Shown: positions 1 through 64,000 of the stretch, piece by piece
Layout of the letters: each line of letters starts with the position of its first letter
Numbering within the stretch: the first letter of the stretch is position 1
IMG/VR virus record: IMGVR_UViG_3300031997_000001
Coordinates: 171,459 to 235,458 of that record
Strand: one strand, 5' to 3'
Length of the DNA stretch: 64,000 bases
Program-made: the position numbers and the translations under genes
The notes under the pieces: model-generated
Databases searched by the model: none
What the model was told of the DNA's origin: nothing
Seen by the model: the letters and a program-made list of their open reading frames with translations, nothing else

Positions 1-23
1 TAATAACAGAATACAAGCAGGGA

Positions 24-854
24 TTGTCCAGTCTTATGCTTGCGCGCAAATATGGCATTCCAAAGTGCGCAGTTCTGCGGATTCTTGCAAAAGCTGGCGT
101 TGAACGGCGCTCGCTTTCTGTCGCACTTAGAAAGTATGCCATAGATGAGACTTTCTTCGATCGGATCGACAACGAACGGAAAGCGTATTGGCTCGGGTTC
201 TTATTAGCTGATGGACACATACGCCATTCGGGTCGTTTCAACAGGAGCGGGTCTGTAAGGGTGGCACTACAAGGGCGAGATGTGGCGCACCTTGAAATGC
301 TCAAATCACACATAGGCAGCCAAAAGCCGATCAAGCTCACCACCACAAATGCGGGGCACCCGTGTTGCATGCTTGATCTTCACTCTACGAGACTCGCGAA
401 CGTCCTGCTGTCTGCTGGCTGGACTGAGTTTAAAGAGAAAGGCGACTGCCGCATTTTAAGCACAGTACCGTTACGGTTGCGGCGACATCTCGTACGCGGC
501 CTTGTAGACGGCGATGGTCACTTTCGGAGTTCTCCGGCTTACAGGTGGAGAAACGGCAGGGTGTCGTACCAGCTCCATTTTGAGTTTGTCGACCTCCACC
601 TTCCTATCGTTCAATGGGTCCAGCAGTACCTCGTGCGGCATTGTGCCATGCACCGCACAAAGGTATATCATCCATCAAAAGCTTACACGATCCGTTACGG
701 TGGTAAGCAGGTCACGCGTATTTTGCGCCACCTCTACGCTAGCGCACACGTCGCACTTGAGCGGAAGGTAATTAAAGCACATGCTTTGCTTTCTGCTGCG
801 TCTCCGTCCCCACAAATCCGCAGCCGGAGCACCGATAAGTCGGCTCCGCTTTGA
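24..854 (+). CDS. LAGLIDADG homing endonuclease (two motifs, N-terminal HTH-like segment); true start may lie upstream of the window
   Basis: Motifs AYWLGFLLADG and LVRGLVDGDG; C-terminal ILRHLYASAHVALERK typical of phage LAGLIDADG enzymes; lower GC than neighbours. Confidence 0.9.
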   Translation: MSSLMLARKYGIPKCAVLRILAKAGVERRSLSVALRKYAIDETFFDRIDNERKAYWLGFLLADGHIRHSGRFNRSGSVRVALQGRDVAHLEMLKSHIGSQKPIKLTTTNAGHPCCMLDLHSTRLANVLLSAGWTEFKEKGDCRILSTVPLRLRRHLVRGLVDGDGHFRSSPAYRWRNGRVSYQLHFEFVDLHLPIVQWVQQYLVRHCAMHRTKVYHPSKAYTIRYGGKQVTRILRHLYASAHVALERKVIKAHALLSAASPSPQIRSRSTDKSAPL

Positions 855-1923
855 TGCACTTCGGCACAACATCCCCAGCCCTGATGATGGCCACAGTCGA
901 TCCGAGCCTGGCCCCGAGGCGTTCGATCTCCTCCACGTTGTTGAGGAGTACGTTCGAGATGATCACGCCTCCGATTCCGACGGGCTTGACCTTTCCGGTC
1001 GGAATTATGGCCCCTGTATGTCCAATGGTGAAGATCACGTCCTCGAGAACGGTCTCCGCCCCGAGCGCCTCCCACTTGTACGCCCGCTGTCCCTTCGGCC
1101 GGTCGTCCGAGACGCCCATCGCCTCGGAAGCCGCGCAGTCGTTGAGCTTGACGACGATCCCGTCGACCTCGAAGGGCAGCTTCTCCCGCGCCTGGCCCAT
1201 CGCCTCGTGCGCCTTCTCGACGTTCTCCAGCTTGGTCAGCTTCTGCATCAGGTGGACCTGGAACCCGCAGCTCTCCAGGAACTGGAGCTTCTGGAGCTCG
1301 GTGCCCACGATCAGCAGGTCAGACTCCGTGCCGACGACGTCGTACGGCAGGACGCGCAGATGCTCGCATCCGGCCCCGTCCTTGGACCGCATGACCCCGT
1401 TGCCCTGGTTGCGCGGGTTGGAGCCATCCGGCCAGTACTTCTTGAAGTCCTCCTTGTACAGCAGACACTCCCCGCGGATGAACCCGGTGAACGGGGTAGG
1501 GAGCTGCTTGATGATATGCGTGGACCTGAGGATGTTGACCGTCACGTCCTCCCCGACCTTCCCGTCGCCTCGGGAGACCGCCCGGACCAGCTTCCCCTTC
1601 TTGTACTCCAGGGAGAGCGAGCAGCCATCATACTTCCACTGGACCACGACTTCCTTGACGGGGAGCTTGTCCCACCACTTCCCCAGCTCCTCGAGCGTCT
1701 TGACCTTCTCCTGGGAGCCCATCGCTATGGCGTGCTTGACCGGCTTGAAGAGGGAGCCAGCCGGCGGGGCGCCGACCGTCTTGAGGAAGTCGTTCTTGGG
1801 GTCCAGCTCCCGAAGCTGGTCGACCAGCGCGTCGAACTCGGCGTCCGTCAAGAGAGAGACGCCGGTGTTGTAATAGGCCTCGGAGGCGGCCTTCAGCTGG
1901 GCGACGATCGCGGTGATGCTCAT
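772..1923 (-). CDS. ligA: NAD-dependent DNA ligase (adenylation + OB domains; HhH/BRCT region absent)
   Basis: N-terminal AYYN..DAEFD, WKYDG (KxDG), SRGDGKVGEDVT, EVDGIVVK, AYKW, GHTGAIIP, IIRAGDVVP; stops shortly after one CxxC. Confidence 0.9.
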   Translation of the reverse strand: MSITAIVAQLKAASEAYYNTGVSLLTDAEFDALVDQLRELDPKNDFLKTVGAPPAGSLFKPVKHAIAMGSQEKVKTLEELGKWWDKLPVKEVVVQWKYDGCSLSLEYKKGKLVRAVSRGDGKVGEDVTVNILRSTHIIKQLPTPFTGFIRGECLLYKEDFKKYWPDGSNPRNQGNGVMRSKDGAGCEHLRVLPYDVVGTESDLLIVGTELQKLQFLESCGFQVHLMQKLTKLENVEKAHEAMGQAREKLPFEVDGIVVKLNDCAASEAMGVSDDRPKGQRAYKWEALGAETVLEDVIFTIGHTGAIIPTGKVKPVGIGGVIISNVLLNNVEEIERLGARLGSTVAIIRAGDVVPKCIKAEPTYRCSGCGFVGTETQQKAKHVL

Positions 1924-2111
1924 GCCAGTGTCTCCAATTCCCGACGCAGTTCCGTCTCCCCCATGTACTGAATGTTGGAGAGGTAGGAGTACAGCTCATC
2001 GTCGCTCAGCCCATCCCTGTTCGGCTTATAGTGCTCGGTCAGGAGCTTCCGGACCTCGGTGATGTCCAGTTCCTTCTGGGCCAGAAGCTGCTTCGCCTGA
2101 TCGCTGGTCAT
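1920..2111 (-). CDS. hypothetical protein (63 aa)
   Basis: GGAGG RBS, ATG overlapping the upstream stop; translationally coupled to both ligase genes. Confidence 0.6.
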   Translation of the reverse strand: MTSDQAKQLLAQKELDITEVRKLLTEHYKPNRDGLSDDELYSYLSNIQYMGETELRRELETLA

Positions 2112-2689
2112 CAGTCCTCCTTCGTCTTGAGATCCTCGTCCGGGACGATGGTCCGGGTCATTCCAGATAATCCATCTCTCCACTTGAGCTTGAACATGGC
2201 CGGGTTGTCGACCGACTTATGGAAATCGCCGACCAGCTTCGAGCCGAGGCGCTTGAGCACGATCCCCTCGGTCTTCATGTCGCCGATGAGGGACTTGTAG
2301 AGCGCGGCGTAGCCCGTGGTCTGACCAGGAATGAGATGGATCGGCCATCTGGCACCGTCCACTCTGATTCCGTTGTAGATCCCGAACACCTTCGCGTACC
2401 GCTCCTCGACGGGGAGATGACCGACCCACTCGCCCCTCTCGTACATCATGTCGAAGAGCCACATTCCCTCTTCCTTCCACGCCTCACGCCGGCAGGTCCA
2501 CTCGGCGTTCAGGACCGTGCCATCCTCGAGCGGCAGGAGTTTGAGGGCATCTCTCATGTCGTCCGAGATGGCGAGCGGCTTCATCACGCGGGAGAGGACG
2601 ACCAGTTCGCCCTTCTCTCGGAAGATCAGGGAGTTGTGTCCATCGAGCTTCGGCTGGGCGACGTATTCGCCCTCCTTGATCATCTTCAA
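2111..2689 (-). CDS. ATP-dependent ligase-type nucleotidyltransferase (adenylation domain only)
   Basis: QPKLDG (motif I), LNAEW (III), FDMMY (IIIa), EGIVLK (IV), FKLK (V); no OB domain. Confidence 0.75.
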   Translation of the reverse strand: MKMIKEGEYVAQPKLDGHNSLIFREKGELVVLSRVMKPLAISDDMRDALKLLPLEDGTVLNAEWTCRREAWKEEGMWLFDMMYERGEWVGHLPVEERYAKVFGIYNGIRVDGARWPIHLIPGQTTGYAALYKSLIGDMKTEGIVLKRLGSKLVGDFHKSVDNPAMFKLKWRDGLSGMTRTIVPDEDLKTKED

Positions 2690-2711
2690 GGAATAGATGT
2701 GAGACGGTTTG

Positions 2712-3301
2712 TCAGGAAATCTGGGCTTGATTGGGTGTCTCCTTGAGCTTGAGCCCGGCCTGGAACGCCTTGTCGAAGGCCTTCTCGACCTTCGCGTAGG
2801 CCTCCATTTCCTGCTTCGCCATCCGGTTCAGGATGGCGTCACCGCAACCGGGACAACCGTCCTTGCTGACCAGCGCCTTGTTGAGGATCTCGATGACGGC
2901 AGCCGCCTTGCCCAGCCTGCGCCACAGGGAACCGATGACCTGATGGTTGCAGGCGAAGCAATGGCCGTACTCCTCGATCCACTTCCTGATGCTGCCGCAC
3001 TTCGGACACTTGGGGCTCATTTCGCCTCCAGGAATTCCATGCCGTAGCTCGTCGGACCCCCGTTCTCGACGGTGCTCCAGAGACGATAGACCAGGAACTT
3101 CTTCTTGAAGATCCGCCCCTTCGACGTCCGGACCGATGCGGCCCAGACCTTCCCTTCCGGGTCCTTGAACTCGACCGGAAGCCCTTCCTTCCTCGCCAGG
3201 GCGCAGAGCGCCCTGACCGTCGTCGGCGTCGTCCGCGGCTTGGTACCGCTGCGGCACCAGTGTCCGGTCATCGGAAAGCGTCTGATTGCAGCGTTGGTCA
3301 T
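2712..3301 (-). CDS. two small hypothetical proteins (2712-3020 with CxxC Zn-ribbon; 3017-3301)
   Basis: Overlapping start/stop, RBS-like GGAGG; CPKC...CFAC motifs in the first. Confidence 0.55.
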
Positions 3302-3314
3302 AATCTTCCCTCCC

Positions 3315-4271
3315 CTAGATTTCCAGCTTCCTGACGTTCAGGATCCGCTGGGCCAGCTCCTCGGCCGACTCGTTGAGCTCCTTGACCTTCACGTCGGGGA
3401 CGATCTCCCCGTACATCTCGATCCGGTCCTTGAGCCTCTTGACCTTCCTGAGCCGGGCTTCCATCCAGGTGATCTTGCCCTTGTCGGTGAGGTCCGGGGA
3501 CAGCTGATCGACTTCCTCGGCCAGCCCCTTCACGACGGATTCCAGCTCCTCCAGCACGGACCGGCCGAGGGTCACCTTGGAGACTTCGGCATCCGGCACG
3601 GGGAGATACTCGAAGCGCGCGTCGTTGGTATTCGGAGAGAGCTTCGACACCAGAGTCGAAACCTTCTCCACGACGCCGTTGAACTGCGCCGGGACGAAGT
3701 AGACGTTGCCCTGGTCCCGCAGGGTGATCAGGTCCGCCTCCTCCTCGATGATGCGCTGGAGGTAGCGGGTTATGTCGCTCGAGTTGTACCGGACCTTCTC
3801 CTTCTCGAACAGCTCGAGGACCAGCTTGTTGATCGCGGCGTTGGCGGTGTAGCCGGGCATCTCGGAGATGAGGGCCTCGGCGAAGTTCTTCGTCTCGTAG
3901 TACTTGCTCTTGGACACGATGACCCGAGTCTCGGTCGTGTACTTGAGCTCGCCGGACCCGACGGAGGTGCCGGTCAGCTGTTCAGCCGTGAACTGGAAGA
4001 CGATGAAGTCGTCGTCCTCGCTGACCCGCCGGATGATCCGACCTTCCTCCAGGTTGCGCAGGGCGCGGATGAAGGCACTGCGGTAATTATGTTCGCGAGC
4101 GTATTTGGTCGGGAGTCCGCTTTCCTCCAGCAGCTTGGTGAACTCGTCCTTGGTGATCGAGACGTTCCTCACGTTCCAGAACACAACCGACCCCAAGATC
4201 GGGCAGTCCAGACCTTTCATCTTGAGGAAGAATTGTGCGCGTTTCTCCTGAGCAGTCATGTGCTCCTCCAC
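3315..4271 (-). CDS. hypothetical protein resembling DUF3150/DUF6744-type proteins, with coiled-coil C-terminus
   Basis: GSVVFWNV start, G.VYFVP motif, helical C-terminus; family assignment from recall. Confidence 0.5.
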   Translation of the reverse strand: MEEHMTAQEKRAQFFLKMKGLDCPILGSVVFWNVRNVSITKDEFTKLLEESGLPTKYAREHNYRSAFIRALRNLEEGRIIRRVSEDDDFIVFQFTAEQLTGTSVGSGELKYTTETRVIVSKSKYYETKNFAEALISEMPGYTANAAINKLVLELFEKEKVRYNSSDITRYLQRIIEEEADLITLRDQGNVYFVPAQFNGVVEKVSTLVSKLSPNTNDARFEYLPVPDAEVSKVTLGRSVLEELESVVKGLAEEVDQLSPDLTDKGKITWMEARLRKVKRLKDRIEMYGEIVPDVKVKELNESAEELAQRILNVRKLEI

Positions 4272-4315
4272 TTGGGATAGTCAAATATAGAACATAAGCA
4301 ACATGGGGTAATGCT

Positions 4316-4981
4316 ATGAAGAAATGCGCCTGGTGCAAGACGCCAAAGCCGAATTCGAAATTTCCCCTGCATTATCCAGTTTGTTTTAAGTGCTTGGCCT
4401 ATCGTGCGCGCAAAAGCAAGCCATGCAAGATTTGCGGAGTAACCAAACCAAAGAAAAAATTCCCCCCAGCCAGTCTTAGGTGTTATGCTTGTGCTTGGGT
4501 TTGTAAGCGTAAAGACCCCAAATACCGGGAAAAATGCAACGCGTACAACAGGCGCCGGTACAAGGAAGACGCAGCTTACAGACAACACTATCTCGCCAAA
4601 TGCCGGGTACGCAACAAAGAACGCTGGCGGCTGGGCTTGATACAAGCCTACGACGAAAGCTCCCCACGCAGGTGGCTTTTTGCAAAGACGCGCAGAGGGA
4701 GAACACACGGGCGACGCAGTAACTTCAAGTGGGGCGTTAGTCTGGATTTCCTGTGTGGTCTTTGGGAAGACCAAAAAGGCAAATGTGCTCTTTCTGGTCT
4801 TCCCATGACAATGCAACGATACAGGCTTGATGGCGCATCCATAGACCGGATCGACTCCACCAAAGGCTACGTGCCTGGGAACATCCAGCTTGTGTGCAAG
4901 GCCATCAACCTCGCGAAGAATAAGAACACGAACGAGGAGATGATGGCATTCATTAAGGCGCTCCGGGCTATTCCTAGATAA
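4316..4981 (+). CDS. HNH/His-Me-finger-type endonuclease with N-terminal CxxC repeats
   Basis: KCALSG...SIDRIDSTKGYVPGNIQLVCKAINLAK; lower GC; antisense to flanking genes. Confidence 0.8.
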   Translation: MKKCAWCKTPKPNSKFPLHYPVCFKCLAYRARKSKPCKICGVTKPKKKFPPASLRCYACAWVCKRKDPKYREKCNAYNRRRYKEDAAYRQHYLAKCRVRNKERWRLGLIQAYDESSPRRWLFAKTRRGRTHGRRSNFKWGVSLDFLCGLWEDQKGKCALSGLPMTMQRYRLDGASIDRIDSTKGYVPGNIQLVCKAINLAKNKNTNEEMMAFIKALRAIPR

Positions 4982-4997
4982 CTCCTTTGGTACGCAG

Positions 4998-5216
4998 TCA
5001 CTGCTTGACCTGCTGGCTGGCCTGTGTCATTTCTCTGATCCAGTCGACTGTCAGGTCTCCATGCTGCGCCCGCTGGGTCGGCTCGTCGCAGCCCTGCTCG
5101 ACGGCAAGGCCGAGGGCGCGAATGACCTCGAATGGGACGAAGGCGCAGACGCCGCCGACCTTGTCGAAGCCGTTGACTCGGACGAACTTTCCCCCGTTCA
5201 GGTTGTTGACCATCAT
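4998..5216 (-). CDS. hypothetical protein (72 aa)
   Basis: ATG overlapping the upstream stop; codon usage like its neighbours. Confidence 0.5.
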   Translation of the reverse strand: MMVNNLNGGKFVRVNGFDKVGGVCAFVPFEVIRALGLAVEQGCDEPTQRAQHGDLTVDWIREMTQASQQVKQ

Positions 5217-5401
5217 CCGTTCCCCTGCTTGACCTGGTTCTTGTCGGCCTGGACCACGTGGTCCATCCCCTTGTGCCGCTCCTCGATCTTGCCCAGGCTC
5301 TTGGCCAGATCCTCGGTGAAGGAGGCCGTACCCTGACCGTTGGCCCCCTCTGCATGGATCTTGACTTCCCCGTCGTTGATCTTGAGCACTATTTCTTTCA
5401 T
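5213..5401 (-). CDS. DUF2997-like protein (copy 1)
   Basis: MKEIVLKINDGEVKIHAEGANGQGTASFTEDLAKSLG fits the I.i..dG.v...v.G..G..C..t..le..LG pattern, with the Cys lost. Confidence 0.65.
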   Translation of the reverse strand: MKEIVLKINDGEVKIHAEGANGQGTASFTEDLAKSLGKIEERHKGMDHVVQADKNQVKQGNG

Positions 5402-5535
5402 CTTTCCTCCCCATTCATTATGCCTGAGACACTCCTCACTATTCGAGCTCCAACTTTCTTTCCCCGAGCTCCGCCTTGGTCGGAATGGTGACTGTCGTAA
5501 AGGAGAACATAGTGTTGTCCTTTCAGCCATAGGAT

Positions 5536-5817
5536 CTAGTACTGCCTCAGGGTGAGTTGGATCTCGTTCCCGTTGTTCATCCGGACGACGGTGTACCCCG
5601 CCTGCTTCGCCTTCGCGGTGGCGAGGGATGCGGCGTACTCGTTCTTGAACAGCTTCTCGAACCCGGGGTATTGCTCCTTGGGCTCGACCTTGTACATCCC
5701 GTTCGGGAGCTTGGTGATCTTGGACTCCCAGCCGTGGTCCTTCTTCAGCTTCTCCGCGGCTGCCTTCGCGGCTGCCTGGTCCTTGACCTCGATGCTGACC
5801 CTCGTGAAACAGGGCAC
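5536..5817 (-). CDS. DUF1257-like protein (copy 1)
   Basis: GTG start after GGAGG; PCFTRVSIEV.D...Y...A...GY.V; directly downstream of the AAA ATPase. Confidence 0.55.
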   Translation of the reverse strand: MPCFTRVSIEVKDQAAAKAAAEKLKKDHGWESKITKLPNGMYKVEPKEQYPGFEKLFKNEYAASLATAKAKQAGYTVVRMNNGNEIQLTLRQY

Positions 5818-5873
5818 ATCTTCCTCCCTTGATGAGCGGTGGGGGTCCCGATTTGGGACCCCCACCTTCTTGA

Positions 5874-7421
5874 CTACGCGTCCACCTTGCGGGACTTCTG
5901 CTCCTCTTCCTTGCGGTGGTTCGCGTTCTGGGCGAAGTCGCTGGCCCACTTCTTCATCGACTCCAGGTCGCCCCTCCGGGACCGGGAGAGGGGCACGGTC
6001 CGCAGGATGGCGGACAGGATGTGCATGTCGTTGAGCTCCTCCTTGCGGTAGAAGCCGGTGTAGAGGCCCGAGATCACGGCCTCCTCCAGCTCCGCCCCCG
6101 AGTACCCCTCGCTGTTGGAGGCGCACTCCTTGAGGCCCTGGGCGTCGAACTTCTTGGGATCGCGGCCCCGCTTGGTGATGTGGATCTTGAGAATCTCCTC
6201 CCGCTCCTTCTCGTCCGGGAGGTCGACGTAGAAGATCTCATCGAAGCGGCCCTTCCTGAGCAGCTCAGGCGGGAGTCCGTCGATCTTGTTGCACGTCGCC
6301 ACGATGAAGACCGGCGCGGTCTTCTCCTGCATCCAGGTGATGAACGACCCGAAGACGCGGGCGCTCACTCCGGAGTCCGTCTGGCCCGAGCTGGACATCC
6401 CAGCGAAGGCCTTCTCGATCTCGTCCACCCACAACACGCAGCGGCCCACGGCCTCTGCCGTCTGGATGGCGACCCGCATGTTCGCCTCGCTCTGGCCGAC
6501 CAGCCCGCCGAAGACGCGTCCCACGTCGAACTTGATGAGCGGGACCCCGAAGTTGGCGGCGCACGCCTTCGCCGCCAGGGACTTGCCCGTTCCCGGGATG
6601 CCCGTGAGCATCACGCCACGCGGGGCGGGGAGGCCGTACTTGCGGGCGTCCTCGGTGAACGCCAGCTTCCTGATGCTCAGCCACTCCTTGAGCACCACCA
6701 GCCCGCCGATGTCGTCCATCCCCTGCTTGGCAGGGTACCACTCCAGCACGCCCGACTTCTTGATGGCGTTGGCCTTCTCGGACATGACCAGCGTGGAAAT
6801 CTGGACCTTGGACTTCGGGTCGTCCTTGGTGGACTTCTTCCAGTCCACCACGCCCTTGGCCATGGCGTTCTCCGCCTCGACCGTGGTCAGGCCCATGCAG
6901 GCCTCCACGATGGCGAAGACCTCGTCCTTCGCGACGTCCCCCACGACGGTCTTGTTCTCCGTCACGAACCGGTCGATCATCGTGCCGATGATCGCCCTCT
7001 CGGGGAGGCCGAACTCCAGGAGCGTCACGTCGCGCTGCAGCCCGACGGGCAGCTCGTTGAGCGGGCTGATCATGATGAGCGTCTTCTTGGCCGTCTTGAA
7101 CTCGCGGGCGATGTCCCGGATGAGCCGCGCGATCTTGGGCACCTGGAAGAACGGGTGCAGGTCGCGGAACAGGAACACCACCTTCTCGCCGAACGTGGTC
7201 GTGCTCTCGGCGCCGCGGATCTTCGCGAGGGCGGCGACCGGGTCGTCAACCTCGTCGATGGTCTTGCCGTTGGCGTCGATGAAGCCGTCCGTGTGGCTCC
7301 ACACGACCACCTTCCACTTGAGCTCCTTGAGGGTGTTGGCGAGCTCCAGCTCGACGCGCGCCTCCTCGGGGCTCACGACCATGAGTACCGGATAGCGGGC
7401 CTTGATGTAGCTGTCAAACAT
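5874..7421 (-). CDS. Ycf46-like AAA+ ATPase
   Basis: Walker A GIPGTGKS, Walker B LWVDEIEK, ELLRKGRFDEIFYVDLP, degenerate N-terminal AAA domain. Confidence 0.9.
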   Translation of the reverse strand: MFDSYIKARYPVLMVVSPEEARVELELANTLKELKWKVVVWSHTDGFIDANGKTIDEVDDPVAALAKIRGAESTTTFGEKVVFLFRDLHPFFQVPKIARLIRDIAREFKTAKKTLIMISPLNELPVGLQRDVTLLEFGLPERAIIGTMIDRFVTENKTVVGDVAKDEVFAIVEACMGLTTVEAENAMAKGVVDWKKSTKDDPKSKVQISTLVMSEKANAIKKSGVLEWYPAKQGMDDIGGLVVLKEWLSIRKLAFTEDARKYGLPAPRGVMLTGIPGTGKSLAAKACAANFGVPLIKFDVGRVFGGLVGQSEANMRVAIQTAEAVGRCVLWVDEIEKAFAGMSSSGQTDSGVSARVFGSFITWMQEKTAPVFIVATCNKIDGLPPELLRKGRFDEIFYVDLPDEKEREEILKIHITKRGRDPKKFDAQGLKECASNSEGYSGAELEEAVISGLYTGFYRKEELNDMHILSAILRTVPLSRSRRGDLESMKKWASDFAQNANHRKEEEQKSRKVDA

Positions 7422-7442
7422 GCGAACCTCCTGTAAAGGGAA

Positions 7443-8884
7443 CTAACGCAATTCGCTCTTGTCCTTGGCTTCGAAGATCTCGAACTTGCGGCGGCTGTCC
7501 TTGTCCTCGTCTTCCGACCTGTCGCCGATGCACCACATGTTGGCATCGCCTGGGCGATCGTCTGAGGTCAGAACGTATGAGCAATCGCTCCACTTCGCGC
7601 CGAGGTTCTTGAGCGCGGACTCGGCTTCCTGTTTGGTGCCATAGCCGACGAAGAAGGTCGGCGGCTTGTCCAGGTCGCTGAGGATGGCTGAACCGCTCCT
7701 GTTGATCTGGTACTCCACGATCACGAAGCTCATGGTCTCCTTCCTAATGGACGTGGGGAACGGAGCCTGCGTGCGCCAGGGCATGCTCTATCTGGTCGAC
7801 GTGCCGGTCGTACTCGTCCTCGGTGATGTCGAAGGTCCTGTTGCACAGGCCGCAGAGGGCCGTGTGCTGGATGCCGGAGCCCGTCACGTCCTCGGCTTCG
7901 ATGTGGACGGTGATGTAGGCGCCGCTGGCATGGCAGTCTTCGAACGGGCAGATGATGTGCTTTTCGTCGCTCATTAGGCCTCCAATACGCGGCCACCCAC
8001 CTGACCGAACGGGGCTGACCGCGACGGCATCGAAGTAAGGGTGAAATTCACATCCACCTTCACGACCTCGCACAGGTCCACGTAGGCCTGGCGCTTGGCC
8101 TTCTTTTGCTCCCAAGTGAGACGGTAAGCCTGAATCCCGTATGGAGTGGCGCCTGCGGCAAAGATGGCTGCACGAGCCGACTCCTCACCCTTGTATTGTC
8201 TGGCGTCCCAGAGGTCGGACACCCACCCAGATGCGTCCTGGCACCCGACGTCGGCCGTCTTGGGAAGCCAGCGCTTGGATGGCTTGTGCCGGACCATGAA
8301 TACCGTGGTCTTCACCGTCCCTCCTCCACGGACACGATCTCGATGTCGACGCCTTGGAAGCCCAGTGCCTCGATCTGCTCGCCTGCCTGTTTCATGGCCT
8401 TCGTCTCGGCGTCCGCGCAGGACTGGGCCTTGAGGCATACGGCCTTCGTGCCGCCGGTCAGCACTAGCTCGACGTGGAATTTCTTCTCCACTTGTGGAAC
8501 GCACGGCGTCTCGGGTGTGAAGTGCCGGGTCAGGATCTCCCTGATGTCGGCAACGTCCCATTCGCCGTCTCGGTGGACGGGAGCGACAAGCGCCTTGATC
8601 TCGCGGGCGGCGGCTTCATGCGGTGTCAGGCAATTGGAGCCGATCTGTTGGTCCGCGTACAGCCATGGCCTTGATGCGCACGTCTCGATGTCGAGAGTTT
8701 CGATGATCTGCAGGGCCTCCGCCACCGCAGGGTTGAATTCCAGCTCTGGCAAGCCTCCGCCATCGGGAACCTGTACCGGCCCATCCGCCCATTCCTCTCC
8801 GGGTTTTCCTGCGACGAGCCAGACGAGGCGGAGGAGCCGTTCGTCCAGGACCTTCCGCTTGGGATTCAGGATCTTGTTTGTCAT
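7443..8884 (-). CDS. run of four small hypothetical genes (7443-7733, 7744-7974 with Zn-ribbon, 7974-8315, 8312-8884)
   Basis: Contiguous or overlapping ORFs with GGAGG-type RBS. Confidence 0.55.
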
Positions 8885-9075
8885 CAGTGTCCCAGTTTCT
8901 GCTGGTTGTTGGCCTGCGGCTGCTGGTAGAACTCGCTGGTCTTCTGGTCGTCCTTGACCGTGCCCAGCGCGTTCTCCAGCGTCTTGGTCGCGTCCTTGCA
9001 GGCGGTGCCCTTGAGCCCGTCGACCGAGATCTTGAGGCCGCCCTTGTTGTCGATGATCAGCGTGATCGTGTGCAT
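8884..9075 (-). CDS. DUF2997 family protein (copy 2)
   Basis: MHTITLIIDNKGGLKISVDGLKGTACKDATKTLENALG...TSEFYQ. Confidence 0.8.
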   Translation of the reverse strand: MHTITLIIDNKGGLKISVDGLKGTACKDATKTLENALGTVKDDQKTSEFYQQPQANNQQKLGH

Positions 9076-9105
9076 CGGTCAGGCTCCTGTGCTGGGGGAA
9101 GTCGC

Positions 9106-9561
9106 CTAGTACTTGACGAACTGGAGCTTGACCTCGCCCGTCGGGAGCTTGGTCTGCGTGCAGGTGTAGCCCTGGGCCGTCATTTTCTTCTTGGCCACCT
9201 CGGCGACGTACCCCTTCACGATGTTGCTGCAATTGTCCCCGGCCAGCGCCTGCAGTCCGTGTCCGCCGGCGTAGAAGTCCCAGACCAGCACGTGGCCTTT
9301 CCCGTTGGGGTTCTTGCAGACGCCGATCTCGTACGCCTGCGAGTTGCCGGGGACGCCGATGGCGTGCTCGCACTTGCCGTAGTCCTCGGGCTTGATCCCG
9401 TGGTGGTAGGCGGCGTTCGCCCCGTGGTAGTCGTTGACCCACGAACCGTACCACTTGTGATGCTTCTGGCCTTCCTTCCACTGGAGGCCCGACGCCTTGA
9501 CCGCCTTCTTGAGGGCTTCCAGATCGAGCACGTCCAACTCGAGTCGAGCGACATGAGACAT
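9106..9561 (-). CDS. DUF1257 family protein (copy 2)
   Basis: MSH...l.v.DLEALKKA...G, YEIG, L.WDFY, Y...VA......GY. Confidence 0.8.
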   Translation of the reverse strand: MSHVARLELDVLDLEALKKAVKASGLQWKEGQKHHKWYGSWVNDYHGANAAYHHGIKPEDYGKCEHAIGVPGNSQAYEIGVCKNPNGKGHVLVWDFYAGGHGLQALAGDNCSNIVKGYVAEVAKKKMTAQGYTCTQTKLPTGEVKLQFVKY

Positions 9562-9822
9562 TTAGGCCTCCTTGGGGAACGGGATGTTGTGCTTGACGAG
9601 CCAGGCGTGCTCGATTGCGAGCGCCTTCGCCCGGGTCCTGAACGGTCCGATTCGGGGGCCGCCGACCGGCTTGAGATTGACGACCCACCGGACTCCTGCC
9701 GGCTCGACGTGGCTGGCCCGCCGGATTTCGGCCTTCCCCAAGGAGAGAAGCGGGGTCAGCTCGTCGGCATAGACCATCCGCAGCGAGCCGTCGTTGCCGA
9801 TGACCATCTCATGCTTGGACAC
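9562..9822 (-). CDS. conserved small protein that accompanies DUF1257/DUF2997 clusters
   Basis: DG.LRMVY.D...LG.A.IRRASHVEP...W...L.PVGGP.IGPF..RA.AL..E..WL pattern (recall). Confidence 0.6.
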   Translation of the reverse strand: MSKHEMVIGNDGSLRMVYADELTPLLSLGKAEIRRASHVEPAGVRWVVNLKPVGGPRIGPFRTRAKALAIEHAWLVKHNIPFPKEA

Positions 9823-9930
9823 TATCCCTCCTTAGTTGCTGCTTCCAAGCTTCTAGGCGCAGCTTGCCCTGCACACAGACGAATTTGTCGCCAACGCGCT
9901 TGACTTGAATTGGGGGCATCCCGTGGTACT

Positions 9931-12900
9931 TCACTTGTCCCCCTCCATGGTCAGGTCGTCGGCGGAGGCCTTCGCGTCCGCCAGCGCGCTGCGGATGGGA
10001 CCGTTCGGGTCGCTCGGCTCCACTGCGTCCTCTCCCAAGAGGATCCGCTGGCCCAGGTTCCCGAGGGTCTGGAACAGCGGCAGGCCGAGGCACTTCTCGA
10101 TGACCGCCTTGCCGACGTCCTTGCGCAGCTTCTCGGGAAGCGTGTCCTGTCGGATGTAGATGATCTTCTTCTTTTCCTCACCGGGGGAGGTGCTGACCTC
10201 CATGGTGATGAATTCCGGCGCTCCCGGTTCCAGGACCGAGGCGGTCTCGTTCAGGGTCGGGAGACGACGGAACTTCGGCGGAACGCGTTTGGGCATCTGG
10301 CCTCCTAGGTGGCATGAATCACGACGGACCAGGCCTTCCTTACCTCAAGACTGGAGAAGTAGAAGCAGTCGCTTCCACCCACGCGCTCGAGGGACTTCAC
10401 GACGAGCGATTTGTACAACTCCATTGAGCGGAGTGCGGCTAACGCGTCCTCCGGGCTGGATGTCTTGGACTTGACCTGGATGGCGATATGGACCGTAGAT
10501 CCAGACGCCAGTGTGATGCGCCAGATGTCGCAGTGCTTGTCTTCCATGGCTGTCCTCAATTCACGAGGGACTGGGCGCGCTTCAGGAGTTCCTCATCCTG
10601 GGCGACCTGTCCAAGCGACTGCATGATCTCCTGCGTCGGCGGGCTGCCTTCGTCCTTGGCCTTGGCGATGAGAGCCTTCGCCTCGGCGACGTGCTGGTCG
10701 AACCTCACCTTGAGCTTGGCCACGTCCTCCGGGCTGGGCGGACACACGAGACTCGCGTACCGGGAGGGAACGAGAGAGGGGACGACGGTAGCGAAGATGT
10801 TGCCGCCGCCCAGGATCTTCCCCAGCTCCCCCAGCATGCCTTTGATCTCCAAAGGCGATGGCATTCCCTCGGGCTCCTCGCCGCCCCCGAAGGCGCCCCC
10901 GTATTCGCCGTTGGGGTCAGGCCCCTCGAACTCTTCTGGCTCGTCCGGATCTTCCATGTTCATATACGTTCTCCTAGGAACAGTATATCAGGGAGGGAAA
11001 TCCCCTGTCAACTATTCCTCAGTACGAGCAGTATAGGACAAGCCATACCCCGAACGTCCCCTTGAGTTCCCATTCCTCGGACCTTTTCAGCATGAAGGCC
11101 CGCACGGAGTCGAGGGTGGATGGGTTGTACAGGAACGGTCCATCACTCCTGACCTCTGCCACCTGCTTGCCGACGATCACTTCGTCGCCTTCGGAATCTC
11201 CGACCGGGTAGACGCGGTATCCCAAGTATTCGCCGTCGTCTTCATTGTAGCCCTTGACGGGGCGGGGTTCTGTTGTCCACGATTGCTTCCCGCATTCCGG
11301 ACAGAACTTCGCCCCCTTCTTCGGATGGGCGCATCCGGACACCTTCCGCTCCGGCATCAAATCGGAACGCTTGACCTTGATGCCGCAGATTAGCCAAGTC
11401 GTATAGTCCACGCTCATGGACTCTCCTTGGTCATGCTTTCATTCCCATTTGGAATCCCATGGGCGGACGCTTGATGCTGCCTTCCTCGTCCCCCTCCCCT
11501 TCCTTGTAGAAGATCGACCGGGTGCCGAGCTTCGTGGCGATGGGCAGTTTGATGCCGTCCCCGCCGTAGGAACTGCCGAACATGAACAGCCCCTCGCCGG
11601 GCTCCGTGGCTCCCAGCTCCCGATAACACTTCCCGTCCCAGACCAGCTCGATAGCCTCTCCCCACTCGATGCCCTTGAGCTTCTGGTCCCGGTCATAGCA
11701 ATAGTCGCGGAGCCAGACATTGGCGACGTCGATGTCAAGGTCCTTGTGGCGGGCGACGACCTCAAGGCTCTGGGATTCGGTCACGACGAGTTCCGTGTTG
11801 GGGAACAGGAACGTCGGCTTCCCGCCCACGAGGCGGGCGTTCAGGAACACGATCCTCGGGTTGCGGTCGGGCTCGACGGTTTGCCCATGCCACTCCCCCG
11901 ATCCATGGTCGATATTCTTCACGCGGGCCACGACTATGGTGAAAATGTCCATCAAACCCGGTCTCCTTCCACCACCTGCAGGAACTGGGCCTGCAGGTCT
12001 TTCTCGACCTGGGTCCAGTCCTTGGCGATCTCCTCGTCCGTCATTCCCTCTCTCTTGCAGACCTCGTAGTGCGTCTCCTTCAGATCAGGACTGCGCGGGA
12101 GGGGCGGGCGGAGCGACGGGCTGAGCGGGTACGTTCGCATTCGGAGCCTCCTTCACGGGAGCGGGGGCGAGGGCCTGTGTGGGCTTCGCCTTGGGGATGA
12201 CGGTGACCGGACCCTTGGCGGGCTTCACAGTGACCGGGCGGTAATTGTGGTGCTCGACCTGCTCGGGCTTGGCCTTCTTGATGGGCTTGGGACTGGCCGT
12301 CGGGCCGCCGCCGACCCGCTTGTAGCCGCGGTCCATGAGCCGGGCGACCAGCTGGGCGTAGTCCTTAAACGCGAACACGCTGCCGGTCTTCCCCTGCTTG
12401 CCCAGGGAGGCGTTGTACGTGTTGAAGGCGCGGTACTTCTTGGTGATCCGGTTGACGATCACGTGGGCCTCTGCCTTCACGCCCTTGTGGTCGAACGCCA
12501 TCGGCTTCGACCAGCGCTCGCCGGCGATCGACTTGAAGTCGAACTTCGGGGTGCCGCTCACCTTCTGCGTCGCCATCTGTTCCTCCTTCTTGGATGAGAT
12601 GATCCGCGTGCAGTGGACGACCGCACGGGCGCCGCTCTTTATGTCTTCGACCTCGACCTGACTCCGGTCCCGCCGGACCTCGCGGAACAGCTCCGGCATC
12701 GCCTTCCCGTCAGGACCGACGACGCGAAACCCTTCGCGCATGCTCCTCCCTCCTTGGCACGATGCCGATCTGGATGTCCCTTCCCACGGTGCGGACCATG
12801 TGGAGCGCGTCCTCCAGCCTCTTGACTCCGTCGAGGGTGAGGACCGCGTGGATCGTCTCCGAGTGAGCCCTCCCGATCAGGCCGATGGTGACCATGTCGC

Positions 12901-13185
12901 CGACCTTCCTCGCCACGAGGTAGCGGGGCGACAGGAAGCCGTTGCGCTTGGCTTGCCTGACCTGGAGGACGACGAGCGTGTTGATCTTCAGCATGCCGTC
13001 TTCTCCTTCTCCTCCTCACTCATCTTCACCCAGGCCGAACCATCCCAACGGTAGACCAGCCCATCTACCGTCGCATTCAAGGCATCGTCCAACGTCGGGA
13101 AAGCAAAAGCCACCACCCCCCGGCTCCTGTCCTCGATGCCGAAATCGAAACCACCCACATGCTTCTGATTGACCAAATCCATCAT
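9931..13185 (-). CDS. run of hypothetical genes (9931-10296, 10305-10559, 10556-10963, 11019-11417, 11431-11955, 12085-12741, 12710-12994, 12988-13185)
   Basis: Tiled minus-strand ORFs with RBS; 11019-11417 carries CAHP...CPECG. Confidence 0.55.
10982..11011 (-). promoter_or_regulatory. sigma70-type promoter TTGACA-N18-TATACT
   Basis: Near-consensus hexamers in an AT-rich gap just upstream of the RBS and ATG at 10963. Confidence 0.75.
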
Positions 13186-13214
13186 TATCTCCTTGAGTTG
13201 GCTGATCCCCTAAA

Positions 13215-13243
13215 GGCCCGCCGCCCGATGCGGACGGCGGGCC
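13215..13243 (-). terminator. intrinsic terminator-like hairpin
   Basis: GGCCCGCCG/CGGCGGGCC stem followed by TTTA, just after the stop at 13251. Confidence 0.6.
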
Positions 13244-13250
13244 GTGTGGT

Positions 13251-13871
13251 TTACTTCGCCCGGAGCGAGGGCTTGGTGGGCTTGAGGATCCCCTGCTCGA
13301 GCAGGCCCTTGGCCTTCGCCTCGATCTTCTCGTCCATCACGATCCCGTGGTGGAGAGCCTCGGTCGGCACGTAATACTGCTCGACCACGAGGTAGTCCTT
13401 GAACTTGTCGATGCCGATGGCCTCGATGATCCGCTTCAGGCCGTCCGGGTCGTTGACCGCCTTCTCGCTGAGGCTGATCTCGGTGACCTTCTTGACCAGC
13501 TTGTCCATCTCGTCGCCGAAGGCCTTCTCCAGCGCGTCCTTGGCGTCGGTGGGGACCTTGCTGTACTTGTTCTGGGTGACCAGCAGCAGGGCCTCGTTGA
13601 GCACCACGGCGCTCTCGAACCGGCCGAGGGCGCGGAGTTCCTTGATGCGGGCGGCCAGGGCCTTGGGCATGATTTCCTCTTCCGCGGTCGCCTGCGCTGC
13701 CGCGGCGTTCTTGCTGTCCTGCTTGGCCTTCAGGAAGGCGGCCACGTCCTTGTCGATGCCGGGGACGGTGATCGTCGGGGTCTTGCTCTTCGACTTCGTC
13801 GCGGGCTTGTTGGCCGCGAGCCCGGCGAGCAGGTCGTTCACGTCGATGGTCTTGTCGGAGGTCTTCGCCAT
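13251..13871 (-). CDS. hypothetical protein, probably highly expressed early
   Basis: Strongly biased codons; has its own promoter and terminator. Confidence 0.75.
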   Translation of the reverse strand: MAKTSDKTIDVNDLLAGLAANKPATKSKSKTPTITVPGIDKDVAAFLKAKQDSKNAAAAQATAEEEIMPKALAARIKELRALGRFESAVVLNEALLLVTQNKYSKVPTDAKDALEKAFGDEMDKLVKKVTEISLSEKAVNDPDGLKRIIEAIGIDKFKDYLVVEQYYVPTEALHHGIVMDEKIEAKAKGLLEQGILKPTKPSLRAK

Positions 13872-13916
13872 GGTCGCAACTCCTAGAAAGGGGTGGATGC
13901 TTCCGTCAACAGGCGT

Positions 13917-13946
13917 ATTCTATCAGGGAGCGTATCTTATTGTCAA
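13917..13946 (-). promoter_or_regulatory. sigma70-type promoter TTGACA-N18-TAGAAT
   Basis: Near-consensus hexamers; shares TCCCTGA before the -10 box with the 10982 promoter. Confidence 0.75.
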
Positions 13947-14251
13947 TTATTTGAAATACAGTCTAGAATTCTCCTCAATTGGGGAATCTTGAGAATGGAG
14001 ACTACGCAGGGACGGCCTCGATGCAGTTGCGGGTCTTCTCGTCCATCCCGTACAGCTGGTCCCGCAAGGCCTTGATCATCTTCTCGACGTCCTCTTCCGA
14101 GAGCTCGTCAGGTTCGCCCATCATATGATCCCATATGTAGTCGGCCAGTGCGGGGATGAACTTCTTGTCCAGCTGCCTGACGCTCTGGACTTTGCCGGCC
14201 ATCATCTTGACGTCGCTGACGAACTGGTCAACCTTGGTCATCAGGCTCCTC

Positions 14252-14674
14252 CTAGTCAGGACCCGTGGTGCTCGAGAGGAATGAGTCGCCGCCCTTCTTG
14301 TAGCTGTGCGTATGTCCCTTCCTGGAAGCCCCTCGTGCCAGAGGCTCGACCGCATCCAGCCGCTTCTGGAGTTCCTTGAGCCAGATCGCCAGCGGCAGGA
14401 TCTCGCCAGGAATCCGCTCGTTCGAGGAGGCGAGAGCGTGCTTGGTCGCGGCCAGCTCGTCCCGGAGCTTGGCACACTCGGCCTTGGTGACGGTCAGCTC
14501 CTTGAGCACTTCGGGTTGCTCGGACGGCAGCGTCTTCTCCATCTCCCGCTGCTCGCGCAGGACAGCTTGGAGCTGCGTATTGAGCTTGCTGATCTCCCGG
14601 TCCTTGCTCCCGTCATCGCAACCGAGGATCGTGAGCGGGATCAGCAGAATGACTAGAGAGAAGAGTCGGTTCAT
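14252..14674 (-). CDS. putative lipoprotein with coiled coil
   Basis: MNRLFSLVILLIPLTILG-C signal peptide and lipobox. Confidence 0.65.
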   Translation of the reverse strand: MNRLFSLVILLIPLTILGCDDGSKDREISKLNTQLQAVLREQREMEKTLPSEQPEVLKELTVTKAECAKLRDELAATKHALASSNERIPGEILPLAIWLKELQKRLDAVEPLARGASRKGHTHSYKKGGDSFLSSTTGPD

Positions 14675-15191
14675 GATGCCTCCTGTGTTAGAGTTCCTGA
14701 AGGCCCAGATCCGGACCGCGACGGCTGGTCTCCTCCACGAGGACGGGCTTGGGCCGCGCCTTCTCCTCTTCCTGCTTGATCAGCTGCTTGAGCCCGTAGT
14801 TCACCTGCCGGAGCTCGTACTCGCTCTTGAGCTCGCCGTCCTTCACGGTGAGCCGGCGGGTCTCTGCGGCGATCGCCTTCCCCTTCCCGAGCCTGGCCAG
14901 GTTATCCATGACCTGGGTGATCAGCTCAAGTTGCTGATCCGTCGGGGCCTTGGTTGTCGCGTTCATGATTTCATCTCCCTGTGTTGCTTGCAGTGCTCGG
15001 CGCAGCAATACCCGCCATTGTGCGTGGTGAGCTTGTCGCATCCGGGCAGCGCACATTTCCTCGCTTCCCGCTCCTTCTTACGCAGGAAGGATGGGAGGCC
15101 GAAGATACCGGTGAGCCCGGCAAAGACCATCTTCGATTCGTGGCTCAAGAACCGCCATGTGCCACGGCACAGGCGCTCCACCAGATCTTCC

Positions 15192-15752
15192 TCATCCGAG
15201 GATCTCCTTGGCGAGGGCCTCGATGTTCTTGGTCTTCTGCTCCGTGGATACCGTCTGCTTGGTCGACTTCGCGCCTCTGCAGGCTACGCACAGCTTGACC
15301 TGGAAGAGGTCTGAGGTATGTACCAATCGCGCCGCCTTGCACTTGGCGCAGGTGATCTCGATGGTCCACTTCTTGGCGGCGGGCTGGTAGTAGAGCGTGC
15401 CCGCTTTCGCGTGCGGGTACTTCTTGAGCAGGGCTGCCTCGTCCGGCCCCTTGGTCTTGAGCGTCGGGATTCTGGGCTTCTTCGTCCCGTCCGGATTCCT
15501 GCTCTTCATCGCCCTCGCCGAGGCCGCATTGGTCTCCGACTTGGGCTTGAGCTTCTTGTTCTTGTCGACGATCGCCTTGACGATGGCGAGTCCCGGAGTC
15601 TTGACCGGCTTGGCTTGAGTCTGGCCCTCGGCGACGACCAGCACCGGCACGTCGGCCTTCGGCGGCTTCGGCTTGACCGGCTTGTCGATCAGCCTCTGGC
15701 CGAGGCCCAGGTTCTTCTCGAGCTGGCTCTGCAACGCTTCCATCTCGTCCAT
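15192..15752 (-). CDS. Lys/Pro-rich protein with KYPH-type Zn-ribbon domain (paralogue 1 of 4)
   Basis: LLKKYPH..GT....KW...I.C..C...R.V.TSDLF.V..C..C. Confidence 0.7.
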   Translation of the reverse strand: MDEMEALQSQLEKNLGLGQRLIDKPVKPKPPKADVPVLVVAEGQTQAKPVKTPGLAIVKAIVDKNKKLKPKSETNAASARAMKSRNPDGTKKPRIPTLKTKGPDEAALLKKYPHAKAGTLYYQPAAKKWTIEITCAKCKAARLVHTSDLFQVKLCVACRGAKSTKQTVSTEQKTKNIEALAKEILG

Positions 15753-15771
15753 ATTTGGCTCCTTGCCAGAT

Positions 15772-16645
15772 TTATGCCGCCTGAATGTTGGCCTTCCAGC
15801 CGAAGCGGGACAGCTCCGCCCACGCGTCGAGCACGTCCTCGATGCCGGCGGTCATCACCAGGTCCGCGGCCAGCAGGTTCTCACGGTGCTCACCCCCGCG
15901 GGAGGCGAACAGGTTCGAGCCCTTGCCCGAGACGGGGGAGATGGACGCGTAGTCCGCCTTCTTGGGAAGGGATCCCTCTTCCATCTGGCCGTCCGAGAGG
16001 CCGAGGTGCTTCCAGAGCTCCCACATCGCGTGGAAGCTGCCGGTGGCCACGAAGGGCCGCGTGCTCCCGTTCCGCACCGTGAGCTTGTAGAAGCGGGGGA
16101 CGGACAGGTCGATGGCGACGATCGCGTCCGGCTTGAAGATCGTGTTGCTCCCGCGGACGCCGCGCCGGGTCGTGTAGTGGTCGGTCCAGCCGATCGGGCC
16201 GTCCACGCCGAGAAGGGTCTGCGACATGGTAGGTCTCCTAGAGGGGGACGACGGTGGCCGTGCCCACTTCCGTGTCGAACTCGACGGTGATCTGCTCACC
16301 CCACCTCACGAACTTCGACAGGGCCTCCTCGATCTGCTCGCGCATCTCCGTCAGTTCGTCCGTGCCTGAGCCGATCGCCTCCTGTATGGCCATGTCCACG
16401 ACGTCCGGGGTCTTGAACATGACCCTGATCTTGTTATCCTTCGGGTCGGGGTCTTGGGCTTCGGATGCCTTCATCGCCAGGGCCGCTTTCGGTCCGATCT
16501 CGGTGGGCTTGAGCCTCTTGAAGAAGGCGTCGCACTTGTCCACCCAGAGCTTGAGGGTGGGGTCGCTCTTTCCCCCGCACTCCATGAAGAACGCCCACAG
16601 CATCTCGAGCGCCTCCTTCTGGTCCTGCTCTGAGAGATTCGCCAT
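15772..16645 (-). CDS. two hypothetical proteins (15772-16227, 16238-16645)
   Basis: GGAG RBS and ATG; tiled with neighbours. Confidence 0.55.
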
Positions 16646-16648
16646 GTC

Positions 16649-17099
16649 CTATTCCCTTTCTAGATGCCGGATCACCTTCCGCATCGACCGCTTCGTGAGA
16701 CCGCTCAACCAGCGGACGTGGATGAGCTTCACGTTCCCGCGCCGCTTGGCCCACTCGTGCGTGTCGTCGCGGAATCCGTCCTCGACCCAGACCAGCTTGC
16801 GGGCCGGATCGGGAAACATGTGGTCGACGGAGACGCACTTCCAGTCCTGATCCTTCCTCTCGATGGCGACCATGGGAATGTGCGGCCTCTCGGGGATCCC
16901 TGCCGCCTTCCCGGTTCGCCCTCTCCATCCAGCAAGTGCACCAGACCAGCTCCGAGATCCGGTCCACCTTCCGCAAGAAGGACTTCCAGTTCCGGCAGGC
17001 CCAGAGAGGAAGGTACGTACCGGGCAGGTGGACCGTCTCGCGCTGATCCCCGCCGATGCTGAGCACGCCGTCCACGTCCAGCAGGAGGATGGGCTTCAT
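16649..17099 (-). pseudogene. HAD-superfamily (HAD_SAK-like) phosphatase split by a frameshift near 16912
   Basis: LLLDVDGVL and LVWCTCW..AN in one frame; GKAAGIPERP...LVWVED in the next frame. Confidence 0.65.
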
Positions 17100-17563
17100 T
17101 TGCTCCCCTTCATCGCCTCCAGGTTGACGATCTTGAACCCCTTGAACGACGCGGGCAGGGTCCACGACACGAGGAACTCGACCTTCCTGCTGCCGGGCTT
17201 CTGTAAGACGTCGTCGACGTTGAGTCCGTCCCTGGCGAAGTCATCCGAGAGCGAGTCGATTTCGACGCTGTCGTCCAGCAAGGACGGCACCATGCTCAAC
17301 GTGCGCGTCGCGGCGATCTGGATGCGCGGTTGCGGGTTCTTCTTCGCCATGGTCAATCTCCTAACGGACCTCGATGTTCGCTGCTCCGAACTCCTGACAG
17401 CGCTTGCAAGTTGCGCGGTGCTTCTTCTCCCAGCCCGCAGTGATGTCGTCCGTCGGTGCGCCGTACGCCTCGGTCATCGGGTCGTCGAAGAGCGAGGACA
17501 TGAACTTCTCGACCTCGGGACACTCCGGGTCCACCGGCGCGTGCCAGCGATGCGTCATTCCCC

Positions 17564-18442
17564 TCATTTCCCCTCCTTGCCTTTCTTGGCCTTCTTGGTC
17601 CGCAAGTAGACGCAATACGCGTGGATCTCCGCGGTGAGCCACTTGCCGAACTCCTGCCAGGCCTTGATCTTGGGAATCTCGGCCATCAGGATGCCGTGCC
17701 TGTACGTGCGTGCCGCCTTGGTGGCCCTCGCCTCCTTCTCCTTCTTGGGAAGCTCGGCCTTCAAGATGCCGTGCCTGTAAGGGCGTGCCTGCTTGAGGAA
17801 GTCCATATAGGGCTTGAACCGGAAGCGGTCGGTGACGGTGCTCAGGCACTTGACGAAGCCGGGGAGGTGTTGGTAGATGAACGTGTAGTGACTGGGTCCC
17901 CAGATCCGGGCAATGAAGCCGTACTCCGCCGTCACCTTCCTCCCGAGCGCGTACCAGATCGAGCTGTAGATCTCGTAGGGGAGGCGTCCATCGCGCTCGG
18001 CCCGTCTTGCGTTGGCCTTTGCGTGCTTGTGCTTCTTCTGGACCTTGACGGGGTCATAGACCACGTCGTTGCTGTAAATGTGACAGCGGCAGAGGCCCTT
18101 CTCTTCCCAGCGCTTGGGTAAGCTCTTTTGATTGGGATCGAGATTGATCCGTCCGTACTTCTGACAGAGCTCAATGGCACGGCTGACGTGGATGGTCGGC
18201 TTGACGGTGGGGTGTTCGCTCACGCCGACCCCGTTCCAGTTCGGGTTCATCTTCTGGACGAAGACGGCATCGGGTTCCTGGGGGTACCGGTCGGTAAGCT
18301 CGGCCAGCAGGGCTTCGATGTCGCTCACGAAGATGATGTCCTGGTCGATTGTCTTGGCCGCCCGGACCTTGTCGTCCGTCAGCTCCCAGCGACTTCCATT
18401 TTTGATGGCTGCGATCGCACCGCTCAGGACTCCCACATTCAA
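17564..18442 (-). CDS. hypothetical protein with internal repeat ARxYRHGILxAExPK (x2)
   Basis: 292-aa ORF; DNA repeat gatgccgtgcctgta occurs twice. Confidence 0.65.
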   Translation of the reverse strand: MNVGVLSGAIAAIKNGSRWELTDDKVRAAKTIDQDIIFVSDIEALLAELTDRYPQEPDAVFVQKMNPNWNGVGVSEHPTVKPTIHVSRAIELCQKYGRINLDPNQKSLPKRWEEKGLCRCHIYSNDVVYDPVKVQKKHKHAKANARRAERDGRLPYEIYSSIWYALGRKVTAEYGFIARIWGPSHYTFIYQHLPGFVKCLSTVTDRFRFKPYMDFLKQARPYRHGILKAELPKKEKEARATKAARTYRHGILMAEIPKIKAWQEFGKWLTAEIHAYCVYLRTKKAKKGKEGK

Positions 18443-18526
18443 TCTCCTGAAGTGAGCATCAAGGGTGGCTCAGCCTGGCTTATCCGTTGCCACGGAGCCG
18501 AGCCACCGATGGCGATCACGCCAGCT

Positions 18527-19123
18527 TTACTCGGCGGCGAACCCCTCGAGGAACTTCCGGCCCTCGGCCGTCTGGCCGATGACCGCCGACGCCCACTTGG
18601 CGCGGGCCTGGCGCTCCATGGCGGGGAGCTGGGCCAGCTGCTTGCGGACGTCGCAGAGGTCCTCGTACGCCGCGTCCCGCTTCGCCTTCAGCGCCTTGAT
18701 CTCGGCGTTGAGGGCCTTGACCTCGGCGGGCACGGACATCTCGAGCTCGGAGCAGAGGGAGGTGCGGACCGTGACCTTCTCCTTCTTGTCGTCGTCCTCG
18801 TCCGGGTGGCAGACGTTGACGATCCGGACGTAGTTGTCGCTGGCGACGCCCAGGACCTTGAGGGCCTCGTTGGCCTTCTTCATGGCGGCGCCCCACTTCG
18901 CGTCGATGGCGGCCTTGATGGCCTTCTCGCGGTCGGCCTTCTTCGTCGACACGTCCTTGTCGAGGCCGGAGGCGAGCTTCTCGGCGACGTCCTTCTGGGC
19001 CAGGAGCGCCTGCTCCTTCTTGGACACGGCCACCGCGATCAGGTCGTCCTTGGTGACCTCCAGTTTGGACACGACGCCGGTCGGCAGCACGGGGATCAGC
19101 GACAGGCCTTTCGACTTCTCCAT
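18527..19123 (-). CDS. coiled-coil hypothetical protein
   Basis: GGAGG RBS, ATG at 19123, Ala/Lys-rich heptads. Confidence 0.65.
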   Translation of the reverse strand: MEKSKGLSLIPVLPTGVVSKLEVTKDDLIAVAVSKKEQALLAQKDVAEKLASGLDKDVSTKKADREKAIKAAIDAKWGAAMKKANEALKVLGVASDNYVRIVNVCHPDEDDDKKEKVTVRTSLCSELEMSVPAEVKALNAEIKALKAKRDAAYEDLCDVRKQLAQLPAMERQARAKWASAVIGQTAEGRKFLEGFAAE

Positions 19124-19164
19124 CGGGACACCTCCAGAGAGAAAGAGGAACGTGAAACGGTAGG

Positions 19165-22100
19165 TTACATGAGTTGCCAGACCACGCGGTAGGCGACCTT
19201 CGGGTTGAGCCGGATCACCTGCCGGTAGGGCAGGCGGGAGATGACCTTCGCGACGTGGCGACGGGCCTGATTGCGGGGGAGCTGACGGGTGACCAGCACC
19301 TCCTTGACGGAGCCGGGGCAGAAGTCCCAGCAGGCGGACACCCGCTCCCGGAGCGAGATCAGCTGGGCAACGCTCTCGCGCAGGGGGACGGGGATGATCA
19401 GGGGGATGTTGACCGACCGCCTCCACGCCTCCAGCACCAGATGGGACTTCCCCTGCGTCCGCCAGTCGGCCAGACGGGAGATGGCGGGAATCATGTGGAT
19501 CTCCTAATGGTGCCGACGGACGTCACTTCTTCTTGAGGATCGCGTAGGTCTCGTAGTTGAGGAAGACCATCAGGCAGATGCAGGCGTCGATGGACGCCTG
19601 GAGGTGCGTCGACGGGTCGCCGATCGTGGTAACGTACCGGACGGCCTGGATGATCACGATGGCGACGAGAATCAGGTAGATCATGCCCCCTCCTATGTGG
19701 CTGTGACATCCTTCTGCCAGAGGTGCCGAATGATCGAGTTGGAAATCGGGCGCTCGGGCAAGGCGACGTCTATCTCTCCGACCATCACGGCGGTCACCGA
19801 CGTCGGCTCTTTGTGCGAGTTCTTGCTGTAGTACGAAGGATAGGTGGCCTTGGCCTGCTCGCACGTTTCCAGCAGGAGGATCGCGTCGCTGGCCCTTCGG
19901 TTCTGGGTGATGACGAGGAACACGCCCTCCTTGCCGTCTTCGTACCGGACCGTCACCTTGCTCACGTACCGCTGCGCCTTTGGGTGAGGAGGGCCCACCA
20001 GGGGTCCATCGTACCGGACCGTCACCCCGCCGCGGCTCTTCTTTGCCAAGATTAAGCCTCCTAGAAGAACAGCGCCCGCAGGCAGCGGACGGTGTTCAGG
20101 GCCCAGAGGTACAGCCACCGCCAGGACTTCCCGACTAGCGGCAGGCAGGTCATCCCCGCCCGCCACTCGTTCATCCGGACGTCGCCCCGGCTGAACCAGC
20201 ACTCGCTGACCAAATAGGCCTTCATGAGACCTCCTCGGTGGGCTTGATCACGAGGATTCCCGCCACCTTGAGCCAGGGAATTCCACACTCGTCCGCCATC
20301 CGCATCAGCTCGCCTCCGGCCTTCGCATAGACCTCGGTGTCGGTCGCGTAGAACCTGTCGTGCAGGTGCCAGACCAGGCAGGCGATGAGAAAGCCCGTGT
20401 CCATCACTTGTCTCCTTCCCCTAATCCCCTTCCACCCCGCGCCGATCCCTCGCCTCGTCGCACTTGCGGTCCCCCTCGTCGGCCGCCGCCCGCTCGTCCT
20501 CGCCCTTCACGTGCTCGAGGCACTTGTCGGTGAGACTGTCCCTGTCGAAGCCCAGGGCGGGCCACAGATACTCGGGGACCTCGTGCTGGACCGGAGACCA
20601 AGGCACCCGGATGAAGACCGACAGGTTCTCGATCTCCCCTCCCTCCGCGTCGTGGCAGTCGTCCGGGTCCCCCTGCGTCTTGGCAGGGGAGAATGGCGTC
20701 GCGTTGAAGGCGATCGTGAACGTGTGCTCGTCGTTCACCCCGCCCTCCAGCTCGAAGTCGAACTTGAATCCCTTCATCGGGCACCTCCTCTCTGCATGGG
20801 TCTCATTCGGAGAACTCCATGATGAACTCTTCCACCGAGCACTTGTCTAGCGGGTCCAGGTCCACCGACCTTCCCGCCCTACCAAATCCCTTGGCTCCCT
20901 TCGACCCGGCTCCGACCACGGGGCACTTCTTCGTAGGCTTCCCGTCCCAGGTGATGAGCTGCCGGAACCATCCCATGGCATCCAGGTTCTCGTCCGTGCT
21001 CTGTGCCTTCAACATGCCCGCGAGCTTCACGAGGACTGACTTCGGCGCGTAGAGGATCTTGTCTCCGTCCCGCCCGTCCTGGTGCAGGTCAACCTGCACG
21101 TAGGCTTTATTCCCCTTCATCGGGCACCTCCCACTATGAACTTGCGCTCCTCATCGACCTGCATCGACAGCCGCGCCTCCAGCGTCCCGCACTTCTCGGT
21201 CAGCTCGACCACCAGCCCGCCCGTCGCGGCAGAGGTGCTCCCCTGCCTTACGTGGGTCATCAGCTCCCGCAGCGCCCGCTCGATCGCAGCCGCATCCGGC
21301 GAGACGGGGCTCATCCACCAGGTCCAGTTGAGCGCCTGGTAGACGGGAGCCACTCGGATGGCGAAGTTCGGGATGGCCTTCTCCAGCCACTCGACCGCCT
21401 GGTCCCTGCTGCTGGTCTTGGTCTCGATCATGTCACCTCCCATTTGGTTCTTCAAGATTCCCGGGTCGGCTACGCCTCCATCAGGATGGCCAGCACGAAT
21501 TTGGGGATGGGGGAGATCAGGACGTCGATCTTCGGCCCCTTGATCCGGAGCATCGGCCTGCCGCAGAAGCGCCCGGCCCAGGAGAGCGTGAAGGCCGGGT
21601 TCTTGCCCCCGACCTCGTCGTTGCTCTCGTCCAGGTCGATGAGCTTCACCTGGACCTGTCCCATCTTGGAGTCCTCGTTCCAGAGTATGACCTCCACCTC
21701 GTGCTCGAGCTGCCCGTACTCGTCCATGCAGCTGACGATCTGACGCAGGTCATCCATGGGAGTGTACTTTGCCTTCTTCACCTTGATCCTCCCTAAAGGA
21801 GCTTCAAATCTCCCAGGTCGACGCCGTAGGTGTTGTCGCCGTCGCCGAACAGGGCTTCGTGGGTGGTGCCGGCCAAACGGGCGTTCCCGATCGCCAGGAG
21901 GTCGAGGGCCTCGGCTGCCTTCTCAATCCGCCTGTTCTCGAAGGAATCGAGTCCCAGGAGCGACCTGAGCAGGGTGGACAGGGTCCAATAGCTCCGGGCG
22001 CGCATCTCGCAGCGGATCTTGATCGCCAGGCTGAAGTTCTGCTCCCGGACGGCTCTCTGCTTGTGCTTGTCGAGTCGGACCATGACCTTCATCCCGTCAC

Positions 22101-23675
22101 CCCCTTCTTGATTTCCTGTTCCGCTGCCGGACCCTGAGCTTCTCTTCCTTGCTTGAGCAGAAGTCTTCGTCGTTGGCGGCCGAAAACAGGTCGACGTCGC
22201 CGACGCGACCGGATGGGATCAGGATCTCTCCCGCCCTTAATTGAGGCTCTGGCAGGGAGGATGAATCCAGGTTCCTCATCCCCTCACCTCCTGTCTCAGG
22301 ATCCGCATGACGTTGCCGGTCAGCTCATGGACGTACGACGCCTCGATGTTGTGCCCCTTCCCGACGCAGGCCTTCGCCGCGTCCAGGTAGCGCCGCTCGA
22401 CCTCGTCCAGCGTGGCCAGAGAGGCGTCCTTCGCCAGCGCCAGGGCCTCGGTCGTGGCCCATCCGTTCCTCTCACATACCGACTTGAGGGAGATCCCGCT
22501 TTTTCGTCGTACTTCACCAAGAGCTTGTTGTGTATAGATCACATTGCCTCCTTGGATGCATCTCGGGCCTCACGGACGAGCAGGTCCATGGCTTCACCGA
22601 TGGTGTCCACCGGGCAGCACCAGGCACCGCCATACCAGAATCCCATCTTGTCCGTCCGCTGGTTCGGCGGGTAGAGCTCGCCCCAGTACTGACGGTGATA
22701 GGTCTTGCCCCACCTGGCGATCAGGACGACCTGCCAGTCCGCATCCATCCTGGCGAGGGCCTTCTTGGCGTCGTACGGGCTGTTGCGCGTCCAGATCTTC
22801 CGCCGCTTGCCCTTAAGCTTGTAGAACGACATAAGGCGTTGTATCGGCTTCACCGTGCCACCTCCTGGGAGGACGTTCCCGTTCCGCCGCACAGCGGGCA
22901 CGCCTCGGAGAAGAGGCCCGAATCGGGCACGCACCCCGCCCCGCGGCAGTAGGCGCACGCGTTCCTGCCGCCCTTGCTGCGGATCGCCAAGCCGGTCAGG
23001 ACCGCCCAGAGGCGGGCTACGACCACGCGGATCAGGAACATGGCCTACCTCCTGAAATACGGAAGGGGAATGGGAATCCGGAACTACATCTGGACGGCCT
23101 CGATCCGGAGATGTGCGTCGTGCGCCAGTTCGTCCAAGGTGGACTGGACGGCGGCGAGTGCCGCCTCGGGCGTCGACCCGTACCAGTGCATGCGACGGCT
23201 GTCGCTCCAGACGTCCCACGTCAGGCGGGTGTCGCCGCCCGGGTAGCTCCATGCGTCCACGCCGACGCACACGGAGTCGTCTGGCCCCAGGAGCTTGATG
23301 GCTGCAGCGAGCGTCTCGGCGAAGGTCATGGTCCAACCCCTAATTGAGTCCACGACGTTGATCCCCTCGGTTAGCCCCCCTCGTGCGGCTGCCTGAAGTC
23401 CTTCTCGAAGAACTCGAGGATCAGAGCGTCATACTCCTCGGGCGATGTCTTGAAACCGAATGAACGGTGCCTGGCTATTTCAGGAGACGGACCGTCAGCT
23501 CGACGGTCTGATTCGTCGGGTCCATGGGAATGATCAGGATCTTGTTCCCCTCGATCCGTACGCTACCGGCCCACCAGGTCTCGTCGCCGACCTGGATCGT
23601 CCAGTCGCCATGTCTCGCGCCCCCGTGGAACCCGAGAATCCCACCGATCGCCTTGGTCGCCTCGTTTTCGGTCAT
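19165..23675 (-). CDS. dense run of small hypothetical genes (about 60-170 aa each)
   Basis: Tiled ORFs with GGAGG RBS, e.g. 19165-19494, 20421-20777, 20803-21120, 21470-21781, 21793-22092, 22276-22542, 23084-23353, 23475-23675. Confidence 0.5.
21446..21467 (-). repeat. 22-nt leader motif GACCCGGGAATCTTGA(A/C)GAACC, copy 1
   Basis: 21/22 identical to 23773-23794; both lie just upstream of AAATGG(G)AGG. Confidence 0.7.
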
Positions 23676-23772
23676 CGGTTAGCCCTCCATGGGAAAGAGA
23701 CCCAGCCTTCTCGAGCTGGCGGATGTAAGTGCGGGTGCTTCGACCTTGCCCAGCTTCCTCCATTTCAGTTGC

Positions 23773-23794
23773 GGTTCGTCAAGATTCCCGGGTC
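23773..23794 (-). repeat. 22-nt leader motif, copy 2
   Basis: See 21446-21467. Confidence 0.7.
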
Positions 23795-24063
23795 TTCCTC
23801 CGGGAAAAAGAAAACTACTCACCTAGTGACTGGGGAGATTGACGTTCCTGACGTGGGAGAGACGGAGACCAGCCCACTCGCGGCGCCGTTGGCCAGCCCG
23901 AATCAACGGCCTGGCGCGTCGTCGCGGTCAGCCCGGTCTACGGGACGGAAGTGGGTCGCCACTTCCTGTACATTCACCGCATGGATGGGTCTCCTTTCCT
24001 GGGTCTGCACCTTGGAAGCAAACAGGAGGTCCACGTTCGTCCTCGGACGTCCCAAGAGCCTCA

Positions 24064-24157
24064 CGGGATCAGGACCCAAAAGCGCGGGCTGGCGGCGGGG
24101 CAACTCCCTGCCTGCTTCCGTTACGGAATACCAGCCCGCGCCCGTTGGATCATGAGC
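24064..24157 (-). terminator. terminator-like covarying hairpin with conserved flanks, copy 1
   Basis: 11-bp stem 24082-24092/24131-24141 followed by TTTTGGGTCCTGATCCCG; flanks shared with 25549-25620. Confidence 0.6.
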
Positions 24158-25548
24158 CGCACTGCACGAGCTTGAGCCTGACCAGATGGTCCAGCTTGAC
24201 CGTGAGCGGCCGGTGGAAGAAGTTCTTCGCGGGCCGATCCACCTTGCGGGGGTCCCGCTTGAACCACGCGGCGCTGGTCGAGTTGTCCTCCTGCTTCGGC
24301 ATGTCCCATCTCCTGAAAAGGCCGGAAACTGTGTCAGTGTCCGACGATCGCGTACTCCACCATGCCCTCCTTCACCGGCTTCTCGATCTTGTCCCAGTCC
24401 GCCTCATCGAGATCGGGGAAGGCCTCGCTGACCCGGTCTCCGTCCTTGAAGCCCTCGAAATCGATGTCCCGACCCTCGTTCTCGAAGAGGATCGTGCCTT
24501 CGTCCACCGTCCCGTCCTCGAACTGGACAGCCACCTTGACCTTGGTGAACGGACGCTCGAGGCCTGCGTACGTGGCTGACACGATCTTCATGTCCCCTCC
24601 TGAAACGTGGCCACTTCCCCTTCCCGGGGCGTCCGTGACCGGTCCAAACTGGTCCGTGTAAGCGTGTGAGTTGAAGAATTGATCCAAGAGGCCGGGTGCT
24701 GGTCTGCTGGTCGGGCTGGTCCTGCCAGACCGCGGCAACCCGAAACTCTCGAAACGACCGCGTCGCACGTGTTTCCGGCCCGAACGTTGCTGACCAGCCG
24801 TCCAGCCTTTCCGTCCGTCGGAATTAGTTGCTTGATGAACAGGTTGGCAATTGCCGATCCAATGCCCGTCCGTGGCACTCGGAATGGCAAGGAAACCCCG
24901 TCCTTGCCAACAGGTTACCTTTCTCTTCATGGATACCGAACTTCGGTCATCGTTCGGACCCATATTTGTGCGCCGACCTACGCGAGAAGCCGGTTCTCCT
25001 CGTCGTCGACGTAGACGATGGCCCGGTCCTCGGGGACGCCCTGCCTGCGCAGGTACTTGATCGCCTCATCTCTCGAGCTGGTCAGCAGGATCTCGACCAG
25101 CCGGTCCCGCATCTGCTGCGTCAGCTCGTCCATATTTTCACCTTCCTGGAAAGGGGCCGATCTCCCCGCGACGGGACGCCAGACCCGAATGAACGGTGTC
25201 CTGGCGGAGCCGGAGCGGACAGGTTTTATACGTCCTGTCCTCGTCGCGGTCAGGCCGGTCCTGAACCGGTTCGCCACCTGTCCAAAAGCCGATCTACCGA
25301 AGAGAGACATCTCTCTGTTCAGAAGTTTGGTGGACAGGTGGCGCTATGTAAGGAGTATTCGATTCCCTGCCTTTCTGGGTAGTTGCCTACCCTGTTTGGG
25401 TGCCTGACGTGCCTCAACCGGCCTGGCTCACGGCGGATCTCTCAGGCGGATTGGCCGGGGGAGATCGACACCTTCGGGGCATGTCCGCCCTCCTTTTGCG
25501 TGTGATGGGAGCTCTCGCTCCGAGCAGGTTGCCTGATCGTGCCCATTG

Positions 25549-25620
25549 CGGGATCAGGACCCAAAAGCACGGCCTAGGTCAGGCAATAATCGCCCAGGCC
25601 GCGCCCGTTGGACCATGAGC
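25549..25620 (-). terminator. terminator-like covarying hairpin with conserved flanks, copy 2
   Basis: 12-bp stem 25567-25578/25593-25604 with G-U pairs, same flanks. Confidence 0.6.
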
Positions 25621-25860
25621 CTAGGCCTTCTTCGCCTTCTTGAAGACGTTGAGGCCGAACGACACCCCGTCGTAGCCGGCGACCTTCGCGGTGCCGGACG
25701 CGATCAGGTTCGTCTTCCCGGACGAGCTGGGCCCGAGGTCGACGCCCAGGTCGACGACGAGGGTGAGCTTCCCGTCGGCGACGGACACGGAGATGTTGCG
25801 GGCGGCCTTGGCCACCTTCGCGACGACGGGCGACACGAGCGGCTGGGCGGCGGGCGACAT
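25621..25860 (-). CDS. small basic protein (DLGPSSSGKTNLIASG family), paralogue 1
   Basis: Alignable by eye to 28080-28301; GGAGG RBS. Confidence 0.75.
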   Translation of the reverse strand: MSPAAQPLVSPVVAKVAKAARNISVSVADGKLTLVVDLGVDLGPSSSGKTNLIASGTAKVAGYDGVSFGLNVFKKAKKA

Positions 25861-25913
25861 AGAGCCTCCTTGGTTGTGGCTCCGAAGAAAAGTGGAAGAC
25901 GGACAGGCTGATC

Positions 25914-25958
25914 AGCATCCAGGTCCTACGCGAGTGAACGTGCAGGCGGGTGGATGCT
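25914..25958. ncRNA. structured element (outer stem + CG-AGTGAA-CGTG hairpin), copy 1 of 3
   Basis: AGCATCCA/TGGATGCT outer stem around a conserved core. Confidence 0.55.
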
Positions 25959-26009
25959 CCTGAAGTGCAGGGAGCCCGGCAAGATTGCCGGGCCCCCGAC
26001 GGAGATGGC

Positions 26010-26345
26010 CTACGCCTTGGCCGCGAGGGCCTTGGCCTTGCACGCGCGGCACTGCCGCACGTGGAACAGATCGCTGGTGTAGACGATCCGGACCGCGCCG
26101 CAGTCGGCACAGTGGATGTCCACGGCCCACTTGCGGGCCACCTCGTCGTACCGGCGCGTCCCGGCGATGACGTGCGGGTACTTGGCGAGCAGCGCGGCCT
26201 CGGAGAGCGGGGCGGCGCGCTGGGCCCAGGGCGCGTCCTTCGGGAAGGTCCCGGAGACGCGGGGGGCGGGGGAGACGAGCGGCTGGCGGACGGCGACGGG
26301 CGCGGCGGCGACGAGCGGGGCCGCGGGGGCGAGCAAGCCCTCCAT
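26010..26345 (-). CDS. KYPH-type Zn-ribbon protein (paralogue 2)
   Basis: LLAKYPH..GT....KWAVDI.C..CG..R.VYTSDLFHVRQCRAC; GGAGG RBS. Confidence 0.75.
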   Translation of the reverse strand: MEGLLAPAAPLVAAAPVAVRQPLVSPAPRVSGTFPKDAPWAQRAAPLSEAALLAKYPHVIAGTRRYDEVARKWAVDIHCADCGAVRIVYTSDLFHVRQCRACKAKALAAKA

Positions 26346-26884
26346 GGTACACCTCCTGTAGAGAGTTGAAAAAGGACGTGGAAACGGACACGCTACCAGA
26401 CGACGTCGAGGCACTCCACGCCGAAGAGCGTTGCCGTCAGGTTACCCGCGCGCCGGATGATCTCATCCATGTCGGCGGCCTGCCAGACCACGCCAGTCGC
26501 TTCTGCGTAGGTGATGCCGATGTAGACTGCGTAACGCACGTTCCACCTCCTAGCGCGTGAGGGTCTGGCGGATCCAGACCCTGACCTTCCCGTTGTCGTG
26601 ACGGCCGACGACCCGCATCACCAGGCGGACTTCCCTGGCGACCTTCGCCACCATGACGCGTTCGGTCTTTGTCATGGCCTGACCCTCCTCACTTGTGCCT
26701 GGCGATGAAGTTCCGCAAGAGCGACGCGATCGGATCCGCTTCCTGACGCACGGACTCGTTCGAGCCGTCGCAGACCTTGTACAGCAGGGCCATTGCCGCG
26801 GCCAGGATCTTCACCTGGTCGGGTTTGAGGGCGTCCTCTGGCATGGGACCCTCTTAAAAGACGCGCTCGCAAAACGCCAAAGCC

Positions 26885-26934
26885 AGAGTTCCCAGTTCCT
26901 GACACGAGTGAACGTGCAGGCGGGTGGGAACTCT
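26885..26934. ncRNA. structured element, copy 2 of 3
   Basis: AGAGTTCCCA/TGGGAACTCT perfect outer stem, same core. Confidence 0.55.
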
Positions 26935-27327
26935 CCTGTCTTGTAGACGCGCTTACGCGCGTCCCTCGGCCTGGGCCTGCAGGAACTCGGGCTCCTGCTC
27001 CCGCCGCTCCTGGGCGTCGGGTCCCAGCCGCTCGATGACGGAGAAGCGCAGGGTCGAGGCCCGGTCCGGCTCGCGCCGGAACCGCTTCTCCGTGAGGCTG
27101 ACGCGCATCGTCTTGACGCGGGGCATGTTTGCCCTCCTTATAAGACGAGCCACAAAAATGCCAAGATTCCCACGAACGCGAGCACGCCGGCGATCGTCTT
27201 CCCCCAGCTCTCCTCGGGCACGTTCGGTCTCCTGACTAGGCCGCGATGTTGTAGACGCGCCAGTGGTCCTCGCAGCGTGGGAAGTCCGCCTCCTGTCAGG
27301 CGGGGCCACGCTGCCGCTCCCGGTCTC

Positions 27328-27579
27328 TCACCCCCGGGTGCACGAGGGCGTGCACTCCTGACAGAAGCGCACCTGCCAGAGGTCCGACACGAGGACCTCC
27401 CTGCGCCTCTCGCACCTGCACTGGCAGGTGCACTCGATCTTGCACGCCCACTTGAGGTGGGTGGCGTCGAAGTGGAGGCTGCCGGGCACGAAGTGCGGGA
27501 AGCGGCGGATCAGCTTCCCCTCGTCCATCGGGCGGCGCAGGACGGACGCCACGCCGGCGAGGATGTTCGCGCTCTTCAT
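27328..27579 (-). CDS. KYPH-type Zn-ribbon protein (paralogue 3)
   Basis: LIRRFPH..GS....KW...I.C.C..C.RR..V.VSDLWQV.FC..C. Confidence 0.7.
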   Translation of the reverse strand: MKSANILAGVASVLRRPMDEGKLIRRFPHFVPGSLHFDATHLKWACKIECTCQCRCERRREVLVSDLWQVRFCQECTPSCTRG

Positions 27580-27676
27580 GTTGCGTCTCCTGAGAAAGGG
27601 TTAATGTGGCAAAAGCGGCAGGCAAATCCGCCTCCTGGGTCGAGGGAGGCGGCCTTGCACGCCGGCTCAGTCGTCG

Positions 27677-27982
27677 TTAGTGGACCTTGAGGAAGTCGTC
27701 GCCGAGCACGGGGGCGTCGGCCAGGAGCGCCTTCACCTCGGCCTCCACCTCGGGGATCGGCGAGGGCGCGCCCTCTCCGTAGCTGCTGTACTCCACCCAG
27801 GGCGACGAGCCCGGGTACCTTCCCCCGTTGGGCTTCAGGTTGCGGGTGGACACGGCGTAGTCGCCGTGCCCGCGCTCCCTGTAGTCGACCATGACCAGGA
27901 GCGGGCCGCCGAAGTTGGCGAGCTCCACGACTCCCATGAGGCTGATCTCGTCGAGGCAGGTGCGGGCGGACATGATCTTCAT
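27677..27982 (-). CDS. hypothetical protein
   Basis: GGAG RBS; 101 aa. Confidence 0.6.
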   Translation of the reverse strand: MKIMSARTCLDEISLMGVVELANFGGPLLVMVDYRERGHGDYAVSTRNLKPNGGRYPGSSPWVEYSSYGEGAPSPIPEVEAEVKALLADAPVLGDDFLKVH

Positions 27983-28010
27983 GTTCGGTCTCCTGTGAGG
28001 GCCAAAACCT

Positions 28011-28056
28011 GAGCGCCAGGTCCCGCGCGAGTGAACGTGCGGGTGGGCTGGCGCTC
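28011..28056. ncRNA. structured element, copy 3 of 3
   Basis: GAGCGCCAG/CTGGCGCTC outer stem, same core. Confidence 0.55.
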
Positions 28057-28079
28057 CCGTATTGGCGCTCCCGTCTGGT

Positions 28080-28301
28080 CTACTTGTACCAGACGTTGAG
28101 GCCGAAGGACGCCCGGCCGCTGAAGCCGGGGATCTTCGCGGTGCCGGTCGCCACCAGGTTGGACTTCCCGGTGCTGGACGGGCCGAGGTCCTGCGTCATG
28201 TCGACGCGCAGGACGAGCTCGGTGCCGACGACCTCGACGCGGATGTTCCGGGGGGCGCGGACGATCTTCGCGACCTTCTCCGCCTGGATGAGTGCCTGCA
28301 T
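28080..28301 (-). CDS. small basic protein (DLGPSSTGKSNLVATG family), paralogue 2
   Basis: GGAGG RBS, ATG at 28301; similar to 25621-25860. Confidence 0.75.
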   Translation of the reverse strand: MQALIQAEKVAKIVRAPRNIRVEVVGTELVLRVDMTQDLGPSSTGKSNLVATGTAKIPGFSGRASFGLNVWYK

Positions 28302-28337
28302 CGCATCACCTCCGTGAAGGGGGACGCAAATTCGCCT

Positions 28338-28444
28338 TCCCGAGCTCAGGAGACTCGGGAGCCGGCGCAAGATCCCGCTTCCTCTGGCTCGGGGAAGCGG
28401 GATCGCGTGCCGTGGGCGCCCACCCAAAGATCGGGTGGGCGCCC
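28338..28444. other. three tandem perfect hairpins
   Basis: Stems 28338-28344/28354-28360, 28371-28382/28393-28404 (12 bp) and 28414-28425/28433-28444 (12 bp). Confidence 0.7.
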
Positions 28445-28460
28445 GGTCGGGTCGCTGTGT

Positions 28461-28793
28461 CTACCGGCCGGCCTTGCAGGCGCGGCACTGGCGCACGTGC
28501 CAGAGGTCGCCGGTGTACAGCGTGCGGACCGCGCCGCACGCGCACCGGATGTCCACGGCCTGCTGCCCCCGGGCGGGGCACTTGCGCAGGGTGCCGGGGA
28601 TCATGTGCGGGTATTTGGCCAGCAGCTGCGCCTCCGTCAGCGGGGCGGCGCGGACCCAGACGGGGCGGGGGCCGACGAGCGGGGCGGCGGGGCCGGCGAC
28701 CAGCGGGGCGCGGGCGGGGGGGGGGGGGGGCCCGACGAGGGCGGAGACGCGGCGGACGGCGACGGGCGCGGCGGGGGCGAGGAAGCCGACCAC
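28461..28793 (-). CDS. KYPH-type Zn-ribbon protein (paralogue 4)
   Basis: GGAGGTGTCCC-GTG start mirrors GGAGGTGTACC-ATG of 26345; LLAKYPH...DLWHVRQCRAC. Confidence 0.7.
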   Translation of the reverse strand: MVGFLAPAAPVAVRRVSALVGPPPPPARAPLVAGPAAPLVGPRPVWVRAAPLTEAQLLAKYPHMIPGTLRKCPARGQQAVDIRCACGAVRTLYTGDLWHVRQCRACKAGR

Positions 28794-28814
28794 GGGACAC
28801 CTCCGTTGTGTGCC

Positions 28815-29095
28815 GGGCCGGCGGGCCGCGGGCGCGCCCCCGGGACAGGCGGGGGCGGGACGCGGGGCCGGACGCGGCGGACGCGGGCGCGCCCCCCGGA
28901 CGGCGGGGGGCGGGCGCGGGGCCGGGGTCGGGGTCCCCCCCCCGCCGGGGGCGGGGGGCGGGCGGCGGGCGGGCCCCCCGGCGGGGGGGCGGCGGGGCCG
29001 CCGGGGGCGGGGGGCGGCGGGGGCCGGGGGGCCGGGGGGCCGCGCCGCCCCGCCCCCCCCGGGGGCCGCGGCGGGGGGCGGGCGGGCGGTCCCGT
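28815..29095. other. almost pure G/C low-complexity tract (possible base-calling artefact)
   Basis: Very few A/T, long G and C runs; the many overlapping ORFs here are spurious. Confidence 0.7.
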
Positions 29096-29123
29096 TTCGG
29101 ATCGCTTCTCGGCGAGCGCATCG

Positions 29124-30611
29124 CGTACGCGGAGGGTTCGAACTATGCCGCTGATCGTCAGTTTTGAACCAAAGATAGGACATGAGGTTATCGCAGCTCT
29201 GCGAAGGTTGGCGCCGCATTTCATATGACAAGCTCGCCTCACGACTGGCTGAGGCCGTCATACTCGGACTCAAGCGGCACTTCATCCCAAAGAGCAAGAC
29301 GGAACTGTCGAAGAATACGACGTTCTATATAAAGGTCGCCAAATGGGACAGAGATCCATGGAATCCGCCGCCTAAAGCAGCAGCAGTAGACATCCTCCCC
29401 CCAGACACCACGAAGCTCATTCAGGACATGTTCAAGGACACCCTGACACATGTAGCTAGGGATTTTACTCTCCGCGTAGAAGTAAAGGATGTTCAGCTCT
29501 GGCACGCGGGCTTGGCGTTTTTACGCCGTTCTGACGACGAAGCGGACATATCTATCAACATTTATTGTCACCATGAGTGGGAGCTTGGATGGGGAGGAGT
29601 GCAAAAGAGTTTGAGCATGACGTATAAGAGCGTTGCACAAGTCCTGCGGCATGAACTAGAACACCTGAGGCAATATGGATCTGGTGAAAAGCGCGACGCC
29701 TATGACGCACGTAAAGACTGGTTCGCGAAATCAATGGTCAGGAACCTCGCCCCACGCGTCGTGTCTATGCCCCACTACGGCAATGCTAAGTATTATAACT
29801 GGATCACGGACGTTCACGAAATAGGTGCAATGGTTACGGACATCCATTTCAGCGCACGAAGAAGGGGAGTATCGTTCGAAAAAGAATTACAAAGACGCCT
29901 AGCGGAAGATGAGAGAAGGCTGAAGGAAGAGGGGATCCCGGACGATCTGATTGCAGACATCACCAAGAGATGCTGGGATTTCGCAGCGAAGAAGTATCCA
30001 GGACTCATTAAGAAGCAGGTACCCGAACTGAAATCCTCGGAGCCGGTTGTTCCTCCGACCGGATGAGATCTCCTATAACGAAATGCGGGACTGCGGCTCA
30101 GGCATCCAGAAGGTCCGGTTCCCTCCAGGCCGCTGACCAGCAGTTTTTCGTGATTTTCGTCGAACTATGCCGCTGACCTGCTGGCTAGCCTTTCTCGCGC
30201 GTCACATGCGTACGTGGAGGGTTCGAACTATCCGCCGGAATTGAGGCTGCCGGAGACGGGTGAACTGGGTGCCAGACCGGAAGACAAGTTCCGGGCACCC
30301 AGGTCACCACCAAGCGGAAGTCCGACGCGAGTGAGTGGTGGAGGTGAGGGTAAGAAGCTGGATGGCATCCATCCGCTGTTCACAAAACCTATCTGGATGC
30401 TTCCGCACACGAGCAGGTTGTACAATGCGTATTCAGGAGAAAGGCCCTGTAGGACCTGTCCGCACCAGGGACAGAACCGGTGTCCGGTGGCGTAGTTGAC
30501 CCCGCCGGACTGCGAATTCGAAAGCTGACATGTGCAGTAAGGCACGCCCTATTTACGCGGGAGGCAGGGATTCCGGACGCGTCGCACGCGCACGCGTTGC
30601 CTTCGAACTAT
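29124..30611 (+). repeat. four direct copies of TCGAACTAT, with longer shared flanks
   Basis: 29124-29154, 30160-30176 (17 nt identical), 30209-30236, 30602-30611. Confidence 0.7.
29182..30066 (+). CDS. HExxH metallopeptidase-like protein with MRLxxLxE N-terminus
   Basis: VLRHELEH, later HEIGA; starts MRLSQLCE. Confidence 0.65.
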   Translation: MRLSQLCEGWRRISYDKLASRLAEAVILGLKRHFIPKSKTELSKNTTFYIKVAKWDRDPWNPPPKAAAVDILPPDTTKLIQDMFKDTLTHVARDFTLRVEVKDVQLWHAGLAFLRRSDDEADISINIYCHHEWELGWGGVQKSLSMTYKSVAQVLRHELEHLRQYGSGEKRDAYDARKDWFAKSMVRNLAPRVVSMPHYGNAKYYNWITDVHEIGAMVTDIHFSARRRGVSFEKELQRRLAEDERRLKEEGIPDDLIADITKRCWDFAAKKYPGLIKKQVPELKSSEPVVPPTG

Positions 30612-30936
30612 TCAAAGGTAGGGTATGAAGCAGACCTGCAAGTGCGGTGAGCCTCTGCCGCCCGAGGTCCAGGCGAAGATAGAAAGCCTCAAGCTGGTCC
30701 TCTCAGAATCACTCCCTTACCTGACGCACAGCGCCACGCTCTCCAAGGACCTGGTCCCATGGTCCGAGGCGCTGGTCCAGAAGGTCCACAAGGTACTGTT
30801 CCTGGATCCGTAGGCTGGAGAAGTCCCGATCCTATGATCTCTAATACCCGCTTCAAGCTCATCGCCGCCTTCATCATCCTGTGTCTGCTCTACGCCCTGA
30901 CGCTCGCCATCATAGGGCGGATGAGCTGACCGGATT

Positions 30937-33354
30937 CTAGGACGCACAGGCCCGCTCACATCTCTGTCTGCTCGCGGAGGCAATCCGCCTGTCGAGCGCT
31001 AGCTGGTCCCCCTTGAGCGGATAGCCGATCCGCCTTATGACTCCAAAGTATTCCCCTACGACGTCATGGCCGCACCAGTTCATGTACCTATCGTGTGTAT
31101 CTCTCCAGGCGGACCGGTCGCCGTAAAGGGCGTTGACGATGGTATTGTCTCTGGGATTCTGCAGGTCGTAGAGGTCCCGCTCGTGGAAGACGCGCCAGGC
31201 CCAGAAGTCCACCAGCCAGCGGCCGTCGATGAGGCAGAAGTCGTGGCCGAGGTCCTTAGCGACGATCACCGCGCTGTCGTTGGCCGGCCATCCGTGCTCG
31301 CGCCCGTGGGTGTAGCCTATCTGCTGTCCGTTGAACTCCCAGGTGAAGATGGCGGCGGTCCAGGAGCACATGCCGTACAGATCCCTTCCCGTCACGGGGT
31401 CCTTGACGAAGCCATGCGCGCACTCCCACCTATATTGGCGGCGGAGGCGCGCGAGCTCCCTCCGGATCTCCCTAGGCTTGTTCACCTTCGGGGTCCTCCG
31501 CGTTCGATCTTCTTGCGCATGGCCTTGATCTCATCCGCGTCTAACAGACAGGCCCCGGCAAAATAGTGGTCCCGGATGCGGTCGTGCGAGCGCGCCCTCG
31601 CGAGACATCTGCCTTCCGCCCACCGCAGTGCATCAGCCAGGACGGCGCGGATCAGGACTGCGGTGGACGCGATCCTCCGCCCTTGCGTCTCATGGGAACG
31701 CCCCTTGACGCATCGCTCTGCATATTCATGCGGATCGATCATAGTCTCTACCCCTTGACTTCCTGCGCAGGCGCGGTAGCCTTGATCAGGTGGCGTATCT
31801 GGTCGACGTCGTACTGCGCCTTGATCCATCCGTCATGGGACTTGCCGCCCGGGGCGAAGTCGGCGCTCCCGCTCATCCACTGGACGAGCCCCCATGCCAG
31901 GTGGAGTGCCTCCTTCAGCCGGCTAGTCTCCGTGTCATCCAATTTCGCTTTCAGTACGTCCCGCTCAGTGCAGTACTCCAGTCTCGCTTTCAGGGCGTCC
32001 CGCTCAGTGCAGTACCGGCGCGCCTCCTGATTGGCTTCCGAGAGGCTGGCCTCCAGCGCGGCTATTCGTTTGGATGACTGTTCCGCCTCGACCGCCATCT
32101 CCGTGAAGAGCCTTGGATCTATCATGGATTAGCCCCTAAAGAAGTATATCAAAAACCCGGGTCAGGAATGTCGTGAGATATCTAGTTCCAGTTCCGAAGG
32201 GTCATAATGGCCCACCGTCCCATCCTCGTGCTGGACTTCGTAACAAAGGCCGTGGGAGTCGTGGTGCTTGAGGATAGTCCCCTTGACGCCCCATTTCCTG
32301 GACGCCAGAGCTTCTCCGGTCCAGTCACCGCGGCCAGACCAGAAAGGCTTTGTGGTCTTCACCTTCGTACCGGGGTCCAGAGGGGGCCATTTCTTCACGT
32401 CGGGTGTATGGTCAGCAAGGCCGCCAGCAGGGATTCCAGGGTTTTGGCCTTCCACGATCCCTTCTACGAGCTTTTCTGCCTCGGCTATGTTGACCCTGAC
32501 GTCATAAGCTACCCGCCCGAACGCCAGGGATTCCGCTATCCACTTGATCAGCGGACGAAGCTTGGGATCGTCCAGCTTTCTGATCCTGTCAATGGCCTCC
32601 TCGCGGGTCAAGAGAGTGAAGTCGATGTCCGCTTGTGCGCCCTCGCGCCATGCAGCGCCCTCTGCCTTCAGCGCATCTCGCTCAGCAGTCAGAGTGGCGA
32701 TGCGTTTCTCGTATGCGGCCTCCACACAGGTTATCCGAGTCCGCAACATATCGCATTCCTGCACTAGACCGTTTACTCCGGCCTTCAGTGCATCCCGCTC
32801 GTCGGTCAGTGCATCAATTCGCGCCTCGTGACTTGTAGGGTCGCCCACTTTGTGCCTCCTGGTTACTTGATGACGATCTTGTGCAGTGCTTCCGCGGCGA
32901 TGTGAAAGCAGGGTCCAGCTGGCGAAAGGTCGCATCCGGGCCCGTCTTCCTTGCAGACCGCCTGGAGGGCGGCTACTGCTAAGTCCAGCTTCTCGGTCAG
33001 GGACCTCTCGGGTTCCAGCCGCAGGAAGCGTAGCTGCGTAGGGCGCAAGCCGAGGTCAGGATTTTCTGGCACAGTACTCTTCCTTAATAGTGCTGTGGCA
33101 ACAGGGCCGATCCAGTGACCTCACCGTCGAGGCGTACTCCGCACAGTTTGGCTCTTTCGCCTGTCCATCCGGGCCAGCGACCGCTTGAGCCTGGACGCCT
33201 GGATGTTGACGATCTTGGTGCCGAGGTAGTTGCCCTCGGGGCCTCTGAATTCCACGACAACCTCTATCCGGCCCTTGCACTCGTAGTACCAGGACTTGGC
33301 ATCGATCTTCTGAGGTCCCCGGCGCCCCAGGCTGCATCTCGTCTGTCTGGTCAT
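30937..33354 (-). CDS. run of hypothetical genes (30937-31485, 31748-32125, 32162-32935, 32863-33072, 33121-33354)
   Basis: Tiled ORFs; recurring coiled-coil motif [TA]ERDALKA. Confidence 0.55.
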
Positions 33355-34204
33355 TTATTTCCCTTTCATTTCATGGGCCGCAATCACCGCGTTGCAGACG
33401 GCACGGGCGGGGTGCTTGGCAGTGCCTTCCCAGTCGACCTCGTTCCACGCGTCATCCGCGGTTCCTACGACGTAGAACCACCCGGCTACCCACAGGTCAA
33501 GCTCTTCGTGGTAGATCAGGCTAAAGCGCCCGGTGAGAGCAGGTCGCTTGCCGACGCGCAGGCGCAGCCCTATCTTCTTGACCGCCTCCATCGCGTCATC
33601 AATGCATCGGGCGGGCGTCCAGGAGTGGGAATCCGGGATGTTCACCCACTCGCTTTCGAAGACGCCTCCGGTAGCGCGGTCGTCGCGCTCCCAGCAGCCG
33701 TGGTCATCGGCATAAGGCTTGGGAGACGGCCAGACGAGGTCCATCCCCTCCTTGTCCCAGGACCAGGACTTCCATGTCATGCCGAGGATCTTGGAGGCAA
33801 TGAAGACGTCTGCCTCGTCGTCGGTCATCGCTGCTATCTGTTTCTGGCTAAGCATGTTTCGCCTCATGGGCTGCAATGACTGCATTGCAGACGGCGCGGG
33901 CGGGGGCGCTATGCGACATCCAATCCACTACGGCACCCCATCCGGCCATCCACTTCTTCGTACCTAAATTCCAGACGAGACCAAAAGTCAATCCCTCTAA
34001 TTCCAGCCCCATCTTCCCCGCCGCCTCGACAGCCTGGTTGAGATCGGTGGCAAACTGGGCGGCATAAGAACTCGTTCGGCTGATATCTCCCGTCCACCAG
34101 GTGCCGTAGGAGAATGTCCACCCCATCACCTTCTCGGCCAGATACTTGCTGGCCTCCGCGTCGGTGAGTGCCTCGATCTGCTTGCGAGTAAGCAGGGTAA
34201 GCAT
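33355..34204 (-). CDS. two tandem phage ABA-sandwich (BC1872-like) domain paralogues (33355-33885, 33848-34204)
   Basis: Both show iA.kvmGw...[F/W]....id.A.eav.K...PARAVCNAVIAAHE; ML...QI.A.TD.EA starts. Confidence 0.65.
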
Positions 34205-34783
34205 TTTATCCTCCTGATGGCTGGTCCGTGGATTCCCGGAGGGCAGAAACGCTGTGGACTATGTCGTCCGCCGGGAGGCCGCACAAGCGGCAGGGTTCCT
34301 GACCGGCGAAGCGCTCCGCCTTGCCGTCAAACCCGTGCATCTTACACAGGGCTCGCTCGAGCTGCTGGACCCTCTGGCGAAGAGCTTCCGCGGTCGATTC
34401 CTGGAATCCTTGGGCTGTCATGTTAGATCACTGAAAGCTGGTCCGCAACCCGTGCTTCGGACAGGTCTTCGCTTCCCATTTCTCGCCCTTCTGAGGCAGG
34501 CGCAGCTTCCTGCTGGTCAGAGCACGCCAGGCAAGCCAGAGGTCAGTCAGCCTCTTGAACATCTTTATTCCTCCGACTGGATAACAATCCCTACCAGTGA
34601 AATACGGGTCCGAGAAGCATATCGAACTAGGTATGACACTGACATCTACACCATCTATCATGACAGAGGTTGTGCAATTCTGTTTTGCACCACCTACTTC
34701 TTTTCGTGCGATGCTTGCGCTTCAGTTTGGATGCTTTCATATTTCATCGAGGGCCTGGGCATTGCCGCCCAGGCCCTCTCTAT

Positions 34784-35398
34784 CTAGTCAATCGGCTCCC
34801 ACTTCAAGATCTTGAACTTGCCGAACACACCGCGGTAGGTCCCGATCCCGATGGCGTAGCCACCCTCCTGGATCAGGTTACGGATCTGCACTTCCTGGAT
34901 TTCGGTATTCGGAAGAATTGTCAGCTGGAACTCGAGCTCCCAAGGCAGCGGGAGGACCGGCCGGACCTTCGGGTTCGGCACCCCATCCTTCAGCCGGGCA
35001 ACCCGCCGGTCGATGTAGCAGCCCGACAGGGCGTCCTTATCCCCGTCGAACTTCCCGAACTTGATCGGCTGATTGTCCTTCAGGAAGGGGATCATCATCG
35101 GCTCGATGATGGTAAAGGAAAGGCACGAATTCGCAATCGACAGCCCCTTCTTGCCCCGCAGCCGCCTGGGCGCCGACACCGTGTTCTTGGCCGACAGGAA
35201 CGAGTGGATGTTCGCCGCCGGGAGGCAGATGTTGCGCTCTTCGTCCAGGTAGAGCTTCTGCATCGGCTCCAGCTTCGTGTCGTTGTCCCCGGCGTACCGG
35301 TCGAACATGACCGCCGTGATGCCCTGAAGCCGGACCAGCCGCCTGATCATGTCCTTCGTGCCGGCTTCCGCGACGACCGCCTTCGATTTCGCAACCAT
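34784..35398 (-). CDS. stand-alone Cas7-like RAMP protein (204 aa; Vipr-like)
   Basis: First strand VRLQGITAVMF, ICLPAANIHSFL helix motif, WELEFQL strand, C-terminal G-rich loop GGYAIGIGTYRGVFGKF; GGAG RBS 8 nt before ATG 35398. Confidence 0.8.
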   Translation of the reverse strand: MVAKSKAVVAEAGTKDMIRRLVRLQGITAVMFDRYAGDNDTKLEPMQKLYLDEERNICLPAANIHSFLSAKNTVSAPRRLRGKKGLSIANSCLSFTIIEPMMIPFLKDNQPIKFGKFDGDKDALSGCYIDRRVARLKDGVPNPKVRPVLPLPWELEFQLTILPNTEIQEVQIRNLIQEGGYAIGIGTYRGVFGKFKILKWEPID

Positions 35399-35417
35399 TG
35401 ACGGATCTCCAAAAAAG

Positions 35418-36003
35418 AAACCCTGCCTTGCCGCGCCGAGCCCGGCCAGGCCCTGCCCGGCAGCGCCGCGCCAAGCCTTGCCGTGCCTCGCCGTGCCGAA
35501 GATTCCTTTGTAAAAGCTAGCCTTGCCTCGCACTGCCCTGCCTCGCCCAGCCAGGCCGGGCCGGGCCTGGCCCCGCACCGCCTGGCCCCACCGGGCACCG
35601 CCTCGGACAGAAGATCTTGTAAGAAGAGCTGGCCTTGCCGTGCACTGCCGTGCCTCGCCCCGCCGGGCGCGGCCATGCCCTGCCTCACCTTGCCTTGCCT
35701 CGCCCAGCCGTGCCAGGCCGGGCCCGGTCAAGTTGGCAGTCAATGTTTCGTGTTGTAAGAAGAGCTAGCCTTGCCTCGCTGCGCCCTGCCCCGCCCCGCC
35801 TTGCCGCGCTTTGCCTCGCCCGGCCCGGCCGCGCCCCGCCCTGCAAAGCCCAGCCACGCCGTGCCGTACCTTGCCCGGCCGCGTCTTCACGTAATGCTTC
35901 TTGTAAAAGAGCTAGCCTTGCCTTGCCTTGCCCTGCCCCACCTGGCCCAGCCTCGCCGCCGCCTTGCCTTGCCTGGCCGCGCCCGGCCCGGCCGAGCCGT
36001 GCC
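35418..36003 (-). repeat. five-block GGY-NN pentamer array (putative guide-RNA array)
   Basis: Blocks 36003-35913 (18 units, one is 6 nt), 35880-35766 (23), 35724-35630 (19), 35602-35518 (17), 35497-35418 (16); 84/93 units begin GGY; linkers 20-41 nt all contain TTACAA. Confidence 0.9.
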
Positions 36004-36015
36004 CCGACTCAGACA

Positions 36016-36504
36016 TTACTCCAGCAGCAACATCGTCGCGGGCTTCATGTCCAGCTTCTTCTGGAGCGCGATGCAGGTCTCCAGCAGCCGCTCTCCGACC
36101 TTCGGCGACTCGATCTTCTTGTGCAGGCCCATCTTCGTGACCGCCGCGTTCAGCACCGCCTTCTGCTTGGCGTCGAGCGCCGTCATGTCGATGACAGCCA
36201 GCTGCCCGATCGTCTTCCTCGCCTTCCGGCCGATCCTCTGGCCCGCCTCGTCGGCCACCCCGACCGCCTCCTCGTTCGAGACCCGCTTGATTCCCACTCC
36301 CCGGATCGGACGCCAGAAAGCACGCTCGCGCCAGAGGGTCTTCAAGGCAGAGGCGACCACGTGTGCACCATTTCCGGCCAGCCGATGTGTGACTTCCGAC
36401 AACTTCTCATGCGACACAATCTCACCGACCGGCTTGCTCCGCAGGAACCGGATGAGTTCCTCCGTGTCTGCGGAACGCCGGAAGGCCGGACTCTTCCCGT
36501 CCAT
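36016..36504 (-). CDS. putative winged-helix DNA-binding protein heading the array operon (162 aa)
   Basis: GGAGG RBS, ATG 36504; helical N-terminus then FWRPIRGVGIKRV wing-like hairpin; stop lies 12 nt before array block 1. Confidence 0.6.
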   Translation of the reverse strand: MDGKSPAFRRSADTEELIRFLRSKPVGEIVSHEKLSEVTHRLAGNGAHVVASALKTLWRERAFWRPIRGVGIKRVSNEEAVGVADEAGQRIGRKARKTIGQLAVIDMTALDAKQKAVLNAAVTKMGLHKKIESPKVGERLLETCIALQKKLDMKPATMLLLE

Positions 36505-36551
36505 TTCGTGCCTCCCGAAAGGATTGTCGAAAACCTTCACCCAACTAGATC

Positions 36552-36581
36552 ATTAAAATACAGAGGGGAATCTCCCGTCAA
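36552..36581 (-). promoter_or_regulatory. sigma70-type promoter TTGACG-N18-TTTAAT driving wHTH-array-RAMP
   Basis: Same N18 spacing and similar spacer (GGAGATTCCCCTC) as the 10982 promoter. Confidence 0.6.
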
Positions 36582-36684
36582 GGATTTCGTTGTATCTAGA
36601 GCAATACAACAATAGGAGCGAGCTCGCGGGTCAAACGTATCTCACGGAAGTGCGGATTATTCCCCCTTACTAAGGAGGCACGAC

Positions 36685-37353
36685 ATGAGTAAGCAGGTCA
36701 AGAGCGACGGCCGGGTCCAGAAGGTAATGCGGATGGTATTCGACTACGGCACGCCGAATAGGTTCACTAACGAAGAACGTGCCAAGGCCATCACATACGA
36801 GCACCTGAGGTGCTGCGATCTGAAGACCATTGAGGACATATATAACGCGTGTTCCATGTTTGATATCCTGGATAGGCCCTGCGGCGACGGGGACATGGCC
36901 GTGCGCGGCAAGCTCGAGAAATTCATCGAGATTAGGAAGAAACAGTCGCCGACATATCACACGAAGCCAACCCAAATTGACGACGCTGAGATCAGAGAAC
37001 TTTTGGCGGAGGCTTGTTCGCCTGAGCCAAAATTGGTGCGCCGCCCTGGAATGGCCACGCCCGAGGAAGGGCTCCGCAAGTGGGTTACCGAAAAGGTCGC
37101 TTCCGAGATCCCCAAACAGATCCGGCGGGATTTTGGAGGGAAGGGTAGGGACGAGTCCATTCTCTGCCTGGCGAAGCAGTTGGGCCTCGAGCGGTACATT
37201 AGTTCAACGACAGCACGGGCCACGGTCGCTATCTCTGTCTATGATCTCCTGGGGAAACAGATCGAAGGATGCCGCAAGCGGGTGGCGTCCAAAGTGGAGG
37301 AACTCAAGAGGCGGGCGGAGCGCGGTGATTCTGCAGCCAGAACAGATTCCTAG
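36685..37353 (+). CDS. hypothetical protein, divergent from the RAMP operon
   Basis: AAGGAGG RBS; 222 aa. Confidence 0.7.
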   Translation: MSKQVKSDGRVQKVMRMVFDYGTPNRFTNEERAKAITYEHLRCCDLKTIEDIYNACSMFDILDRPCGDGDMAVRGKLEKFIEIRKKQSPTYHTKPTQIDDAEIRELLAEACSPEPKLVRRPGMATPEEGLRKWVTEKVASEIPKQIRRDFGGKGRDESILCLAKQLGLERYISSTTARATVAISVYDLLGKQIEGCRKRVASKVEELKRRAERGDSAARTDS

Positions 37354-37357
37354 AGAT

Positions 37358-37392
37358 GGGGCCTGGACCAGCCACTTGCTGGTCCAGGCCCC
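37358..37392. terminator. perfect 15-bp hairpin between convergent genes
   Basis: GGGGCCTGGACCAGC-CACTT-GCTGGTCCAGGCCCC. Confidence 0.7.
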
Positions 37393-37633
37393 TAGGCGGA
37401 CATCAGTTTATCAAGCGACAGAGCGCGGACGTCGGCCACGATCTTCTCCATCGCCCTCTTGGCAGATTCTGCGTCGTCGAAGACGGGATTCGAACTCAGA
37501 AGCGGCGTGTGAAGGATCCCGTCGCGGTATAGCTGGATCCAGCCCGTGAACTTGCCCTCCTCGGTACAGGGGCCTCCCACCTCACACTTGATGTCGTCGC
37601 CTCCCTCGTAGATGGCTAGTGCAGTCCATCTCG

Positions 37634-38215
37634 TCATGGGCGTCCTACTTTCCTGAGTGCGGCGTGCAGGGCGGCGATATATTCCTGCTCGAGCCCCACA
37701 TCCGTGCCGCTCAGCACCTCAAACAGGAGCTTGGACTCCTCCCCATATACCTGGACGAAATCCGCCGGCGCATCGCCCATTTCCAGGAGGTTGTCCGTCC
37801 GGTCTATTAGCTTGATCAGCTTAGCCTGCACGGAGGCGGTAAGCAGGTGATCCCGGTCCATCTTCTTGCGTTCGGCCCGGGGCAGTTCTGGGTGCTGCTT
37901 GGACGGATTGGTGAGTTCCAGGACCAGGTCGGCCACCCGCTCGCCGAAATGACACTCATCGCCAGTCTTCTTCCCCAGGAAGTAGTCAGTATGGAACGAG
38001 AGCCGTATATCGCGCGGGCTGGCCTGGGGGCAGTCCTCCAGCACGTCATGAAGCCACGCCGCACAGACGCCTTCCTCGGTCCCCAAGGGATGACGAGTCA
38101 GGCGGGCAGCCACCCGGGCGGGGTGCACAATGTACGGGGCACCGGTATATTTACGGACCTGCTGCTGGTGGTAGCCAGCCGCCACGCGCGCTGCGATCAG
38201 GATGTTGTTATTCAT
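37634..38215 (-). CDS. RelA/SpoT-type HD hydrolase (small alarmone hydrolase/Mesh1-like)
   Basis: H..Q.RK..G.PYI.HP..VA, AAWLHDVLED, V.ELT, IKL.DR.DNL. Confidence 0.85.
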   Translation of the reverse strand: MNNNILIAARVAAGYHQQQVRKYTGAPYIVHPARVAARLTRHPLGTEEGVCAAWLHDVLEDCPQASPRDIRLSFHTDYFLGKKTGDECHFGERVADLVLELTNPSKQHPELPRAERKKMDRDHLLTASVQAKLIKLIDRTDNLLEMGDAPADFVQVYGEESKLLFEVLSGTDVGLEQEYIAALHAALRKVGRP

Positions 38216-39466
38216 GCCTTTCCCGATATGACGGCCTGCGCCTTCTTGATCCAGCCGGAGAACTTATTGCTGAGTACGAATCCCACCTCTCCACACTTAT
38301 TGTGAAGCAACACCCCCGCTATGTCCATGTGGTCCAGGATGCTCTTGTCATCGTAGGACCGGTCCTCGGCGAATAGCGCCCGGAGATCCTCCACCGCGCC
38401 CCGGAGCTTTCGATTGTCCTCGCGATAATCCTGGGCGAGGTCTGTTTGCCGCTTGGCATCTTCCCTCAGCTTCTCATTCTCTGCCACCAGCTCCTTATGG
38501 TAGGCTTCCCGTGAGTCCTCGACGGCGGAGAGAGTCTTGAGAGCCCCGTCCACCTTTTCCAGCATCTTCTCCCCCAGCGTCCCACCCAGCCGCTTGACGT
38601 CGGCTTTCAGGGCATCCCGCTCTGCAGTTACGACTTTGAGCTTCTCCAAGAGTTCGGGATGGCTGATAGGGAGCTCAAGGACATGGTCGCCTACGATATG
38701 GGGCTTATTAGTTTCTTCTTTGTAGAAGGGTGACGCTTCCGGGTCTGGTCCATATTGGGTACCAGGACCCAGTTCGACGGGGACGGCGTCAGCATAGGCG
38801 CACGTGCCCTCGTGGCACTCGCGTGGCCAGTCGCGTCTTCCGCATCTACGACAAACAGGTTCGTCTAAACCCATTGTCTAGCCTCCGAGGGCGGGCGGCG
38901 CGCGAGGTATGGTGTCGGCTCGAGCCGCCCTGCCTTATTTGTGCCACAAGGCACTTATTCGGCAGACCCCGCACGCCACCCGAAATGAAATACGGCTGGT
39001 CAACTCCTGATCGGCATGATCTCGTCCAAGACCTTGCGCAGCCAGCACCTCCAGCAATAGCGCTGGATTTCCTTCTTTCCGTCCACGAACTGCACACCAT
39101 CTCCATTCCTGACGAACACGCGGCAGCGAAGCGCCGTGCAGAAGCCGGACTCCAGGGCATTCTTTTGCTTCATCCGGGGTATTCCATATCCTTCTTAAAC
39201 TTTTCCCATTCCTTCCCCTGAACGCCTTGAACCCAGCACATGAAGGGGAAAGGCGATAGTAGGAGCAGATGGTAGGTACAGATCGGCGTATCAAGATCCA
39301 AATAGACGATAGCCAGGCCGAAGAGGACCGCGGAAAGGACGAGGCCGATGACAGTCAAGGCTGCTTTTATGGCCTGTTTCTCGACTTCGCGCAGGCGCTT
39401 CTTGGCCCTCTCAAGCTCCAGATCCTGTTTCTGAAGCAGCCGGAGCTGTCCCATCAATTCTTCCAT
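38212..39466 (-). CDS. hypothetical genes (38212-38874 coiled coil; 38846-39160; 39170-39466 two-TM membrane protein)
   Basis: Tiled ORFs; hydrophobic segments in 39170-39466. Confidence 0.5.
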
Positions 39467-39539
39467 GGCTTCCTCCTGGAGGAGTTAGATACGTTTGCAA
39501 AGATATTAAACCAGGTACTGGAATATCCGTTCAAGTATT

Positions 39540-39545
39540 TAAATA
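39540..39545 (+). promoter_or_regulatory. T4-like late promoter box TAAATA (also 44916+, 46876+, 46829-46834 minus, 63994-63999 minus)
   Basis: TAAATA in AT-rich gaps 0-17 nt before start codons; TTAAATACCATG is identical at 39539 (+) and at the 63991 gene (-). Confidence 0.65.
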
Positions 39546-39547
39546 CC

Positions 39548-40000
39548 ATGAAAATCCTCGTCCTCGGATACACGCGGTCCGGCAAGACCGAAGCAACCCG
39601 GATGCTCGGCAGGATCTTGGGTGTCAAGGTTGTCGATAGCACCTCTAAATACATCATCCGCGACTTCGCCGCCAAGAAAGGCCTCGATCCGGAGAAGATC
39701 CTGGCCGATAAGGAGACATATCGGAAGCAGCTCTGGGAGTATGGCCTTGCTAGGCAGCAAAAGGACGCAGCCTATCCAGTAGATGAGGCGGTCCGGGAGG
39801 CGGATGTCGTCTCCGGGGTACGGACCAGAAGGCAACTCGGAGTCGTCAGGCCTCTGTTCGATAAGGTCATCTGGGTAGACAGGCCCGGCGTCGATGGCGG
39901 GTTTTCCGACGAACTGGTCGCAGACGACGCAGACGAAGTCGTGAAGAACGACAGTACACTTGAAGACCTCGAGAAGAAGCTCACCGCGGTCGCCCTCTAA
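39548..40000 (+). CDS. P-loop nucleotide-monophosphate-kinase-like protein
   Basis: ILVLGYTRSGKTEA Walker A, YRKQLWEYG, VVSGVR. Confidence 0.7.
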   Translation: MKILVLGYTRSGKTEATRMLGRILGVKVVDSTSKYIIRDFAAKKGLDPEKILADKETYRKQLWEYGLARQQKDAAYPVDEAVREADVVSGVRTRRQLGVVRPLFDKVIWVDRPGVDGGFSDELVADDADEVVKNDSTLEDLEKKLTAVAL

Positions 40001-40034
40001 CGCTCCCCTTCTCTTCCATTGGCAAAGTTATTTT

Positions 40035-40475
40035 ATGCGCTTATCCTTATTGACAGAAGCCGATCCTTCTTATCGCATTGTTGAGCTGCGCCCGGGTGCG
40101 AAATCCGAGCTAGCCGACCAAGTGGACCTGGAGAAGGAGAATAATAATTTCGTCGTAGGGGCTCTGACCAACGACGACATGGCGCGGACTGCCGTGCTGG
40201 ACGGCGACGAGGTCATCGGCGCCATGTCCTGGTCTGAGGAACCGAAGGTCATTTGGATGCACATGTTCGGATCCACGAAGAAGGGTGCCGGATCGATGCT
40301 TTTGAGACGCCTGGCCGGGAAGGCAAGGACAGCCGGGAAGCAGATCTGGCTGAATAGTATTGCCGGGATGGAAGAGTATTACAGGAACCTCGGCTTCCGA
40401 AGGGAACCGTCCACCGGGCAGGAAAGGACCTTCGCTGCGAATCCGGAAGAGGTCCTGAGCAAGCTGGGGAGCTAA
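40035..40475 (+). CDS. GNAT acetyltransferase with MRLxxLxE N-terminus
   Basis: KKGAGSMLL (motif A), EEYYRNLGF (motif B); ATG 40035. Confidence 0.75.
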   Translation: MRLSLLTEADPSYRIVELRPGAKSELADQVDLEKENNNFVVGALTNDDMARTAVLDGDEVIGAMSWSEEPKVIWMHMFGSTKKGAGSMLLRRLAGKARTAGKQIWLNSIAGMEEYYRNLGFRREPSTGQERTFAANPEEVLSKLGS

Positions 40476-40662
40476 CATGACAGATCAAGAAAAGGTCTGC
40501 GGGACGTGCAAGCATTATACGCAATTCCAACAGACGAATTGCGGGGATTGCGCTATGAAGCCGCCTTTTCCCGATAATCCCAATACCCGGGAAGGCACCT
40601 GGGATGACATGAGCTGTCCGCGGTGGGAGTCTGTGCAGCTAGCCCCACCTGAGTTGCCGAAT

Positions 40663-41303
40663 CTAGACCAGAACCCGCCTACAGCCTAATCCGAACGGCA
40701 AGTCCGGCACGACCACGATGACTTTTCTTTCCACTGTCTCGATTTCCGACTCTTCTTCGGCTCTTATTTCTTCCGGGTCCAAATATCTCCGGCCAATGAC
40801 GCTGAAAGTACTGCGCCACACGGCTTCCCTTCTCTTCTCCTCTGCCTTTATCGCCACCCTACGCTTCGCTTCCTGGACCTGCTCTATAAGGTCTTTAAGA
40901 ATCTGTTCATCGACCTCTTTGGCCATCTGCTGGGACATTGCCTGGATCAGTTCTTCTTGAAGTCGCTCTCCTATGTCAATGCCGTGAACCGCCTTTAGGT
41001 CTTCCACAGCCTCTACGGACCAGGCTGCCTTCAGCCCTTTCATGGACGGTGTCGGCATTGGTTGCACGCTGACCAGACTATCGGCGAAGTCTTGAGCAAG
41101 GGAAATGTAAAATTCTTCTCGAATGAATTTGCGGGTGAGGGTGTGCCGAACTCTTTTACGAATTCTTCCTGGCTTGAGATGATTTTGGGCAGAGGCCCTT
41201 TGGGTATTTTACCTATGACCCCCGCCCATTTCTTTATAATCTCATTCGGGACATAACCAACCTCGTCGATGAAGGAATACTTTTTGGCTTTTGGCGCGTC
41301 CAT
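40663..41303 (-). pseudogene. miniature T4 gp23-like (major capsid) gene, split by a frameshift near 41090
   Basis: IIKKWAGVI, FTFPLLK // DFADSLVSVQPMPTP, LKAAWSVEAVEDLKAVHGID...EVDEQIL. Confidence 0.6.
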
Positions 41304-41332
41304 GGAATTAAAATACGAACCAAAAGTATCGT

Positions 41333-41929
41333 ATGGCATTCGAACGTCTGCTCTGTGAAGTCCTCGGCCTCGAGGTCATCATAACCGACATCGACGATAC
41401 CCTCGTCGCGGTCGGGAATCGGGCAGTAGAGTCCCTCAGGCAGCTCGACATCGAGGCCACCCCCGAGGACTGGGAAGAAAAGCTGGATGCCCTAAAACAG
41501 AAGGCGAAGCAATCCCAGGAGGATAGGGACAAGGTCAGTCAGTTCTTCAAGATGTTCCTGGACGACGCCTTCACGCATCTGGATGCGCCACATAGAGCCA
41601 TTTACGATTTCATCCGTATCCTGGCCAGCAAGTCAAGCCTCCCCGTGGTAGCCGTCTCCGGCCGGCCGGAAAAGATGATCAACAGCGCCATGAAGATACT
41701 CAAAGGCATTCCGCTGACGGACATCATCCTGAAGCCGGAAGGCCAGCGGATGCTAAAAGCGCCGGAATACAAGGTGGATGCCATTAGAAGGAAGAATTAC
41801 ATACCCAAGTTCGTAATTGATGACGAGCCGACTGTCCTGGACGCGATCGGGAAGGAATGGCCCGACGCCGTCCTCTATAGGGCACATAACGGAAGCATAG
41901 TCCCCTATTTTAGCAAAGATCAGACATGA
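41333..41929 (+). CDS. HAD phosphatase (polynucleotide kinase 3'-phosphatase-like)
   Basis: DIDDTL, VSGR, K, VIDD motifs. Confidence 0.8.
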   Translation: MAFERLLCEVLGLEVIITDIDDTLVAVGNRAVESLRQLDIEATPEDWEEKLDALKQKAKQSQEDRDKVSQFFKMFLDDAFTHLDAPHRAIYDFIRILASKSSLPVVAVSGRPEKMINSAMKILKGIPLTDIILKPEGQRMLKAPEYKVDAIRRKNYIPKFVIDDEPTVLDAIGKEWPDAVLYRAHNGSIVPYFSKDQT

Positions 41930-44147
41930 CATTCCTGGAACGGCTGGAACAGGCGATCAACGAAGTCATTTCCGGGCGCCATGCGATGGCTCTCGATCCG
42001 CGGACGTTCTTCGATGTAAAGCTTACCAATGACCGCTCGGTCGGTGACATCATCGAGGTGGACTGGCGGGCCGAGCTCAAGCATGACAAGCCGGATTTCG
42101 GCAAGAAGAGGCCCATCGCGGCGGATGGCGTTGCGGTCGCGGCTCCGGGCCAGAAGGCAGAAATAGAAGTCCTGGAGTGGGAAGTGGGCGGCGTGACGAT
42201 TCCCAAGAACCTCTGGCACAACAACGTCCGCGGCGAATGGGAAGCCGCGATCGAGAAGGACGTGCGGGCCGCCGTAGCGAACCTGGCATCGGAGAAGAAG
42301 GCAGAGGTGCCGCCTCCGCTCCCTAATGCTGCTCCTGAGGAGCCGCCTCCACTTCCTTCACGCACTGGATACCCAGAGTCTTTACGGCAGAGACTAAATC
42401 AATTGCTGGGCGAGGTTTGATGCCCGGCGAGATCCCGACAAGCTTGTACTGGAAGTTGTAGATCATCCTCCGTATGCATCCGTGGCAGACCCAGACATAG
42501 GCACCATCCCACTTATCTTCTGTGCGTTCGGCCACGCCCTGGCAGTACCTGCAGGTTGTTTCCATGGCGGCATCAAACCACAAGATTCGTTTGGCGTCAA
42601 TAATTCACTGTCTCGTATTTAAAAGCCATGTCTCCCATGCCTCTATCTGGTTGGGCTGGAGTCCAGGGCGGCCAAGGCGGCAACCAGGGTCGTTATGTGC
42701 AGAAGGCCGCAGACTTCCAGGCTATACAGAAACTCAACGATGGTCCTCCCCTCTCAAAAGATGGATATAGACAGTTCTTCTCCAAGAAACAGAGTTCTGC
42801 GGGAATATTCTTCACCGCACTAGACAAAAAGTGGAACAAAATCGGTATAACCATCCGGGGGCAGATCGATACGGACTTCGGTCCCTCCTGCATCGCTAAG
42901 GTGATGGACCTATCCGAGAAGGACGAAATTCAGAAGATCGCAGAATCGCTCGAAAAGAAGACGATGGTCTTCAAGATCAAGATAACGAACATGGGCACGC
43001 CTTATGAACCGGCCCTGGTCGTCAAGAAGACAGTGGACGTGCAGGATAGCTGGAACGGGCTTTGCAACATCCTCCTCGACGACATTACCGTTGGGCCGAT
43101 CAAGAGCAACTGGAATGTTAATATCGTGGTCACGCGGGAAGGAACTGATCCGCAGGATACCTTCGAAGGTACGTTTAATTTGAAGGATATGGAGGTATTT
43201 CTTCCGCAGGTCGCGGAGGAAATGCGAGAGGAAATGCAGGCCCAAAAAGAAGGCGCGCCAAATGTGCAAAAACAGCTCGATGAGGCGATGAAGAATCTCG
43301 AGTCGATTACGAAGGCCGTAAAAAAGCTCCAAAGTCCTCTCACCGTCCTAGATCCAAATACGTTTGAGCTAGTTCCGGCGCCACAAATGCCTGTCCAGCC
43401 AAGCGCGGCAACCCTGCCAGGCGTCATCACCGCTGAGGTCCTGAAGAACTGCGATATGGCGACGCTGCAGAAATTGAAGCAGCTCGGCATCCTGCAATTG
43501 GAAAGCAAGATCCTGCAATTGGAAAGCAAGCAGGTTCCTATTTTTGGCGACCCACTCTCCCCTCCCGCGGTCATAGACAAGCCGTCGGGATTGCCGCTTG
43601 GCAAGATGGGAGGCAGAAAGGTGGATCTAACATGAGCCCGTTAGCAGAACTCATCAAGAAATGGACAAGCAAGAAGGGAAAGGCAAGTATCCTCCCGAAG
43701 CCGATCACAGCTCCCGGAGCTGTCAATCCTAATTGGAATCCGTTGGCGGTAGACGAAGAAGTCTACATGCCTCTGGGCGTACAAGGGCTTGTGGGCGGCC
43801 CGGGAGTCCAGGGCTGGCAAGGGTCTGTGGGCTGGCAAGGGTCTGTGGGCTTGCAGGGTCTTGGAGGCTACCAGGGAGGCAGTCAGGGCAGTTGGGGCGG
43901 TTGGACCCCTGGTAATCAGGGGTTCAATAACCCGCCGCAGGCGGTCCAGGTCTCCGTCTCTTCCGCCCCCGTGAATGGGGTCAGGGAGGTCACGCTGACT
44001 GCAGAGGGCCTTGGCAAGAAGATCTCCATCCAGGGATTTGGCGTGCTGGTCTGGGACGGGAAGGAATGGCGTCTGGACGGGAGGAAGGCGGGCGAGATAG
44101 CTTCTGGTCCGATCGGCGAACTCGGAAATCGGATCATTTCTTTCTGA
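41926..44147 (+). CDS. hypothetical proteins 41926-42420, 42628-43635 (21-nt tandem duplication at 43489-43530) and 43632-44147 (Gly-x-Gln-Gly repeats)
   Basis: Long clean ORFs; GxQG repeats include an 18-nt tandem DNA repeat. Confidence 0.65.
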
Positions 44148-44938
44148 AGCGGTCTACGACAATGAGAATAATGCTCACGACGAGAGCTACGATAAGGGCC
44201 TGGTATCTGAACACTTCTTCTTCCATCCTCATCTCTTCGGAGCCTTCTTCTGGGTCTTGTTCAGATAGCCGTTGATGTTCAACATGACCTTGTCATACCT
44301 GTCCCAATCCACTACTGTAGCGTTATCTCCGGCATCCGGGTTTCCTTGAATCCCATCCTGTAGGAAATCGCGGGCCATGATCAGAATCCGGCGGTCTTCC
44401 GTTGTCTTCGGCATTTTAGCTCCTATGTGCTAATGCGATCGAAAATTTCTGTATTCTCAAACGTAGCATCCACGACGCTGGAAGTTATGATTTGGCATCG
44501 GGGTCCGACGACGGTCCGAAGGACCTTGTCCTGCGTGACGACGCAAAGGACCCAGCTTCCGTGTTCCAAAAGTGCCTTGAAGAACGCAACGTGATCTGAC
44601 TCATTGGGCTGGTAGTTTAGACGCCAGTTTATGGCACAGAGTTTCCCGTCGATTGCGACCGGGACCGCCACATCCTCATCGACGAACACGTGGTAGGTAC
44701 TACTGAAGATCCTTAGGATAATGAATTGCTGCCCGGACAGGAACCGAAGAAGCTTGCTTGCGCTCTCTTGGTTCGCTGATTGGCGATAGTCAGCGGCGAA
44801 GACAGGAAAGCGCCCGTCCTGATTCAGATTTATGGTGCCTACTAGGCACCGAGTTGGCTCTTTGTCGTGCAGGACGACTATCTTGCCCATGTTGTATCTT
44901 TCCCGCTCCGTTTCTTAAATACAAAGAAAATATACGCT

Positions 44939-45487
44939 ATGAGACTTTGTCTTTTACATGAAGCCGAAGCAGGCCAGATAGACATCCTCCAAGTCGCTAA
45001 GATACTGGAGAGCGAGGTGTTCTCCGGAATTAAGCGACTTGGGAAGGACTTCCACTCATTCCAGTTTAACTGGCCCAGCCCCGTTAGCGACACCATCCGC
45101 GACGACGTCATAAGATGCCGCGTAAGCGCCGGCGCCGGTGGCAGGCCCGTCGCGGAGAGGACTTATCTCATAAGCCTTGGAACGGGTAAGCCCGGCAAGC
45201 AGAAATCGAGGGATGAAAAGTGGGCGGATATCATGCAGAAGGCGGAACAAGCTACGCAGAGCATACCCCTCTTCCTGGCCAGGACAATCTTCGGCGTTTT
45301 AAATAAGGAGAGGCGCGTACAAGCGGGCCCAATCATGGTAGTGCAAGCGGTAGAAAAAGAGAAAGTGGTAGAGACCAAGAATTATCCTATCACGTCGATA
45401 GGGCTAAAGGATCTCAGATTGGATATTTGGGACTGGGCGAAGAATGCCGTGCTCGAGGTCATGCCGGGGGCGCAGAAGCTTCGGTAG
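44939..45487 (+). CDS. hypothetical protein with MRLxxLxE N-terminus
   Basis: TAAATA at 44916; starts MRLCLLHE. Confidence 0.7.
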   Translation: MRLCLLHEAEAGQIDILQVAKILESEVFSGIKRLGKDFHSFQFNWPSPVSDTIRDDVIRCRVSAGAGGRPVAERTYLISLGTGKPGKQKSRDEKWADIMQKAEQATQSIPLFLARTIFGVLNKERRVQAGPIMVVQAVEKEKVVETKNYPITSIGLKDLRLDIWDWAKNAVLEVMPGAQKLR

Positions 45488-45661
45488 GTCCTTTGGTCTT
45501 GTATGCCGCTCTTCTTCTCGCGTTCGCACAGATCTTACAAAGGTTTCTACGGCCATCGCAGTTCTTGACGTCCACGCCAAATTCCTCGACCGTCTTGACC
45601 TGCCCGCATCCGCCGAGGTTCTTTCGACATTCCTTGTGCGTGATCACAGCAAAGCTACCTT

Positions 45662-45832
45662 ATGAAACTCGAGCTGCTTGCCGAAGATGTGATTCTGGAA
45701 CGCATCAAGAAGATCGGCCCCGGGAAATGGCGAGTCCTTTCCAAGAAGGGGAAGAATCTCGGCACGTCTTCGTCGAGAAAGGGAGCCGTAAAGCGCCTAG
45801 GCGAAGTCGAGTTCTTCAAAAGCCAGAAGTAA
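45662..45832 (+). CDS. 56-aa basic protein (not in ORF track) with MKLxxLxE N-terminus
   Basis: MKLELLAEDVILERIKKIGPGKWRVLSKKGKNLGTSSSRKGAVKRLGEVEFFKSQK. Confidence 0.7.
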   Translation: MKLELLAEDVILERIKKIGPGKWRVLSKKGKNLGTSSSRKGAVKRLGEVEFFKSQK

Positions 45833-47730
45833 TCACCTCCGGAACCCTCTCTGCATCCGCGGCGGTACGAATCCCTTCCTCTGCGATACCGCAGAAACTT
45901 GTGGCTGGACCCGGATAGGTTGCCCCACGACGCGGATCTTGGGCTGAATCGCATTCAACCCCTTGCGCTTGTCGATGACTGCCGGACGCGGCGGAATCGG
46001 GCTCGTCTCAGCAACCGGGCCGGGCGCCATTACTGAAAGATGTGCAATGTAGGAAGCAAGCCAGGATCTCATCTGGGTATCCGGGAAATCCTTCAGGCAC
46101 TGTCCAGTCGTCCAGAGCTCCGTCTTGCCGGAATATTTCTTCTGGACTTCGGGGCAATTCGCGAGGTGTATGTTGTCGATGATGTGAAGTGGGATGTGGC
46201 AGTACGGGCATTGTACGAAAATGAATTCCGCAACTCCGCCGAAGGCTTCATCCGCCTTCTGGATCGCAACCGTGGGGTTGTCGCCATTCACCTTAGCTTC
46301 CAGAGACAGTATACGGAGGGCGCTATGGTTGATGTTCGCTGTCACGAAGGTAGCGAAGTCGTCCGCAGCCTTGTCCGCTACGAAGGGACTCGGCTTCAGG
46401 CTAAACTGAATCCGGCCTGCCATCTCCCGGAGGTCTGCTGGGACGACCGGATACGGTGGGACTTCCTTTTTCTGCTCAGCTTTTGCCTTTGGCTTGGTCA
46501 TTGGCTTCTTCCTTTAAACTTGGGATGCACTTCTCTATCTCTTCGCGAGGATAGCCTTTCAAGAGCCAGTACTGGATCATGGCTTCCCGGCCTTCTTTTT
46601 CATCCAGATTGACGACGAAATAGTGGAGGCCCTGGAGATTCATCATGCCATCCAGCGTACTCTTGAACGTCTCGATTTCCCGGGGGCCGATGTCTGCGTT
46701 GAAGACGGCCTTCATGAACTTGGCAAATAGGCCGCCAATCTTCTCTCTCTTGATGACGATATACTTCTGAAAGTACTTTGATTCCTCTTCCTTTGCCTGC
46801 TTCACGAGCCTGAGGCGAAGTGGTTCCATATTTATTAGATACACAAATGATTGACAACAGAATCCAAGTCTGTTTTAAATATCTGTATGAAAATCAGCCA
46901 TTTTGCCGTTCGGCTGGGGGCCGACGTCAGGGATGGTTCTCTCTTCCCTCCGTCCAAAGAAGACGTCATCTGTAGCTCTTCCGATATTAATGACATGAAA
47001 AGCGCCGGCACCCTTATTTACACTGTCAGATATACGGGTTCTCCGTGCGGTACAGGTAACGGAAAGGTCTTCATTGCAGCGCATCTCGACAGATCACAAT
47101 TCATCCCAACGGGAAAAGAGGAACGATACTACAGGGCTTACCGCGAGATGGCGAGCATAGAAGGCCATCCGTTCCTGCCACAAAATCTCGCCTGGTCGCA
47201 CTCAGAAAGACAGTATAGGCCCAACGAAGCCCTCCTCCTTGCCAAATCCTGGTTCCATAGCGACAAGAGCAAGCCGGCTGTCCTCGTCGAGGAACTCTAT
47301 ATCGGCAACATCCTCGTGTCCGCAAGGACGATAGCGATGGCTACCTGTATTTCACACGCATAATCCAAAAGGGACCCCCATGAACAACGGATCTCCGAAA
47401 CCACCCTATCTGCCTGGCGGCGAACCAGCGCCCGACGTCAAGGACGCTCTCTTGAAATCCGTAATAGAAAAACTTTCCCTCGCGGACGGGGACCTCATTA
47501 TCATTAGGCTTGCGATAGAATACCGTAGGAAGCTTAGCCAGCAAAAGGCCCAATTCTGGATGAAGGCCTCTGGGGCGGCCCTCCGGAAGGTCCTGGATGG
47601 GATCGGGAAGAAGAAAGTGGACTTCGCCTTCCTGGATGAAGGCATCAAACTGGAGAAGGTACCGCTCGTGGATCTGAAGAAACTCGTCGCGAAGCTGGAA
47701 GCGGAACAGAAGGAGGAGAAACCGACTTAG
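45833..47730. CDS. hypothetical genes (45833-46501 minus, 46476-46829 minus, 46887-47363 plus, 47380-47730 plus)
   Basis: Divergent pair, each side preceded by TAAATA. Confidence 0.6.
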
Positions 47731-48713
47731 ATTATTGATTTGGCGTGCTCGAGCATCTTATCCGCCTCCCCTACAAATCCTACCGTCCTCAGCAACCCCG
47801 CCAGCCTGTGGAAATAAGTGTGCCCGTCCAGGATGTCCCTTCGCTGTCTCCGGGCGAGTTCCTGCCGCTGTGGTTCCATCTCCGGTCTGGACCATTTGAC
47901 ACAGAGCTCTATGAACTCCATCGGCCCATTCGCCATAACGATGTTCGGCGAGAATCGTTCCAGGCCCTTTATAGGATCGTGGACGGCCAGGGCGCCACAG
48001 AGGATGACCTTGAATGCCCGCTCTGGTAAATCTATTCCCCATTGCGTGGTATGGGGTTCGGCAACGCAGGGGCAGACTCGGCATCTCGAAAAGAAACCAG
48101 CCACGTCCTCGTCCCGAATGACACCAGAGCTGATCCCGGGCTGCCAACCGCCCCAGCCATGGACTTTACAGCCAAGTGTCTTGTTTGAGAAAAGGGGGAA
48201 CAGGTATCTGTCCAAATTCTTGGCCTTGTAATCCCAGCGACCGCCAACGTACCCTATGGGGATGTCGCGCGGCACCGGGGCGTTTGTTAGACCTTGCCTG
48301 GAATAGAAGACAGTGGCATCCCCGGCCGTAGCCATCGGCACCCAAGGGATGCCATGTTTTGAAGTCCAATACTCCCAGAATCTCCCGTCGTCTTTGTGGC
48401 CGTATCCGAATACGGCATCTGGCCGTTGCGCGAGAGTCCAGTTTATAGCCTCCTGTGGCTCATCAATGCCTTTAATTTTTTCTGGCCCGTAAGGGTTCAC
48501 ATGGACGGCCAATTTTGTTCTGCCGCGCGGTGCGGGTATGGGTTGGCGGTGGCCAGAACATGCGATTATCAGATCCGGATCAAATATATTCCAGGAGCTT
48601 TGTTTGCCGTCCCAGCGTTGCGCTTGGTGACCCGCGGCAATGAAGGCATTGAGCCATCCATCTGATATGAAGCTGAAAGCGCCCCCGGGTCTATGTGGTA
48701 ATAGCACGCGCAT
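47727..48713 (-). CDS. CgeB-like (GT-B) glycosyltransferase
   Basis: DIPIGYVGG, CKVHGWGGW, PERAFKVILCGA, HTYFHRL. Confidence 0.75.
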   Translation of the reverse strand: MRVLLPHRPGGAFSFISDGWLNAFIAAGHQAQRWDGKQSSWNIFDPDLIIACSGHRQPIPAPRGRTKLAVHVNPYGPEKIKGIDEPQEAINWTLAQRPDAVFGYGHKDDGRFWEYWTSKHGIPWVPMATAGDATVFYSRQGLTNAPVPRDIPIGYVGGRWDYKAKNLDRYLFPLFSNKTLGCKVHGWGGWQPGISSGVIRDEDVAGFFSRCRVCPCVAEPHTTQWGIDLPERAFKVILCGALAVHDPIKGLERFSPNIVMANGPMEFIELCVKWSRPEMEPQRQELARRQRRDILDGHTYFHRLAGLLRTVGFVGEADKMLEHAKSII

Positions 48714-49812
48714 ATCATCTATGTACTTTTTGCCAATAGATTCGCAGCATCGGCGACTAAAGATAGGTACTATCGTCGGCCATCTAAAAGTGGTGAGTCG
48801 CCCTTTTCATATGCAACATGAACCAAAGCGCGTTTTCTATAAATTCTACTGCGAATGTGGTAATAAATGCGTAAAGTGCATATCAGAAGTGAATTATGTG
48901 GCAAAATCATACCCGCCACATTGTGGGTGCCGCGCAAGGGAACATTTATCAAGAAGCCAAACTAATCTTACCCCAAGGTGCAACGTATGTGGCACTACCG
49001 AGTTATCCCGCTTCAGACCAAAACGCAAGAATATTTGTTATGAGTGTAGGAAATTAAAGAAAAGACTAGAAAGTAGAGAAAGGCAAAGTAGCCCGGCTAG
49101 GCGACGGCAGCACAACGACTCCATAAAACAACACAGAGAGAGCACTCCGGAAAACTTCCTCAGATCCGCTCTGGCAAGGCTACGAAAACCTTGCGATTTT
49201 GGCATTGAATACCTAATGCAGCTATGGGAACGTCAAAATGGAAGATGTAAAGCCACCGGCATTAAAATGACACACTGCTTTAGACATCTTCTTTCAGTAT
49301 CTATTGACCGCATCGATAACAATATGGGGTATAACAAAGGAAATATTAGACTGGTATGCAAATGGGTAAATTTGGGCCGTCGAAGACATACGGCCAGAGA
49401 ATTTAGAGAAACACTAAAACAGTTTAGAAATGGCGGCGGTCGGGAATACAATACCAATGATACCAAAATCAGAACATACTTCAGGCATTTATTCCGAGTA
49501 ATAAGACAACGTATTCATAGCAAAATATTCAAAAGACGAAAGGGTTTTAACCATAACTTAACGCTCTATTTCTTATGTGATCTTTATAAGAGTCAAAAAG
49601 GACGATGCGCTATCACGAAAGTGCCGATGAGACTCCAGGGAGGTCATCTAAATTCCTGTAGCATCGACAGGATAGAGAATTCGACTGGCTATCTAAAGGA
49701 TAACATCCAATTGGTATGCGTGTGGGTCAATTTGGCTCGGAGCTATCACGCGTTAATTGAATTTAAAAGAATGCTCCGAGCACATCAATCTAAATGCCCA
49801 GGCTATCCATGA
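48640..49812 (+). CDS. HNH-type endonuclease with two tandem nuclease domains (likely start 48721)
   Basis: GRC..T.....SIDRI.N..GY...NI.LVC.WVNL.R occurs twice; markedly lower GC; antisense insertion. Confidence 0.8.
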   Translation: MKALSHPSDMKLKAPPGLCGNSTRISSMYFLPIDSQHRRLKIGTIVGHLKVVSRPFHMQHEPKRVFYKFYCECGNKCVKCISEVNYVAKSYPPHCGCRAREHLSRSQTNLTPRCNVCGTTELSRFRPKRKNICYECRKLKKRLESRERQSSPARRRQHNDSIKQHRESTPENFLRSALARLRKPCDFGIEYLMQLWERQNGRCKATGIKMTHCFRHLLSVSIDRIDNNMGYNKGNIRLVCKWVNLGRRRHTAREFRETLKQFRNGGGREYNTNDTKIRTYFRHLFRVIRQRIHSKIFKRRKGFNHNLTLYFLCDLYKSQKGRCAITKVPMRLQGGHLNSCSIDRIENSTGYLKDNIQLVCVWVNLARSYHALIEFKRMLRAHQSKCPGYP

Positions 49813-51709
49813 GGGGGCCGTACCCGGCAGTACGCAGCTTTCCGCGACAATATCCCGACAATTGGGTCATGTCATGCCCGACCTTGAGATTGGCGAAGAG
49901 CTTCTTATTCTTCACGTGAATTTCCTTCCATCCCGGCGGGCGACCATGATCTAGATGGATGAAGGCCTCCGTCCGCACGTCGAAGAACTTTCCGAGGTTC
50001 TTGAGCCTATTGAAGAAGTCGCAATCCTCGCATCCGTACCCGATGAACTCCTCTAGGAACCCGCCGCAGGCGAAGTACGCCTGCTTTGTGCAGGCCAGAG
50101 AGCCTCCCTCGAAATAACCGACGACCTGGCTCGACTTCAGGCTCTCGCTGATTCTGAATTGGGAAATAATCTCACTCGTGCTAGCGCTGTCCATGTAGAT
50201 AACTTCCTTGCCGATGTGGGCTCCTTGCTGCCCTTTCAGCACGCCCATGAGCTTTCTAAGATAATCCCTATGGAAGATAATGTCCCCGTCCTGCAAGACC
50301 AGCTGTAGATGCTTCGTCTCTGCTACGCCTTTGTTGAAGGCGACTGCCTTGCAGAAAGGCTGTTCGCGTGGTGCCCTGATGAATAACTTCCGAGCGAACT
50401 GGCTCAGGCGGATCTTCTCCGTCTCGTCCTGCTCGACGACCAGGATCTCTACGGCGGGGAAGTTCTGGCCCTTGATACAGGCGATGACCGCATCGACAGA
50501 CTTCTGTCTTTCCAAACCGCGGCAGGGAATGACGCAGCTTACGCTCGGTACGTCTGAACGCGGCGTGCGCTGGACGTGAATTCGAGCAGGATTTGTCTTT
50601 ACGCTTTCCCAGAGCTCTCGCGCCTTGAGCAGCAGCTGAACCCTGCCCTCGACGGCGGAAGACTCATTATGGAGCTTGAAGAACTGCTCCGAGCCCTCCA
50701 CGTCGTGGAACCCTCGCGGCTGGATGCCGGAAAGGGATATGCGATTGGACCAGTCGACGTGCTCCATTCCATAGAGCCCCATAGACTCGTCCATGAAGCC
50801 GACGGCCCTGGCCGCGGCATCGTCGTAGGCTATCACGGCGCCCTGCGGCTTATCATGGACCGACTTGATGAGCCTGCCCTTGATTCTGGTTTCTACGACG
50901 CCAGTCTTTGCTGCGCCATAGACGCCAAGCTGTCTGAAGCAGAAATGATGGATCCCGGATTCGGCCGTAGCCACCGGATAAAACTGCTCCCAACCATTGG
51001 CCAGGATCTCGACGTCGTCATTGAGGATGACCTTATGTCTGAACCTATCTAGGCATTGGATGAGGCGATTTGTATTCCCTGCAACCCCAAGACGTTCCTG
51101 ATTGTCCAAAAGGACGATCCAGTCGACGGTCCGCAGCCATTGCTTCACTTCCGGCTGGGATGACTCATCGCTGACGAAGACGGTTGTTCTCTGGAGGTTC
51201 GTGTGAGCCGCAATAGACGCCAGAAGTCGCTGGATGGATCCGAGCCTGTTGTAACTTAGGATGCCGACGCCAATGTCGTTGGAAAGGCAAATTCTGAAAG
51301 ACGGAATGATCATCTGGAAATACTTTGTCGCGACCTCCCCGTGAAAGGTCGTCTTTCCGACGATAGGACCATGGTTCCTAATGTTTACTGGCTGGCGCGG
51401 ATGGCCATGCCGCTCATTCAATACCTTGATCGCACGATTCGCATATTCTACTCGAATTCCTTTTATGCCAGTGGGGATCTTGGGTCGGGTGGCACGTGCG
51501 ACTTGGACTTGCGGACGCGTATTGGGATTGATTACGGAGATGGAATCCCTTTCTACTCCGCGGACCGGTCGGATGAAGTTGGGCGCATACCTGGAAAACC
51601 AATCCTGGAGGACGACCTTCTGCTTGCCGCCTACGACGATGACCTTCTTGTCCGGACCCATCAAGTGTACGCTATGCTGGTTCGGATTGACAAATTCGAT
51701 GAGGGGCAT
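49790..51709 (-). CDS. two-domain GT-A glycosyltransferase (GT2-like + GT7/galactosyltransferase-like)
   Basis: ILSYNR...VSDES...LNDD; second domain QDGD, FIGYGCEDCDF. Confidence 0.8.
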   Translation of the reverse strand: MPLIEFVNPNQHSVHLMGPDKKVIVVGGKQKVVLQDWFSRYAPNFIRPVRGVERDSISVINPNTRPQVQVARATRPKIPTGIKGIRVEYANRAIKVLNERHGHPRQPVNIRNHGPIVGKTTFHGEVATKYFQMIIPSFRICLSNDIGVGILSYNRLGSIQRLLASIAAHTNLQRTTVFVSDESSQPEVKQWLRTVDWIVLLDNQERLGVAGNTNRLIQCLDRFRHKVILNDDVEILANGWEQFYPVATAESGIHHFCFRQLGVYGAAKTGVVETRIKGRLIKSVHDKPQGAVIAYDDAAARAVGFMDESMGLYGMEHVDWSNRISLSGIQPRGFHDVEGSEQFFKLHNESSAVEGRVQLLLKARELWESVKTNPARIHVQRTPRSDVPSVSCVIPCRGLERQKSVDAVIACIKGQNFPAVEILVVEQDETEKIRLSQFARKLFIRAPREQPFCKAVAFNKGVAETKHLQLVLQDGDIIFHRDYLRKLMGVLKGQQGAHIGKEVIYMDSASTSEIISQFRISESLKSSQVVGYFEGGSLACTKQAYFACGGFLEEFIGYGCEDCDFFNRLKNLGKFFDVRTEAFIHLDHGRPPGWKEIHVKNKKLFANLKVGHDMTQLSGYCRGKLRTAGYGPLMDSLGI

Positions 51710-51820
51710 GACATATCTACTTGTTGCGGCGCGCCTTTCGCTTTCGCTTCGCTTCTAGGAACATCGGAAGCGGCCTCACGAGGGTTACGCCCGCGATGTT
51801 GGAGTGAAGTCTCTTGAGTT

Positions 51821-53554
51821 TCATATCTTGCAGTAAAGGGGGACCATATCATCTCCGGCTACTATAGTTTTGTACACAGAGGGCTTCAGAATCGCGGTTA
51901 TGCCCTTCATTTCCTCTTCCGTCGCAGCCGCGACCTTCAAGATCTTCTGGGTGGAAATGGTCTTGGCAAAGAGGTCCCGGAGCATGCCGGGTCCGATGAA
52001 CTTGTCCACGGATAGCCTTACGTCCACGAGCATCATCCCACTGAAATAGTACTCTGCCTGGATGATCTTCGCATACTTCATAATCTTGATGATGTGCGGT
52101 ATCCACCTCGCCAGAATATCTGCTTCCAGCGTTCCTTTCTTGATCTTCGTAACGTCCAGGTCAGCAGAGACCGTCATTCCACTCCACTTGCTGGCTTTTA
52201 CGTGAAAGAGCCCTTTGGACAGATAGATGACTACAGCGACGCCTTCCAGCTTGTAGGGTTCTATGAAGTAACAAAGGCGCCCGAGAATTGGCTTGACATC
52301 CTTCAGCTCGAGGAGCGGGACATAGGGGAGGATGGTTGGCGTCATACGAACCAGGTTATCTGATTGTTGGCCGTCTGAATAGCCGCCCATTCTCCGCCTC
52401 GGGACGCCCTGATCTTCGTGATGTGAACCAGCTTCGTCTTCCTCTGCATGGAATCCTGATCCATCGTGAACAGGAGGAGCGGAAGGCCGCCGCGGATAAC
52501 GGAAACGTGCCCACTGGCCTGGACCTGGTTCACGACGCCATACCAGTGCGTAAACCAGCCGTGCCAGATTACGATGTCGCCCATCTTAGGCTGCCAAGTG
52601 CTTATGGCGGCATAATGGGCGAGGTCCACCATCACTGATTGATCAGGCATCGGAAAGCTTCTTTGTTAGAGGTTCGAACTGGAACTTCCCTTCTGGCAAC
52701 TCCCAGACGACGACCATGTCCTTGCGCTTGCCACCCATCCGCTGCTTGATAAGGTCATCGACCCAGAAGTGCATCTGGTCCACGTCCAGACCGGAATCCG
52801 TCTTCTCATTGAACAGCTTTCGCTTTTTAACTAGTTCGAAGCCTTCCAGGAGTGAAGCCCTGAGCTGGTGCTTGTCGTCCACGAAAGGCTTGAGGGCCTG
52901 GACGATGTCAGCTTGGCTCTTGACTATTACTGGTTCCAGTTTCAGTTCCTTGGTCATCGTTTTTCTCCCGGATGAACAGCGTCAGGACATGCTCCTGGGG
53001 TGGCCGGTCACACGCCATCTTTATCTTGCCATGCATAAAGTTAGATACCCTGTGAAGTGCGAACGTGCGCAAGGCAATATCGACAACCCAGCCATACTCG
53101 CCGGGGAAGAGGGCCCCCGGAAGGGCCCATGCCACGGCTGCGCTTGCCCAAACGGAAAAGCAGTAGCCGCAGGAAACGAGCTCGCCGAAGAACGCCCCGA
53201 TCCGGCCTGGAAGACGCGAAATGCCGGTACGGAGGCCGAAGAATAGGCTGGATGATACGACAATCTCAGTGACGGCCTCGACGGCCAGGGCGGCCATGAG
53301 CCAGAGTAGGAGAGATTGGCATAGTTGCGTCACTGAGAGAACCTACAGTGGTTGTTGATACATACCAGGGCGAGCGTCGGCTGCCTCTTCTCCCTGTCGA
53401 ACTTATGTACCCGTCTCATAGGCCAGCCGCACCTGGGGCAGCGTTCGGCAACGCCGACGCTAATGACAGGGCGACCTATGGCAATATGTGAGCCCTTTGG
53501 GGCTACGCTTGCGCCTTGCTGCTCTCGGCGCTTGCCGCAGGCTCCACAGGCCAT
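51821..53554 (-). CDS. hypothetical genes incl. DUF1360-like membrane protein (52908-53333) and small Zn-ribbon protein (53330-53554)
   Basis: TM helix plus LVSCGYCFSVW; CGAC/CPRCG motifs. Confidence 0.55.
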
Positions 53555-54072
53555 ATGGCCTCCACGGGTATCTTCAGGAAGTCAAACAGGTTGAATGCCC
53601 ACAAAGAAAGACCGCCACACATTATCAGGATCTTACTCTGTGGCCATAGGTCGACAAGGCTGCCGCGGTCCGTGCTGCGGAGTTCATAGTTCACCAACAT
53701 AAACCAGTTTCTGTCCCCTTTGGTGATAATCAGGAGGGGCTCTTTCTTATATTTCCTTGCCGCTCCCTCGAGTTTTCGCCACCAGGCAAATATTTGGTGC
53801 TTCGGACTGGTCAGAAACTGCTCGAAATGCCATCCCGTAGCGCTCTGCTTGGTTATCCTCTTCTTGACGTCGATCATGAACTTGCTGAGGAAGGCAGCAC
53901 CCTTCTTCCGGACATCTTCCGGGGCCGCCTCGTTTACTATGATGTCGCCGAGATACTCTTCCATCATGCGCCCCTGGAGGGGCATCCGGCGGAGAGCGTC
54001 TTCATTTCCACAAGCCCACTTGCCGAGGAGACGGGCTACTTTTCGCTCAGCGACTTTCCACGAATTGCCCAT
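53503..54072 (-). CDS. Holliday-junction-resolvase-like PD-(D/E)xK nuclease
   Basis: ERKVA..L, GDII, IDVKKR, WW.KL...A...KEPLLII. Confidence 0.6.
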   Translation of the reverse strand: MGNSWKVAERKVARLLGKWACGNEDALRRMPLQGRMMEEYLGDIIVNEAAPEDVRKKGAAFLSKFMIDVKKRITKQSATGWHFEQFLTSPKHQIFAWWRKLEGAARKYKKEPLLIITKGDRNWFMLVNYELRSTDRGSLVDLWPQSKILIMCGGLSLWAFNLFDFLKIPVEAIWPVEPAASAESSKAQA

Positions 54073-54412
54073 TGTTCACCCTGACTTATATACGCTGCTG
54101 GCCCGCAAGCACGAACCTGCGGGCCAGCTAGGTCAAGCCAGTGGGAGCTGGCTCGTTATGGATTGCTGCCGATTAGCGTATTATCCGTGACGATATAGGT
54201 CTGGTCCATGTGTATAAGCCTAAACCCATCGGCATATTCAGCTGTAAGATACGCCTCGATCGTGGGGAAGCCGGCCACGTCGACGCGGATCTCCGAGCTG
54301 CTCTTGGTCATGACACTGATAGTCGTGTTGTTCTTGTCTACTACGTTTCCCGTGGCGTCGATCGGCTTTATGATCGTGGAGGCGACATGTACGCTTGCCA
54401 TCTTTTTCTCCT

Positions 54413-55264
54413 TTAGTTTATCCTGGTTAGATTTTTGAATGGGAGGACGAATCTATGGAATTCCCCAATGAGACCCCGGATTTTGAGCCGCATGGCCGCT
54501 GATTCGATAGCAGGCCCGTTGAAGACAGGACGCGAGGACCTAATAGCCTTGACGTACTTGACGTTGTCCTCAACGAAAGGGCATTTCGACATGTCGATGA
54601 GGAACCTATTGTCGACGAGCGTTTTGATACCCCTGGCCTTCAGGAAAGCCTTCATTTCACCATCATTCTCGCAGAGCTTCGCAGCCCTCTTTGGGCCTAT
54701 GCCGACATAACCGGGAATGTTGTCGGCCTTGTCGCCCATCATGCACTTCATTAAAAGAGGATACCTATATTCCTTCCGGTGTCCCGTGTGCATCGGATTG
54801 AAGACGTGGACGTTTCCCTTCTCGAGTTGTACGAAATCGCTATCGCTGGAGACTATCGTCGCGGACTCCTTGTCCTGCAGGGTCTGGATGAACGCGTAGA
54901 TCAGATCATCCGCTTCCTGGGTCTCGCGGAAGTACATCCGGATGCCCATCTCTGGTATGATAGTCATGGCAACATTGACGCAATCCGCCATGACTTTATC
55001 GACATCAAAGGCGTTCCTCTTGTCGCGCTCCGCCTTCCTTTGGGCCTTATAAGCCGGGAAGAATTTCCGACGCCAGAGGTTTTCCGGCTTGTCATCCCAG
55101 AATACGTGGATCTCTGATGGCCTGAACGTGCGGAGGTAGTGGTGGAGGAACCGGACGAAGATGATGACGGTATGGAATCCGGACTTCCGGAAGGCAGGGT
55201 CCGCCATCCCCGCGAACATGGCGCGGTAGATCGAATTGCGGCCGTCTACCAGCAGATGCTTCAT
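54413..55264 (-). CDS. 5'-3' exonuclease / T4 RNase H-like flap nuclease
   Basis: LLVDG.N..YR, VFWD, YKAQR, EADD, SSDSDF, GDKADNIPG..GIGPKRA. Confidence 0.9.
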   Translation of the reverse strand: MKHLLVDGRNSIYRAMFAGMADPAFRKSGFHTVIIFVRFLHHYLRTFRPSEIHVFWDDKPENLWRRKFFPAYKAQRKAERDKRNAFDVDKVMADCVNVAMTIIPEMGIRMYFRETQEADDLIYAFIQTLQDKESATIVSSDSDFVQLEKGNVHVFNPMHTGHRKEYRYPLLMKCMMGDKADNIPGYVGIGPKRAAKLCENDGEMKAFLKARGIKTLVDNRFLIDMSKCPFVEDNVKYVKAIRSSRPVFNGPAIESAAMRLKIRGLIGEFHRFVLPFKNLTRIN

Positions 55265-55271
55265 AAAGAAA

Positions 55272-55293
55272 CGGGCGCGGTGTCCCGCGCCCG
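55272..55293 (-). terminator. intrinsic terminator after SSB gene
   Basis: CGGGCGCGG/CCGCGCCCG stem followed by TTTCTTT. Confidence 0.7.
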
Positions 55294-55321
55294 CCTCCGA
55301 TTACGTTTCAGCAGAGACCGG

Positions 55322-56389
55322 CTACTCGTCCTTGATCTCTTTCAAGAGACTGTCGATTTCCGCATCCGCGATCGGCCCGCCATCCGCCGGTGATTCCTCA
55401 GGTTCCGGCGCAGCCTTAGCCGCCGTGGCGGGCTTCGCCGGCTTGGTAGGGGCTTCCTCCGTAACCTCGTCCTGGAATTCCTCTGCAGGAGGAGCGGGTT
55501 TGGCTGCCGCAGGCTTTGCGGCCGGAGCAGGCTTGGCTGCTGCTGGCGCGGGTTTGGCTGCCGCAGGCTTCGCGGCCGGGGCGGGCTTGGCTGCCGCGGG
55601 CTTTTCCTCCGTGTGGTCCTCATGGAATCCGGCATCATCGCCAGCGGTGGTCGGCGACTTCTTCAGGATGTTGTCCACCTTCGCCTGGAGCGCTGCCAGG
55701 TCGCGTGCGGCGAACTTCGTGGGCACGTCATGCCGCCTGGACAGGATCTCCTTGATCTTGGCCTCGTCCTTGGACAGGGGGCCCTTGGTCGTGACCAGGA
55801 ACTTGGACTCCTCGTAGTTGTTGTAGCCGCCCTTGCTCTTGATGACGACCTTCATGACGTACCCGGCCTTCTCGTCGTAGAACAGGCCGAACGGCGCGGG
55901 ATCGTCCTCGCTGCCGGCATCGTCCCGCAGAATGCACTCCTCGCACTTGTCGTAGAGCGTCTTCGGGATGTTGGCCCAGAAGACCTTGCCGCGGAGGTCT
56001 TCCTGGACGTTGGTAGACTGTGGGAAGTAGATGTTGACGCCGTAGTAGCTCCTGGCGAGGTACGTCTTGGCGATCTTGCTCTTCTGCTCCTTGTCCATTC
56101 CGTCCATCAGCTGGAAGCCGAGCTGACAAAGCGGGCACTCCGCCCCCTGTTCATGAATGCGCGGGCATTCCAGCCGCTTCATGTCCAGGAAGTGGCTGCC
56201 GTTCATGTAGAACCAGAGGTCGCCCATGCTCGGAACGGGCGGTAGAAACTTGATGTAGTAGGTGAGCGTCTCGTTTTCCTTGGCCTTGGGGAACCGGAAC
56301 TCGTTCGGATCCTTCTGCCCGCCGCCCTTCTTGTCCTGCATCAGCTTGCGGATCCTGGCAATGTCCTCGTTCTCGCGGATCACGGTCAT
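55322..56389 (-). CDS. T4 gp32-like single-stranded DNA-binding protein with AAKP repeats and acidic tail
   Basis: IKFLPP, H...CP...ECP.C, YYGVNIY, GKVF, GYNNYEESKF, acidic C-terminus. Confidence 0.8.
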   Translation of the reverse strand: MTVIRENEDIARIRKLMQDKKGGGQKDPNEFRFPKAKENETLTYYIKFLPPVPSMGDLWFYMNGSHFLDMKRLECPRIHEQGAECPLCQLGFQLMDGMDKEQKSKIAKTYLARSYYGVNIYFPQSTNVQEDLRGKVFWANIPKTLYDKCEECILRDDAGSEDDPAPFGLFYDEKAGYVMKVVIKSKGGYNNYEESKFLVTTKGPLSKDEAKIKEILSRRHDVPTKFAARDLAALQAKVDNILKKSPTTAGDDAGFHEDHTEEKPAAAKPAPAAKPAAAKPAPAAAKPAPAAKPAAAKPAPPAEEFQDEVTEEAPTKPAKPATAAKAAPEPEESPADGGPIADAEIDSLLKEIKDE

Positions 56390-56425
56390 GACTTCCTCCT
56401 TTAATGGTTCTCCGTGAAATACGGC

Positions 56426-56959
56426 TTACACGCTGCCGGCGTCCCTGAGCTCCTGTCTCTTGAAGCCCGCCAATGACCGCAAGTGCTCAGACTTCATCTT
56501 TAACGCCTCTACGATGTTGTAGAGCTTGCCGGAGGACCTCTGCGCGATTAGGAGCTCCGCTTCCAGCTTCTCTAGAATGTCATCTGCTTCGATGAGCTCC
56601 TTTATGTCTGCGGCGCGCAGGGAGACACCCTCCGCCTTTGCCGTGTTAAGGATCTGCTCTGCGACGATGGCCCTGCGCCTCTTTATCTTGCGCTCAAAGA
56701 CGCCGACGACCATCTTCTGTTCACTCATGACTCCGGCCCAGTAGGAAAAGGCGCTTGGCGTCCTTGCAAGCTGCTCTTCGAGATTGTCGTAGTCTATTTC
56801 TACGTCGGTCCTAAAGTCCCGAGAGATAGTTCCGCCGCCTGGCACCTTGACGTGGATGCGGACGACGATGTTCGCAACGTCCTCCGGGATGTTGTCGGCA
56901 AACCATTTGTTCTTGGGAGCTGTCATCGGATTTCCTTGTAAAGCTTCCATTTCTTCCAA
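56426..56959 (-). CDS. UvsY-like recombination mediator
   Basis: Helical; ID..L..QL...P..F.YW...EALKMKS..LRS; sits next to the SSB gene. Confidence 0.55.
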   Translation of the reverse strand: MEEMEALQGNPMTAPKNKWFADNIPEDVANIVVRIHVKVPGGGTISRDFRTDVEIDYDNLEEQLARTPSAFSYWAGVMSEQKMVVGVFERKIKRRRAIVAEQILNTAKAEGVSLRAADIKELIEADDILEKLEAELLIAQRSSGKLYNIVEALKMKSEHLRSLAGFKRQELRDAGSV

Positions 56960-58107
56960 TGACGGCCGACGTAAATCCGGAGCGGAAACGTCGGATTGCT
57001 GTCCAGTATGTCCTTGAACGGATGGAGCATGGCTTCGACGCCGACGTTCAGAACCTCCTTGATCGCGTGCCTATTCGCCGCCAGAGTAATCGAGTCGTGC
57101 ATCTCTGCCACGATGCAGTCGGGCATCGCCTTGTAAATCTGCCAGAGGGCACTATGCATGGCGTGCACCACCGTCCCCTGGAGCGAGGCGTTAAATACGC
57201 TCCTCATATTGTGGAGAGGATCGCCTTCTGTAGCCATCCGGAACCTTCTACCCAGGACGGACTCCGTCCAGCCTCTGTTTTCCAGCTTAGCCTTCTCGAC
57301 GGCGACCCATTTCTGAAGATCCGGCCAGAACTGAAGGGCCGGGCTATCCTGGTCCATTTCGTAGAGAGCGCGAATCATCATGCTCTTGCAGTCTGCCCGG
57401 GTCAGATCTCCCTTCGCCATGACGGTGTAGGGGTCGGACTTCCTGAAGGCTTCTGCAAGAAGCTCGTCTCCGCTCAGGATCTGACCAGCCTTAAGATCTG
57501 CCGAGATCCAGTCCAGATGGATGAAATAGGATTTTTCTTCATCGGGGTGCTTTACGTCGTAAGACGCATCCGTCCCTTGGACGTTGAAACCTAGCGTCTT
57601 TGACCGGCCGCTGACCGTGTTGAGGATATATCGAGGATAGGCGAGAAGGTGACCATTCATGAGGCCACGCTTCTGGAGCATACGATAGACCTGCGTGGCT
57701 CTTCCGAGCAGTTTCATCCAGGGAGCGGGCTGGATGCTGGCAACGCCACGGACGAGCTTCTCGCAGATCTCCTTGGCCCTCTCGGCGGACAACGTACCGT
57801 AATTCGGCTGCTTCGGGATGCCAAAATCCCAGACGTTAAACGGATGCGCCAGTAGGTTGCATTCGCGGTCCAGGAAATCAAGGACCGTTTTGAAGTCGTT
57901 CATCGTTACGGCGGGAAGAGGACTCCCTTTGAATTCTCCAAGGATGGCCTTTGCGCTCTCCCAGACCGTCTTCAAGCTGAGACCGACGCCAGAGAGAAGC
58001 AGGGGGTACGATCTGACGGCATCACTCCCGTCGTCCATGAAGGCAGCCATGAGCGGACGAGAGGACTGCTTCGTGTACTGACACATTACGAAGGCGTGCT
58101 TGGACAC
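56923..58107 (-). CDS. minimal, divergent family-A DNA polymerase-like protein
   Basis: SGR...FNVQ, motif A HLDWISADLK, motif B R..CK.......Y, NASLQGT, motif C EMHDS; no exonuclease domain visible. Confidence 0.7.
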   Translation of the reverse strand: MSKHAFVMCQYTKQSSRPLMAAFMDDGSDAVRSYPLLLSGVGLSLKTVWESAKAILGEFKGSPLPAVTMNDFKTVLDFLDRECNLLAHPFNVWDFGIPKQPNYGTLSAERAKEICEKLVRGVASIQPAPWMKLLGRATQVYRMLQKRGLMNGHLLAYPRYILNTVSGRSKTLGFNVQGTDASYDVKHPDEEKSYFIHLDWISADLKAGQILSGDELLAEAFRKSDPYTVMAKGDLTRADCKSMMIRALYEMDQDSPALQFWPDLQKWVAVEKAKLENRGWTESVLGRRFRMATEGDPLHNMRSVFNASLQGTVVHAMHSALWQIYKAMPDCIVAEMHDSITLAANRHAIKEVLNVGVEAMLHPFKDILDSNPTFPLRIYVGRHWKKWKLYKEIR

Positions 58108-58408
58108 GGAGATGAAATACTTTCCGGTCGGAAATAACGGCAGACGCCCGGGAGAATGCTGACTTTCCAGCCCGAATTGAAGAGTGCGTCCAGTTGGTCA
58201 TCCCGCCAGATGAGCTCGAGCTCACATCCGAAGTGCTTCTCTAGGAAGGCTTGAATCTCCTTATCCTTCTCTCCAAGGTAGGCCATAGTACAGCTCGGAT
58301 TTGAGACGAAGATCTGCGCGCCCTCTCCACATTTGCGACAGATGGCGCTGTACCACGTTTTCATTTGAAGTAGACCTGGCGACCCTGGAAAACGCATTCC
58401 ACAGTAGC

Positions 58409-58768
58409 TCATTTCTTCTTGATCCCGTGGGTCGCGATGACCTTCGGGTGTCCCTGGTGCTTGCCGCCCTTTCGGAGCTTGTCCACCAAGTCCGCTTTCT
58501 CGCCCGGCTGGCGCATATAACCATAGGGGTCGTCGTTCTCGAGTTGGTGTAGGTTCATACTACGCCTGGCGCCTGCCTTATCTCTGACCAGCCCATTGCC
58601 AGGGAAGAAGAACTGGAACGTCATCCCCAGCCAAGTCCTCTTACAGGGCTTCTTGCACTGGGGACAGAGGACTTCCGGCTTCTGGTTCATGCCGTGATTG
58701 ACTTCGAAGACGAAATCCTGACTATCTTCCGTCTTGTGATGTTCGCAGATGTAGTTGTAAGTTGGCAT
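58409..58768 (-). CDS. FmdB-family zinc-ribbon protein
   Basis: MPTYNY.C....FE..H.M...P...CPQC. Confidence 0.75.
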   Translation of the reverse strand: MPTYNYICEHHKTEDSQDFVFEVNHGMNQKPEVLCPQCKKPCKRTWLGMTFQFFFPGNGLVRDKAGARRSMNLHQLENDDPYGYMRQPGEKADLVDKLRKGGKHQGHPKVIATHGIKKK

Positions 58769-60180
58769 TAGGAATTCCCGCCTACCGTCGTAATGTTGAC
58801 GGCCGGCTCGTCCTCCTTGGCCTTCATGGTGACGTAGTTCATACGGATAGCTACTGTCTCGGACTTCGGACCGTTCCGATTCTTGGCGATGAAGAGTCTC
58901 GCTCGGGCGGCTGTGTTTTCAGCCCGGCTCGCGTCGTAGCCGGCCTCGTATTCGTTCTTCGTCTGATTGATACTCACGACGTAGGAAAGCGGCATAGATT
59001 TCCCGAAGGACTCTGCGATCTTATCCAGGTCGATTGACTTCCCGCCGCCAGTCCCGGCCGTCTTCTTGCTGGACTGCTCTTCCTCGTTCATGCCGTACCG
59101 GTTGGTCTGCGTCGCCGTGAAGACTGCCACGTTTTCCTTGTCGGCGAATCCGCACAGCTCCGTGGAGATGGACTTCTGTCTAGCGTAATCGTCCCGGTTC
59201 ATGAACTTGTTCCGCGAGACCATGAGTTCCAGGTAGTCGATAATCACGACTCTCGGATTGAAGCCCTTGTTCCGCCTCAGGAAGTCCATGACCTGATGGA
59301 GGGTGTCTACGCTGACCTCGTCCGCAGGAAACTTGTAGAGGACGAGTTCCGCTCCATAATGGGCCTTGCATCGGCTCAGGATTTGCGTGATCTGATCCTT
59401 GTGCGCCATCCGATGCATATGCGTGACGACCGGCACATTGGTGAATGCGCCGGCGTACCTGACTTGGGTCTTCTTGATGTCTCCTTCGAAGGAGAAGTGT
59501 ACGACGTTGTGCCCAGCCCGTACGTTAGCCTCTCCCGTGTTGCAGAGCATGTAAGTCTTGCCGACGTTGGTCGGAGCCATCCAGACGAAGACGTCGCTTA
59601 TCGTAGGCCCGCCGTCGTTGATGTACCTATCAAGCTTCGGGAAGCCCGTCGTGAACTTGATTTCATTCTCTTCCGTGAAGAGCTCGTGAGCGCGCTCGAA
59701 GAACCAGATTCCCGTCTGGCTGACGTCGGTGATCTTCCTGGCTGATTCGACGATCTCGTTTACGCGGTCAAAGTTCCCGCGCGAGACTTCCTCCATGACT
59801 TCTTTGGAGTAAAGGAGACCCAGGGCACGACGTTTGGCGAATTCGACGACGGACTGCTTGACGACCGGAGCTTCCCGAGGATCAGATTGCTTGTCGATGA
59901 GGGAGATGATCGGCTCGTAGTCGTCATCGACCGTCAGGTTCTTCCTGGCAATGTCCTTTACCAGGCCGCGAGTCGGCGATACCCGGTGCTTCTCTATGAG
60001 TTTCTTGATGATGGCGAATAGGAACTTGGACGGGATGTGCTTGAAGTGATCGATCTGGAGGTAGGGCACGACGGAACTGAAGAACTCTGGTAGGTCGAAG
60101 GCCAGCGCTATGATCGCCTGCTCTTCGTTCTCGCCGAACGTGCGAGAATCCTTATCGTGAAGGGTCTGTTCGTCTGACAT
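58768..60180 (-). CDS. DnaB/gp41-like replicative helicase
   Basis: TGFPKLD, APTNVGKT, FSFE, IIDYLELM, TATQTNR, AESFG, IAKNRNG. Confidence 0.9.
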   Translation of the reverse strand: MSDEQTLHDKDSRTFGENEEQAIIALAFDLPEFFSSVVPYLQIDHFKHIPSKFLFAIIKKLIEKHRVSPTRGLVKDIARKNLTVDDDYEPIISLIDKQSDPREAPVVKQSVVEFAKRRALGLLYSKEVMEEVSRGNFDRVNEIVESARKITDVSQTGIWFFERAHELFTEENEIKFTTGFPKLDRYINDGGPTISDVFVWMAPTNVGKTYMLCNTGEANVRAGHNVVHFSFEGDIKKTQVRYAGAFTNVPVVTHMHRMAHKDQITQILSRCKAHYGAELVLYKFPADEVSVDTLHQVMDFLRRNKGFNPRVVIIDYLELMVSRNKFMNRDDYARQKSISTELCGFADKENVAVFTATQTNRYGMNEEEQSSKKTAGTGGGKSIDLDKIAESFGKSMPLSYVVSINQTKNEYEAGYDASRAENTAARARLFIAKNRNGPKSETVAIRMNYVTMKAKEDEPAVNITTVGGNS

Positions 60181-60189
60181 TCTTTTTGT

Positions 60190-60600
60190 TCAGCTAAATA
60201 GATATGCTTGTGCCAGACCTCGTCGTGCATTGCGACACCCAACTTTTCGAAAGTGTCTCTTTATGGAATCGAGATACTTCACGGCCTCCTGGGGCGATAG
60301 GTCGGCTGGAATCGTGACGCAAAGAGTTTCCCGACCAACACGTTCCACGTGCATAGAGAATTTCCGACCATTTCTGGCCCGTTGGATGTCGTGGATTAGA
60401 GCGACGTCCTCGGCGAGCAGCAGTCTCCTGCGGTAAAGCTCTGCCTTCTTATGGTCCCCAATCGATTCGCAATGCTCTACTTTGTGCCGCCAATAGGCTA
60501 GGTCGTCTTCTCCATTCGGAATGGCTGCTTCTGTCTTGCGTCCGAGCAGGGGTGCAAATGGGAGGAGTGTGAGGGCTTTTAAAAGAGATCGTCTGTTCAT
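60190..60600 (-). CDS. small protein with twin-arginine-like N-terminus and T4 portal (gp20)-like segment
   Basis: MNRRSLLK; LLLAEDVALIHDIQRA...PADLSPQEAVKYLDSI. Confidence 0.5.
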   Translation of the reverse strand: MNRRSLLKALTLLPFAPLLGRKTEAAIPNGEDDLAYWRHKVEHCESIGDHKKAELYRRRLLLAEDVALIHDIQRARNGRKFSMHVERVGRETLCVTIPADLSPQEAVKYLDSIKRHFRKVGCRNARRGLAQAYLFS

Positions 60601-60989
60601 GGGGCACTCCCAGTTGATCCGGCGCTCCCGCTTCCAGGCGGAGTCGGACCGGTGCTTCCCGATCCCGGTGAAACCGAGCATCTGGCGGCAAGCCGAGCCC
60701 TTTCCTCCCGCAACCTTCTCTCGAGATTTTGCACGACGAGCGTCTCTGCCTCGCAGAACGTCAGAAGTTCATCTTCCGTGAAGTAGAGCGTCTGGATGCG
60801 CTTCAGGTCAATATGGTCGCCGAGCGTCTGAGCGGACGGCGGCCTCCTGTTGATGTCGATCGTGTAAACATATCGGTCGTTCCTGAGCTGGAAGATCCCG
60901 CTGATCTTGTAGGCTTCCAGGAAGCCGATCTGCGCCGAGGACCTTAGATACACGACGTCATCGATCCGGAATGCGCTGACAATAGCCAT
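60597..60989 (-). CDS. hypothetical protein
   Basis: 130-aa ORF coupled to 60600. Confidence 0.65.
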   Translation of the reverse strand: MAIVSAFRIDDVVYLRSSAQIGFLEAYKISGIFQLRNDRYVYTIDINRRPPSAQTLGDHIDLKRIQTLYFTEDELLTFCEAETLVVQNLERRLREERARLAARCSVSPGSGSTGPTPPGSGSAGSTGSAP

Positions 60990-61020
60990 AGCCAGACTCC
61001 TATTGGGCCTGGCGTATCTT

Positions 61021-62076
61021 TTATTCCTCCGGCGCTTCCTCCTCCGGTTTGCTGATGATCACGTCCCTCTTCCGGATCTCCTCCCGGACCAGGTTCTCCA
61101 GTTCCGCTGTTATCTCGGGCCTTTCTACAAGGAATTTAAGAGCTTGATCTATGCCGTTCCCAATCTTTTCGTCCTTGAAGCAAATCCAGGCGCCGGCCCT
61201 CTTCAGGATACCACACTGCTCCGCCATGTCGGCAATGCAAGCTTCCCTTTGGATGCCTCTCCCGAAGACGAGTTTGAATTCGGCCTGGCGGAACGGCGGG
61301 GCGACCTTGTTCTTCTGGACCTTGGCGCGGACGATGATGGCGACGGCATCGTCTCCTTCCTTGACGGTCGAAAGGCGCCTGATCTCGATCCGGACAGACG
61401 CCCAATATTTCAGAGCGCGGCCTCCGGATGTCGTCTCCGGATTTCCGAACATGACTCCGATCTTCTCTCGCAGCTGGTTCGTGAAAATGACGCAGGTCTT
61501 CGTCTTGTTTACGATGGGCGCCAGCTTGCGTAAGGCTTTTGACATGAGGGCTGCCTGGGCGCCCATCTGCTTATCTATGAGGTCGCCTTCCAATTCTGCC
61601 TGGGGGACCAGGCCGGCGACGGAATCGATGACGATAAGGTCCATGGCATTCGATGCTACGAACCTCTCGACGATGGTTAAGGCTTGTTCGCCGCTGTTTG
61701 GCTGGGAAAGGTAGAGCTTGTCCATGTCCAAGTTGATCTTCTTGGCGTAGGCAGAGTCAAAGGCGTTCTCGACGTCGACGAACATTGCCCGGCCCTTCTC
61801 GGCCTGGACGTTCTTGACGATCTCCATGCAGAGCGTCGTCTTCCCTGACGCTTCAGGGCCATAGATTTCCGTGATACGGCCACGAGGAACTCCCCCAATC
61901 CCGAGGGCGATGTCCAGACGAAGGGATCCCGTCGGAATAGCCTCAACGTCGCGGATGATGGTCTGCCCGTGCATGACAGACCCCTTGCCGAAATCCTTCT
62001 CGACGGAATCCCAAGCGTGCTTGATGGCCTGCTCTTCGGCCTTGAAGTCCTGGGACTCATCTTTTTCTTTCGCCAT
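61021..62076 (-). CDS. recA: RecA recombinase (bacterial type)
   Basis: PTGSL.LD.ALG.GG.P.GRI.EIYGPEASGKTT, IDSVA.L.P.AE.EG, FTNQLR, GG.ALKY.ASVR, KNKVAPPF. Confidence 0.97.
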   Translation of the reverse strand: MAKEKDESQDFKAEEQAIKHAWDSVEKDFGKGSVMHGQTIIRDVEAIPTGSLRLDIALGIGGVPRGRITEIYGPEASGKTTLCMEIVKNVQAEKGRAMFVDVENAFDSAYAKKINLDMDKLYLSQPNSGEQALTIVERFVASNAMDLIVIDSVAGLVPQAELEGDLIDKQMGAQAALMSKALRKLAPIVNKTKTCVIFTNQLREKIGVMFGNPETTSGGRALKYWASVRIEIRRLSTVKEGDDAVAIIVRAKVQKNKVAPPFRQAEFKLVFGRGIQREACIADMAEQCGILKRAGAWICFKDEKIGNGIDQALKFLVERPEITAELENLVREEIRKRDVIISKPEEEAPEE

Positions 62077-62104
62077 GGGATACTCTTAAAGGGGCCGCGC
62101 TCAA

Positions 62105-63221
62105 TTAAAATACTGGCTTTGCGTCGTCGACTGCCTTGAGAATCCTGCCCATGTCATACGAAGCGATTTTGACGACGTCGACCATGGGAATTCGGATGAT
62201 AGTATTGTTTCTAGCCAGCATGAGATCCGCACCCATGGAACCGACGACTATCCAATCCCCTTTGGGCGTGGCTGGCCTGCCCTTTGGGCCGGAGACATAT
62301 TTGACGTGCTTTTCTTCCTTCAAACGGACGATGTCATTTTGTCTAAACATAAAGCCTTCCTCAAAGATATGTTGACCATTAAATGGAGACTGCCATGAAC
62401 GCTAGTGAGAAGCTCCTCCTGGAAGCCGTCCGCAACATGTTGCACCAGGATGCTAGGCTAGGTCTGGCTTATCACAAGCCGGACCAGGTGAAGCGGGAGT
62501 CTTCTCACTTCATGCAGTTCCATCGAGAGACCATCGACGATATGTACCAGCTTGCGATCTCCGAAAGTAAGTTCGCCGACTCCCTCACTGCCGCATTCAG
62601 CAAGGTTCACTGCCACAAGTACATCGACGATCCGACGTTCAAGCTGGCGATGGACACCGAAATGCGCTCCATGGGCCTCCCGCAAGAGGACCGCGACCTC
62701 GCCCTGAAGTCAGTCGACAAGGTTATCAAGGAGCTGGTGGAGGGCGGAGAGAGGGCTGCTGGCTGGAATCCGCGGATGGACGAGCTGGTCGACCTCACCT
62801 CCAATGCCGACAAGCACGAAATGTCTCACGAGCCGCCCTGGACCGGGGGCGGGCCAAACCCACAACCTGAGAGGGACAAGGCCCTAAAAGCTGCAAAATG
62901 AGACTGACCGCGCTATTCGAATCCACAGCAGGCGACCTCAAGCAAGCCATGGGTCTGCGGTATTTCAAGAGAATGCAGGACCCGCTTAGATCATACCCCG
63001 CACAAAAGAAGCTCCTGCCACAGAGATCTGGTAATCAAGATACGCCGCTCAAGCCGAGGCATCGGATTTACTTCAATGCGCCGATTGGCGCCGTACAGGG
63101 GAAGATTGGCCGCGGAAGTCCATTAGGCGGGGATCTGATGGGCGGGGACGCTGGACCGAAGCGGAAGGGCTCAAGGCACTCCGGCTTCCTTCAGAGGAAG
63201 GGCAAATTCGACAGGCCCTAG
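62105..63221. CDS. hypothetical genes 62105-62350 minus, 62383-62901 plus, 62898-63221 plus (MRLTALFE start)
   Basis: Clean ORFs; the last carries the MRLxxLxE motif. Confidence 0.6.
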
Positions 63222-63991
63222 AGTTTCGACACCTCACCAGCTCCGTTGCACTTCGTACATATCTGACCGTTGATGGCCGTCTTCCCCTTTCCCTGGCAGA
63301 GCGTGCATGTCCGCAGGGCGTATCCGTCCTTGTTGAAGGAGTGCGCGTTCTCGTTCTGGTCCAGTTGGCTTTTCAGGTTCTTGAGCCGCGCCTGCATAGC
63401 AGCGTCCCCACCGGTCTGGACTACCCGGATGTTCGTCTCGCCCGCCTCGCTCACGATCTTCTTCGGCAATTTAATGGGCAGGCCGTCTCCACGCTCGTAA
63501 ATCTGCTCCGTGGTTGATAGGACCTTTGGTGCCTTCTTCTTGTCGATTTCGTGAGCAGCGAATCTGGGTGCCTCGGTATCCTCCGGAACATTGGCAAGTA
63601 GAGGCCTTCCTTGCGTAGAAACGGCAGATTGAGCGTCTGATTGCTGTGAAGCCGGCGCAGCCTGGGGCGCAGGTTGCGATGTCTGCTCTCCAGATTTCTG
63701 GACGTGCACGATAGTAGGCCCAGCAGCCTTAGCGGGCACTGAGACTTTGATAGCCTGCCCTGCCGGGGCAGTGTCCATGACGTCGAAGCCGTATTGCTTG
63801 GCTTGCTGCTTCAATTTCTCGATAGCCTGTTTCTTCTTTAGGTAGGCCTTCTTCAGAGACGGAAGTTGCGTCTTGTTCTGGTGCTGTTCGCACAGGGAGA
63901 TGGCTACCGGCGATTCCCCTTCCACGAGGGACATCGTCATGTCTATGACGATCTTCTCCTGTGTTCCGCAGTAGAGGCAACATTTTGCCAT
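63218..63991 (-). CDS. Cys-rich protein with N-terminal Zn site and C-terminal DnaJ-like CxxCxGxG motifs
   Basis: CLYCG...LCEQH; CTLCQGKG...CTKCNGAG; preceded by TAAATA. Confidence 0.6.
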   Translation of the reverse strand: MAKCCLYCGTQEKIVIDMTMSLVEGESPVAISLCEQHQNKTQLPSLKKAYLKKKQAIEKLKQQAKQYGFDVMDTAPAGQAIKVSVPAKAAGPTIVHVQKSGEQTSQPAPQAAPASQQSDAQSAVSTQGRPLLANVPEDTEAPRFAAHEIDKKKAPKVLSTTEQIYERGDGLPIKLPKKIVSEAGETNIRVVQTGGDAAMQARLKNLKSQLDQNENAHSFNKDGYALRTCTLCQGKGKTAINGQICTKCNGAGEVSKL

Positions 63992-64000
63992 GGTATTTAA

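What the first reader, a model, noticed from the sequence alone, without database searches (positions are those of the whole stretch)
25914..28056. Three copies of a two-tier hairpin with invariant CG-AGTGAA-CGTG core and fully covarying outer stem
Seen: the outer stems differ completely in sequence (AGCATCCA, AGAGTTCCCA, GAGCGCCAG) yet each pairs perfectly. They enclose the same asymmetric junction and an inner hairpin with an AGTGAA loop. One inner pair is A-T in one copy and G-T in two, which favours folding of the plus strand, antisense to the surrounding genes. All three are intergenic, upstream of minus-strand starts. I do not recognise a known Rfam motif. Inference: a novel cis-regulatory RNA or small RNA family, or DNA hairpin promoter/protein-binding sites.
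Basis: partly seen in the sequence, partly recalled or inferred. Interest (0 to 1): 0.65.

Follow-up and report, generated by a model that had tools for sequence, protein, structure and literature searches.

The report
Covarying intergenic hairpin family in jumbo phage
Three intergenic sites in an uncultivated 235-kb phage genome carry the same two-storey hairpin, whose lower stem changes by compensating mutations while its tip stays fixed; it is a real, previously uncatalogued structured element, most likely an RNA signal between genes, but its function is unproven.

Summary
Three two-tier hairpins lie at 25914-25958, 26885-26934 and 28011-28056. They share an exact 13-mer found nowhere else in the 235,458-bp virus genome.

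I found 15 distinct versions, all in close relatives of this phage from sediment metagenomes. Ten of 18 base pairs show changes on both sides; 86% of cells pair, against 28-41% when the partners are slid. No Rfam family matches.

Wobble pairs specific to each strand are equally common (10 against 11).

Every copy has the same orientation as the surrounding genes. In that sense orientation each copy has a conserved 5' linker (ACAAKAC..GGAG), sits 17-54 nt after a stop codon, and usually follows another small hairpin. Copies are gained, lost or partly deleted among strains.

Simple GC hairpins capped by the same CG-UUCACU-CG tip occur just after stop codons in unrelated viral contigs more often than a control loop does.

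My best reading is a sense-strand RNA "punctuation" hairpin within a long operon of small unknown genes, acting in attenuation, processing or end protection, with the tip recognised by some factor. Antitermination, RNase III cleavage, an antisense RNA and DNA-level roles all remain open.

The parts
25914..25958 (-). hp1: two-tier hairpin. Outer stem AGCATCCA/TGGATGCT, inner stem 8 bp with one mismatch, hexaloop UUCACU in the sense (minus-strand) reading.
   Evidence: CM hit of 70 bits
26885..26934 (-). hp2: two-tier hairpin. Outer stem AGAGTTCCCA/TGGGAACTCT, inner stem fully paired with one bulged base, same loop.
   Evidence: CM hit of 77 bits. Strain variants carry compensatory outer-stem changes and the loop variant 26910 G>A.
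28011..28056 (-). hp3: two-tier hairpin. Outer stem GAGCGCCAG/CTGGCGCTC, inner stem CCCGCACG/CGCGCGGG (sense reading), same loop.
   Evidence: CM hit of 69 bits. One related contig lacks 34 bp of it.
25959..25969 (-). Sense-strand 5' linker of hp1 (..TTCAGGAG type). It corresponds to the conserved ACAAKAC..GGAG flank of the family.
   Evidence: alignments
26935..26945 (-). Sense-strand 5' linker of hp2 (ACAAGACAGG, running into the stem).
28057..28073 (-). Sense-strand 5' linker of hp3, plus a second copy of the 11-nt repeat GGCGCTCCCGT (28047-28057 and 28063-28073). The second copy offers an alternative partner for the other arm of the outer stem.
25970..25997 (-). Companion GC-rich hairpin between the stop codon of gene X3 and hp1. 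It shows a compensatory change in relatives.
26946..26963 (-). Companion 7-bp hairpin (GACGCGC/GCGCGTC) spanning the stop codon of the 57-aa gene, just upstream of hp2 in the sense reading.
25621..25860 (-). Gene Y2 (79 aa, small all-beta ORFan), directly downstream of hp1. It is a paralogue of Y1 (28080-28301).
26010..26345 (-). Gene X3 (111 aa, C-terminal CxxC..CxxC zinc ribbon), directly upstream of hp1. It is a paralogue of X2 (27328-27579) and X1 (28461-28793).
26689..26844 (-). 51-aa ORFan downstream of hp2.
26953..27126 (-). 57-aa ORFan upstream of hp2.
27677..27982 (-). Gene Z (101-aa ORFan) downstream of hp3.
28080..28301 (-). Gene Y1 (73 aa) upstream of hp3.

Best explanation
The three sites are copies of a module of about 56-60 nt that works on the window's minus strand, which is the mRNA-sense strand of all neighbouring genes.

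The module has these parts:
- a short single-stranded linker (ACAAKAC..GGAG);
- a basal helix of 8-10 bp whose sequence is free but must pair;
- a C/A-rich asymmetric internal loop;
- an apical 8-bp helix (CCYGCACG/CGYGCRGG);
- a hexaloop UUNNNU (UUCACU in the window), closed by invariant C-G and G-C pairs.

It lies inside a long leftward operon of small genes of unknown function that starts near 28.8-29.2 kb.

I propose that it folds in the transcript and acts as an intercistronic punctuation signal. It would attenuate transcription and/or mark a processing point and then cap a transcript end against exonucleases. The invariant tip would be the part read by a host or phage factor.

Shown here: the structure, the covariation, the fixed orientation, the intergenic placement after stop codons, the restriction to one phage lineage, and modular gain and loss among strains.

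Inferred: that the active form is RNA, that it is the sense strand, and what it does.
For: Structure and selection:
- Ten of 18 pairs have changes on both sides. 85.8% of cells pair, against 28-41% with slid partners, and 0 of 500 shuffles reach any of the five measures.
- Flanking paralogous proteins are only 33-58% identical, yet a core of 13-23 nt is identical between copies. The tip is therefore under sequence selection and the base under structural selection.

Orientation and placement:
- All 15 distinct copies, in 9 contigs, have the gene-sense orientation.
- The conserved 5' linker exists only in that reading.
- Copies lie 17-54 nt after a stop codon and 29-53 nt (one 115 nt) before the next start codon, usually behind another hairpin.
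- U-rich runs follow hp2 and hp3, and a terminator-like hairpin with a T-run follows hp2 and the L112 copy.

Analogy elsewhere:
- Among viral contigs matching CCNNNNCG-TTCACT-CGNNNNGG, 11 of 79 (8 independent) are fully paired hairpins. Nearly all extend beyond the pattern.
- For seven of the loci checked by ORF listing (L194, L198, L240, L225, L219, L221, L227), the hairpin lies 10-250 nt after the stop of a co-oriented ORF, five of them within 10-30 nt. Three (L211, L225, L227) are followed by T-runs.
- The permuted control loop gave 3 of 119 fully paired, none extended.
- A Microbacterium genome has the same 22-nt tip on a 14-bp hairpin 12 nt after a stop codon.

Dispensability: hp3 is partly deleted in one strain and absent with its gene cassette in others. 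The X-to-Y spacer exists with and without the module.
Against: - No RNA data exist for this phage. All 24 sequencing runs that hold it are DNA runs.
- Both strands fold about equally well. The antisense strand is on average more stable, by up to about 6 kcal/mol in single copies.
- A passive terminator or stabiliser does not need a conserved tip or a conserved linker.
- hp1 has no U-tract. In L112 it is flanked by separate hairpins that could already do those jobs.
- The simple scan did not call any of the three as an intrinsic terminator.
- The host, and hence its RNases and polymerase, is unknown.
Confidence: 0.35

Rival explanations
1. Processive antitermination site. The linker plus hairpin would act like lambda nut (boxA plus boxB, bound by a phage protein) or HK022 put (RNA acting directly on RNA polymerase). 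Polymerase could then read through the many hairpin and T-run terminators that punctuate this promoter-poor operon.
For: A linear conserved motif is followed by a hairpin with an invariant tip and covarying stems, always in the sense orientation. Terminator-like hairpins with T-runs lie just downstream of copies or further along the same operon, directly before ribosome-binding sites and with no room for a promoter (L112, L155, and downstream of hp2). No sigma-70-like promoter was found in 23-32 kb. Zinc-ribbon X paralogues co-occur with the hairpins in every relative.
Against: No antiterminator protein was identified; X and Y have no fold or family match. Copies recur about every 1 kb rather than once near the promoter. 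The hairpin is much larger than boxB and is a single hairpin, unlike the two of put. This idea does not explain the same tip on plain hairpins after stop codons in unrelated genomes. Terminator-like sites are not significantly enriched (9 found, 5.9 +/- 2.7 expected).
Confidence: 0.2
2. RNase III-type processing site, as in phage T7 early mRNA. A host double-strand-specific RNase would cut in or near the internal loop of the two-tier hairpin and separate the cistrons, leaving a protective hairpin.
For: The architecture is the same as T7 sites such as R1.1, from my own knowledge: lower stem, asymmetric internal loop and upper stem, placed between cistrons, in several paralogous copies. The stacked helices total 16-18 bp. 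An A-rich single-stranded linker lies between two hairpins.
Against: RNase III does not require a conserved loop or tip. The L112 copy lacks the 5' half of the internal loop. The phage encodes no RNase III domain and the host is unknown. There are no cleavage data.
Confidence: 0.15
3. DNA-level element. It could be an extruded hairpin or cruciform acting as a promoter (N4-like) or protein-binding site. It could instead be a small mobile or recombinogenic palindromic cassette (like T4 PeSL or bacterial REP) that shuffles the small genes.
For: The module is present or absent as a discrete unit of about 56 nt in orthologous spacers. The region is highly mosaic, with cassettes present or absent among strains. 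Chimeric alleles of hp2 exist (L107). There are three copies upstream of genes, as with the three N4 early promoters (my own knowledge).
Against: No T7/N4-type polymerase was found, and the two giant ORFs are collagen-like tail fibres. N4 promoters have stems of 5-7 bp and 3-nt loops, which is not this geometry. No sigma-70-like promoter lies nearby. The mapped indel joints (25993/26510, 26391/26552, 27137/27601) do not fall in the hairpin cores. The outer arms are not conserved, unlike REP or MITE ends, and there are only three copies per genome. The strictly fixed orientation relative to transcription fits an RNA role better.
Confidence: 0.13
4. Plus-strand (antisense) small RNA or cis-antisense regulator.
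For: The pair at CM alignment columns 30-41 is A.C on the sense strand but G.U on the plus strand in 7 of 15 copies. The plus-strand fold is more stable by up to about 6 kcal/mol in several copies. The plus-strand loop AGUGAA contains a GNRA-like GUGA.
Against: Sense-only wobbles are equally numerous and spread over more columns. The loop variants GUUA, GCUA and AUGA break the GNRA pattern. No promoter-like or terminator-like signals were found on the plus strand around the sites. All neighbouring genes are on the other strand. The conserved flank reads as a linker plus GGAG only in the sense direction.
Confidence: 0.07

Closest known systems
Phage T7 RNase III processing sites (R0.3-R18.5; for example R1.1)
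   Same: Intercistronic position. Two stacked helices separated by an asymmetric internal loop. Several paralogous copies in one phage genome, in the sense orientation.
   Different: Here the tip (loop and closing pairs) is the most conserved part, which RNase III does not need. The helices total only 16-18 bp. One copy lacks half of the internal loop. There is no cleavage evidence, and the host is unknown.
Lambda nut (boxA-boxB) and HK022 put antitermination RNAs
   Same: A conserved linear motif followed by a hairpin with an invariant loop and covarying stems. Several copies in an operon that contains terminator-like hairpins. Acts, if at all, in the sense transcript.
   Different: A single large two-tier hairpin rather than a 15-nt boxB or the two hairpins of put. 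Not promoter-proximal: the copies lie about 0.8-3.3 kb into the operon. No N-like protein or polymerase contact is known.
T4-type PeSL (promoter-early stem-loop) regulatory cassettes
   Same: A repeated intergenic motif with a stem-loop in a hyperplastic region of small ORFan genes that differ among related phages.
   Different: No sigma-70-like promoter accompanies the hairpin. The conserved part is inside the hairpin. The mapped indel joints do not fall in the repeats.
Intrinsic terminators and 3'-end protective hairpins, including the CG-UUCACU-CG-capped hairpins found here in other viral contigs and in one Microbacterium genome
   Same: GC-rich hairpin shortly after a stop codon in the sense orientation. 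Identical loop and closing pairs. U-rich runs after two of the three copies.
   Different: Two-tier with an internal loop. The U-run is absent (hp1) or displaced by 3-4 nt. There is a conserved tip and a conserved 5' linker, which plain terminators lack.
Phage N4 early hairpin promoters
   Same: Three copies upstream of genes. The hairpin would form on the template strand, where the G.T pair is allowed.
   Different: N4 hairpins have stems of 5-7 bp and 3-nt loops. No virion RNA polymerase candidate exists in this genome.

Membership tests
Any Rfam 15 family | Covariance-model score at or above the family's gathering threshold | tested here: not met
   No matches in the 64-kb window at gathering thresholds. 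In E-value mode on 25800-28200 nothing overlaps the hairpins.
Intrinsic (Rho-independent) terminator | GC-rich hairpin shortly after a stop codon on the transcribed strand | tested here: met
   The copies lie 17-54 nt after stop codons in the sense orientation, with free energies of -23 to -37 kcal/mol.
Intrinsic (Rho-independent) terminator | Run of U starting within about 0-2 nt of the stem | tested here: not met
   hp1 has none. In hp2 and hp3 the U-run starts 3-4 nt after the stem. The scan did not call any of the three.
T7-type RNase III site | About two helical turns of duplex interrupted by an internal loop, placed between cistrons | tested here: inconclusive
   16-18 bp in two helices with an internal loop of 4 nt on the 5' side and 2-3 nt on the 3' side. 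The L112 copy lacks the 5' half of the loop.
T7-type RNase III site | Cleavage by RNase III | not testable with these tools
   No RNA reads were available. The phage has no RNase III domain.
Lambda nut / HK022 put | Conserved linear box plus hairpin(s) in the sense transcript, upstream of terminators | tested here: inconclusive
   A linker ACAAKAC..GGAG plus a hairpin is present. Terminator-like hairpins lie downstream in some spacers. There is no sequence similarity to boxA, boxB or put, and no Rfam hit.
Lambda nut / HK022 put | Increases terminator read-through, with a cognate protein or by direct action on RNA polymerase | not testable with these tools
   Needs transcription assays.
N4 hairpin promoter | Stem of 5-7 bp with a 3-nt loop on the template strand | tested here: not met
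   The inner stem is 8 bp with a 6-nt loop, inside a second helix.
N4 hairpin promoter | Phage-encoded single-subunit (virion) RNA polymerase | tested here: not met
   PF00940 is absent, although that search also found nothing in the control genomes. The 3738-aa and 2395-aa ORFs are collagen-like tail fibres. The other large ORFs carry an intein, a tail-protein domain or no Pfam match.
T4 PeSL cassette | Sigma-70-type early promoter joined to the stem-loop | tested here: not met
   No promoter-like sites in 23000-32000. The host consensus is unknown, so this test is weak.
T4 PeSL cassette | Lies in a hyperplastic region and flanks variable ORFan cassettes | tested here: met
   Cassettes are present or absent among strains. 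All neighbouring genes lack family matches.
REP / MITE-like mobile palindrome | Conserved terminal inverted repeats and many copies per genome | tested here: not met
   The outer arms differ between copies. There are only three copies in 235 kb.

The most novel reading that the evidence does not exclude
The module is a new, lineage-specific cis-acting regulatory RNA. Its invariant CG-UUCACU-CG tip would be read by a dedicated factor, possibly the co-occurring zinc-ribbon X proteins or RNA polymerase itself, to switch elongation through the operon's terminators (a new put- or nut-like antitermination system). It would spread between intergenic spacers as a discrete hairpin cassette of about 56 nt.
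Probability: 0.2. Interest if true: 0.7.

Novelty: new variant of a known kind. Interest (0 to 1): 0.45.

Why it matters
Phage intergenic hairpins are common, but few are defined as families with real covariation, and almost none come from uncultivated jumbo phages. This one has an unusual pattern: an invariant tip on a freely covarying base, plus a conserved linker. That pattern points to sequence-specific recognition rather than a passive terminator. It sits in a fast-evolving block of small unknown genes, probably early or host-takeover genes. If it proves to be an antitermination or processing signal, it would give a handle on how such gene arrays are expressed, and a compact portable RNA part. 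The recurrence of the same loop on hairpins after stop codons in unrelated GC-rich viruses hints at a more general loop preference or factor worth testing. If it is only an attenuating hairpin, it is an ordinary feature, now well documented.

Tried and rejected
- **Rfam.** Nothing at gathering thresholds or in E-value mode.
- **Cultured phages.** No DNA match. No X or Y relatives. Replication proteins are only 24-40% identical to any cultured phage, so neither host nor clade could be named.
- **Pattern scans for the core.** In viral contigs only one related 107-kb contig was found. In prokaryote genomes there was no family member.
- **RNA evidence.** All 24 runs holding the stretch are DNA runs of sediment metagenomes. 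Laying four of them gave strain variants only.
- **Promoter idea.** No sigma-70-like sites. By eye the core does not fit a sigma-54 -24/-12 promoter, because the GG is missing. No T7-like polymerase, sigma-70 region 2 or RNase III domain is encoded.
- **Genes X and Y as partners.** Pfam, PHROGs and the ESM Atlas gave nothing. The AlphaFold models (pLDDT 75 and 68) have no significant PDB fold match. I did not run a complex prediction, because nothing beyond neighbourhood suggests binding.
- **Other resemblances considered by eye and dropped.** These were a CRISPR type I-F repeat, group II intron domain 5, a tRNA T-arm and CsrA GGA sites. The geometry or key residues do not fit, and Rfam models for the relevant families did not hit.
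- **TTCCAC / GTTTCCACGT motif as a genome-wide promoter.** It is not enriched genome-wide.
- **CGTTCACTCG as a host-wide motif in Microbacterium.** There are only 5 copies and one hairpin.
- **Failed script.** One script was killed by the sandbox and was rerun.
Full report
**What the window is.** The window is the last 64 kb of a single 235,458-bp IMG/VR virus record, 57% G+C and estimated 97% complete. It is a jumbo tailed phage. It encodes a gp32-like single-strand-binding protein, a RecA/UvsX recombinase, a DnaB-type helicase, a family A polymerase fragment and glycosyltransferases. It also has two collagen-like tail-fibre ORFs of 3738 and 2395 aa. No cultured phage is close, and the DNA is found only in sediment metagenomes. 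The genome has no tRNA genes in the window. It has no T7-like RNA polymerase, no sigma-70 region 2 and no RNase III domain.

**The observation.**
- Each has a perfect outer stem of 8-10 bp, an asymmetric C/A-rich internal loop, an 8-bp inner stem and a six-base loop.
- The 13-mer CGAGTGAACGTGC occurs exactly three times in the whole genome. A covariance model finds no further copies there.
- Both strands fold into the same two-tier shape, with z-scores down to -4.5.
- The outer stems share only their top three pairs (CCA/TGG).

**Gene context.**
- All genes around the hairpins are on the minus strand, are small, and have strong AGGAGG-type ribosome-binding sites. None matches Pfam or PHROGs.
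- Two paralogous families recur. X has a C-terminal CxxC..CxxC zinc ribbon: 28461-28793, 27328-27579 and 26010-26345. Y is a small all-beta protein: 28080-28301 and 25621-25860.
- Read in the sense direction, the order is X1, Y1, hp3, Z, X2, two tiny genes, hp2, three tiny genes, X3, hp1, Y2.
- In relatives the operon starts at a divergent junction just upstream of X1.
- Nearly every spacer in this stretch holds one or more strong hairpins unrelated in sequence to the three. The region has the highest G+C and the highest hairpin density of the genome.

**Relatives and covariation.**
- Exact-core scans found the element only in close relatives of this phage. These are one 107-kb IMG/VR contig and five sediment metagenome contigs.
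- Homologues of protein X led to further contigs.
- A covariance model built from 12 variants recovered 15 distinct copies. Some are diverged, with the loops UUAGCU, UUCAUU, UUAACU and UUUACU and with a changed inner stem.
- On the model alignment, 10 of 18 pairs carry changes on both sides. 85.8% of cells pair, against 28-41% when partners are slid. None of 500 shuffles reaches any of the five measures.
- An independent MAFFT alignment gives the same picture.
- The invariant positions are the two outermost pairs of the inner stem, two of its inner pairs, the two closing pairs, and the first, second and last loop bases.
- No member occurs in 185,579 prokaryote species genomes.

**Which strand.** It does not survive a wider sample. 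Ten wobble cells work only on the sense strand and eleven only on the antisense strand. The antisense-only ones are almost all in a single column. Minimum free energies are slightly better for the antisense strand in some copies. Three other features favour the sense strand:
- Every copy is co-oriented with the genes.
- A conserved linker, ACAAKAC..GGAG, sits immediately 5' of the hairpin in the sense reading.
- U-rich runs or a terminator-like hairpin with a T-run follow several copies in that reading.

**Modularity.**
- The spacer between X and Y exists in three states. L155 has a terminator-like hairpin with a T-run only. L112 has a GC hairpin, the module and a terminator hairpin. The window has a GC hairpin plus the module, with the terminator stem lost.
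- One related contig has a 34-bp deletion that removes the loop and half of hp3. A simple hairpin remains, formed through a nearby 11-nt direct repeat.
- Other strains lack the whole cassette containing hp3.
- Population contigs show several cassette indels, but their joints are not in the hairpin cores.

**The same tip elsewhere.** I scanned viral contigs for CCNNNNCG-TTCACT-CGNNNNGG. Of 79 matches, 11 (8 independent) are fully paired hairpins, and nearly all extend further. A permuted loop gave 3 of 119, none extended. For seven of the loci checked, the hairpin lies 10-250 nt after the stop of a co-oriented ORF, five of them within 10-30 nt, and three are followed by T-runs. A Microbacterium genome carries the identical 22-nt tip on a 14-bp hairpin 12 nt after a stop codon. 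The motif is not frequent in that genome, however.

**Interpretation.** The basal stem is under structural selection. The tip and linker are under sequence selection, because the flanking paralogous proteins have diverged to 33-58% identity. Orientation is tied to transcription. The simplest reading is a sense-strand RNA element between cistrons.
- I commit, at modest confidence, to a punctuation role: attenuation and/or processing with end protection, with the tip recognised by a factor.
- The main rival is a nut- or put-like antitermination signal. That would explain the conserved linker and tip, and the terminator-like hairpins that lie directly before ribosome-binding sites.
- RNase III processing fits the two-tier shape but not the conserved loop.
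- DNA-level roles and an antisense RNA are less likely, but are not excluded.
- Proteins X and Y gave no clue.

**Verdict.** This is a real, uncatalogued, lineage-restricted structured element of a known general kind (phage intercistronic hairpins), with an unusual conservation pattern. Its function is unproven. 

Noticed in passing
viral contigs L194, L198, L203, L211, L219, L221, L225, L227, L240, L183/L169; genome locus L378: GC-rich hairpins capped by CG-UUCACU-CG recur in unrelated viral contigs and in one Microbacterium genome. For most of those checked they lie shortly after the stop of a co-oriented ORF. They are more frequent than with a permuted control loop (11 of 79 against 3 of 119). 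This could reflect a preferred terminator hexaloop or a site for some factor.
   Followed up: partly
window 26373-26390 (minus strand) and genome position 128499-128516 (plus strand, outside the window): An identical 18-nt motif, TGTCCGTTTCCACGTCCT, lies about 20-30 nt upstream of two start codons. Related TTCCAC(T/G)T motifs sit between the hairpin and the ribosome-binding site in several relatives. The motif is not enriched genome-wide.
   Followed up: partly
L154:2078-2106 and L155:934-945: The perfect palindrome GGAAACGTTTCC (two tandem copies in L154, one imperfect copy in L155) lies immediately upstream of the hairpin module in the more distant relatives. It looks like an operator. It is absent from the window.
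   Followed up: partly
window 28800-29060: An extreme G/C-run low-complexity tract lies in the divergent spacer upstream of X1. It creates long spurious ORFs rich in Pro, Gly, Ala and Arg in several frames, and many overlapping inverted repeats.
   Followed up: no
window 27272-27314 and 27620-27660: Two further hairpins share the inner motif TCCGCCTCC. The first is also two-tier: outer stem GCAGCGTGG/CCACGCTGC, inner stem CCGCCT/AGGCGG. Two-tier hairpins are therefore a general feature of these spacers.
   Followed up: no
window 23700-29200: This is a hyperplastic region. Cassettes at 25993-26510, 26391-26552, 27137-27601 and about 27676-28470 are present or absent among strains in the same sediments. 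G+C is 64-67%, against 57% for the genome.
   Followed up: partly
genome 48939-52619 (outside the window; locus L028): A 1226-aa ORF carries an intein (Hint domain plus LAGLIDADG endonuclease).
   Followed up: no
genome 76810-88026 and 89476-96663 (outside the window; loci L026, L027): Two giant collagen-like tail-fibre ORFs of 3738 and 2395 aa.
   Followed up: no
window 48640-49812 (plus strand): An HNH / endonuclease VII-like gene lies in the lowest-G+C segment of the window (48%), next to a 639-aa glycosyltransferase on the opposite strand. It may be a mobile insertion.
   Followed up: no
window 56923-58107 (minus strand): This ORF matches only the C-terminal part of family A DNA polymerase, below the Pfam threshold. 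The polymerase may be split or highly diverged.
   Followed up: no

Follow-up and report, generated by a model that had tools for sequence, protein, structure and literature searches.

Many unrelated small proteins of a huge, uncultured T4-like phage were found to start with the same eight residues, M-K/R-L-x-x-L-x-E (in fuller form, M-[KR]-L-(S)-x-L-(Y/F/H)-E), and the enrichment of this N-terminal tag is far beyond chance. We consider it probable (roughly 0.6) that in this clade of uncultured T4-like phages the tag is a capsid-targeting and processing propeptide, the predicted counterpart of the capsid-targeting sequence (CTS) of the T4 internal proteins. The stretch analysed (64,000 nt, referred to as the window) is part of a 235,458-bp IMG/VR record, which corresponds to about 69% of a roughly 342-kb phage genome.

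The five N-termini reported in the initial annotation were all recovered when the ORFs were re-located on the plus strand. They belong to (i) a 294-aa ORFan of pI 9.2, a candidate packaged cargo (29182..30066; tag MRLSQLCE followed by G), (ii) a 146-aa GNAT-like protein (40035..40475; MRLSLLTE followed by A), (iii) a basic 182-aa ORFan of pI 9.4 (44939..45487; MRLCLLHE followed by A), (iv) a very basic 56-aa protein of pI 10.4 (45662..45832; MKLELLAE followed by D), and (v) a very basic 107-aa protein of pI 11.2 (62898..63221; MRLTALFE followed by S), whose ORF four independent assemblies list as a gene. The count of five was nevertheless too low, since two related N-termini are present on the plus strand of the window, in a 198-aa protein (41333..41929; variant MAFERLLCE followed by V) and in a 164-aa protein (41926..42420; MTFLERLEQAINE). 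Six more strict tags are located outside the window, and the phage carries at least 11 in total, the eleventh in the part of the genome absent from the record.

A six-frame search of the entire record with the expression M[RK]L..L.E gave 10 matches, all at or near ORF starts. When N-terminal and internal positions were compared over the whole record, in six frames and independently of gene calls, Met directly preceded 10 of the 32 [RK]LxxLxE heptads, against 0.48 expected (binomial p=2.8e-11). Internal occurrences in called proteins amounted to six heptads per 61,501 residues. A tRNA with a CTA anticodon had raised the question of TAG recoding; translation table 11 was retained because TAG ends 107 of the 307 called genes and reading it as a sense codon brought no clear gain.

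The tag is not confined to this phage. In the clade sequence examined, 35 distinct tags were identified, and the motif also occurs in G003, G004 and G007, being carried by other proteins in the relatives. In two complete related genomes, Met preceded the heptad in 7/48 (G008, p=1e-5) and 5/49 cases (G009, p=1e-3); the 12 strict matches in these two genomes all coincide with ORF starts, and the pI is 9.0 or above for 11 of the 12 carriers. A degenerate pattern applied to 22 records produced 76 matches, of which 56 yield the strict tag on translation; the reversed control produced 21. G008 has a second tag (tag C) of 19 aa, also ending in [LFM]-x-E. The clade, described as uncultured T4-like phages of roughly 340-400 kb, is widespread in sediment and freshwater, with contigs of up to 408 kb; 176 IMG/VR stretches encode a relative of the capsid protein, the best 80 of the 176 being 71-100% identical.

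The 35 clade tags between them draw on all six codons for Leu, seven for Lys/Arg and both for Glu. The six Leu codons occur at each Leu position, and AGR, CGN and AAR at position 2. The tag is conserved at the peptide level and not at the nucleotide level, and since the codons vary freely, homology of the tags as a DNA-level cassette was ruled out. In 8 of the 35 tags Asp follows the proposed cut site, which tells to some extent against the capsid-targeting reading.

The carriers are otherwise unrelated, as the initial annotation had maintained: in an all-versus-all BLASTP comparison of 14 carriers deprived of the tag, the best E-value was 0.12. They are mostly small and basic; their lengths run between 23 and 390 aa, and the pI is above 9 for 8 of 11, compared to 33% of the proteome; two are acidic, the GNAT-like protein (pI 5.5) and a 229-aa tagged protein (pI 5.4). 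No homologues of the carriers were found in 2.0 Mb of sequence from relatives, two complete genomes included, and homologue searches with the 294-aa and 146-aa proteins returned only the queries themselves or near strains. Searches of Pfam and PHROGs with 10 tag carriers yielded only a sub-threshold GNAT match and one weak PHROG match (PHROG 3684, with the 56-aa protein). The 182-aa protein had no usable match in the Atlas, and megablast of the region against GenBank phages gave no match.

Comparison with a near strain, G001, revealed that the three carriers that differ between the strains are under purifying selection, with pN/pS values of 0.19 (146-aa GNAT-like protein), 0.09 (182-aa protein) and 0.19 (56-aa protein). 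The 56-aa ORF, missing from the ORF track, can therefore be accepted as a genuine gene. Of its five non-synonymous changes, two fall in the tag, both at variable positions (MKLELLAE to MKLRLLTE). In general, the anchors of the tag are fixed between strains, and changes are confined to positions 4, 5 and 7 and to residues past E8; strain variants of the GNAT-like gene retain M, R, L, L and E, with a 3-aa deletion immediately after E8.

Enzymatic functions had been suggested for two of the cargoes. The assignment of the 146-aa protein as an acetyltransferase was upheld by profile searches. By itself, this protein scored below the cut-off against Pfam Acetyltransf_1 (E=0.005, 17.6 bits; cut-off 20.7), and a profile built from four sequences matched Pfam GNAT domains with E-values of 4.6e-17 to 1e-3. 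A K-K-G-A-G segment occupies the position of acetyl-CoA binding motif A. Family matching thus supports the prediction of a GNAT acetyltransferase. The metallopeptidase assignment of the 294-aa protein is tentative: the HELEH sequence is present (residues 156-160), but HExxH is its sole basis and no family match was obtained. The protein has no Pfam or PHROG family, it was the only match to itself among 5.8 billion proteins, and an IMG/VR scan was without a match. An AF2 model made without an alignment had a pLDDT of 49, too low for a fold search, and in the Atlas it resembled unannotated clusters of phage hypothetical proteins, with SprT-like and Reprolysin as weak leads only. That such cargoes act on host defences is purely speculative.

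The protease and capsid genes lie outside the IMG/VR record and were linked to it through an ENA contig that overlaps both of its ends. This contig, which contains the window, encodes a gp21-type protease, a scaffold-like protein and a Gp23-family capsid protein. The order of the head module is portal_T4, Peptidase_S77 (229 aa), five unknown proteins, a 247-aa scaffold-like protein and Gp23 (507 aa). The prohead protease matched Peptidase_S77 with E=5e-23 (82 bits; cut-off 27) and the T4 gp21 structure 5JBL with E=2.4e-13; GELDHP and SSRG are conserved, with His and Ser at the catalytic positions. A search for PF03420 in the 235-kb record gave no match, because the protease gene is located in the missing part of the genome. 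The 247-aa protein is charged, lacks a Pfam family and occupies the gp22 position; its homologues in G008 and G009 are likewise encoded between the protease and capsid genes. The capsid protein (Gp23 family, E=3e-78) contains L64-F65-E66, invariant in three relatives, 37 aa ahead of the VQPM motif and at the prodomain boundary, which makes it a candidate prodomain cleavage site. Related L-x-E motifs are found in head-module proteins, for example the N-terminus MRFSERLNAILE followed by G of a 121-aa protein, which the N-terminus MTFLERLEQAINE of the 164-aa protein in the window resembles. A motif B ending in hydrophobic-x-E coexists with the strict tag in this phage.

Many tag genes are preceded by a promoter-like 8-mer, CAAANNTA, whose enrichment ahead of gene starts is 10-fold. 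The protease, scaffold, gp13, sheath, tube and baseplate genes have it at an upstream distance of 24-45 nt. The element precedes structural genes or operons in seven cases, but no replication gene among those identified. At five tag genes it is positioned exactly at -12, and it stands before the upstream partners of three more. In the window, the late-promoter-like CAAAGATA (29170..29177, plus strand) sits in a leaderless geometry at exactly -12 relative to the ATG at 29182, and elements at -12 were also found for the GNAT-like gene (CAAAGTTA, 40023-40030), the 198-aa gene (CAAAAGTA, 41321-41328) and the 56-aa gene (CAAAGCTA, 45650-45657). The ATG of the 107-aa gene overlaps the stop codon of the preceding gene (62383-62901) in an ATGA arrangement, and this upstream neighbour has CAAAGATA at -21 (62362-62369). 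An untagged 62-aa gene (30625..30813, plus strand) has CAAAGGTA at -12 (30613-30620), which shows the promoter-like element to be separable from the tag.

Within the clade, 12 of the 35 tag genes have CAAANNTA exactly 12 nt ahead of the ATG, and a Shine-Dalgarno-like site was detected in only 1/35 tag genes compared to 157/306 genes overall. The combination of the -12 element and the missing Shine-Dalgarno site suggests late leaderless mRNAs. The element lies exactly 4 nt before the ATG in 13 genes of this phage and in 47 genes of G008, a spacing that would yield mRNAs with no leader or a 1-nt leader. Alternatively, starts devoid of a Shine-Dalgarno site could be a sign of low expression. No -35 element was evident with CAAANNTA. 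A search for RNA runs covering the phage sequence returned DNA sediment metagenomes only.

In T4, the CTS of the internal proteins IPI, IPII and IPIII (and of Alt) is removed by the gp21 prohead protease (PMC3012670, PMC9026906). The T4 reference sequences are MKTYQEFIAE followed by A (ipII, ipIII) and a 19-aa ipI propeptide ending in ITE followed by A, on proteins of pI 8.9-9.5. The two systems have in common a short N-terminal propeptide on unrelated, mostly basic, lineage-variable proteins, an M-K start and a hydrophobic-x-Glu end, L-x-E being the T4 cleavage motif, as well as the presence in one genome of an S77 protease, a scaffold-like protein and a Gp23 protein with an L-x-E prodomain site. 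They differ in that the tag described here has 8 aa (M-[KR]-L-S-x-L-[YFH]-E) instead of 10 or 19, the strict carriers are more numerous (at least 11) and their genes scattered, many of these genes appear to be expressed from leaderless late transcripts lacking a Shine-Dalgarno site, and several tag flavours coexist (motif B here, the 19-aa tag in G008). Sequence similarity to MKTYQEFIAE does not extend past the shared M-K start and hydrophobic-x-E end, so the tag is an analogue or variant and not a member of the same sequence family. The capsid-targeting proposal of the initial annotation is partly supported. The tests that can be made on sequence all agreed with it: the phage encodes a gp21-type protease, the tag ends in L-x-E and is clade-wide, the carriers are unrelated, lineage-specific and mostly basic, and the 8-mer is shared with structural genes. 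Packaging, cleavage and injection are predicted.

In the giant phages phiKZ, 201phi2-1 and SPN3US, propeptides of inner-body and ejection proteins are cut by the gp175/gp245 proteases, diverged gp21 relatives, C-terminal to the Glu of a three-residue motif (PMC5694885), a further resemblance to the packaged proteins proposed here. The motif of those phages is A/S/G-x-E and most of their propeptides exceed 100 aa, in contrast to the L-x-E and 8 aa of the tag, and the protease of the present phage scores as a bona fide Peptidase_S77. MuF polyvalent or polymorphic-toxin proteins, treated by Iyer et al. and Jamet et al. in 2017, reportedly deliver an effector domain via a head-incorporation module. 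The likeness extends to the GNAT cargo, whose nearest remote relatives are GNAT domains inside proteins of 1,973 and 2,626 aa that start with Phage_Mu_F; however, the MuF module is a folded domain of ∼110 aa in one giant multi-effector protein, and the tag comprises 8 aa and is borne by separate small proteins. The T4 late promoter TATAAATA, a box at -13 to -6, similarly consists of nothing more than 8 A/T-rich bp placed ahead of structural genes. Its counterpart here would be CAAANNTA, often placed 4 nt before the ATG; TATAAATA itself has just three copies in this phage, and these are not gene-linked.

Going beyond the observations, we infer a course of events that leads from leaderless late transcription through targeting and cleavage to injection; any anti-defence role is likewise inferential. 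Tag genes would be transcribed late, many from the CAAANNTA promoter, to give mRNAs starting at or beside the AUG, which would explain the missing Shine-Dalgarno site. The N-terminal tag would draw the protein into the prohead scaffolding core, where the gp21-type serine protease may cut after Glu8 of the L-x-E motif, and the mature, mostly basic cargo would stay with the DNA and enter the host on infection. We propose more tentatively, as a possibility at somewhat less than even odds, a modular address-label system, in which several N-terminal (and some C-terminal) hydrophobic-x-Glu tags and AUG-abutting leaderless late promoters load dozens of fast-evolving cargoes into the capsid for injection; these would include basic DNA-binding proteins and a GNAT, and perhaps an enzyme of the zincin type.

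The tag might instead be a propeptide removed by a protease, or another signal of late proteins, without capsid targeting. It could act, for example, as a tag for degradation or for chaperones, as a short amphipathic helix binding a host or phage factor, or as an inhibitory pro-segment through which enzymes stay silent until late. This is the less likely explanation. In its favour, the hard facts amount to a late-gene-like promoter and an N-terminal 8-mer that is conserved and ends in L-x-E, and the two acidic carriers are enzymes and not basic DNA-associated proteins. Against it, gp21 activity is not known to occur outside the prohead, and a substrate of a protease acting there would have to be inside the prohead anyway. 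The T4 precedent is that proteases of this type act on proteins built into the prohead core (PMC9026906). In addition, the related L-x-E motifs cluster among proteins of the head module, and most carriers are small and basic, as are the T4 internal proteins.

The scarcity of Shine-Dalgarno-like sites and the frequent -12 element would also fit a requirement of leaderless late mRNAs at the level of RNA or initiation, with the first codons conveying no protein signal. Such an explanation is improbable, given the freedom of synonymous positions in the tag and the independent occurrence of the two features: leaderless-type genes without a tag exist (30625 in the window, 39065 and 116295 in the genome, and most of the 47 in G008), as do tag genes, coupled to a preceding gene, that have no -12 element (genome 41804, 43888 and 234356). 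Chance, or common descent of a fast-evolving paralogue family whose N-terminus has no function of its own, is already disfavoured and seems very improbable. Lys at position 2 is indeed favoured generally (53/307 genes), but the enrichment reaches p=3e-11 in this genome and recurs in two others, carriers of such different lengths have no residual similarity, and the anchors stay fixed between strains while their surroundings change.

If the tag is a capsid-targeting propeptide, it may serve as a list of what these phages package and inject. With proteins delivered in this way a phage makes its opening move against the defences of the host; T4 IPI*, for instance, blocks a restriction enzyme. To our knowledge, outside a few cultured phages such proteins can be found only by virion proteomics. 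The tag would provide a computational candidate list of injected proteins, with fresh anti-defence candidates among them, and a short peptide possibly usable for loading foreign proteins into such capsids, a use to which the T4 CTS has been put. The promoter abutting the start codon points to widespread leaderless late expression in this T4-like lineage and, were the targeting role true, the injected effector set of uncultured huge phages would be readable straight from sequence.

The initial annotation had described an N-terminal tag, M[RK]LxxLxE, on five otherwise unrelated proteins, and all five ORFs and N-termini matched exactly at their given positions. The comparison of N-terminal and internal positions that it had proposed was performed as a six-frame regular-expression scan of the whole 235,458-bp record, and showed the tag to be concentrated at ORF starts: all 10 matches lay at most a few codons from the 5' terminus of ORFs of 56-294 aa. 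Among the 307 genes of our own calls for the record, the motif is found at 7-10 N-termini, and the heptad without its Met, [RK]LxxLxE, occurs only six times in the 61,501 internal residues of called proteins. In a test that uses no gene calls, Met directly preceded 10 of the 32 six-frame heptads, against an expected 0.48 (p=2.8e-11), and the same test was significant in the complete genomes of the relatives G008 (7/48) and G009 (5/49). An eleventh tag, MKLIMLSE, opens a 229-aa protein in a part of the genome absent from the record, and near-miss N-termini such as MKLEVLYLSE and MRLSSLYTE are also present. One tag gene (genome position 17213) lies inside a cluster of ∼40 tRNA genes (genome 8,300-29,400, minus strand; nearly all amino acids covered), on the opposite strand.

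A logo of 35 distinct tags from the clade reads M, K/R, L, S (13/35), x, L, Y/H/F (20/35), E. The residue following E8 is D/A/G/S/N in 27 of the 35 tags, while the next position is without preference. Conservation is at the peptide level: L3 and L6 each use all six Leu codons, position 2 uses seven K/R codons and position 8 both Glu codons, and the DNA upstream of the tags could not be aligned among tag genes. The proteins bearing the tag (carriers) showed no pairwise similarity once it was removed (best E 0.12), and pI exceeded 9 in 8 of 11 of them, compared to 33% of the proteome. Three carriers show differences from the near strain G001, with a pN/pS of 0.09-0.19 relative to the orthologues there. 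The 56-aa gene (window 45662) has five non-synonymous changes relative to G001, of which only two fall in the tag, both at variable positions (E4R, A7T). No homologues of 14 carriers were found in 2.0 Mb of relatives' sequence, a search that included two complete genomes with 78% identity in the capsid protein, and the 294-aa HExxH protein (window 29182) had no other match among 5.8 billion proteins.

The acetyltransferase assignment of the carrier at window 40035 was supported: a profile of four strain variants matched proteins over stretches that Pfam assigns to GNAT domains. Nearly all matches begin at query residue 34 or later, the earliest being at residues 8 and 19; since they mostly begin past the tag, the latter is in most cases an addition. 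Within the strain variants M1, R2, L3, L6 and E8 are kept and position 7 varies, and one variant has a 3-aa deletion immediately after E8. Two of the profile matches are proteins of 1,973 and 2,626 aa with a Phage_Mu_F head-morphogenesis domain at their N-terminus, and related GNAT domains thus also occur in proteins with such domains. For the HExxH carrier at window 29182, searches of Pfam and PHROGs gave no family.

The window carries T4-like replication genes (gp32, DnaB, NAD ligase, RecA), and no structural genes were found among the large proteins of the record with PHROGs and Pfam. Look-ups by protein identity identified an ENA contig of 284,750 bp that overlaps the record at both ends, with ∼106.6 kb joining its end to its start; the genome is therefore ∼342 kb, of which the record represents ∼69%, despite a CheckV value of 97%. 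The missing part contains T4-type morphogenesis genes (gp13, a 973-aa sheath, two gp19 tube genes, baseplate genes, TerL), and the head, neck, tail and terminase genes that could be recognised are all located there (loci L022, L026-L029, L042-L044, L051).

Other genes of the missing part include DNA polymerase III alpha split into two genes, Mre11/Rad50-like genes, UDG, a Tn7 TnsA-like gene after gp13, a helicase gene interrupted by a LAGLIDADG-containing intein, and a second LAGLIDADG-bearing gene of 795 aa (the last two at L026:1167-3980 and L028:10261-12648). A match to PF25216 (Volactin, an actin-like family) adjoins the DNA polymerase genes (L022:1467-2471; L024:1055-2470); one assembly gives its gene as 334 aa, other assemblies as 471 aa. 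A tRNA gene whose anticodon, CTA, reads TAG is located at genome 128871-128944 (plus strand; L011:8871-8944), just upstream of a 640-aa gene, yet TAG is the stop of 107 of the 307 called genes; readthrough would extend a few frames, e.g. 117800-120937 and 61780-64466. Two giant ORFs, of 3,738 aa (genome 76810-88026, minus strand) and 2,094 aa (90379-96663, plus strand), are also present, and several multi-domain glycosyltransferases (1,230, 759 and 639 aa) lie elsewhere.

The head module has the order Portal_T4, 1075 aa, 372 aa, DUF5661, Peptidase_S77 (229 aa), five unknowns (360, 187, 298, 409-412 and 121 aa), a scaffold-like protein of 247 aa, and Gp23 (507 aa). Direct scans supported both Peptidase_S77 (E=5e-23; 82 bits, cut-off 27) and Gp23 (E=3e-78). 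The protease aligned to the T4 gp21 structure 5JBL (E=2.4e-13) with conservation of GELDHP and SSRG, which we take to contain the catalytic His and Ser. In the capsid protein, L64-F65-E66 is invariant in three relatives and lies 37 residues ahead of the conserved VQPM motif, at the position where T4 gp23 is cut (LTE|AE). A miniature gp23-like gene is located at window 40663-41339 (minus strand), with a prodomain-like KKWAGVIGK, the PLLK...VQPM motif and a KAAWSVEA..DLKAVHG helix; this copy does not have the large insertion, and its two reading frames can be joined only by a frameshift. A 134-aa ORF (genome 122360-122764, plus strand) carries the N-terminal gp23 motif only, and gp23-like fragments occur in G008. 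Such miniature genes could be pseudogenes, decoys associated with the capsid, or cases of programmed frameshifting.

Proteins encoded between the protease and scaffold genes carry a second motif, F-E-x-[RK]-L-[DN]-E-A-[FLY]-G, with an L-x-E|A inside it; this interval holds five copies (L051), and the 121-aa protein has the N-terminus MRFSERLNAILE|G. Elsewhere, the motif forms the N-terminus, the C-terminus or an internal segment of proteins, with copies at genome 58332 (plus strand, MDFESRLDEAFG), 113583 and 137329 (both minus strand), L042:12217 and L026 at about 4362 (minus strand). N-termini of the same flavour start at window 41333 (MAFERLLCE) and 41926 (MTFLERLEQAINE).

Among the best 80 of 176 IMG/VR contigs, of up to 408 kb, relatives of the capsid protein were 71-87% identical. 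In contigs related at ∼60% identity in gp13, different proteins bear the tag (MRLDIITE, MRLGLINE, MKLTNINE, MKIAILDE, MKLKCIIE), and S77 proteases are encoded as well. A degenerate DNA pattern gave 76 matches in 22 records, compared to 21 for a reversed control, and 56 of the 76 translate to strict tags. The complete genomes G008 (395 kb) and G009 (371 kb) together have 12 strict matches, each of them at an ORF start, and the pI is at least 9.0 in 11 of the 12 carriers. G008 has a third tag of 19 aa, M-x-P-D-E-I-A-x-L-I-T-D-D-P-D-V-[LFM]-x-E, on at least eight unrelated ORFs (L134-L153), e.g. at 97792 (plus), 290059 (plus) and 358159 (minus strand). It was not found in the present phage genome, and is reminiscent of the T4 ipI propeptide (19 aa, ending ITE|A). 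Most of these ORFs lie behind CAAANNTA-N4.

Shine-Dalgarno sites precede about half of the called genes of the 235-kb record; an SD-like site was found for one of 35 tag genes, compared to 157 of 306 genes overall. Many tag genes have instead the box CAAANNTA exactly 12 nt ahead of the ATG. The arrangement CAAANNTA-N4-ATG accounts for 13 of the 69 copies in the record (other spacings 0-3) and 47 of 134 in G008, and the box is 10-fold enriched at -60 to -12 of gene starts (22 observed, 2.2 expected). Window copies are at 29170-29177, 30613-30620, 36632-36639, 40023-40030, 41321-41328, 45650-45657 and 62362-62369. The protease, scaffold, gp13, sheath, tube and baseplate genes also have the box, at a distance of 24-45 nt upstream; none of the replication genes identified is preceded by it. 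The T4 late promoter, TATAAATA, lies at -13 to -6. We read CAAANNTA as probably the late promoter of the clade, giving leaderless mRNAs; by analogy with T4, a box at -12 would place the transcript start at or beside the AUG. The box is at -12 in five tag genes, and a further three tag genes come immediately after a box-bearing gene or overlap its end. An RNA-level explanation of the tag is disfavoured because the two elements are separable, box genes without the tag and tag genes without the box both being present.

In T4, basic and otherwise diverse internal proteins bear N-terminal propeptides of 10-19 residues that direct them to the scaffolding core and are cleaved off by gp21; the targeting determinants lie early in the propeptide and the processing determinants at its hydrophobic-x-E end (PMC9026906, PMC3012670). 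In phiKZ-like giant phages the motif is A/S/G-x-E and the propeptides are mostly long (PMC5694885). Apart from the M-K start and the hydrophobic-x-E end, no similarity was seen between the tag and the T4 capsid-targeting peptide itself; in every other respect that can be assessed from sequence, the tag agrees with a T4-type capsid-targeting sequence. For this reason we favour, with a probability of roughly 0.6, the reading that M[RK]LxxLxE would act in this phage as a targeting-plus-cleavage tag of the T4 type.

What the first reader, a model, noticed from the sequence alone, without database searches (positions are those of the whole stretch)
34784..36581. Cas-free, putatively RNA-guided module: wHTH gene + five GGY-NN pentamer blocks + stand-alone Cas7-like RAMP (VIPR-type)
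Seen in sequence: one minus-strand unit reads promoter (36581-36552), 162-aa gene, 586-bp array, RBS, 204-aa gene. The array has 93 units in strict 5-nt register: positions 2-3 are always G-Y, position 1 is G in 84/93, and positions 4-5 vary freely. One unit is 6 nt. Established: the 204-aa protein has RAMP/Cas7 hallmarks (beta1 strand, xxPxxxIxxxL helix motif, C-terminal Gly-rich loop), and Cas7 proteins polymerise along guide RNA at a fixed nucleotide step. Inference: each pentamer seats one RAMP subunit on the GGY and displays NN as information, so each block is a distinct guide. No cas1/2/3/5/6 or CRISPR array is in the window. From memory, this matches the recently described VIPR (GGY/NN guide + Vipr RAMP) architecture used in phage-phage conflict; I cannot verify that here. 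It may therefore be a new member, with five guides and an accessory gene, rather than a new class.
Basis: partly seen in the sequence, partly recalled or inferred. Interest (0 to 1): 0.97.

Follow-up and report, generated by a model that had tools for sequence, protein, structure and literature searches.

The report
Phage VIPR RNA-guided silencing locus
This stretch of a 235-kb phage genome carries a complete VIPR system (a small Cas7-like protein, a DNA-binding helper gene and five guide RNAs built from GGY-NN five-base repeats); VIPR was first described in 2026 preprints, so this is a new member of a known kind, not a new class.

Summary
On the minus strand, 36003-35418 holds 93 five-nt units in five blocks. 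Position 2 is G in 93/93, position 3 is C/T in 93/93, position 1 is G in 84/93, and positions 4-5 are near-random. One unit has 6 nt.

The 204-aa protein folds as a single-RRM RAMP (pLDDT 89). Its best structural matches are all type III/VII Cas7-family subunits. Its only PDB sequence match is the SUSP1 Vipr protein (profile E 0.0015; hhalign 88.5% against a SUSP1-clade Vipr).

Of 99 related loci, 89 have strict same-strand GGY-NN arrays next to the homologue, and 6 more have relaxed GG-NNN arrays. The upstream 162-aa gene folds as a winged helix plus a helical domain (pLDDT 96). It is a remote homologue of SUSP1-clade Vap1 (hhalign 84.6%).

The source is an IMG/VR phage contig. I found no cas genes and no CRISPR array.

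Local differences from the studied systems: the order vap-vrRNAs-vipr, 16-23 units per block against the reported 9-16, a short tail with no predicted fold, and a T-Y-R G-loop where SUSP1 has D-W-R.

I identified no target. Expression, processing and binding are inferred.

The parts
36552..36581 (-). Promoter-like TTGACG-N18-TTTAAT upstream of vap (unverified)
   Evidence: Read. Not called by the sigma-70 consensus scan. It sits in the divergent intergenic region facing ORF 36685-37353(+).
36016..36504 (-). vap: 162-aa winged-helix accessory protein, Vap1-like
   Evidence: GGGAGG lies 7 nt before the ATG. AF2 pLDDT is 95.6, with wH topology plus a C-terminal helical domain. Foldseek best matches are wH DNA-binding domains. 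The family profile matches the Ada/MGMT wH domain at E 0.0026. hhalign against phage ekra Vap1 gives 84.6%, E 6.8e-6. The family has 477 cluster representatives. Synteny with vipr and arrays is seen in L104, L011 and L124.
35901..36003 (-). vrRNA block 1: 18 GGY-NN units (9 + one extra base + 9) plus tail GCTCTTTTACAA
35753..35880 (-). vrRNA block 2: 23 units plus tail GCTCTTCTTACAA
35617..35724 (-). vrRNA block 3: 19 units plus tail GCTCTTCTTACAA
35507..35602 (-). vrRNA block 4: 17 units plus tail GCTTTTACAAA
35411..35497 (-). vrRNA block 5: 16 units ending GGCAAGGCAGGGTTTCTTTTTT, directly abutting the vipr RBS
   Evidence: The same type of ending before an RBS occurs in L104 and L107.
34784..35398 (-). 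vipr: 204-aa single-RRM RAMP (Vipr)
   Evidence: AF2 pLDDT 89.4. The top 50 Foldseek PDB hits shown are all type III/VII Cas7-family subunits, best E 8e-6. The top PDB sequence hit is SUSP1 Vipr, 36pp_D: E 1.6 with the single sequence (the only hit), E 0.0015 with the profile. hhalign against phage ekra Vipr gives 88.5%, E 2.7e-6. phrog_4652 matches at E 9e-7. More than 2100 homologues.
34749..34778 (-). 13-bp GC-rich hairpin just after the vipr stop codon; likely end of the transcription unit
   Evidence: RNA fold gives -30.8 kcal/mol, z = -6.0, and 0 of 200 shuffles fold as well. There is no U-tract, so the terminator scan did not call it.

Best explanation
This is a phage-encoded VIPR (Viral Interference Programmable Repeat) system. 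It consists of a Vap1-like winged-helix accessory gene, five tandem vrRNA genes and the vipr gene, probably transcribed as one unit from upstream of vap to the hairpin after vipr.

By homology with the SUSP1 and P. fulva systems, the likely mechanism is as follows. The repeat RNA is cut or trimmed near the short AU-rich tails. One Vipr protomer binds each pentamer. Thumb and G-loop sequester each GGY, and the NN dinucleotides are displayed. The filament then reads double-stranded DNA of the form NNx-NNx (one target base skipped per unit), forms a gapped R-loop, and blocks transcription of the bound gene. The Vap protein assists in vivo. The probable targets are genes of a competing phage, prophage or satellite in the same host.

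Shown here: the sequence anatomy, the protein folds, homology to characterised Vipr and Vap1, strand-specific co-occurrence of arrays with homologues, the viral context, and the absence of cas genes and CRISPR arrays.

Inferred, not shown: transcription, processing, RNP assembly, DNA binding, silencing, and the identity of the targets.
For: - Array anatomy and statistics.
- Vipr fold: pLDDT 89.4. Top 50 PDB structural matches are Cmr4/Csm3/type VII Cas7-type RAMPs. Three viral RAMP-like matches in BFVD.
- Homology to SUSP1 Vipr: the top PDB sequence match, profile E 0.0015. hhalign 88.5% over 133 columns. The thumb Arg aligns (SUSP1 R138 with R146), and the G-loop aligns (GVGDWRPRFGRF with GIGTYRGVFGKF). 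R146, R189, G184, G186, G190 and G193 are invariant in 38 clade members.
- Co-occurrence: 89/99 related loci have strict arrays within 800 bp on the same strand, against 5 opposite-strand arrays in 854 kb. Six more loci have relaxed GG-NNN arrays.
- Positive control: the same detector recovers five arrays in the SUSP1-type locus of phage ekra.
- Vap. Conserved vap-array-vipr order in L104 and L011. Vap relatives sit beside divergent Vipr-like genes in L107, L109, L124 and L125.
- Viral context: IMGVR_UViG_3300031997_000001, 235,458 bp. Phage replication genes in the window.
- No Cas families or CRISPR repeats.
- Published mechanism.
Against: - No target was found. No match exceeded shuffled-guide controls in the window plus 103 loci. 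Exact 9-10-unit seed scans of IMG/VR and metagenomes gave nothing, or gave seeds that did not extend.
- Blocks of 17-23 units exceed the 9-16 repeats reported.
- The tails are short and have no predicted structure (z about 0), unlike the SUSP1 pseudoknot.
- SUSP1 D177, whose alanine mutant abolishes silencing, is Thr here (T187, nearly invariant in the clade).
- Homology to SUSP1 Vipr and Vap1 is remote (probabilities 85-88%, against single-sequence templates).
- The promoter was not called by the scan.
- The VIPR type (I-VII) could not be assigned, because the paper's supplementary tables are not held.
Confidence: 0.9

Rival explanations
1. It is a VIPR-type RNP whose output differs from transcriptional silencing of a rival mobile element. 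Possibilities are host-gene takeover, self-regulation of the phage's own genes, RNA targeting, or recruitment of a nuclease encoded elsewhere in the 235-kb genome.
For: No rival-element target was found. Some VIPR types couple to nucleases or helicases. SUSP1 Vipr can also pair with ssRNA in vitro. vrRNA block 5 lies in the vipr 5'UTR, which would permit feedback on vipr expression. One 10-unit seed of block 2 matches a gene whose translated context resembles an ABC-transporter ATPase (my reading, not searched); it lies on large metagenome contigs that look chromosomal.
Against: The accessory gene is a nuclease-free winged-helix protein homologous to Vap1 of the silencing-type SUSP1 system. 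No self-match above chance occurs in the 64-kb window. The seed hit scores 25/46 NN overall, with the skipped base at codon position 1 rather than the wobble position, which is what chance would give.
Confidence: 0.08
2. The repeat tract is a neutral GC-rich microsatellite, or the coding 5' extension of the 204-aa gene (ORF 34784-35743, 319 aa), and has no RNA function.
For: Long ORFs run through the array on both strands. A database gene call (P0001, 264 aa) fuses part of the array to the protein.
Against: A 5-nt period cannot keep a reading frame. A GGAG RBS and an ATG sit at 35410-35396. Homologues are 190-215 aa and align from the ATG. Arrays of different lengths and NN content flank homologues in about 95/99 loci, on the same strand, both upstream and downstream of the gene. 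GGY is fixed while NN is near-random, the opposite of slippage-driven repeats.
Confidence: 0.01
3. It is a degenerate or orphan remnant of a CRISPR-Cas type III/VII module, with a lone Cas7 and no function in this phage.
For: The closest solved folds are Csm3/Cmr4/type VII Cas7.
Against: No CRISPR repeats and no other Cas families were found in 81 ORFs. The protein has a single RRM and belongs to a family of more than 2100 members with its own conserved motifs and its own repeat type. Sequence similarity points to Vipr, not to any Cas7.
Confidence: 0.01

Closest known systems
SUSP1 / Felixounavirus type II VIPR (Vipr + Vap1 + four vrRNAs; bioRxiv 10.64898/2026.04.26.720920, .720927, 2026.10.15.759431; PDB 36pp)
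   Same: Both have a small single-RRM RAMP of about 200 aa with thumb and G-loop, GGY-NN pentamer arrays on the same strand, a constant last unit and 3' tail, a Vap1-type winged-helix partner, a phage genome, no cas genes, and several guides per locus.
   Different: Gene order is vap-vrRNAs-vipr here, against vrRNA-vipr-vap1-vrRNAs in SUSP1. Y is C in 95% of units here, whereas T predominates in phage ekra. Blocks hold 16-23 units, against 11-15 in phage ekra. The tail is about 12 nt, AU-rich and shows no predicted fold, against a pseudoknot of about 40 nt. The G-loop is T-Y-R, against D-W-R. Protein similarity is detectable only by profile methods. The host phage is a 235-kb uncultured phage.
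Uncultured and prophage relatives of the same Vipr clade (e.g. L104; Pirellulales MAG L001/L084; Burkholderia phage vB_E436, PQ789831.1)
   Same: Vipr is 58-66% identical, with flanking same-strand arrays. L104 and L011 share the vap-array-vipr order. vrRNAs that abut an RBS end in GGCAAGGCAAGG...TTT.
   Different: The closest relative is only 66% identical. This Vap family is present in only 2 of the 100 vipr-bearing loci scanned. Array number (1-10) and length (6-45 units) vary. The Burkholderia phage uses a relaxed GG[C/A]-NN unit. The tail motif GGCAAGGCTAGCTCTT occurs as a vrRNA tail only in this contig.
Class 1 CRISPR-Cas Cas7 backbones (Csm3/Cmr4, type VII Cas7)
   Same: Shared RAMP fold and a fixed nucleotide step along the guide, with a thumb that flips bases out.
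   Different: Here there is no CRISPR array, no adaptation or processing genes and no large or small subunits. The step is 5 nt with only 2 of 5 bases read, not 6 nt with 5 of 6 read. The guide is genetically hard-wired.

Membership tests
VIPR system | Vipr protein: minimal single-RRM RAMP of about 20 kDa with thumb and glycine-rich loop | tested here: met
   204 aa. The AF2 model (pLDDT 89.4) has a beta-alpha-beta core, a long beta-hairpin (128-149) and a C-terminal Gly-rich loop (183-194). The top 50 Foldseek PDB hits are Cas7-family RAMPs.
VIPR system | Sequence homology to an experimentally characterised Vipr | tested here: met
   The top PDB sequence match is SUSP1 Vipr (36pp_D): phmmer E 1.6 (the only hit), clade profile E 0.0015. 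hhalign of the clade profile against phage ekra Vipr gives probability 88.5%, E 2.7e-6, over 133 columns. The relationship is remote but consistent.
VIPR system | Tandem YNNGG (GGY/NN) repeats next to vipr on the same strand, with GGY conserved and NN hypervariable | tested here: met
   93 units in 5 blocks. GGY entropy is 0.58, 0 and 0.30 bits; NN entropy is 1.91 and 1.85 bits. 89/99 relatives have strict arrays and 6 more have relaxed ones.
VIPR system | Invariable 3' tail capping each vrRNA | tested here: met
   Blocks 1-4 end in GGCAAGGC[T/C]AGCT(C)TT(C)TTACAA. Block 5 ends differently, at the vipr RBS. No stable fold is predicted. The pseudoknot described for the SUSP1 clade is absent, but it is described as a clade feature, not a family one.
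VIPR system | GGY-contacting residues of SUSP1 Vipr (R138, D177, W178, R179) | tested here: inconclusive
   In the HMMER alignment, R138 aligns with R146 (invariant), W178 with Y188 (aromatic retained), and R179 with R189 (invariant). D177 aligns with T187. The N-terminal contacts (H17, K33) could not be aligned.
VIPR system | vap accessory gene predicted to interact with DNA | tested here: met
   The 162-aa protein folds as a winged helix plus a helical domain. hhalign against the gene immediately downstream of vipr in phage ekra (taken to be vap1) gives 84.6%, E 6.8e-6.
VIPR system | No CRISPR array or cas operon; mostly viral or proviral location | tested here: met
   No Cas family at E<=1e-5 among 81 ORFs in Pfam or PADLOC. 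No CRISPR-like repeats. The contig is an IMG/VR UViG of 235 kb with phage replication genes.
VIPR system | vrRNAs are expressed as discrete small RNAs and co-purify with Vipr | not testable with these tools
   Needs sRNA-seq and pull-down.
VIPR system | Natural targets that obey the 1-nt-skip (NNx) rule at >=80% NN match | tested here: inconclusive
   Local search gave nothing above shuffled controls. Eight exact seed scans gave 0 hits, or hits that do not extend (21-25 matches, 54-69%). Only exact 9-10-unit seeds could be searched, so targets at 80-90% match would be missed.
VIPR type (I-VII) assignment | Position in the Vipr phylogeny, plus vap class and vrRNA architecture as defined in the paper's data S4 and fig. 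S16-17 | not testable with these tools
   The supplementary files are not held. The Vap1-like partner and the DNA-binding-only accessory are compatible with the silencing types (II, VI, VII), but this is not an assignment.
CRISPR-Cas class 1 | CRISPR repeat-spacer array, and cas genes beyond a single RAMP | tested here: not met

The most novel reading that the evidence does not exclude
This clade could be a distinct VIPR variant in three linked ways. Filaments would be much longer than in the studied systems (17-23 protomers per guide here, and uninterrupted arrays of up to 45 units in relatives). vrRNA ends would be defined by a short unstructured AU-rich tail, or by register breaks, and not by a pseudoknot or ribozyme. 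The last guide, embedded in the vipr 5'UTR, would couple Vipr synthesis to guide loading. The G1 pocket would also be altered (Thr for Asp).
Probability: 0.2. Interest if true: 0.55.

Novelty: new member of a known kind. Interest (0 to 1): 0.4.

Why it matters
VIPR is a recently reported RNA-guided DNA-recognition mechanism with a non-contiguous code. This locus shows that a complete, apparently intact system (Vap1-like gene, five guides, Vipr) sits among the replication genes of a 235-kb uncultured phage. It belongs to a GC-rich clade with more than 2100 members.

It gives natural examples of longer guide blocks, a different tail and a different G-loop from the two systems studied structurally. 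These are useful for defining which features of the code are universal, and as a source of alternative programmable DNA binders.

It does not change the picture of what VIPR is.

Tried and rejected
1. **Curated libraries.** Pfam, NCBIfam and PADLOC give no family for either protein. Only phrog_4652 (unknown function) matches Vipr.
2. **Rfam.** No family reaches gathering score anywhere in the window, so there are no hammerhead ribozymes between the blocks.
3. **tRNAs.** None found.
4. **Tail structure.** No fold beyond shuffled controls.
5. **Self-targeting and targeting of related VIPR loci.** Best NN matches equal those of shuffled-guide controls.
6. **Target seeds.**
   - Viral contigs, zero hits: block 5 units 1-10, block 3 units 1-10, block 2 units 3-11, block 4 units 1-10, block 1 units 1-9.
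   - Viral contigs, block 5 units 5-13: two hits that do not extend (L105 22/32, L106 21/32).
   - Metagenome contigs, block 3 units 1-10: zero hits.
   - Metagenome contigs, block 2 units 1-10: one sequence found in four contigs (L113-L116), 25/46 NN, with the skipped base at codon position 1. Judged chance.
7. **Tail 16-mer in IMG/VR.** Apart from the source contig, the hits are unrelated sequence without pentamer arrays.
8. **Conserved partner gene.** BLAST clustering of neighbours in 100 loci found no dominant partner (largest cluster 14 loci). The Vap HMM hits only L004 and L011. Vap is therefore not universal in this Vipr clade.
9. **The search for related loci with the Vap alignment.** Failed because no stretch was conserved enough.
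10. **VIPR type assignment.** Not possible, because no supplements are held.
11. **Coding or microsatellite readings of the array.** Rejected; see the rival explanations.
Full report
**1. What is there**

On the minus strand the region reads in this order:
- a promoter-like TTGACG-N18-TTTAAT (36581-36552);
- GGGAGG followed by an ATG at 36504;
- a 162-aa ORF ending at 36016;
- a 586-bp repeat tract (36003-35418);
- GGAG (35410-35407) and an ATG at 35398;
- a 204-aa ORF ending at 34784;
- a 13-bp GC-rich hairpin (34778-34749; -30.8 kcal/mol, z = -6).

A script parsed the tract into five blocks of 18, 23, 19, 17 and 16 pentamers, 93 in all.

| Position | Bases | Entropy |
|---|---|---|
| 1 | G in 84/93 | 0.58 bits |
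| 2 | G in 93/93 | 0 bits |
| 3 | C 88, T 5 | 0.30 bits |
| 4 | all four bases | 1.91 bits |
| 5 | all four bases | 1.85 bits |

All 16 dinucleotides occur at positions 4-5. Lag-5 autocorrelation is 0.55, against 0.23-0.34 at lags 1-4. Simulated sequences give runs of at most 9 units with the window's composition and 6 with the array's own composition. No other such array exists in the window.

Blocks 1-4 end in a shared motif, GGCAAGGC[T/C]AGCT(C)TT(C)TTACAA. Block 5 ends in GGCAAGGCAGGGTTTCTTTTTT, directly before the RBS of the 204-aa gene. Only the promoter is unsupported, because the consensus scan did not call it.

**2. The 204-aa protein is a Vipr-type RAMP**

No Pfam, NCBIfam or PADLOC family matches it. 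PHROGs gives phrog_4652, of unknown function (E 9e-7).

A search of 5.8 billion proteins found more than 2100 relatives, mostly 190-215 aa, from metagenomes and MAGs (Pirellulales, Gemmataceae and others). With 38 of them as an alignment, AlphaFold2 gave a confident model (pLDDT 89.4, pTM 0.84). The model has a single RRM-like core, a long beta-hairpin (128-149) and a C-terminal glycine-rich loop.

The 50 best Foldseek matches shown from the PDB are all Cas7-family subunits of type III, type VII and Cas7-11 effectors (best E 8e-6, TM about 0.5). In the viral structure library the only three significant matches include a protein annotated as a 'Cas system-associated RAMP superfamily protein'.

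At the sequence level, the only PDB chain matched is 'SUSP1 Vipr protein' (36pp_D). The single sequence gives E 1.6, and the clade profile gives E 0.0015. I then located a SUSP1-type locus in Escherichia phage ekra (L112). Its Vipr is identical to the PDB chain over the 51 residues I used as the query. A profile comparison with it gave probability 88.5%, E 2.7e-6 over 133 columns.

In these alignments:
- the SUSP1 thumb arginine R138 (salt bridge to G2) aligns with R146;
- the G-loop GVGDWRPRFGRF aligns with GIGTYRGVFGKF;
- W178 corresponds to Y188 and R179 to R189;
- D177 corresponds to T187.

R146, R189 and the loop glycines are invariant in the clade.

**3. The arrays belong to the protein family**

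The search for related loci returned 80 viral loci (79 besides the window's own contig) and 20 genome loci encoding relatives that are 48-62% identical. The window's own contig is IMGVR_UViG_3300031997_000001, 235,458 bp.

- In 89 of the 99 other loci, a strict xGY-NN run of at least 6 units lies within 800 bp of the homologue on the same strand (36 on both sides, 31 upstream only, 22 downstream only).
- That makes 212 arrays, with a median of 13 units and a maximum of 45.
- Only 5 arrays lie on the opposite strand in 854 kb.
- Six of the ten 'empty' loci, and the one cultured phage with a homologue (Burkholderia phage vB_E436, 58.5% identity), carry a relaxed GG-NNN array directly upstream.

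As a positive control, the same detector recovers five arrays (two upstream, three downstream) and their pseudoknot-type tails in the phage ekra locus.

**4. The upstream gene is a Vap1-like winged-helix protein**

The word-indexed search found only one relative (66% identical, L104). There the order is array-vap-array-vipr-array. The exhaustive HMMER search found a family of 477 cluster representatives, all about 160-175 aa.

The AF2 model (pLDDT 95.6) has the alpha-beta-alpha-alpha-beta-beta topology of a winged helix (residues 12-75), followed by a helical domain. Supporting results:
- Foldseek's best matches are winged-helix DNA-binding domains (MarR-like, PurR, OmpR-type). E-values are weak (0.03-0.1) but probabilities are 0.95-1.0.
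- The family profile matches the winged-helix DNA-binding domain of Ada/MGMT (E 0.0026), without the catalytic PCHR motif (my reading of the translation).
- A profile comparison with the gene immediately downstream of vipr in phage ekra gave probability 84.6%, E 6.8e-6 over 100 columns. I take that gene to be vap1, since the preprints name vipr and vap1 as the locus's two genes and describe a contiguous vipr-vap1 segment.

Within the Vipr clade of this window, the family is rare: only L004 (this contig) and L011 among the 100 loci scanned. But every longer contig carrying a Vap relative has a Vipr or a divergent Vipr-like gene of 187-228 aa beside it. That gene carries a G-loop of the type IG[VL]GRFRPRN.GFYGRF (L104, L011, L107, L109, L124, L125). 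Several of these contigs also have GGY-NN arrays.

In SUSP1, both vipr and vap1 deletions cost the phage 10^4-fold in plaquing on satellite-bearing hosts.

**5. Context**

The window encodes an NAD-dependent DNA ligase, RecA/UvsX, a DnaB-type helicase, a gp32-like SSB, a PolA-type polymerase, a 5'-3' exonuclease and a PDDEXK nuclease. This is the replication region of a very large phage.

No Cas family appears among 81 ORFs at E<=1e-5 in Pfam or PADLOC. There are no CRISPR-like repeats, no Rfam family (so no inter-guide hammerheads) and no tRNA.

**6. Comparison with the literature**

VIPR systems were described in 2026 in three preprints:
- bioRxiv 10.64898/2026.04.26.720920;
- the cryo-EM companion 10.64898/2026.04.26.720927;
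- 10.64898/2026.10.15.759431.

They report the following. Vipr is a minimal RAMP. vrRNAs are 9-16 YNNGG repeats followed by an invariable tail. One protomer binds per repeat and sequesters GGY. The NN bases pair with dsDNA while skipping every third target base, forming an R-loop triplex. The result is PAM-less transcriptional silencing of competing phages and satellites. There are seven types and six vap classes, and 667 representative systems drawn from NCBI.

The window's locus meets every sequence-level criterion (see the membership table).

It differs from the studied type II systems in six ways:
- gene order (vap-vrRNAs-vipr);
- GGC rather than GGT units;
- longer blocks (16-23 units);
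- a short AU-rich tail with no predicted fold;
- Thr-Tyr-Arg rather than Asp-Trp-Arg in the G-loop;
- a 235-kb uncultured phage as carrier.

I could not assign a type, because the supplementary data are not held.

**7. Targets**

I followed the published rule (replace GGY by n and search both strands). No site in the window or in 103 loci exceeded shuffled-guide controls. This agrees with the reported absence of self-targeting.

Only exact patterns can be scanned in the large collections. Eight seeds of 9-10 units were tried:
- six gave nothing;
- one gave two hits that do not extend (21-22/32);
- one gave a single sequence present in four large metagenome contigs.

That last sequence matches only the ten seed units (25/46 overall), and the skipped base falls on codon position 1 rather than the wobble position. 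I judge it chance. The targets therefore remain unknown, and the biological role (inter-phage or anti-satellite conflict) is inferred from the characterised systems.

**8. Verdict**

This is a genuine, apparently intact VIPR locus, and so a new member of a recently described kind. It has some clade-specific features worth a specialist's attention, but it offers no new principle.

Noticed in passing
window 1-38000 vs 40000-64000: G+C drops from 0.59-0.67 on the left to 0.48-0.57 on the right, although both parts carry phage replication genes (ligase at 772-1923; DnaB, PolA, SSB and RecA at 55-62 kb). This could reflect a mosaic genome or an assembly join.
   Followed up: no
window 28600-29050: A dense G-rich imperfect tandem-repeat region (periods 7-63 nt, GGGGCGG-like) lies inside overlapping long ORFs on both strands. 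It is not pentamer GGY-NN, and its nature is unknown.
   Followed up: no
window 33355-33885 and 33848-34204 (minus strand): Two adjacent paralogous small genes (176 and 118 aa, 31.5% identical) lie about 0.6 kb downstream of vipr, beyond two small ORFs. No PHROG match was found for the 176-aa gene and no NCBIfam match for the 118-aa gene.
   Followed up: partly
P0001 (264 aa); L001 6624-7265; window ORF 34784-35743: Public gene calls fuse vrRNA arrays to vipr, or call ORFs inside arrays, because GGCNN repeats lack stop codons. This is a systematic annotation artefact around VIPR loci.
   Followed up: partly
L113-L116 (metagenome contigs of 4.6-800 kb): One identical sequence matches units 1-10 of vrRNA block 2 exactly under the NNx rule, but not units 11-23 (25/46). 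From its translated context it looks like an ABC-transporter ATPase (not searched). The skipped base falls at codon position 1. Probably chance, though block 2 might be two guides.
   Followed up: partly
L123 (Burkholderia phage vB_E436, PQ789831.1) 2374-2448: This is the only cultured phage with a close Vipr homologue (58.5% identical). It has a 15-unit array with GG[C/A]-NN units directly upstream of the gene, so position 3 is not strictly a pyrimidine in this subclade.
   Followed up: partly
L109/L110/L111 and L125: Vap-family genes sit next to divergent Vipr-like genes of 187-228 aa in phage RecT/RusA/UvrD or DnaN contexts. Neither the strict nor the relaxed detector found an array there, so the repeat type may differ or the guides may lie elsewhere.
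   Followed up: partly
window 5874-7421 (minus strand): A 515-aa AAA+ ATPase matches phrog_8638 strongly (E 2.5e-136) and the PADLOC IetA models (E 1.2e-20).
   Followed up: no
window 43489-43530, 43811-43861, 55494-55601: Short, near-perfect tandem repeats (21 nt x2, 18 nt x2.9, 54 nt x2) unrelated to the VIPR locus.
   Followed up: no
P0121: The exact Vap protein is recorded on 12 contigs, the longest 284,750 bp. The phage, or a close variant, has therefore been assembled repeatedly, and its genome may be larger than the 235-kb IMG/VR contig.
   Followed up: no

What the first reader, a model, noticed from the sequence alone, without database searches (positions are those of the whole stretch)
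35498..35917. Conserved block terminus GGCAAGGC(T/C)AGCT...TTACAA: probable processing or boundary signal
Seen: blocks 1-4 each end GGCAA GGC(T/C)A GCT, then a pyrimidine run and TTACAA. Linkers are 32, 41, 27 and 20 nt. Three linkers can fold a tiny CTT/AAG hairpin around (T)TAC. Blocks 2 and 3 are preceded by a degenerate GAC-NN unit. Block 5 ends GGCAAGGCAGGGTTTCTTTTTT directly at the RAMP RBS. Inference: the constant tail is a handle or cleavage site that separates individual guides. Filament assembly on block 5 could also occlude the RAMP RBS (autoregulation).
Basis: partly seen in the sequence, partly recalled or inferred. Interest (0 to 1): 0.7.

Follow-up and report, generated by a model that had tools for sequence, protein, structure and literature searches.

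The report
3' tails of VIPR guide RNAs
The repeated GGCAAGGC(T/C)AGCT...TTACAA motif is the constant 3' tail that ends each guide RNA in a phage-encoded VIPR array, an RNA-guided DNA-silencing system first described in 2026 preprints; this is a new example of a known kind, not a new system.

Summary
On the minus strand, 35421-36003 holds five tracts of GGYNN pentamers: 92 units, G2 100%, Y3 100%, all 16 NN used. Tracts 1-4 each end GGCAAGGC(T/C)AGCT + U-run + UUACAA. Linkers are 32, 41, 27 and 20 nt, as reported.

The downstream 204-aa gene (34784-35398) is a single-domain Cas7/Csm3-like RAMP. It is a remote homologue of the SUSP1 Vipr protein. In all 100 related loci, GG-period-5 tracts flank the gene on the same strand.

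This matches the published VIPR system (bioRxiv 10.64898/2026.04.26.720920 and .720927). There, vrRNAs are YNNGG repeats capped by an invariable 3' tail, and Vipr filaments read dsDNA through the NN positions.

Three points differ or remain open:
- These tails are short and predicted to be unstructured, unlike the SUSP1 pseudoknot.
- Cleavage in the linkers is inferred from the tight layout, because no RNA data were available.
- RBS occlusion by tract 5 is plausible but untested.

Family-wide, tracts end in A-rich units followed by a U-run. No targets were found.

The parts
34784..35398 (-). vipr gene (P0001, 204 aa): single-domain Cas7/Csm3-like RAMP with a C-terminal G-loop, GIGTYRGVFGK
   Evidence: AF2 model pLDDT 90.6. 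VIA-align Z 11.9 to Csm3 9g9a_D, and all top Foldseek hits are Csm3/Cmr4/type VII Cas7. Profile versus PDB sequences gives 36pp_D 'SUSP1 Vipr protein', E 1.1e-3. hhalign versus SUSP1 Vipr gives probability 89%, E 2.2e-6. More than 2100 homologues.
35399..35420 (-). U-run (35411-35420), SD GGAG (35407-35410) and an 8-nt spacer. This is the 3' flank of tract 5 and doubles as the vipr 5' UTR.
   Evidence: Sequence. A predicted hairpin pairs the last GG/GGC and the U-run with the SD: -11.9 kcal/mol, z -2.7. It is not conserved in relatives: 4 of 70 loci have z < -2.
35421..35497 (-). vrRNA tract 5: 15 GGYNN units plus a terminal GG. It lacks the AGCT...TTACAA tail.
35498..35517 (-). linker 4 (20 nt); tail 4 motif GGCAAGGCTAGCTTTTACAA spans 35508-35527
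35518..35602 (-). vrRNA tract 4 (17 units)
35603..35629 (-). linker 3 (27 nt); tail 3 motif GGCAAGGCCAGCTCTTCTTACAA spans 35617-35639
35630..35724 (-). vrRNA tract 3 (19 units)
35725..35765 (-). linker 2 (41 nt); tail 2 motif GGCAAGGCTAGCTCTTCTTACAA spans 35753-35775
35766..35880 (-). vrRNA tract 2 (23 units)
35881..35912 (-). linker 1 (32 nt); tail 1 motif GGCAAGGCTAGCTCTTTTACAA spans 35901-35922
35913..36003 (-). vrRNA tract 1: 9 + 9 units with a +1-nt register slip at 35958, directly after GGCAAGGCAAGGCGG. It may be two abutting short vrRNAs.
36016..36540 (-). upstream co-oriented gene (P0002, 174 aa, no family). Its stop codon lies 12 nt before tract 1.
   Evidence: One weak homologue at the same position in L008.

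Best explanation
The locus is a VIPR (Viral Interference Programmable Repeat) module on a 235-kb phage contig: an upstream array of five, possibly six, vrRNAs followed by the vipr gene. Each GGYNN tract is the guide part of one vrRNA. By homology, Vipr protomers bind one pentamer each, hold the GGY, and present the NN dinucleotides to read double-stranded DNA with a one-nucleotide skip, which silences transcription of competing mobile elements. The conserved terminus is this lineage's version of the invariable vrRNA 3' tail. It consists of the last complete unit CAAGG followed by C(U/C)AGCU, a U-run and UUACAA. It ends the GG register, so it ends the filament, and it marks the boundary between guides. 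The linkers are 20-41 nt. Tract 1 starts 12 nt after the upstream stop codon, and tract 5 ends 10 nt before the vipr Shine-Dalgarno sequence. The array and vipr are therefore most likely one transcript that is cut in the A/U-rich, unprotected linkers. Host endonucleases probably cut and trim back to the Vipr-covered tract. Shown here: the sequence anatomy, motif significance, the RAMP fold, Vipr homology, and the family-wide gene-tract association and polarity. Taken from the literature on homologues: RNA expression, filament formation and DNA reading. Inferred: cleavage in the linkers and the tail's role as a stop or cap.
For: 92 units with G2 100%, G1 90%, Y3 100%, and all 16 NN used. The tail core occurs 4 times against 0.17 expected, while the NN of the first four units are only 23% identical between tracts. 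Conservation is therefore confined to the terminus and is not left over from duplication. Linker lengths modulo 5 are 2, 1, 2 and 0, so each tract has its own register. RAMP fold. Vipr homology. All 100 loci encoding homologues carry GG-period-5 tracts on the gene's strand, immediately upstream and/or downstream, at GC 33-67%. There is no other conserved neighbouring gene. Across 226 unique tract ends, the last two NN are 62-83% A, and UUU occurs within 10 nt in 50% against 9% background. UUUUA is enriched 10.8-fold and UUUAC 6.6-fold. 25 of 85 linkers in relatives are 35 nt or shorter, and no sigma-70 promoter or terminator was found in the array. Published VIPR description: YNNGG repeats plus an invariable 3' tail, ~100-nt vrRNAs that co-purify with Vipr, the 1-nt skip rule, and a 3' element capping the filament.
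Against: There are no RNA data for this phage or its relatives, so ends, processing and even expression are unverified. The tails here are predicted to be unstructured. The characterised SUSP1 tail is a hairpin plus pseudoknot, and 35 of 85 linkers in relatives carry strong hairpins. No ribozyme or known RNA family lies in the linkers. No target was found under the 1-nt skip rule. No vap-like accessory gene is conserved. Homology to SUSP1 Vipr is remote (89% probability).
Confidence: 0.78

Rival explanations
1. The conserved TTTACA/CTTACA in each tail is the -35 element of a small promoter, so each vrRNA is transcribed on its own. The motif would then be a start signal for the next guide, not a tail or cut site of the previous one.
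For: TTTACA matches TTGACA at 5 of 6 positions in tails 1 and 4. Linker 2 also holds TTGACT and TTGACC. The host's promoter consensus is unknown.
Against: No sigma-70-like pair was found. The -10 would fall in GGYNN units whose NN vary. Linker 4 is 20 nt, and relatives have linkers of 14-16 nt. The conserved part includes the last repeat units upstream, which fits a 3' element. Published vrRNAs carry the constant part at the 3' end.
Confidence: 0.1
2. The U-run after the terminal GG is a partial transcription stop. The 3' ends would be made by termination and not by cleavage, giving a gradient of vrRNAs and attenuating vipr.
For: A U-run directly after the tract is a family-wide feature. The SUSP1 tails also end in GGG + U-run + A after their structure.
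Against: There is no hairpin before the U-run in this window. Full termination would leave the downstream tracts and vipr without a promoter.
Confidence: 0.1
3. The repeated terminus has no function and is left over from tandem duplication of one ancestral block plus linker.
For: Arrays presumably grow by duplication. The array is identical in six sister-sample contigs, so no population variation is available to test for selection.
Against: The guide NN have diverged to random (23% identity in the first four units), and the distal linker parts differ in length and sequence. Meanwhile 13 + 6 nt stay exact. Unrelated lineages share the same polarity of A-rich last units followed by a U-run.
Confidence: 0.03

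Closest known systems
VIPR systems (Vipr + vrRNA). Type II examples: Escherichia phage SUSP1 and a Pseudomonas fulva prophage. bioRxiv 10.64898/2026.04.26.720920, 10.64898/2026.04.26.720927, 10.64898/2026.10.15.759431.
   Same: A small single-RRM RAMP with G-loop and thumb. Flanking same-strand arrays of GGY/NN pentamers with hypervariable NN. A constant element 3' of each tract. Phage location. One tract directly upstream of vipr. The G-x-G-x-aromatic-R G-loop is shared.
   Different: The protein is only remotely related (hhalign 89%, E 2.2e-6). Repeats are GGC, not GGU. Tracts have 15-23 units (up to 74 in relatives) against 9-16. The tail is about 20 nt and predicted to be unstructured, not a ~40-60-nt hairpin plus pseudoknot. 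All guides lie upstream of vipr. No conserved vap gene. The VIPR type could not be assigned from the text available.
Class 1 CRISPR-Cas crRNPs (Cas7/Csm3 backbone on crRNA with a repeat-derived handle)
   Same: RAMP fold (Z 11.9 to Csm3). A protein filament on a guide RNA. A variable guide plus constant handle arranged as an array.
   Different: 5-nt rather than 6-nt periodicity. The constant GGY is interleaved inside the guide. There is no repeat-spacer array and no Cas6, Cas5, Cas10, Cas11 or adaptation genes.
TRAP and (G/U)AGNN repeats in the Bacillus trp leader
   Same: A protein oligomer reading a trinucleotide every 5 nt in an RNA leader next to an RBS. This is the model for the autoregulation idea.
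   Different: Unrelated fold. A closed 11-mer ring with a fixed repeat number. No guide function.

Membership tests
VIPR system | Vipr protein: small single-RRM RAMP with G-loop and thumb, homologous to characterised Vipr | tested here: met
   AF2 pLDDT 90.6. Csm3/Cmr4/Cas7 are the top structural matches, Z up to 11.9. PDB sequence hit to SUSP1 Vipr, E 1.1e-3. hhalign 89%, E 2.2e-6 over 133 columns.
VIPR system | Tandem GGY/NN (YNNGG) pentamers flanking vipr on the same strand, with conserved GGY and hypervariable NN | tested here: met
   92 units, G2 100%, Y3 100%, 16 of 16 NN used. This is the only such array in the 235-kb contig. Found in 100 of 100 related loci.
VIPR system | Invariable 3' tail after each repeat tract | tested here: met
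   Tails 1-4 share GGCAAGGCYAGCU(N1-4)UUACAA. Tract 5 instead runs into the vipr RBS.
VIPR system (SUSP1 clade) | Tail folds into a conserved hairpin/pseudoknot that caps the filament | tested here: not met
   MFE z-scores of tails and linkers range from -0.5 to +1.7. This is a clade feature, not one that defines all VIPR. 35 of 85 linkers in relatives do have strong hairpins.
VIPR system | vrRNAs expressed as discrete small RNAs bound by Vipr | not testable with these tools
   No RNA run could be listed. Only DNA sediment metagenomes hold the sequence.
VIPR system | NN dinucleotides match natural dsDNA targets under the 1-nt skip rule | tested here: inconclusive
   Best matches in the phage's own contig equal those of shuffled guides. 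Nothing in 100 related loci. Four 9-unit seed scans of IMG/VR gave only chance hits. Exact-seed scans are insensitive.
VIPR system | Accessory vap gene next to vipr | tested here: not met
   No gene family other than vipr recurs in more than 12 of 100 loci. Neighbours in the window have no DNA-binding family hits. The paper says loci 'typically' have a vap, so this is not strictly defining.
CRISPR-Cas (type III/IV-like) | Repeat-spacer array plus Cas6/Cas5/large subunit | tested here: not met
   No such genes or arrays in the window or in 100 loci.

The most novel reading that the evidence does not exclude
The vipr-proximal vrRNA doubles as the vipr 5' UTR. Vipr filament assembly on tract 5 ends 10 nt from the Shine-Dalgarno sequence and competes with a hairpin that sequesters it. 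This would set vipr translation according to the balance of free Vipr and vrRNA, giving built-in stoichiometry control. A short unstructured tail (CUAGCU-U-run-UUACAA) would then be enough to delimit guides in a naturally multiplexed array.
Probability: 0.25. Interest if true: 0.5.

Novelty: new member of a known kind. Interest (0 to 1): 0.35.

Why it matters
The tail fixes where each guide ends. That is needed to read the NN code correctly and to predict what this environmental jumbo-size phage silences.

This lineage shows that a ~20-nt tail without predicted structure, and linkers as short as 20 nt, can separate five guides. That is useful for compact multiplexed VIPR arrays.

It also extends the published tail concept. 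The family has more than 2100 members. Across the 100 related loci examined here (226 tract ends), tracts end in semi-constant A-rich units followed by a U-run. The conserved 22-40-nt spacing between the last unit and the vipr start codon gives a testable autoregulation hypothesis.

Tried and rejected
- Rfam: no family in the window. No ribozymes in the linkers of 29 related loci.
- Sigma-70 promoter and terminator scan of the array: nothing.
- RNA evidence: no RNA run listed.
- Laying contigs from four partial-holder metagenomes showed only identical pieces plus cross-mapping fragments of other GGYNN arrays. It gave no informative variants.
- Looking for relatives with the same tail but other guides: the full motif lies inside GGYNN arrays only in this phage's own and sister-sample contigs. 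The other 32 hits are chance matches.
- Target prediction by the 1-nt skip rule found nothing above shuffled controls.
- A DNA-level iteron/centromere reading and a TRAP-like leader reading were both considered before the fold result. Both were dropped once the protein proved to be a RAMP homologous to Vipr.
- The VIPR type could not be assigned, because no supplementary tables are held.

Full report
**1. Observation**

Read on the minus strand, window 35421-36003 is five tracts of GGCNN pentamers between two co-oriented genes. In 92 units, position 2 is G in 100%, position 1 is G in 90% (mostly U otherwise) and position 3 is a pyrimidine in 100% (C 96%). The last two positions use all 16 dinucleotides.

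- Tracts 1-4 each end GGCAAGGC(T/C)AGCT, then CTT / CTTC / T, then TTACAA.
- The 13-nt core occurs four times in 64 kb against 0.17 expected by chance.
- Beyond TTACAA the linkers share neither length nor sequence.
- Linker lengths are not multiples of five, so each tract has its own register.
- Tract 5 has no such tail. It ends GGCAAGGCAGG, followed by a U-run, GGAG and 8 nt before the ATG at 35398.
- No other GG-period-5 array exists in the 235-kb contig that holds the window.

**2. What the gene is**

The 204-aa product has no Pfam, NCBIfam or PADLOC match and only a weak match to a PHROG of unknown function.

- An AlphaFold2 model (pLDDT 90.6) matches Cas7-family RAMPs throughout: Csm3 at Z 11.9, plus Cmr4, gRAMP domains, type VII Cas7 and type IV Csf2.
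- A profile of 30 homologues finds one solved protein by sequence, 'SUSP1 Vipr protein' (36pp_D, E 1.1e-3). The match aligns the C-terminal G-loop, G-x-G-x-aromatic-R-x-x-F-G-K/R.
- hhalign against the Vipr gene of phage phiSUSP1 (KT454805, 28474-29061, minus strand) gives 89% probability and E 2.2e-6 over 133 columns.
- In SUSP1 I located GGUNN tracts flanking this gene.

**3. Family-wide association**

The protein has more than 2100 homologues of about 200 aa, nearly all unnamed. I fetched 100 loci: one GenBank phage, 80 IMG/VR contigs and 19 genomes or MAGs. They come from Planctomycetota, Burkholderiales, Methylococcaceae, Desulfovibrio, Ignavibacteria and others.

- Every locus has GG-period-5 tracts on the gene's strand, directly upstream and/or downstream, at GC contents of 33-67%. 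Almost none lie on the other strand.
- No other gene family recurs in more than 12 loci.
- The unit is therefore the RAMP plus its tracts.

**4. Identification**

A literature search on 'Vipr' found three 2026 preprints. They describe Viral Interference Programmable Repeat systems.

- The system is a phage-encoded ancestral RAMP (Vipr) with vrRNAs of 9-16 YNNGG repeats, followed by an invariable 3' tail.
- The vrRNAs are ~100-nt RNAs that co-purify with Vipr.
- Vipr forms a helical filament on the vrRNA, with the 3' pseudoknot as a cap.
- The NN positions read dsDNA with a one-nucleotide skip.
- Targets are competing phages and satellites, which are silenced transcriptionally.

The window fits this description, so the finding is the vrRNA tail of a VIPR array.

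**5. What is specific here**

(a) The tails are short and not predicted to be structured. MFE z-scores are +0.5 to +1.4 for the tails with their last repeats and -0.5 to +1.7 for the linkers alone. The 3-bp CTT/AAG hairpin therefore has no support. Among relatives, 35 of 85 distinct linkers carry strong hairpins (z < -2, mononucleotide shuffles). No Rfam ribozyme is present in the relatives' loci examined.

(b) The constant part begins inside the tract.
- Over 226 unique tract ends, the NN of the last two units are 62-83% A.
- The next bases are C/U, U, A/U, followed by a U-rich run.
- UUU occurs within 10 nt in 50% of tails against 9% background. UUUUA is enriched 10.8-fold and UUUAC 6.6-fold.
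- Within loci, the NN of the first four units are 27% identical (random), while those of the last two units are 62% identical.
- The window's CAAGG-CUAGCU-CUUUUACAA is a local version of this family-wide signature.
- In YNNGG register, the last complete unit is CAAGG and the tail starts at C(U/C)AGCU.

(c) The exact motif inside GGYNN arrays is private to this phage. Scans of IMG/VR and JGI metagenomes found it in array context only in the source contig and five sister-sample contigs. Those contigs are identical over 1757 nt. The tail could therefore not be compared across close relatives with different guides.

**6. Processing**

No RNA run could be listed, so ends are not mapped. The layout argues for a single precursor.
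- Tract 1 begins 12 nt after the stop codon of the upstream gene.
- The linkers are 20-41 nt. In relatives the median is 51 nt, 25 of 85 are 35 nt or shorter, and some are 14-16 nt.
- No sigma-70-type promoter or terminator is found.
- The vipr SD lies 10 nt after the last GG.

Cleavage in the A/U-rich linkers, probably by host RNases with trimming to the Vipr-protected tract, is the most economical reading. This is inference. The preprint reports processed, ribozyme-separated and staggered arrays in other VIPR types.

**7. Autoregulation**

In 70 distinct loci with an upstream tract, the start codon lies a median of 28 nt (interquartile range 22-39.5) after the last in-phase GG. A filament ending there would meet the 30S footprint.

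In the window, a hairpin pairs the last GG/GGC and the U-run with GGAG (-11.9 kcal/mol, z -2.7). This hairpin is not conserved: 4 of 70 loci have z < -2. Downstream tracts also start within a few nucleotides of the stop codon, so tight packing is general. The idea is plausible and testable, but it is not supported beyond proximity. None of the terms I searched for it (autoregulation, ribosome binding, UTR, leader) returned a relevant passage in the third preprint, the only one searched.

**8. Targets**

[quoted passage not shown] This is consistent with no self-targeting. Nothing was found in the 100 loci. Four exact 9-unit seed scans of IMG/VR gave three chance hits and no extended match. These scans are insensitive, so the result is inconclusive.

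**9. Verdict**

It belongs to a system published in 2026, so this is a new member of a known kind. Its modest new points are an unstructured minimal tail, a family-wide tract ending of A-rich units followed by a U-run, an all-upstream five-guide array, and a last tract fused to the vipr RBS.

Noticed in passing
window 35913-36003 (-), slip at 35958: Tract 1 is 9 + 9 units separated by a single extra C. The slip comes right after GGCAAGGCAAGGCGG, the A-rich signature that ends tracts elsewhere. It could be two abutting tail-less vrRNAs, like the published 'staggered' arrays, or an indel that breaks the register. Tracts 2 and 3 also contain internal GGCGA-GGCAA(-GGCAA) runs followed by degenerate units (AGCGC, GGTGA).
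   Followed up: partly
L013, L028, L005, L077, L007 (e.g. L028 +632..+1001 relative to the match start): Some relatives have uninterrupted tracts of 35-74 pentamers, far beyond the published 9-16 units. These are either very long guides or staggered arrays without linkers.
   Followed up: no
L028 -3308..-2457 (opposite strand); L013, L027, L049, L053, L055 at +1.5 to +3.9 kb: Additional GGYNN tracts lie kilobases away from vipr. In L028 they are on the opposite strand. These may be dispersed or solo vrRNAs.
   Followed up: no
L062, L063, L070, L089 linkers: A small stem-loop, GGUGGAAACACC, recurs at the 3' end of otherwise different hairpin tails in several lineages. It may be a conserved tail element of a sub-clade.
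   Followed up: no
P0001 residues 31-41 (window about 35276-35308, -): The most conserved block of the family, MFDRY(P/A)GDN(D/N)T, lies in a loop after strand 1. Model confidence is lower there (pLDDT about 68). Its role was not examined.
   Followed up: no
window degenerate units within tracts: When the first G of a unit is lost, it is usually replaced by U: TGC 6, AGC 2, CGC 1 of 92 units. The second G is never lost. The same TGC bias is visible in L060 and L087.
   Followed up: partly
window 28461-29297 (-) and 28640-29090: A very G+C-rich, low-complexity ORF of 278 aa with many overlapping G-rich tandem repeats. It is unrelated to the VIPR array.
   Followed up: no
window 37634-38215 (-): An HD-domain phosphohydrolase (Pfam HD_4, E 1.5e-12; phrog_990) lies 1.1 kb upstream of the array on the same strand.
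   Followed up: no
L145 (phiSUSP1) 27744-29226 (-): The SUSP1 tails also end in GAGGG + U-run + A (e.g. GGGTTCTTTACAAAC) after their structured part. This resembles the GG + U-run + UAC(A) that follows tracts directly in the window's family.
   Followed up: partly
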